A stretch of 20,828 nt of DNA from Chiloscyllium plagiosum (lineage: Eukaryota). A program made the translations under genes and the position numbers. The stretch lies in contig NC_057718.1 of NCBI RefSeq assembly GCF_004010195.1, positions 71,271,790-71,292,617 on the forward strand, in the 5' to 3' direction. The notes under the pieces were generated by a model. That model was not told the origin of the DNA and made no database searches. It saw nothing but the letters and a program-made list of their open reading frames with translations. Shown here piece after piece: positions 1-20,828 of the stretch. The first letter of the stretch is position 1. Every line of letters begins with the position of its first letter.

Positions 1-476
1 AGGACAGTAAGTGGGGAGAATATGATAACAAGCTAAAAGAATTGGAAAGAAATGGTTCACAATTTCAAAGGTGTTGAATTCAATATTAAGCCCAGAAGGC
101 TATAAAGTGGCTTGGATTTGTTATTTTTTGTTGTTCAGTGTTCGCAATTAGAATTCGGAAAATAAATGTTTTTTTTTAAACATTGGAATTAGGAGTTCTC
201 TTAAAGTGCCTAGTCTGAAGATGAAATGTTGTTCCTCCAGTTTGCACTGTTTCAGTAGAACACCACAGCATGCGGAGGACAGATACAACATCCTGCTCGC
301 ATGCCCATGTATTAAAATAACCGGCTACAGGATGATCAAGGTACTGCTTGCGTACAAACCAGTGATGTTCCGCAAAGCAGTCCCCAGTCTGCATTTGATT
401 TCACCATTCTAGAGAAAGCCACATTGGGTGTAGTGAATACAATACACAAGAATGGAGAAGGTACAGTTGAAATGCT
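1..476 (-). mobile_element. Penelope-like element (PLE) remnant, GIY-YIG endonuclease region; part 1 of a host copy split by the 477-1388 insertion
   Basis: Minus-strand translation gives HFNCTFSILVYCIHYTQCGFL*NGE and GDCFAEHHWFVRKQYLDHPVAGYFN, a decayed match to the PLE GIY-YIG pattern (xIYCIxCxxCGLLYIGETxRxLxxRFxEH) also seen in the better copy at 11650-12250. Confidence 0.8.
110..201. other. 92-bp AT-rich insertion flanked by a 7-bp direct repeat
   Basis: TAAAGTG at 103-109 and 202-208. Removing the insert restores contiguous PLE sequence. Contains AATAAA and a T-run. Confidence 0.55.
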
Positions 477-727
477 ATTAGGAGACAACAAGGTCTGCAG
501 ATGCTGGAAATCAGAGTTGAGAGTGTGTTGCTGGCAAAGCACAGCAGGTCAGGCAGCATCCAAGGAGCAGTAAAATCAACATTTCGGGCTGGAACCCTAC
601 ATCATAAATGAGATGGGAGGATTGGAAGGGGAAATTGTTGTGGGTTAGGACCAGTTCAAAGCCAAACAAATAAGTGTCAATAGAAGGGTACTGGTGGGAC
701 ATCGGGAGAGGAAGAAACAGAGAGCTT
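477..727 (-). mobile_element. Inverted arm of an internally deleted PLE (RT fragment fused to a hammerhead-bearing terminus)
   Basis: 608-727 is a reverse-complement homologue of about 1213-1326 (ELVLTHNNFPFQSSHLI vs ELILILNNFCFQSSHLI). About 520-580 is a reverse-complement homologue of 1330-1388. Degenerate hammerhead at 574-608. Confidence 0.8.
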
Positions 728-1388
728 CACAAGCCTGACTACCGCAGCCGACCTATCGTTTCAGCCTGCTGCTGCCTCATCGAACTCACCTACACCTACC
801 TCGATACTGTCCCTCCACTGGTCCAGGAACCCCTCCCCATATACTTTGGGACACCACCCATGCCCTGCACCTCCTCCAAAACTTCCATTTCCTCAGCCCC
901 CAAAGCCTCATCTTCACTATGGCATCCAGTCCCTCTACACCTCTAACTGCCATGACCAGGGCAATAGACAATAGGTGCCATTCTGCCCCTCGAGCCTGCA
1001 CCACCATTTAATATGATCATGGCTGATCATCCTTAATCAGTATCCTGTTCCTGCCTTATCTCCATAACCCTTGATTCCACTATCCTTGAGAGCTCTATCT
1101 AACTCTTTCTTAAATGAATCCAGAGACTGGGCCTCCACTGCCCTCTGGGGCAGAGCATTCCACACAGCCACCACTCTCTGGGTGAAGAAGCTTCTCCTCA
1201 TCTCTGTCCTCCAAGCCCTCTGTTTCTTCCTCTCCCGACATCCCCCCCCCCCACATATATTCTTATTCGTTTGCCTGAACTGATCCTCATCCTCAACAAT
1301 TTCTGCTTCCAATCCTCCCACCTCATTCCCAATTTTTCTGCTCCTCGTATGCTGCTTGACCTGCTGTGCTTTTCCAGCAACACACAAG
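728..1388 (+). mobile_element. PLE reverse-transcriptase fragment plus terminal repeat, interrupted by CR1 at 963-1207
   Basis: HKPDYRSRPIVSACCCLIELTYTYLDTV and, across frameshifts, LIFTM..SLYTS..HDQG|LQALCFFLSR..ELILILNNF are PLE RT motifs. TSD AGTTGAAATGCT at 465-476 and 1389-1400 brackets 477-1388. Confidence 0.85.
963..1207 (-). mobile_element. CR1 LINE 3' end (5'-truncated)
   Basis: MRRSFFTQRVVAVWNALPQRAVEAQSLDSFKKELD..GIKGYG is the typical CR1 ORF2 C-terminus, followed by a short 3' UTR and tail. Confidence 0.92.
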
Positions 1389-1560
1389 AGTTGAAATGCT
1401 GCTTCACCGAGAAAGACTGTTTAGGCCTTTGGATGGTGAGCAGGAAAGAGGTGAAGGGGCAGTTGTTGCACCTTCTGTAGTTATAAGGGAAGGTGCCATG
1501 GAGAGGGAGTGGGGGTGGTGTTGGTGGTTGTGGAATGGACAAGGGTTTCCCAGAGGGAAT
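1389..1560 (-). mobile_element. PLE remnant part 2 (Cys-rich linker before GIY-YIG), continuing 1-476
   Basis: HGTFPYNYRRCNNCPFTSFLLTIQRPKQSFSVKQHFN matches PGTFPCHRRNCKTCAHTSSLTSIQGPKGAFHIHQ in the 11650-12250 copy. It joins part 1 through the 12-bp TSD. Confidence 0.85.
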
Positions 1561-2039
1561 GATGAAATACTTGCCCATGGACATGATGATACCTATTGGA
1601 TATTGATAATGGGGCATTAAGTATCAGAGTATATGGACAGAGGGAAGTCAACAAAAAGAGGTTAACAAAAAGGTTGTTAAAGATTGTACACTGATAAGAT
1701 ATGATTTCTTCACAGAACCATGCAAATTTATTATGGATAGATGCTGCTGTGGATGATTGATCAGTTGGCAGCTGCTGTAATTAAACTCACTGCGATAATT
1801 AATTTGATGTACACTCTATTGTTATTTATACTGATGGTTATTTTTATTGTAGTGTTAATTTTCTGATCTAGGTTACATACTATTATTATACCACCTTGTG
1901 CAGCTGTCACTGATTGACATCTGCATTTACAATTGTAATATGCGTTGTCAAATATTATTGAACATTGAGCATTATGTGAACATTCCCAAATGTGTCTAAG
2001 CCAGCACAATCAGTTTGTTTCTTGTTCTGTGTGAAGAGA

Positions 2040-2110
2040 CCTGAAGCTGGTCAGACAGCATCAAAGGAGCAAAAGAGTTAATGTTTCGGTCCAAAACACT
2101 TTGTCAGGGT
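2040..2110 (-). mobile_element. Old solo PLE terminal fragment with a degenerate hammerhead
   Basis: Reverse complement reads CTGACAA-AGTGTTTTGGACC-GAAA-CATT-AACTC...GATGCTGTCTGACCAGC, with the same tail as the other termini. Confidence 0.6.
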
Positions 2111-2504
2111 GTCTGCATTTGCTGTTTGTAACATTATATAAGAGAGTTTTGTTCTGAGTTTTGTTTTGGGACTTCACCTCGGACTGGGATCACGACCGAT
2201 GCCAGAAATGAAAATAAGCCCCCAAACCGGCTGTCAATCAAGGGTCACTAACAGGGAGGGCTTGAATCTCATTGCTTTCTTTTCCCTCATTTTCATCTTT
2301 TTAAATGACTTAATAGATACTCCTATTTCTTTCTGTTCCAATTTTTTATTACTTAATTAATGTTCATATTTAAGCAAATTGCTGTTGTTGAATACATTGT
2401 TAAATGTACCTACATTTAACAAAAGCCAAAAGAACTGCTTGAAAACATCCTGTGATCCAAGACACTCCTCTAGCCAAGCTCTTCCAGTACACTGGAATCT
2501 ACTA

Positions 2505-3703
2505 GACGAGTTGGGGGTCATTGTTGCACAGGACATTGGTTAGGTCATTTTGGGAATACTACATGCAATTCTGGTCTTCTTCCTATTGGAAGGATTTTGT
2601 GAAACTTGAAAGGGTTCAGAAAAGACTTACAAGGATGTTTCCAGGGTTGGAGGATTTGAGCTATAGGGAGAGGCTGAATAGATTAAGACTGTTTTTGCTA
2701 CAGTGTCAGAGGCTGAAGGTGACCTTATACAGGTTTATAAAATCATGAGGGGCGTGGATAGGGTAATAGACAAAATCTGTTCCTTGGGTTGGGGGTGGGG
2801 TGGGGGGAGAGTCCAGAACTAGAGGGCATAGGTTTAGGGTGAGGGTGAGAGGGGAAAGATAGAAAAAAGGTTCTCCCATAGGTCCCTTCTACATAAAAAG
2901 GGTGGTACATGTATGGAATGAGCTGCTAGAGAAAGTGGTGGAGACTGGGACAATTATATTTAAAAGATATCTGGATGGAGCTGAGGCAGGACGGAAGTGA
3001 CATTTCAGGTGGCGTTTGTGGAGGGTTCGGCAGCAGAGGTAATGGTCATGTTCACAGAGGCTGTGGTTGTGGTGGCAATCGCAGGGACGGTAGTCCTGGA
3101 AGCGATTGCAGATACAGAGATTCTGGTGGCAATCGCGGAGGTGGTATGATTCTATGGTGGCCACAGTCCATGGAGCAGCAGGTCAGGAGTGACATAATTT
3201 GAAGCAGTGGTGGTGCCTGTAGAGCTGTGTGCATAGTGGCGTGCAACCTGTTCCGAAGGCCAGGGGAAGGGTCTGGAGTGCGGAGAGTGGTGTACTTACA
3301 TTCCTTTATGTCCGATAAGCTGCAGAAAAAGCATTTGTTGAGTGTGTGGATCCTTCTTAGGATGGAGAAGAGCCGAGGTCTTTTGCAGGTCTGGAAGAGT
3401 GTGGCCCTGAGCTGGGGCAGGGCGGCAGTGATGTCAGGCAACATTCAGGGAGAATTCAGCAGCAGAGGTAATGGTGGCGATCACAGAGATCGACGGGGGC
3501 TGCAGCGGGCGCAGAAGCGACCTCATTATTTGCAGCAGTAGCGGTACCTGTGATAGCCATGTAGCTGTACATGAGTAGAAAAGGTTTACAGGGATATAGG
3601 CCAAGTGCTGACAAACAGGACTAGATTTATTTAGGATAGCTGATAGGCATGGACAAGTTGGACCAAAACATCTGTTTCTGTGCTGTACATCTCTATGACT
3701 CTA
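2505..3703 (+). mobile_element. CR1 LINE 3' part, split by an insertion at 2979-3566
   Basis: HRTLVRSFWEYYMQFWS..KLERVQKRLTRMFPGLEDLSYRERLNRL. CTGGATGG(2978)|GTACATGA(3567) rejoins the CR1 3' end, which finishes with a CTCTATGACTCTA tail. Confidence 0.9.
2979..3566 (-). repeat. GC-rich diverged tandem unit (about 431-bp period, about 1.4 copies), probably from a PLE 5'/N-terminal region
   Basis: 2979-3047 resembles 3410-3476 (AGCTGRGGCAGGRCGGMAGTGA..GCAGCAGAGGTAATGGT) and 3187-3237 resembles 3514-3566. Minus ORF LPQLRATLFQTCKRPRLFSILRRIHTLNKCFFCSLSDIKECKY resembles shark PLE N-terminal sequence as I recall it. Confidence 0.6.
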
Positions 3704-3707
3704 AGTG

Positions 3708-4410
3708 ACTGTTATCATCATTGAATCACCCACTATCAACGTCCTTTGGGTTGTCATTGACCAGAAATTCAATTGGATTCACCATATAAACAGGGTCTGC
3801 AAGAGCAGTAAGAGGCTAAGAATACTATGCGGAGTAACATTTCCTGACTCCCCACAGCCTGTTCACCATTTACAAGCACAAGCGAGGAGTGTAATGGGAT
3901 ACTCCCCACTTGCCAGGATGAGTGAATCCCCAGTGAGGTTCAAGAAGCCTGACACCATCCAGGACAGAGCAGCTCTCTTGATTAGCACTATATTCACAAG
4001 CAACCATTCCCCCCACCACTGACATTCAATTGCAACATTGCCTATTATCCACAAAATACACTGCAGAAAATTCACGAAAGATCCTCAAACAAGCACCTTC
4101 CAAACTCACAATCACTTTCATCTAGAAGGTCAAGGGCAGCAGATATATGGAAACACTGCCACCTTCAGGTTTCCCTCCAAGCCACTCACCATCCTGACTT
4201 GGAAATATATTGCCATTCATTCACTGTTGCTGGGTCACAATTCTGGAATTTTCTCCCTAATGGTGTTGTGGGTCAACCTATAGCAGGTGGACTGCAGCAG
4301 TTCAAGAGGACAACTCAGCATCACTTTCTCAAGGGCAATTACGGTTGGGCAATACATGCTAGCCAGCCAGCAATGCTCACATCCGACAAAAATGATTAAA
4401 TAATAAAAAT
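3708..4410 (+). mobile_element. CR1/L2-group LINE (family B) 3' fragment
   Basis: ESPTINVLWVVIDQKFNWIHHIN..QARSVMGYSPLARM..DTIQDRAALLI is a post-RT LINE region, followed by an A-rich end. Homologous copies at 11016, 12251 and 19963. Confidence 0.8.
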
Positions 4411-4426
4411 AGGGTTGTTATATGAA

Positions 4427-5307
4427 CCATTTTCCAGTCCTCTGGTACCGTCCCTGACTCAAGTGATTCCTGAAGGATCACCGCCAATGCCTCTACATTC
4501 TTCTCTGGTATCTCCTTCAGAATTCTGGGATGTAGTTCATCTGGGCCATATATCCACCTTTAGACCTTTCAGCTTCCCCAGCGCATTCTTTTTCGTGGCC
4601 ATTACACTCACCTCTGTCTTGAAGTTCTGGTATGTTGCTAATGGTGAAAACTGATACAAAGTTTCAATTCCCTTGCCATTCCTTTGTTCTCTAATACCAA
4701 TTCTCGTGCCTCAATTTCTAGTGGTCCAATGTTCACTCTTCCTGCTCCCTGACCTTTGACTTATTAAAAAACTCTTGCAATATTCTTTTACAACACAAGC
4801 TAGTTTACATTCATATTTCATCTTCTCCCCATTTATTGATCTTTCAGTTATCCTCGGCTGGCTTTTAAACACTTCCCAATCCTTTGGCTTCCCATGAATC
4901 TTCATACATTGCATATTTTTTTTCTTTTGCTTTTATGCAGTCTTTGACTTTCTTTGACAGCAGAGTATATTTTTTCTTCCTTGGGATGAATTTCTATTGT
5001 GCCTCCAGAATTACCCACAGAAACACCTGCCAATGTTGCTCAACATTGTTCCCTGCTTAGCTCCCCTTCCAAACAATTCTGGCCAGTTCATGCCTCTTGT
5101 AGTTATCTTTATTAAGTTGTAATACCTTTATATCTGATTCCAGCTTCTCCCTCTCAAAATGCAGGTTAAATTCTATATTATGGTTACTGCCCCCATTGGG
5201 GTTCCTTCACCTTAATCTCCCTAATCAGGTCTGCCCCATTAGAATCCAGAATTGCCGGTTCCCTAATGGACTATACCACAAGCTGCTCCAAAAATCCATC
5301 TTGTAGA
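4427..5307 (-). mobile_element. Decayed CR1 ORF2 fragment (endonuclease C-terminus to pre-RT linker)
   Basis: Minus strand gives QDGFLEQLVV..REPAIL near 5240-5305 and KIHGKPKDWEVFKSQ..EKMKYECKLA..CKSF (ORF 4711-4914). Truncated at the Gypsy LTR start. Confidence 0.8.
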
Positions 5308-5384
5308 TGTAGTGACTGTAACAAGGTCAGCAAACTGAATGTCATAGAATAAGAATTCCGTGATTGGGGCTGTTAATCTGGTCC

Positions 5385-5551
5385 CTCTAGCTTATCTCTC
5401 CACGCTTCAGGCTCACTGCCTTTATTCCTGAAGGGCTTTTGTCCGAAACGTCGATTTTGCTGGTCCTTGGATGCTGCCTGAACTGCTGTGCTCTTCCAGC
5501 ACTACTAATCCAGAATCTGGTTTCCAGCGTCTGCAGTCATTGTTTTTACCT
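5385..5551 (+). mobile_element. Solo PLE terminal repeat with a hammerhead motif (3-nt core deletion)
   Basis: Near-identical to the reverse complement of 11651-11785. Reads ATTC-CTGA[---]A-GGGC-TTTT-GTCC-GAAA-CGTC-GATT at 5424-5456. Confidence 0.85.
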
Positions 5552-5749
5552 CCAAATCAGGGTAACCTTGCTTACATAAAATAATGTTACATAAAATAAC
5601 TCGCCCCCCGGCCGAGTTCCGTCACCGCGCCTAACCCCGCCCCCCCGCCGACCTCTGTCCCCGCCCCCAGGCCTAACCCCGCCCCCACATCCAGCTCCAG
5701 TCCCACACCAGGTCCTAGCTCCCCGCCCTGCCGTGTGTTCACCATCCCT

Positions 5750-6198
5750 NNNNNNNNNNNNNNNNNNNNNNNNNNNNNNNNNNNNNNNNNNNNNNNNNNN
5801 NNNNNNNNNNNNNNNNNNNNNNNNNNNNNNNNNNNNNNNNNNNNNNNNNNNNNNNNNNNNNNNNNNNNNNNNNNNNNNNNNNNNNNNNNNNNNNNNNNNN
5901 NNNNNNNNNNNNNNNNNNNNNNNNNNNNNNNNNNNNNNNNNNNNNNNNNNNNNNNNNNNNNNNNNNNNNNNNNNNNNNNNNNNNNNNNNNNNNNNNNNNN
6001 NNNNNNNNNNNNNNNNNNNNNNNNNNNNNNNNNNNNNNNNNNNNNNNNNNNNNNNNNNNNNNNNNNNNNNNNNNNNNNNNNNNNNNNNNNNNNNNNNNNN
6101 NNNNNNNNNNNNNNNNNNNNNNNNNNNNNNNNNNNNNNNNNNNNNNNNNNNNNNNNNNNNNNNNNNNNNNNNNNNNNNNNNNNNNNNNNNNNNNNNNN
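5750..6198. other. Assembly gap (449 N)
   Basis: Run of N. Confidence 1.
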
Positions 6199-6465
6199 TA
6201 TCTTCCGACTGGGATCCCTCCAACCGCAGGGGATGAACTTGGACTTCACCAGTTTCTTCATCCCCCCTCCCCTTGTCTCAGCCGAATCCCTCCAGCCCGG
6301 CACTGCCTTCCTGACCTGTAGTCTTCTTCTTGACCTCTCCGCCTCCACCCTACTCCGACCTATCACCCTCACCTTGACCTCTTTCCACCTATCACATTTC
6401 CAACGCCCCTCCTCCAAGTCCCTCCTCCCTACCTTTTATCTTCTCCTGCTGAACACTCTCTGCTC

Positions 6466-6501
6466 ATTCCTGAGGAAGGGCATGTGCCCAAAACGTCGAA
6501 T
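6466..6501 (+). ncRNA. Minimal type I hammerhead ribozyme motif, probably inactive (G12>A)
   Basis: Helix I ATTC/GAAT, core CTGAGGA plus extra A, helix II GGGC/GCCC, AAAA instead of GAAA, palindromic helix III ACGT, GTC cleavage triplet ending at 6497. Confidence 0.8.
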
Positions 6502-6737
6502 CTCCTTTTCCCTAGATGCTGTCTGACCTGCTGTGCTGTTCCAGCAATAAAGTTTCAGCTACATAAAATAATGAATGTCAGGGATATGGAGTTTGCAAAT
6601 GCTTGATGCAGTGAGAGGTAGTGCTATTATGTAAGTAAAGGATAATTGGTAATGGGATGCCAGACTCTGAAGTGTTATTTCAAATTCCTTTTCCTGAGAT
6701 CCACTATCAGATTAATTTTCCCAGTTCACCTGAATAT

Positions 6738-6994
6738 TCATAGAATCTCTACAATTTGGAAGCAGCCCAATCAGCCCATTGATTTCCTTACTGACCATCT
6801 GAACAGCATCCCAGTCTGACTCACCCCACTACCGTATTCCTGTAGACCTGCACTACCCATAGCTGATCCACCCAGCCTGCACATTCCTCGACACTATGGC
6901 TATGCTAAATTGCCCAATCTGCTTAACTGCACATCTTTGGACTGTGGGAGGAAACCAGAGCACCAGGAGAAAGCCCACGCAGACACAGAGAGAA
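6738..6994 (-). mobile_element. HE1-like shark SINE, 5'-truncated
   Basis: Reverse complement carries the central TTCCTCCCACAGTCCAAAGATGTGCAG block and the GATTCTATGA tail shared with the other four copies. Confidence 0.88.
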
Positions 6995-7405
6995 ATTGTT
7001 TTATGTGATCATGATTAAAATGTGCCATTAGGTGGAAATGGCTTCTTAGTTTGTGTTCATTTCACCCATTTGTTGACAAATTGTACAGAATCAGGCCCAT
7101 AATGGAAATACATACATACCAAAGGTGTTCCCTTCTGAGGGACGTTGGTCCCCATTCTGTTGATAGCTGTCTCACACACACACACACACAAAAAAAATCA
7201 CAAATCGTACAATCATTCAAACTAGGCATCCTTTAATTCATGTATTACAATTTACCAAGTTGCCCAATTTATACAAAGAATTTACCAAAGTGTCCAAACC
7301 GTCCCAGATTATTTTCAGGTGGGGTCCCGGAATAATTTACCAAGCTCCCCAATTTCACGTATGGGATTCTAACCCATTTTTTCCTCTTAGGGAACTATAA
7401 CTCCC
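6995..7405 (-). mobile_element. gag: Probable endogenous retrovirus fragment: leader plus gag matrix N-terminus (ATG at 7155)
   Basis: My translation from 7155: MGTNVPQKGTPLVCMYFHYGPDSVQFVNKWVK*TQTKKPFPPNGTF, then after a 1-nt frameshift NHDHIKQ. The MG start, TPL and (W/F)PxxGTFN recall gamma/epsilon-type matrix proteins. Confidence 0.55.
7173..7197. repeat. (CA)9 microsatellite plus A-run
   Basis: Read directly. Confidence 0.95.
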
Positions 7406-7497
7406 TTACTCTGAGCAAGCAGGTCAGAGTCCACGTACTGTGCACATGTAAATAAAGGGTGACTGGGTGACAGGATGCTTCAGTGTAGTTATTGTAG

Positions 7498-7700
7498 TGG
7501 TGACAAGAGACAACAGTACACTCTTGAAGAAAATTTGCTCACAACAGTTGTCGTTGAGTTGGAGTAAGCATCTCTGGCATCATGCCTTTATTTGAAAAGA
7601 TTGACTTACATGATCTTGCCGTTGAAGACTCGGCCCAGCATGTGGACAGAAAGCATTACTTTTTCCTGATAGATGAAAGAAAAACAGGTTTCTCAGAGAT
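7498..7700 (+). mobile_element. gag: Gypsy PBS and gag N-terminal remnant
   Basis: PBS-like TGGTGACAAG (decayed TGGCGACGAG) at 7498-7507. ATG 7582 gives MPLFEKIDLHDLAVEDSAQHVDRKHYFF, a decayed F(D)xxxEDWxxYxERxxxFF Gypsy gag motif. Confidence 0.7.
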
Positions 7701-7744
7701 TCTCCTCACTCTCGGAACCGTCTCTGACTCAAAGACATGATCTG

Positions 7745-7820
7745 AGACATTATGTACCCTGGCACCTGGGAGGCAACACACCAACAGTGAGTCTCTTTCA
7801 TTCCCACAGAACCCCTTATC
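7745..7820 (-). mobile_element. Short CR1 ORF1 (esterase) fragment
   Basis: Reverse complement encodes GFCGNERDSLLVCCLPGARV, the CR1 ORF1 SGNH-esterase VxCLPGA motif. Confidence 0.7.
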
Positions 7821-7824
7821 AGGC

Positions 7825-8397
7825 ATGGCAAGAGTTATTGGGGAAAGGCAATTATGATGTGATTAGGCAAAATGTAGGATGCATAGGATGGGGAAAGAAA
7901 TGGCAGGGGATGGGCACAGCTAAAATGTTGAGCTTATTCAAGGGAAAGCTACTGAGTGTCCTTGATAAGTATGCATCGGTCAGGCAGACAGGAAATGGTC
8001 AAATAAGTGAGCTATGGTTTACTAAAGAAGTTGAATCGCTTTCAAGAGGAAGAAGACCGCCCATGTTAGGATGATATGTGAAGACTCACTCAGGGCACTT
8101 GAATGTTAGCTACAAGTTAGCTCTCTCTTTAGGTCTTTCCTGGCTAAGAGGAGCCAGGAGAGGACATGAGAGGTCATTGGCAGATAGGATAAAGTAAAAC
8201 CTTAAAGCTGTCTATGGGTATATGAGGAATAAATGAATGACTAGAGAAACATTAGGGCTATCCGGGATTGCAGTGGGAAGTTGTGCGTGAAGTCAGAGGA
8301 GATAGGAGAAGTGCTTAATGAATATTTTTCGTCAGTATTCACACTGGAAAAAGACAATGTTGTTGAGAAGAATACAGAGATACGGGCTACTAGACTA
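7825..8397 (+). mobile_element. CR1 ORF2 internal fragment
   Basis: GKGNYDVIRQ..IGW..LFKGKLLSVLDKY..WFTKEVESL and EEIGEVLNEYFSSVFTLEKD. Confidence 0.88.
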
Positions 8398-9698
8398 GAC
8401 TGGAGGATTGATATAAAAGGAATTCCATTTGTATTCTTTGCAATTAGGGACCTACCTAATGCACAGCTAAATTCAGTCTATTTGAATTAGTTGTTGGATA
8501 TGAGATGAGAGAACCACTGAAATTAATTAGGGAGAAATTGGTGAGTCAGAGTTCAGAGACTACATTATTGGACTATGTCTCAAATTTTAGGGAGACATTA
8601 AATACAGTAGGTGACAGCATTTTGAAAGTAGCACAGCATATGAAGAAACAAGAAGCAGACAAGGAATCAAAAATTCATAATTTTGTTCAGAGAGATGAGC
8701 TCCCAGTGGTAGGTGAGCCTTTAAAAGCAAGGCTTAGTGGGGTTCAAAGCAAAAAAAAAAACGAAATTGTGTGAAATGAATTATTTGATAAGTATGCCAC
8801 ATAGGTGGAAAATTCAGTGTGCCATGTGGATATGCTCAAATGGTATTTTACGTGGGAAGGAAAGCAAAAGGAGAATAGGTTACCGATACAAGAGAGTGAA
8901 AAACCAAATCCAGATGATTCTGAATTTCACAGTCCTCAAATTAAATTGGACAATGAGGAACTTAATTTCTCCCAATTTCTGATATTTTCCAGTGGAAAAT
9001 TAAAATGACCTGAAAGATTTCCCCATACTGATGAAGATGGAAGTACAATGGTTCTTGGGACTAAGTGGTTTTTAGTAAAAAGTTGTACCACTGACTTCTG
9101 TTGAAGGGCAAAAAAAATTCAGTGGACAGGAGTGTCAAAAGACATGATAACCTGAAAGCTGTGTTGACCACAACTCCAGTGTTAGCAACACCTAATTACA
9201 CAAAGTTGTTTAAGGTGGTTGTTGATGCAAGTAATGTGCTGTATTCTTCCAAGTAGACAGTGAGTATATAGGAAGACCTATTGGGCATTTCTCCTGAAAA
9301 TTGAATATTATTCAAAACAAATATTCCACCATTGAGAAAGAGACTTTGAGTTTGGTGTTGCTGTTGCAATATTTGAACTTGTGTTGCCAGTAATGCATGA
9401 GATAACCTCTTAACATTTTTGAAAATAGTTTAAGGATAAAAATACCAAATAGTTTAGATAGAGTTTATTGTTCCAGTCGTTCAATTTGAACATTATACAT
9501 GGGTCAGGATGAGAGAACAAAACGCCGACACGGGGGTCACGACTTTTTTGACAAGGGAAGATGGAGGTATTCGGTAACAAGAAAATGGACCAAGATTAGT
9601 ATTAGAGGGGGAGAGGGGGAGAGAAGTAATGGCAGGAGTCTTTGAAATTGCAGCCAAATTTTGTATATTCATGGCTCCCTTTTTTTGAAGGAGGGAAG
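8398..9698 (+). mobile_element. pol: Gypsy pol remnant with Gmr1-like order: integrase C-terminus, RT C-terminus, RNase H, PPT
   Basis: Integrase C-terminus/GPY-F region: KGIPFVFFAIRDLPN..EPLKLIREKL..LLDYV..MNYLIS..VCHVDMLKWYF (8400-8850). Then FLGLSGF, LKAVLTTTPVLATPNYTKLFKVVVDAS and RPIGHFS*KLN..KYSTIEKETLSLV (RT end and RNase H, 9045-9545). PPT GAAGGAGGGAAG at 9687-9698. Confidence 0.85.
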
Positions 9699-10066
9699 TG
9701 TGACACCTTTGAGAGGGGTTTGTTCTGGACTGTTTCTCTTACAGAGGTGTTGCAACAGTGATGTAAAAATGTCTGCTTCAGAAGAAGTGGATAAAAAGCT
9801 TTGAACTCCGAGTCCTCAGATCTGTAGGTTAGGTGCTTTGGCCATGGGAATATGCAAGGTTACAGGAATAGTGTAGTGTAGGGAGGGTGGGATGCTCTTT
9901 GGAGGGTTGGTGTGGAATAGCCTTTTTCCACACTATGCGGATTCTATAATCTGAATGTTTTTTTAAATTAGACAAAAGAAGTATAAGTGGGTGAAGTCGG
10001 GCTCACACAGACCCGAGTTTTAGCTTTGCTTTTAGTTGGGATTTGAACTTGGCTGTGGAAGCTGAG
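9699..10066 (+). mobile_element. 3' LTR of the Gmr1-like element (partial, interrupted by a SINE)
   Basis: TGTGACA directly after the PPT. The right boundary is uncertain. Confidence 0.55.
9822..9948 (+). mobile_element. HE1-like SINE 3' fragment
   Basis: GGGTGGGATGCTCTTTGGAGGGTTGGTGTGG..TTCCACACTATGCGGATTCTATA tail. Confidence 0.8.
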
Positions 10067-10072
10067 ATACAG

Positions 10073-10390
10073 GCTGTGTAGTTAGCACTGCAGCCTCCCA
10101 GCACCAGGCACCAGGTTTGATTCAATCCTTGGGTGACTGTATGGAGTTTGCACATTCTTCCTGATTTGCGTAGATTTCCTCTGGGTGGTCTTGTGTCCTA
10201 CAGTCCAACGACGTGCAAATTAGGTGGATTGGCCATGCTAAACTGCCCATTGCGTCCAGGGAGATGTAGGTTAGTGGGTTATCCATTAGAAATGCAGGGT
10301 TTTGGGGTCTGGTTGTGAGGCTGTTCAGAGAGTTGGTGTGACCTAATGGGCCAAATGGCCTCCTTCCACACTGTAGGGATTCAATGATGA
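10073..10390 (+). mobile_element. HE1-like tRNA-derived V-SINE, near full length
   Basis: tRNA-like head (GTTAGCACTGCAGCCTCCCAGCACCAGG, B-box-like GGTTTGATTC at about 10114), GGAGTTTGCACATTCT core and CTGTAGGGATTC tail. Confidence 0.9.
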
Positions 10391-10479
10391 TACAGCTTTC
10401 TGTTACTGCAAAAGAGTGGAGTTCTCCCTCTGCCACTAGATTGTCTCAATTTTTTAAGAGGGTTGAGTCTGGCCCATAA

Positions 10480-11007
10480 TATTTTGCAAGCAATGTCCAG
10501 AGAAAGATGCAGTGATTTTTGACGAGTTTCTTTCTGAGCAGTTCTGTGATGGAGGACTCTGCTGTATGGATTGTTCCCAGGACACACACCAAGACAAACA
10601 TTGACTGCGCCTGGAGAACCATCAACTCAGTGAAAGATGCTCTTTGATCTGCCCAAAACCTTGGTCTTCTAGTGAAAAGCATTGAGCTTGATCTTGTCAT
10701 CTTGTAGATTGGCACATTCCTAAGTCCAGGACTATGTACTGAGGGATGCACTAAAGCCTAGGGCAGGTATTGCCAAAGCACAATGGGGAAAGACCATTTC
10801 TAAGGTCCTTCTGCAAAGTATATTTGCATACATTTGCCTCAATGTATGTAAAATGTCCTCAAGTAAGAAATGCCTTTCGTTTTTTTAGAAATGCAGGGGA
10901 TGACAAATTCCAATGCTTGTTTTTCTTGATATGCAAAGACTGTAAGAACTGCTTTAATACCTACAGGTGTAGATAAAGATTTTTTATGAATAAGTATATT
11001 TTTGTAA
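10480..11007 (+). mobile_element. Tx1/L1-group LINE 3' end (decayed)
   Basis: LYGLFPGxHTKTNIDCAWRTINSVKDAL*SAxN and CRLAHS*VQDYVLRDALK, then an AT-rich 3' UTR ending ATGAATAAGTATATTTTTG. Family call is from recall. Confidence 0.65.
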
Positions 11008-11015
11008 TTATTAAG

Positions 11016-11610
11016 TGCAGTTACCATTAAAATCACCATGCCCATCCTGAGGGTCATACTGACCATAAATTGAACTGAATCAACTGTACAAATACTATAG
11101 CTACAAGTGCTGATTAGAGGCTAGGAATTTGGCATTGAATAACTCACCTCCTGAACGCTGCAAGGCAAGTCCATTATATACTAGTAGCGTGATCAACTAC
11201 TTTCCACTTGGCTAGATGAATCCAGCTCCATCAATACTCCACTCTACATCATCCAGGACAAAGCAACAGTTGACTGACACCCTATCCACCCCCTCCACCA
11301 CTGATGTACATTGGCTGCAGCAGGTGCCACCTACAAGATTCACATCAGTAACTTATCTTCAGTGGCTCTTCTAAACCGCAACCTCTACCACATAGTATCG
11401 CAAAGACAGTGGATACTCTTGAGAGCACTCCCAGATTCCCTTCAAAGCAACACAGGTGTAAACCTGATGTGGATTTATAAATGAAGCTCATGTACAGTTG
11501 CTGGGTCAAATCCTGGAACTCTTCTTAACAACACAGTTGTTACCTCCAGTGGCCTGCAACAGTTAAAGAGCCAGCTCATCACCACCTTCTCACTGGCAAT
11601 AAACACAGGC
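11016..11610 (+). mobile_element. Family B LINE 3' fragment (old copy)
   Basis: Colinear homology to 3708-4410 (AACTCACCTCCTGA, CATCCAGGACAAAGCA, CACCACCTTCTC, GGCAATAAA). Confidence 0.75.
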
Positions 11611-11649
11611 CAAACTGAAGCAGTTCAAATGCAGCTAGATCTAAACAGT

Positions 11650-12250
11650 TTCTGGATCAGTGGTGCTGGAAGAGCACAGCAATTCAGGCAGCATCCGAGG
11701 ACAGGCAAAATCGACGTTTTGGGCAAAAGCTCTTCATCAGGAATAAAGGCAGAGAGCCTGAAGCGTGGAGAGATAAGCTAGAGGAGGGTGGGGGTGGGGA
11801 GAGAGTGGCATAGAGTACAATAGGTCAGGAGACGAAGGTGATAGGTCAGGGAGGAGAGGGTGGAGTGGATAGGTGGAAAAGGAGCTGGGCAGGTCGGACA
11901 AGTCCGGACAGGTCAGGGGATCGAGTTGCTGGAGGTTAGAATTTGGTTGATTGGTGTGGGTGTCTCGGAGATGTTCCCTAAAGCGCTCTGCTAGGAGCCG
12001 CCCAGTCTCCCCATTGTAGAGGAGACCGCATCGGGAGCAACGGATACAATAAATGATATTGGAGGATGTGCAGGTAACACTTTGATGGATGTGGAAAGCT
12101 CCTTTGGGGCCTTGGATAGAGGTGAGGGAGGAGGTGTGGGCGCAGGTTTTACAGTTCCTGCGGTGGCAGGGGAAAGTGCCAGGATGGGAGGGTGGGTCGT
12201 AGGGGGGGCGTGGACCTGACCAGGTAGTCACGGAGGGAACGGTCTTTGCG
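11650..12250 (-). mobile_element. 5'-truncated PLE: Cys linker, GIY-YIG, hammerhead terminus; 12-bp TSD
   Basis: PGTFPCHRRNCKTCAH..TCTSSNIIYCIRCSRCGLLYNGETGRLLAERFREHLRD. TSD GATCTAAACAGT (11638-11649) and GATCTGAACAGT (12251-12262). Internal deletion near 11940. Confidence 0.92.
11709..11744 (-). ncRNA. Minimal type I hammerhead motif (G12>A, helix II mismatch)
   Basis: Reverse complement ATTC-CTGATGA-A-GAGC-TTTT-GCCC-AAAA-CGTC-GATT. Confidence 0.75.
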
Positions 12251-13629
12251 GATCTGAACAGTATCCGTCTTGGGTTGACAAGTGACATATAACATTCATG
12301 CCACACACAAATGCCAGGCAATGACCATCTCCAGTAAGAGTCAATCTAACCAACACGTGTTGACATTTGATGGTGTTGCCCTCATTGAATCCCCCACTAT
12401 CAACATCCTTGGGGTTACCATTAACCAGAATCTCAAATGGACTGGCCACATAACAGTGCCTCCAAGAGCAGGTCAAAGGCTAGAAATACTGTGGCAAGTA
12501 ACTCACAAAGCCTGTTCATCAAAGCACAATCAGGGGTGTAGTGGAATACTCCCACATACCTGGAAGAGTACAGCTCCAACAACACTCAAGAAAGTTGACA
12601 CCGTCCAGGACAAAGCAACCTATTTGATTGGCATCACTTCCACAAACATCCACTACCAATGGTCAGTTGCTGTAGTGGCTGTTACCTGCAAGATGTACTG
12701 CCGAAAGTCACCAAAGATCCTAATCAAAGATTCACCAAAGTACCTTCCAACAAATGACCACTTCCATGGGAACGACCATCTGCGCATTTCCCTACAAGCC
12801 ATTCACCATACTTTCTTGGAAATATATCACTATTCCTTCACTGTCACTGGGTCAAATCTGGAATTCCCTCCCTGCAGCTAAAGAAGACAGCTCAGCACTA
12901 CCTTCTCAGGGGCAACTAGGGATGGGCAATAAATGCTCACCAACCAGCGATGCCCAAGTTCCACAAGTGAACAAAAAAAAAGTCAATATGCAAATGGACA
13001 AAAAATTTCCTTGAAGGTCCTCAAGTTCACAACTGTACATTGAATACCTAATCCAGTAATGAAATGGTTGTTTTAAAAAGCGCTGACACACATTTCTTCT
13101 GGTATTCAACCAGAATTCCCACTCCCAACACATTTAATACTAAGTCTATAAATTCAAAAGTGAGTTCAAAGTTGTCATGCCTCACTGGGTTAGCACACTG
13201 AAAATCAAGAGCCATTATTCCCAGAGTACCCACAAAAGTTAAAAATGTTAAACAAGTTCTGGCTGCAAAATTCCCATTTACCTGATCTTCAGACTCTGAA
13301 AAGATTTCTGTACTTAAAACCCACTATTTATTACAAATAATTATGCTGTCATTAAAGGTGAACAATTATGAACCATTAGCATGTAATTCCACTTGTTAAT
13401 AGTGTTATAAACACCCCCAGTCACGCACAGAGATAAATGAGGGAAAACTGGGAAAGCAATTCAATGATCTCTGATACAGGGTATGTTGAGATGGTTCTTG
13501 TGGTCAGAATACTGCTTTTCGGACTTCTTTCTCCAAGGATATTTTCACAGGTTTTCAGGAGGCACAGAAGCTGGTTCACACATTTATAAAATCTCTTACT
13601 TGTAAATTAAAATGTCACAGCTGACAGCA

Positions 13630-16600
13630 CTCAGTGCAGCTGCAGAATGTTCTCAACAGGGACGGTGAGCAGCCACAAGTCATTGTACATGAGGGCAAAA
13701 TGATGTAAGTAATAATAAAGATGAGGACTTTATTAGAGTGCTAGGAAAAAAAGTTTAAAAACTAGTCGGTGATAATCTCTGGATCACTTCCAGTGCCATA
13801 TACTAATGGGAATAAGAAAAGAAGACATGGCAGATGAATGCATGGCTAAAGAATTAGTGTATGGGCAGGGATTCAGATTTTTAGATCATTGGGATCTTTT
13901 CTGAGGCAAAGGTGACCTGTTCAAGATGGACGGGTTGCACCTGAACTGGAGGGGGACCAATATCTTCATGGCCAGATTTGCTAGTGCGACAAGGATTAGA
14001 TTAGATAAACTAGATTGGCAGGAAGGTGGGAGCGTCAACAGCAGGGAGGAAAGAGAGGGGCTAGAAGGAGATATAGTAATCCGAAATAATAAGTTAAAGA
14101 GACAGATCAGGCTGGAACACAACAGGGAGCAAGGAATGTCCATTGGATTAAATTGTATCTATTTCAATACAAAAGGGCTGACAGGTAAAGTCAATGAACT
14201 CAGGATGTTGATAGGTATGTGGAACTGGGAATATTATAGCCATTACAGAAACAGGGCTAAGGGAGGGATAGGATCTGCCAGGTTATAGATGCTTTATGTG
14301 GCACAGAGGTGGAGGAAAGAGGGCCGGTGGGGGAATGGCATTTTTGATTAAGGGAAGTATCACAGCAGTAATCAGATTAAATAATTGAGGAATCATCCAG
14401 TGAGGCTTTGTGGGTGGAGCTAAGAAGTAAGCAGGGGATGGTGATGTTATTGTACTATAGGCCCTGAAATAGTCAGCAGGAATTAGAGGAACAAATATGC
14501 AGGAGATTAAGGAGACTTACAAGAGTAATACAGTTGTCACATAGATTGGGACTGCCATAGCATTAAGGGCTTGGATGGGATGGAATTTGTTAAGTTTGTT
14601 CAGGAATGTTTTCTCAAGCAGTATATAGAGGTTCCTACTTGGGAAGGGGCAAAACTTGACCTACTCTTGGGAAATAGAACAGGACAGGTGACAGTGGGGG
14701 AGCACTTGGGACCAATGACCATCATTCTATTAATTTTAAAATAGTTATGGAGAGGGACAAAACTGGCCCATAGGTTCAAGTTCCAAATTGGGGCAAGGTG
14801 AATTTTGATGGAATTAACAGGAGCTTGCAGAGGTTGATTAGAGTAGTTTGTTTGCAGGCAAAGGGACCTCCGGCATGTGGAAGGCCTTTAAAAAAGTGAG
14901 ATTGCTAGAGTTCAAGGTCTATATGTTCCTGGGAGTTGGCAGGAATATAGGGAACCTTGCATGACAAGAGATATTGAGGATTTGACCAGAAACAAAAGGA
15001 AGCATGGTTCAGGTACAGGCAGCAGAGATCAAGGGAATCCCTGGAGGTATATAGGAGATACAAGAGCTTACCGAAAAAGGAAATAAAGAGCACAAAAAGG
15101 GAGCACAAGACAGCTTTGGCTGAGAAGATTTGGGTGAATCCAGAGAGAATCCTTAAGTATATTAAAAGGAAAAATAACAACTAGTGACAGAATAGGACTG
15201 CTCAAGGTCCAAAGTGGACATGTTTGTGTGGAACCACAGGAGATGAGTGAGCTCCTCAAAGAATATTTCTCCTCTGTTTACCGTGGAGAAAGACATGGAT
15301 ATTTGGGAACTTCGGGAAGTTAGTGATGATATCTTGGGGGCAGTCCCTATCACTGCACAGGAGGTGTTAGACATATTAGAACATATTAAGCTGAATAAAT
15401 CTCCTGTCATGACCAGGTATATCCAAGAACGCTGCAAGAGGCTAGAGAAGAAATTGCAGGGGCCTGACTGATGTATTTGCATCATCATTAGCCATGGGTG
15501 AGGTTCCGGAAGACTGGAGAGTTGCGAAATTTGTGCACCTGTAAACCTCACATCTGTGGTAGGTAATTTACTTGAAGATTCTGAGAGATAAGATATACAT
15601 GCATTTAGAAAGACAGGGTTTGATTAGGAGTAGTCAGCATGGCTTTGTGCAAGGGAGATCATGCCTCACAAATTTGTTAGAGTTCTTTGATAAGGTGACC
15701 AGGATGGTTGATGAGGCAGGGTGGTAGATGTAGTCTATATGGATTTCAATAAAGCCTTTGATAAGGTTCCACATGGTAGGCTACTCTGGAAAGTGAGACC
15801 ACATGGAATCCAGGGAGACCTAGCAAATTGGATAGACAATTGGCTTGATGGTAGGAAGCAGAGAGAAATAGTGGAAGATGCTTGTCAAACTAGAGGCCTG
15901 TGACCAGTGGTATGCCTCAGGAGTCAGTGCTGGGCCCATTGCTGTTTATTAACTCAATCAATGATTTGGATAAGAATGTACAAGGCATGATTAGTAAGTT
16001 TGCAGATGACACTAAAATAGGCGGTATCGTGGACAGTGTGGAAAGTTGTGAGAAATTTCAACAGGACCATGACTATTTGGGGAACTGGGTCAAGAAATTG
16101 AAAATGGATTGTCATATAACGGAGTGTGAATTATTGCATTTTGGAAAGGTCAAATCAAGGTAGGAGTTTCATAGTGATTGGTAGAGCCTTAATGAGTAGT
16201 GGAACACAGTGACCTTGGGGTCAGGTGTCCGGTTCTCTGAAAGTGGAGTCACAGGTAGATATGGCAGTGAAGAAGGCTTTTGGTACACTGGCCTTCAGTC
16301 AGGGCACTGAGTATAGAAGTTAGGAAGTTATGTTGCAGTTATATAGGATGTTGGTGAGGCTGCACTTGGAGTATTGTGTTCAGTTTTGGTCACCTTGCTT
16401 TAGGAAGGTGCTAAAGAGATTTACAAGGATGTTACCAGGACTCAATTGTCTAAGTTATAGGGAGAGGCTTGACAAGCTGGGACCTTTTTCTTTAGCGTGT
16501 TGGAGACTGAGGGGTCCAAGATGATGAGAAGCATGAACAGGTTAAATGCAATGATTAACACTGCTACCTCAAAGCACTAGGGACCTGGATCAATTTCAAG

Positions 16601-17128
16601 GTCGGGTAGCTGTCTATGTAGGCTTTGCACATTCTCTCCATGTCTGCATTGGTTTCTTCCGGCTGCTCCGATTTCCTCCCACAATCCAAAGATGTGCAGT
16701 TAGGTTTTGGCTGTGCTAAAAAGCCCATAGTGTTCAGGGATATGGAGGTTAGGTGCATTAGTCAGGGGTATATTTAGGATAAAGGGGGAATGGTGGGTTG
16801 CTCTTCGGAGGTTGGTGTGGACTTGGTGGGCCAAAGGGCCTGTTTCCCACTGTAGGGATTCCATGGATTCTATGAATCAATAATGGGAACCTGAGGGCAA
16901 CTTTTTTTTTCACACAGAGGGTGGTATGCATAAGGAAGGAGTGGTCAGCGAAAGCTTTTGAGGTAGGTTCATTAACATTTAAAAGGAATTTGAACAAAGA
17001 CATGGATAGGAAATGTTTAGAAGGATATGGGCCAAGTTCACGGAAATGCAGTACATGTGGATGGACATATTTGTCGGCGTGGACCAATTTGGGCCAAAGG
17101 GCCTGTCTCTGTGCTGTCAGACTCTTTA
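13630..17128 (+). mobile_element. Long decayed CR1 LINE: ORF1 SGNH esterase C-half, ORF2 endonuclease and RT, 3' tail
   Basis: ORF1: GEQPQVIVH..ND and DGLHLNWRGTNIF. ORF2: LNCIYFNTKGL, VDVVYMDFNKAFDKVPH, SGMPQESVLGPLLF, ISKFADDTKIGG, LVRLHLEYCVQFWSP, FFTQRVV. Many stops and frameshifts. Confidence 0.95.
16553..16877 (+). mobile_element. HE1-like SINE nested in CR1
   Basis: tRNA-like head remnant, TTCCTCCCACAATCCAAAGATGTGCAG core, GGATTCTATGA tail. Confidence 0.9.
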
Positions 17129-17575
17129 TAAAAAAAATTACTGATGGAAAAAAATAACCTAGTTTTCTTCAAGCTTAAAGTGGCTTTTACTGCAGAGAAC
17201 AAGGAGGGACAGCTCCGGAGATGGTGAAGATCTGAAAGCTTCCCAATATCCTCTTCACAGCTTCAAGCTGTTCAGCCAACTGAGAACCAATCACATAACT
17301 GTTGCCTGGCAGAAAGCCTTTGTCTTCGACAACTGGACTACAGAACAATCAACCACAGGTCATCAACCAAAGCTCCACTGAGGCACAACTCTTGTTCTGG
17401 AACTAGTTTGTACTGTACATCCAGAACGAGCAACTGTGTCAATAGTGTTTACAATGAGTGTCAGATCACTTGCTTTCAAATCATGTCACAATTCTATGAC
17501 AAACCTTGGTTTTAAAATAATTACTTTCTCAAACATGAACAGACATTATGGAGAAACTGGCAGCATCTGTGAGAG

Positions 17576-17713
17576 AAGTTAAAAATCACAACACCAGGTT
17601 ATAGTCCAACAGGTTTAAAGCTAGTGTGCTTCCAATTAAACCTGTTGGACTATAATCTGGTGTTGTGATTTTTAACTTTGTACACCCCAGTCCAACACCG
17701 GCATCTCCAAATC
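17576..17713. mobile_element. Short hairpin element, probably the inverted terminus of a second PLE family
   Basis: 43-bp arms at 17576-17618 and 17636-17678 with one mismatch and a 17-nt spacer. Flanked by TGAGAGAA at 17570-17577 and 17714-17721. Confidence 0.7.
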
Positions 17714-17715
17714 TG

Positions 17716-18480
17716 AGAGAACATAGAACAATACAGCACAGAACAGGCCCTTCGGCCCACGATGTTGTGCCGAACACGTGTACCTATCCATGTACCTATC
17801 CAATTGTCACTTAAAGGTCACCAATGATTCTGACTCTGCCACTCCCACAGGCAGCACATTCCATGCCCCCACCACTCAGGGGTAGGTAAAGAACCTACCC
17901 CTGACATCCCCCCCATACCTTCCACCTTAAATTTACACTCTGTTGTACCCGGGGAAAAAGTCTCTGACTGTCTACTCTATCTATTTCCCTGATCATTTTA
18001 TAAACCTCTATCAAGTCACCCCTCATCCTTCGCCGTTCCAATGAGAAAAGGCCTAGCACTCTCAACCTACCCTCGTATGACCTATTCTCCATTCCAGGCA
18101 ACATCCTGGTAAATCTCCTCTGCACCCTCTCCAAAGCTTCCACACCTTCCCTAAAATGAGGCGACCAGAACTGCACACAGTACTCCAAATGTGGCCTTAC
18201 CAAGGTCCTGTACAGCTGCAACATCACTTCACGACTCTTGAATTCAATCCCTCTGCTAATGAATGCTAATACACCATAGGCCTTCTTACAAGCTCTATCC
18301 ACCTAAGTGGCAATTTTCAAAGATCTATGAACATAGACCCCAAGATCCCTCTGCTCCTCCACCTTACTAAGAACCCTACCGTTAATCCTGTATTCCGCAT
18401 TCTTATTTGTCCTTCCAAAATGGACAACCTCACACTTGACAGGGTTGAACTTCATCTGCCACTCCTCAGCCCAGCTCTGC
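17716..18480 (-). mobile_element. Relatively young 5'-truncated CR1 LINE
   Basis: LQSWAEEWQMKFNPVKCEVVHFG..QRDLGV..LYRTLVRPHLEYCVQFWSPH..GDLIEVYKMI with a single stop. TGTTCTATGTTCT tail. AGAGAA at 17716-17721 and 18481-18486. Confidence 0.95.
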
Positions 18481-18490
18481 AGAGAAAGCA

Positions 18491-18530
18491 GAGTCAACGT
18501 TTCTAATCCAGTGACCCTTCTTCAGAACTC
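18491..18530 (-). ncRNA. Hammerhead motif of a variant PLE terminus (element halves at about 17550-17577 and 18481-18540)
   Basis: Reverse complement GAGTT-CTGAAGA-A-GGGTC-ACTG-GATTA-GAAA-CGTT-GACTC. Both core boxes intact, 5-bp helix I with one G-U pair, decayed helix II. Confidence 0.7.
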
Positions 18531-18663
18531 AGTTCTTTTCAGTCCACAATGAAAAATAACCACAATGACCTTTACAAAGTGCTGGAGTAACAGATTATAT
18601 TCTAATAAGACTTAATCTTTACTTTTTCCTTGATCTGTATTTCAGAATGCCAAACTTCATCAC

Positions 18664-18789
18664 GCGAAAGCGAGTACTGCAAATGCTGGAGATTAGAGTC
18701 GAGTGTGGTGCTGGAAAAGCATAGCAGGTCCGACAGCCTCAGAGAGCAGGAAAATCGACGTTTCCGGCAAAATCCCTTCAACAGATTCA
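18664..18789 (-). mobile_element. About 126-bp solo hammerhead/terminal element with an 8-bp TSD
   Basis: Reverse complement CTGTTGA-A-GGGATTTTGCCG-GAAA-CGTC-GATT plus the shared tail. TTCATCAC at 18656-18663 and 18790-18797. Confidence 0.8.
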
Positions 18790-18865
18790 TTCATCACTCT
18801 CCAGGAAAATACACTAGAAGTGAATGCCTGACAATATTCCTTAATTGCCAAGAGTTTAACAGTTT

Positions 18866-18880
18866 GGGGGGGGGGGGGGG
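18866..18880. repeat. Poly-G (15 nt)
   Basis: Read directly. Confidence 0.95.
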
Positions 18881-20119
18881 AGATGTACACCAGTTTTATG
18901 TCTCCGAACCAAGACCGACCCACCATTTCACAATCCCCACCATTTTCCAGCTCCAGTTATACGAACCATGACTCAACCATCACGAAATATATCTTCCAAC
19001 ATCTATCAAAATATTATGGGAGAGTTGCTCATCACCAACACACAATTTGCAGAGAGAAAGGGGACTTTTGGTTTTGCGAAGGATGAATGTTACATTACGT
19101 TTTACGCCCGTCTATACAGATTTCCTTGTTTGGAATCCCTCTACGTGATTATGTGCAGCCTCGCAGTTCTCGTCGCTATTGGTTGCAGCAGAAGGCAAGA
19201 TTTAACTGGTGTAGGTTTACTCGCTGTTAAATTTTCCATTTGCTCTGAACCTACCTCTCAAACAGTGTATCCTACAACAAACAACCCAAAAATAGCCATT
19301 TCATATATGTGATGCAAAGTATTTCTTCACCTATGTTGCGTTCACGTCAAATGCAATCCATCCTTACCTATTTTTGAAAGGATTATACACGAAGAGGTAA
19401 AATACATCACCATTTACTGCATTCGAGAAAACTGTTTTGGTTTAAGTTATCAGAAAAAGACAATAATATATAGCGTAAGTGCTCATTAAGAAACAAACAT
19501 CACCCACCTATAATATTGATTATCTTTGTACGGAATCAGATCATCTTTTAAATCCATGTAAGCTTCTTTAACCCTTTTGCAGAAATATTTCAGTTCTATA
19601 TACAGAGGATTTTCAAATGAAGCGTCTGAATCCATGGCTTGCTGGTATTCCCAAATGGCGGCTGATTCCTTTCAAGATTGAATATCTTCGGAAACAATAC
19701 GGAATCATCAAAATCTGCCTCTATTTGCCTTTATACTGCGAGCAAATATCGTTTTAAAATGTGTGACGAAATAGATCAGCTGCCCCTTCGTTCGGGAGTG
19801 ATGACGATTAGTCAATAAGATACACACAGTCTTGTGTCAGGAGGAGACCGGCTGCAAACTAGTAGCACTAAGATCCATATGGTCACTGGACAAGTTAACC
19901 CTCTCGATTCATGTCCAAATCTCAACATCATCCTGTCCAAAAGCTGCCACAATATATCCGTGATGGAGGGGTTGAATGTTTAAGGTGATGGGATGTTGAT
20001 CAGGTGGACTGCTTTATATTGGATAAGGGTGAGATTCCAAGTATTGCTGGAGTTGCACTCATCCAGGCAAGTGAAAAATATTTCATCGCACGTCATACGT
20101 GACCGTTTTAGATAGTGGG

Positions 20120-20200
20120 GTCGAGAGTGGGGTGCTGGAAAAGCGCAGCAGGTCAGGCAGCATCCCAGGAATAGGAGAATCGACATTTCAGGCATAAGCC
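20120..20200 (-). mobile_element. PLE terminal fragment truncated inside hammerhead helix II
   Basis: Reverse complement GGCTTATGCCT-GAAA-TGTC-GATTCTCC..GATGCTGCCTGACCTGCTGCGCTTTTCCAGCAC. Confidence 0.8.
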
Positions 20201-20261
20201 AAGAGTTGACTTGCTCGTCACATTCACAGCCTCTTACCTGCTCTTGCAGTGACAGTATTTA

Positions 20262-20540
20262 TAGATTAGATTCCCTCCAGTGTGGAAACAGGCCCTTTGG
20301 CCCAACAAGTCCACACCGACCCTCCAAAGAGTAACCTACCTAATGCACCTAGCAACAAGGACAATTTAGCCAATTCACCTGACCTGCATATCTTTGGAAT
20401 GTGGGAGGAAACCGGAGTACCTGGAGGAAACCCACGCAGACACGGGAGAATGTGGAAACTCCACATAGACAGTCGCCCAAGGCTAGAATCGAACCTGGGA
20501 ACACTGTGAGGCAGCAGTGCTAACCACTGAGCCACTGTGC
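20262..20540 (-). mobile_element. HE1-like SINE, near full length
   Basis: Reverse complement starts GCACAGTGGCTCAGTGGTTAGCACTGCTGCCTCACAG (A box) and has GGTTCGATTC (B box), the central core and a GGAATCTAATCTA tail. Confidence 0.92.
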
Positions 20541-20828
20541 TAGTTAACAGTCTAGTCAATGCTAACTCCAAGTATGGGCATGGTGCAAGATTCAGTTACC
20601 ACTGAATCTCAAGGAGACATGGTTATGTGAGAAACAAAAGCTCACTCACTTTAATAATTTCAGTCCGAGACGAATATCTGAATCCGCCATTTATTGATAC
20701 ACCTATAGGTGGGTGCTTTGTCTAATTACCAGGTAAGGTAATGACAAAATGCACACTATATCCCAAAAAACCCTTACAATTTATACAGTTTCTTTTCCCA
20801 TATGTTTTCCTTATTCCATTGTTTGTTC

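Follow-up and report, generated by a model that had tools for sequence, protein, structure and literature searches.

Damaged Penelope-like retrotransposon hammerhead ribozymes in a stretch of the Chiloscyllium plagiosum genome

The hammerhead motifs of the window, by which is meant here the whole 20,828-nt stretch of Chiloscyllium plagiosum DNA that was analysed, are damaged minimal type I hammerheads belonging to the ends of Penelope-like retrotransposons (PLEs). Probably they are pseudo-LTR hammerheads of endonuclease-bearing PLEs, with most copies derived from uncut RNA and with a minority of that RNA self-cleaving at the predicted bond. A first-pass annotation of this DNA had likewise pointed to minimal type I PLE hammerheads, which is borne out both by linkage to PLE genes and by a match to the published consensus. 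It had also posited a self-cleaving RNA system, and what is seen instead is the pseudo-LTR of a known retrotransposon class, that is, no separate system.

All eight of the motifs originally described were recovered, with their coordinates and strands, and every one of them is, as had been said, damaged. The 574 copy (minus strand) has a broken core, the 2075 copy (minus) combines C3 with A8 and has a decayed palindrome, and the 5424 copy (plus) has a 3-nt deletion in its core. Those at 6466 (plus) and 11709 (minus) both carry G12>A, that at 18753 (minus) carries A6>T, and that at 20178 (minus) is without its 5' part. Solely the 18491 copy (minus) keeps its whole core, with helix II broken. A strict pattern, CTGANGA-N14-30-GAAACGT, matches just one of the eight (18497-18525, minus), and matches none of 100 shuffled sequences. 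An Rfam scan of the window, which holds damaged copies only, returned 11 matches at E<=10, none of them a hammerhead. Seven of the eight motifs are followed by a common tail of 35-100 nt (at 18491, 16 nt align), and the window motifs therefore are repeat ends rather than free motifs. These copies are scattered over both strands and belong to different families, i.e., they do not form the tandem array of a non-LTR retrozyme.

The first hammerhead (574-608), of the TTAT-loop type, occupies 480..612 (minus) together with a 98-nt tail. A PLE reverse-transcriptase (RT) fragment adjoins its 5' side (614-727, minus), and another lies at 728..962 (plus; 79% to element L153), the latter forming, together with 480-727 and 1205-1385, an inverted-repeat insertion. 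An RT fragment (1205-1324) opens 1205..1385 (plus) and is followed by the helix I 5' strand and, from 1331, by a tail; the interior of the ribozyme is deleted. That this tail had been joined at the cut was considered and dropped, as the helix I 5' strand precedes it, meaning that the core has been deleted there; this core-deleted copy (~1325-1385) had been overlooked earlier. An old, strongly diverged hammerhead with a short tail follows at 2045..2110 (minus; 48/64 identical to the best reference), and then, at 3214..3426 (minus), an N-terminal-part fragment of the PLE protein gene without a hammerhead (N-terminal tblastn match in L106, E 5e-16).

Two insertions of the plus strand lie close together. 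One, at 5384..5553, is a TTTT-loop family copy with 44 nt of upstream UTR, a hammerhead (5424-5456; predicted cut between 5452 and 5453) and a full tail to +101, and is identical to L029 at 161 of 170 positions. The other, at 5600..6559, is a CTGT-loop family copy containing an assembly gap, and runs from a proline-rich region before the RT (5679-5749) through a run of N to the endonuclease end and UTR (6200-6465), the hammerhead (6466-6501; predicted cut between 6497 and 6498) and a tail to +63. Variation in the helix II loop had been noted, and the ATGT loop seen here is a variant of the CTGT-loop family (204/211 identical). A reading of 5384-6560 as one element with two pseudo-LTRs was dropped, since the hammerheads are from different families, and is contradicted as well by the second insertion having its own, 12-nt direct repeat (5588-5599, 6560-6571).

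On the minus strand, a 5'-truncated PLE at 11648..12252 consists of a fragment (11926-12252) spanning Cys linker and GIY-YIG endonuclease, whose Pfam GIY-YIG match (E 0.0014) is below cut-off, then UTR, a hammerhead that also has a helix II mismatch (11709-11744; predicted cut between 11713 and 11712) and a tail to +63. Also on that strand are a hammerhead with a 5-bp helix I and a tail ending after 16 nt (18478..18530; predicted cut between 18496 and 18495), the A6>T hammerhead with a full tail to +95 (18666..18788), and a TTAT-loop hammerhead reduced to its 3' two thirds, again with a tail (20122..20200). A head-to-head remnant pair of a second hammerhead family, one with an AGCT palindrome, lies at 17576..17719 on both strands, its plus-strand copy (17617-17719) retaining the last 7 nt of the ribozyme; this inverted pair too had escaped the first-pass annotation.

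Genome-wide, three patterns yield 93,494, 18,270 and 1,122 exact intact cores, i.e., intact copies do exist and, as had been supposed, in very high number (>100,000). Motif density is ~360 copies per Mb, and the window thus is ordinary in motif content. Counts of the core over 115 unselected 10-kb stretches are 140 versus 21 in reversed sequence, and 91 versus 2 when at least 3 helix II pairs are required. Core and palindrome together are intact in at least 48 of 162 sampled copies.

The two larger families possess the minimal hammerhead (min-HHR) core that was tested, C3 U4 G5 A6 N7 G8 A9 ... G12 A13 A14 A15.1 ... U16.1 H17. The extra nucleotide after A9 that had been described is seen, as an unpaired base between 9 and 10.1, in 87 of 91 matches, and helix III is, as also described, a loop-less palindrome at 15.2-16.2. 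That dinucleotide, among the same 91 matches, is CG in 46, GC in 11, CA in 19, TG in 8 and other in 7, where CA and TG are CpG-decay forms. GC is present in all of the first 100 matches listed for the AGCT family (18,270 matches), and the first 100 listed for the U3-A8 family (1,122 matches) comprise 93 with U3-A8, 7 with C3-A8 and none with G8. Closure is by a short helix I, as of type I. Helix I in large families reads ATTC/GATT and, in the two largest, has a U-U mismatch that separates two Watson-Crick pairs from one further pair. The active consensus that had been proposed (ATTC...GAAT) turns out to be a hybrid of two families, with only 47 exact copies. In the main families helix II comprises 4-5 bp; it has G10.1-C11.1 and shows compensatory substitutions. 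In monomer folds a collapsed core is mostly favoured.

Between families, covariation is seen in both helix I and helix II, at the 3-8 core pair and in the palindrome of helix III, in keeping with what was first suggested. Pairs were counted over 13 family rows (one a false hit, antisense of an ORF start), using anchored columns because a MAFFT alignment of 14 exemplars had shifted the AGCT family by one column; the associated shuffle tests are inflated by the relatedness of families. Within helix I, pair 2.2-1.2 is formed in 12 of 13 rows with three pair types, which 0 of 5000 shuffles reach, and pair 2.1-1.1 in 11 of 13 (reached by 14 of 5000). Pair 2.3-1.3 is formed in just 7 of 13 rows, equalled by 934 of 5000 shuffles. 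Pairs one and two of this helix covary across families; three and four do not clearly pass the shuffle test. Pairs 10.2-11.2 and 10.3-11.3 of helix II are formed in all 13 rows each, with several pair types (2 and 1 of 5000 shuffles, respectively). Covariation of the 3-8 pair involves one changed family only (750 of 5000 shuffles).

As for the host element, 24 of 30 loci have a hammerhead 64-397 nt 3' of the endonuclease match, and near-full elements present RT, Cys linker, endonuclease, hammerhead and tail in that order. The whole begins with a hammerhead, a tail of ~100 nt and a further 40 nt up to the start codon; then come RT, Cys linker and GIY-YIG endonuclease, followed by UTR and by a second hammerhead with its tail. 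In L028, L106, L146 and L180 the same hammerhead-tail block stands ahead of the start codon and again behind the ORF, i.e., as a pseudo-LTR. RT and C-terminal GIY-YIG belong to one ORF, of which no fully intact example was seen among the elements examined: L153 has a 591-aa open RT frame, a frameshift, then linker and endonuclease. Pfam matches are just below cut-off for both RVT_1 (E 1.8e-6) and GIY-YIG (E 0.0014). Open frames of 873-1446 aa were rejected as artefacts of assembly N gaps. Two-unit tandems are rare; L146 is a mini tandem with 374-nt spacing. The linker CHRRNCKTC of P0001 fits the CX2-5CxxC form of the Neptune clade, a form common to the Neptune and Nematis clades (PMC8557442), and as the available portion of a 2026 preprint lists only Neptune and Poseidon among vertebrate PLEs, the element is, by elimination, putatively a Neptune.

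The ends of copies indicate how these copies arise. Their 3' ends are bimodal, near +55-65 and +95-101, i.e., ~40 nt apart, which is a PLE tail signature (PMC11167929), and PLE-like too are the optional 30-40 nt tail and the inverted 5'-truncated partner, found directly upstream in 149 of 365 copies versus 2 of 365 in the control. By contrast with the two of 190 copies whose 5' ends fall within 3 nt of the cut, 108 have theirs at the ribozyme 5' edge (within -12..+10 of C3). Copies that start at that edge rather than at the cut have been copied from uncut RNA, and most of the copies likely were reverse-transcribed from uncut element RNA. In two long-helix-II families the 5' ends are mostly 39-120 nt further upstream. 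By eye, several families have TATA-like words ~30-40 nt 5' of helix I, and transcription may start at about the first base of helix I. A cap-G excess was not detected before short copies by a small, crude test, with G the first untemplated base in 8 of 27 plain copies (7.4 expected) and in 11 of 32 inverted ones (8.6 expected). The element protein presumably nicks DNA and begins reverse transcription within the RNA at either tail site, as has been described in vitro for an anole element, whose protein nicks DNA and with which reverse transcription begins inside the RNA (PMC11167929). Run-off to the RNA 5' end would then generate insertions of hammerhead plus tail, 90-135 nt long; head-to-head pairs would result where both nicked strands are used.

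Indirect evidence on cleavage comes from chimeras with U6. All six pattern matches are joined at the predicted cut, with 46 spacings having been permitted, and seven distinct U6-PLE junction loci, each verified as U6, fall on the exact scissile bond without a shared letter at the joint; U6 is joined to a PLE at internal positions in 2 of 30 U6 loci, as judged by eye. These junctions suggest that the motif likely self-cleaves in living cells, and that a minority of element RNA likely does so at the predicted bond. Two ribozyme copies would pair via the 4-nt palindrome (ACGU or AGCU), thereby forming helix III, and cleavage would follow 3' of position 17, in a reaction that is probably slow and assisted by protein. 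The resulting 5'-OH product could be ligated, probably by RtcB, to a cyclic-phosphate end such as that of U6. RNA run X21, of a species possibly not that of this genome, has no start or end peak at the cut. Its reads over the motif are from both strands, with 97% continuing into other sequence, and over the ORF have a 3-4 fold strand bias. A second run, X22, placed no reads.

With somewhat less assurance, though still on balance, the genome may be viewed as preserving the Penelope RNA life cycle in fossil form. That is, about a million short copies would mark an RNA that begins at the ribozyme first base and normally is copied uncut, whereas the U6 chimeras would record germ-line cutting by weak, dimer-dependent ribozymes, with the 5'-OH product ligated before retrotransposition. 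If so, then this 5'-OH ligation is the chemistry required by a proposed circular PLE intermediate.

The elements could instead keep the motif as a folded structure that acts as a promoter element, protein-binding site or RT stop and does not cut in cells, with 5' ends piling up due to RT stopping or template switching at the structure rather than because of a start site. Consistent with this are anole hammerhead mutants without effect on insertion in vitro and an absence of RNA-seq reads ending at the cut in that element, as described in the available text of PMC11167929, along with the two ordinary copies of 190 starting at the cut, the weak helix I of large families and the lack of cap-G excess. 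We nevertheless consider it improbable, given seven U6 junctions on the exact scissile bond without a shared letter, a U3-A8 double change and a CG-to-GC palindrome swap that keep pairs relevant only to the catalytic fold, and the TATA-like words 5' of helix I.

Quite unlikely is that short copies are independent, non-autonomous SINEs or retrozymes, self-transcribed and self-cleaving, that spread as small or circular RNA under ongoing selection, although the wording of the first-pass annotation points that way. Short intact copies indeed are extremely numerous, the core is slightly better kept, mini tandems such as L146 are known, and non-LTR retrozymes derived from PLE pseudo-LTRs have been reported from vertebrates, including one chondrichthyan (bioRxiv 10.64898/2026.07.22.740005, in its available portion). 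Copies, however, do not form arrays but are dispersed, they end in tails of PLE type and have inverted partners, the longer ones run continuously into PLE UTR and ORF, core CpG cells are changed in 29 of 146, and motif RNA reads are from both strands and inside other transcripts. That single copies have been domesticated, cutting host transcripts with effect on genes, is hardly credible even with >100,000 intact cores and with the motif present in poly(A) RNA reads: all eight window copies are damaged, core and palindrome are kept in a lower bound of 48 of 162 sampled copies, and a lone copy is without the partner that helix III requires.

Returning to damaged PLE pseudo-LTR hammerheads, the anatomy, as read from sequence, agrees with that of the minimal PLE hammerhead in the literature (Cervera and De la Pena 2014), and with motif and host class in print since then, the finding as first written is not new biology. 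The min-HHRs of metazoan PLE pseudo-LTRs, as far as described in the available parts of that paper (PMC4209133), are the same type I without loop III, with a palindromic 15.2-16.2, an extra base between 9 and 10.1, G10.1-C11.1 and a short helix I. They also have many families per genome, mostly as single copies, with opposite-strand pairs, and, in Schistosoma, the U3-A8 core variant. Differing here are the shark-type host genome, the helix II of 4-5 bp in main families, and a copy number more than tenfold that reported for coelacanth (~4,000) and Xenopus (~9,000), i.e., >112,000 exact intact, with search methods that differ. Shark terms are absent from the two supplementary files searched, and no paper joining hammerheads to sharks was found in the literature searched, which excludes most subscription journals and repeat databases.

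PAc, a Poseidon-clade PLE of green anole (Frangieh et al. 2024, PMC11167929, in the available text), has the same pseudo-LTR hammerhead, the same two preferred 3' ends giving a 30-40 nt tail, and the same copying from uncut RNA without RNA-seq ends at the cut. Its start codon, however, is inside the ribozyme rather than, as here, ~140 nt after the cut, it differs in the Cys linker that here precedes the endonuclease, and no description of U6 joined at the cut was found in that text. Neptune/Nematis EN+ PLEs (Craig et al. 2021, PMC8557442, as available) share the C-terminal GIY-YIG with CCHH motif, the CX2-5CxxC linker, partial tandems, the inverted 5'-truncated partner and the tail. Small PLE hammerhead variants (Luense et al. 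2016, PMC5785218, via PMC6765202, in part) have the same short palindromic helix III, with dimer cleavage reported there and predicted here; the natural families of this genome, i.e., 4-bp helix I, 2-bp helix I, U3-A8 core and AGCU palindrome, represent ready constructs and controls. U6/LINE-1 chimeric pseudogenes via RtcB ligation (Moldovan et al. 2019, PMC6789731, as available) are similar in that a U6 with a terminal U tract was linked to the RNA of a retrotransposon before being copied into DNA. The L1 positions used there are variable, whereas in the present chimeras the 5' end of the partner is fixed at a single bond, that of the predicted ribozyme cut. These junctions are indirect genomic evidence that PLE hammerheads of animals do cut in cells.

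Once inserted, copies presumably decay under little or no selection. The selection on RNA structure that had been claimed holds between source families but not for inserted copies, which individually decay largely as their flanks do, with ~20% of core CpG cells changed. The core is slightly better kept than the tail, at 52 changes versus 63 expected and, in 54 anchored copies, 13 core changes versus 25 expected.

All eight of the hammerhead motifs that the first-pass annotation had placed in the window, G000:C9:71271790-71292617, were found at their positions, and all eight are damaged, as it had also said. A strict core pattern matches one of the eight, with no matches among 100 shuffles; an Rfam scan of the window returned no hammerhead match. 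As seen upon repeat comparison within the window, the copies have a downstream tail in common, and these hammerheads are thus repeat ends. The motifs are genuine, and the kind of system that they represent is already known. A literature search, with subscription journals and repeat databases thinly covered, returned nothing relevant on shark hammerheads or on chimeras between U6 and Penelope-like elements (PLEs).

The hammerhead at 11709-11744 (-) comes after a fragment that codes for a CX4CX2C linker and a GIY-YIG endonuclease, the Pfam match to GIY-YIG being under the cut-off at E 0.0014. The closest named protein to the endonuclease fragment is from Chiloscyllium punctatum (91% identical), in line with a shark-type host. 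Among 30 genomic loci found using this fragment, with the window locus counted, a hammerhead is present 64-397 nt past the endonuclease match in 24. RT motifs were recovered upstream of endonuclease loci, as were two near-full elements. In one, L153, an open RT frame of 591 aa is followed, past a frameshift, by linker, endonuclease, UTR, hammerhead, and tail; in the other, L106, a start codon is found about 40 nt past the tail end. At three more loci (L028, L146, L180) the same hammerhead-tail block also lies 5' of the start codon. The arrangement corresponds to the pseudo-LTR structure described for EN+ Penelope-like elements (PMC8557442). None of the elements examined has a fully intact ORF, with many assembly gaps found inside them. 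Assignment of the window motifs to PLEs is near certain. As the shark elements possess a Cys linker, Penelope/Poseidon are excluded, and membership in the Neptune clade would follow by elimination rather than from a tree. Further PLE pieces in the window are found at 614-962, 1205-1324, 3214-3426, and 5679-5749.

The suggestion of a very high copy number was well founded. Exact intact cores were counted across the 3.56-Gb assembly, a check which the annotation had proposed: 93,494 have the GGGC/GCCC helix II (18,825 of them with CTGATGA), 18,270 belong to the family with an AGCT palindrome, and 1,122 to that with U3-A8; reversed-pattern controls gave 0 each. The particular sequence proposed as the active consensus did not hold up, occurring as 47 copies genome-wide. 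In 115 10-kb stretches taken at round coordinates from contigs C1-C47 (1,119,855 non-N bases), a search with four HMMs yielded 404 distinct copies, versus 0 matches to reversed sequence. Density is about 360/Mb, i.e., on the order of one million copies genome-wide, and eleven pieces in 20 kb therefore are ordinary.

The shark motif agrees with the published metazoan minimal hammerhead consensus (PMC4209133). An extra nucleotide after A9, as had been noted, is present in 87 of 91 core matches with helix II, and positions 15.2-16.2 of the palindrome in those 91 read CG 46, GC 11, CA 19, TG 8, and other 7 times. Covariation was assessed at the family level (535 relaxed matches; 14 clusters of at least three; 13 distinct rows, one a false match), using shuffle tests which are inflated by kinship between families. 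The expected helix I and II covariation was seen in part: Helix I pairs 1 and 2 and helix II pairs 2-4 stay paired through several pair types, while pairs 3 and 4 of helix I show no excess over shuffles across the 13 family rows. The ATTC/GAAT helix I of the proposed consensus does form a 4-bp helix in the CTGT-loop family, though only there; helix I is weak in the two largest families, which carry a U-U mismatch in it. Among the matches listed, U3-A8 replaces C3-G8 in 93/100 (of 1,122), with G8 in none of the 100, and AGCU replaces the ACGU palindrome in 100/100 (of 18,270). The latter change is predicted to preserve an intermolecular helix III, and both single-family changes add weight to the hammerhead reading. 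The U3-A8 family (L246-L257) also has a G-U in helix II and frequent head-to-head pairs a few bases apart; this core variant is also reported from Schistosoma (PMC4209133). Two families (L205:4051-4096, L122:4718-4763) combine a long helix II with U as the extra nucleotide and a different tail; their 5' ends are located well 5' of the ribozyme, and they may come from another PLE clade.

How were copies made? The 3' ends of copies in the window's families form clusters at about +55-65 and +95-101 relative to the cut, i.e., the predicted scissile bond; for the long-helix-II families the clusters are at about +40 and +78. For an anole element, two such ends reflect two RT start sites inside the RNA (PMC11167929). 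As to 5' ends, 190 of the 404 copies were considered, from the six families that have a true upstream reference; weak or edge matches were left out, as were families B2, D, E, U, F, and G. Of these ends, 108 fall between -12 and +10 of C3, 43 are 40 nt or more upstream, and 2 come to within 3 nt of the cut. Any cDNA crossing the ribozyme requires uncut RNA as its template. Run-off of RT to an RNA start site at helix I would yield the short copies, and is the simplest reading of these ends. The first base of helix I is where 7/9 short copies of the U3-A8 family and 6/8 of the TTAT family begin, and TATA-like words are seen by eye in several families 30-40 nt upstream of helix I. Drosophila Penelope transcription likewise starts within the pseudo-LTR (PMC2377424). 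Two observations count against a run-off start at helix I: Short copies are not preceded by G more often than expected, and most 5' ends in families F and G lie another 39-120 nt upstream. An inverted partner is directly upstream in 149/365 copies vs 2/365 in a control.

Cleavage is a separate matter. Among 30 U6 loci, 2 continue into PLE tail at position 0, and in 2, by eye (L276, L280), U6 is joined instead to the endonuclease-coding region, away from the ribozyme. A genome-wide search using a pattern open to 46 spacings gave six joints between U6 and tail, every one at position 0, and L264 brings these to seven distinct loci, all with confirmed U6 3' ends and with tails of both TTTT and TTCT types. 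One of the seven, L178, is the 1 in 30 ORF-start loci that begins at the cut. There (L178:1190-1850; G000:C1:38726444-38729674, -), a U6 3' end is followed by tail from the cut, the 5' part of the ORF, and a second tail from the cut, i.e., two cut-site joints within one insertion. The cut is preceded by a C, with which the U6 U tract has no letter in common. Hammerhead cleavage leaves a 5'-OH. RtcB ligates cyclic-phosphate U6 to 5'-OH RNA (PMC6789731), and self-cleaved PLE RNA would be joined to U6 in this way. The junctions, as genomic sequence, suggest hammerhead cleavage in the germ line. In one poly(A) single-cell RNA run (X21), there is no peak of read starts or ends at the cut, the library being fragmented and the test weak. 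Reads of that run are 3-4 times strand-biased over the PLE ORF (L153:1400-2900) and unbiased over hammerhead and tail. Many other U6 loci (e.g., L270, L274, L279, L282-L287) run into one common head sequence, which I take to be of tRNA-like SINE type.

At core CpG sites, catalytic G12 among them, 29 of 146 cells depart from the family majority. With CpG and polymorphic columns excluded, the core shows 52 changes vs 63 expected from the tail (162 copies); for the 54 copies whose upstream anchor is long, the figures are 13 vs 25. Core and palindrome are both kept in at least 48 of the 162. I read this as source elements being under selection, with inserted copies then decaying mostly neutrally. 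A small excess of core conservation remains, and inserted copies may be under weak selection.

As to the window otherwise, a long hairpin at 17576-17719, with weak miRNA-like Rfam matches, consists of head-to-head tails of the AGCT-palindrome family; head-to-head PLE pairs of this sort can mimic miRNA precursors. At 480-1385 is an inverted-repeat insertion, both arms of which join an internal RT fragment to a hammerhead start, with the ribozyme interior gone from one arm and an unrelated repeat inside, at about 963-1204. A weak PLE endonuclease match at 202-474 (-; E 7e-5) is an older fragment adjoining the 480-612 copy. Long repeats at about 2500-2960, 13740-16520, and 17750-18480, the last abutted by the 18491 copy, presumably are CR1-type LINE fragments. 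A SINE-like repeat roughly 300 nt long is present as four copies, at about 6800-6990, 10075-10390, 16560-16870, and 20265-20545.
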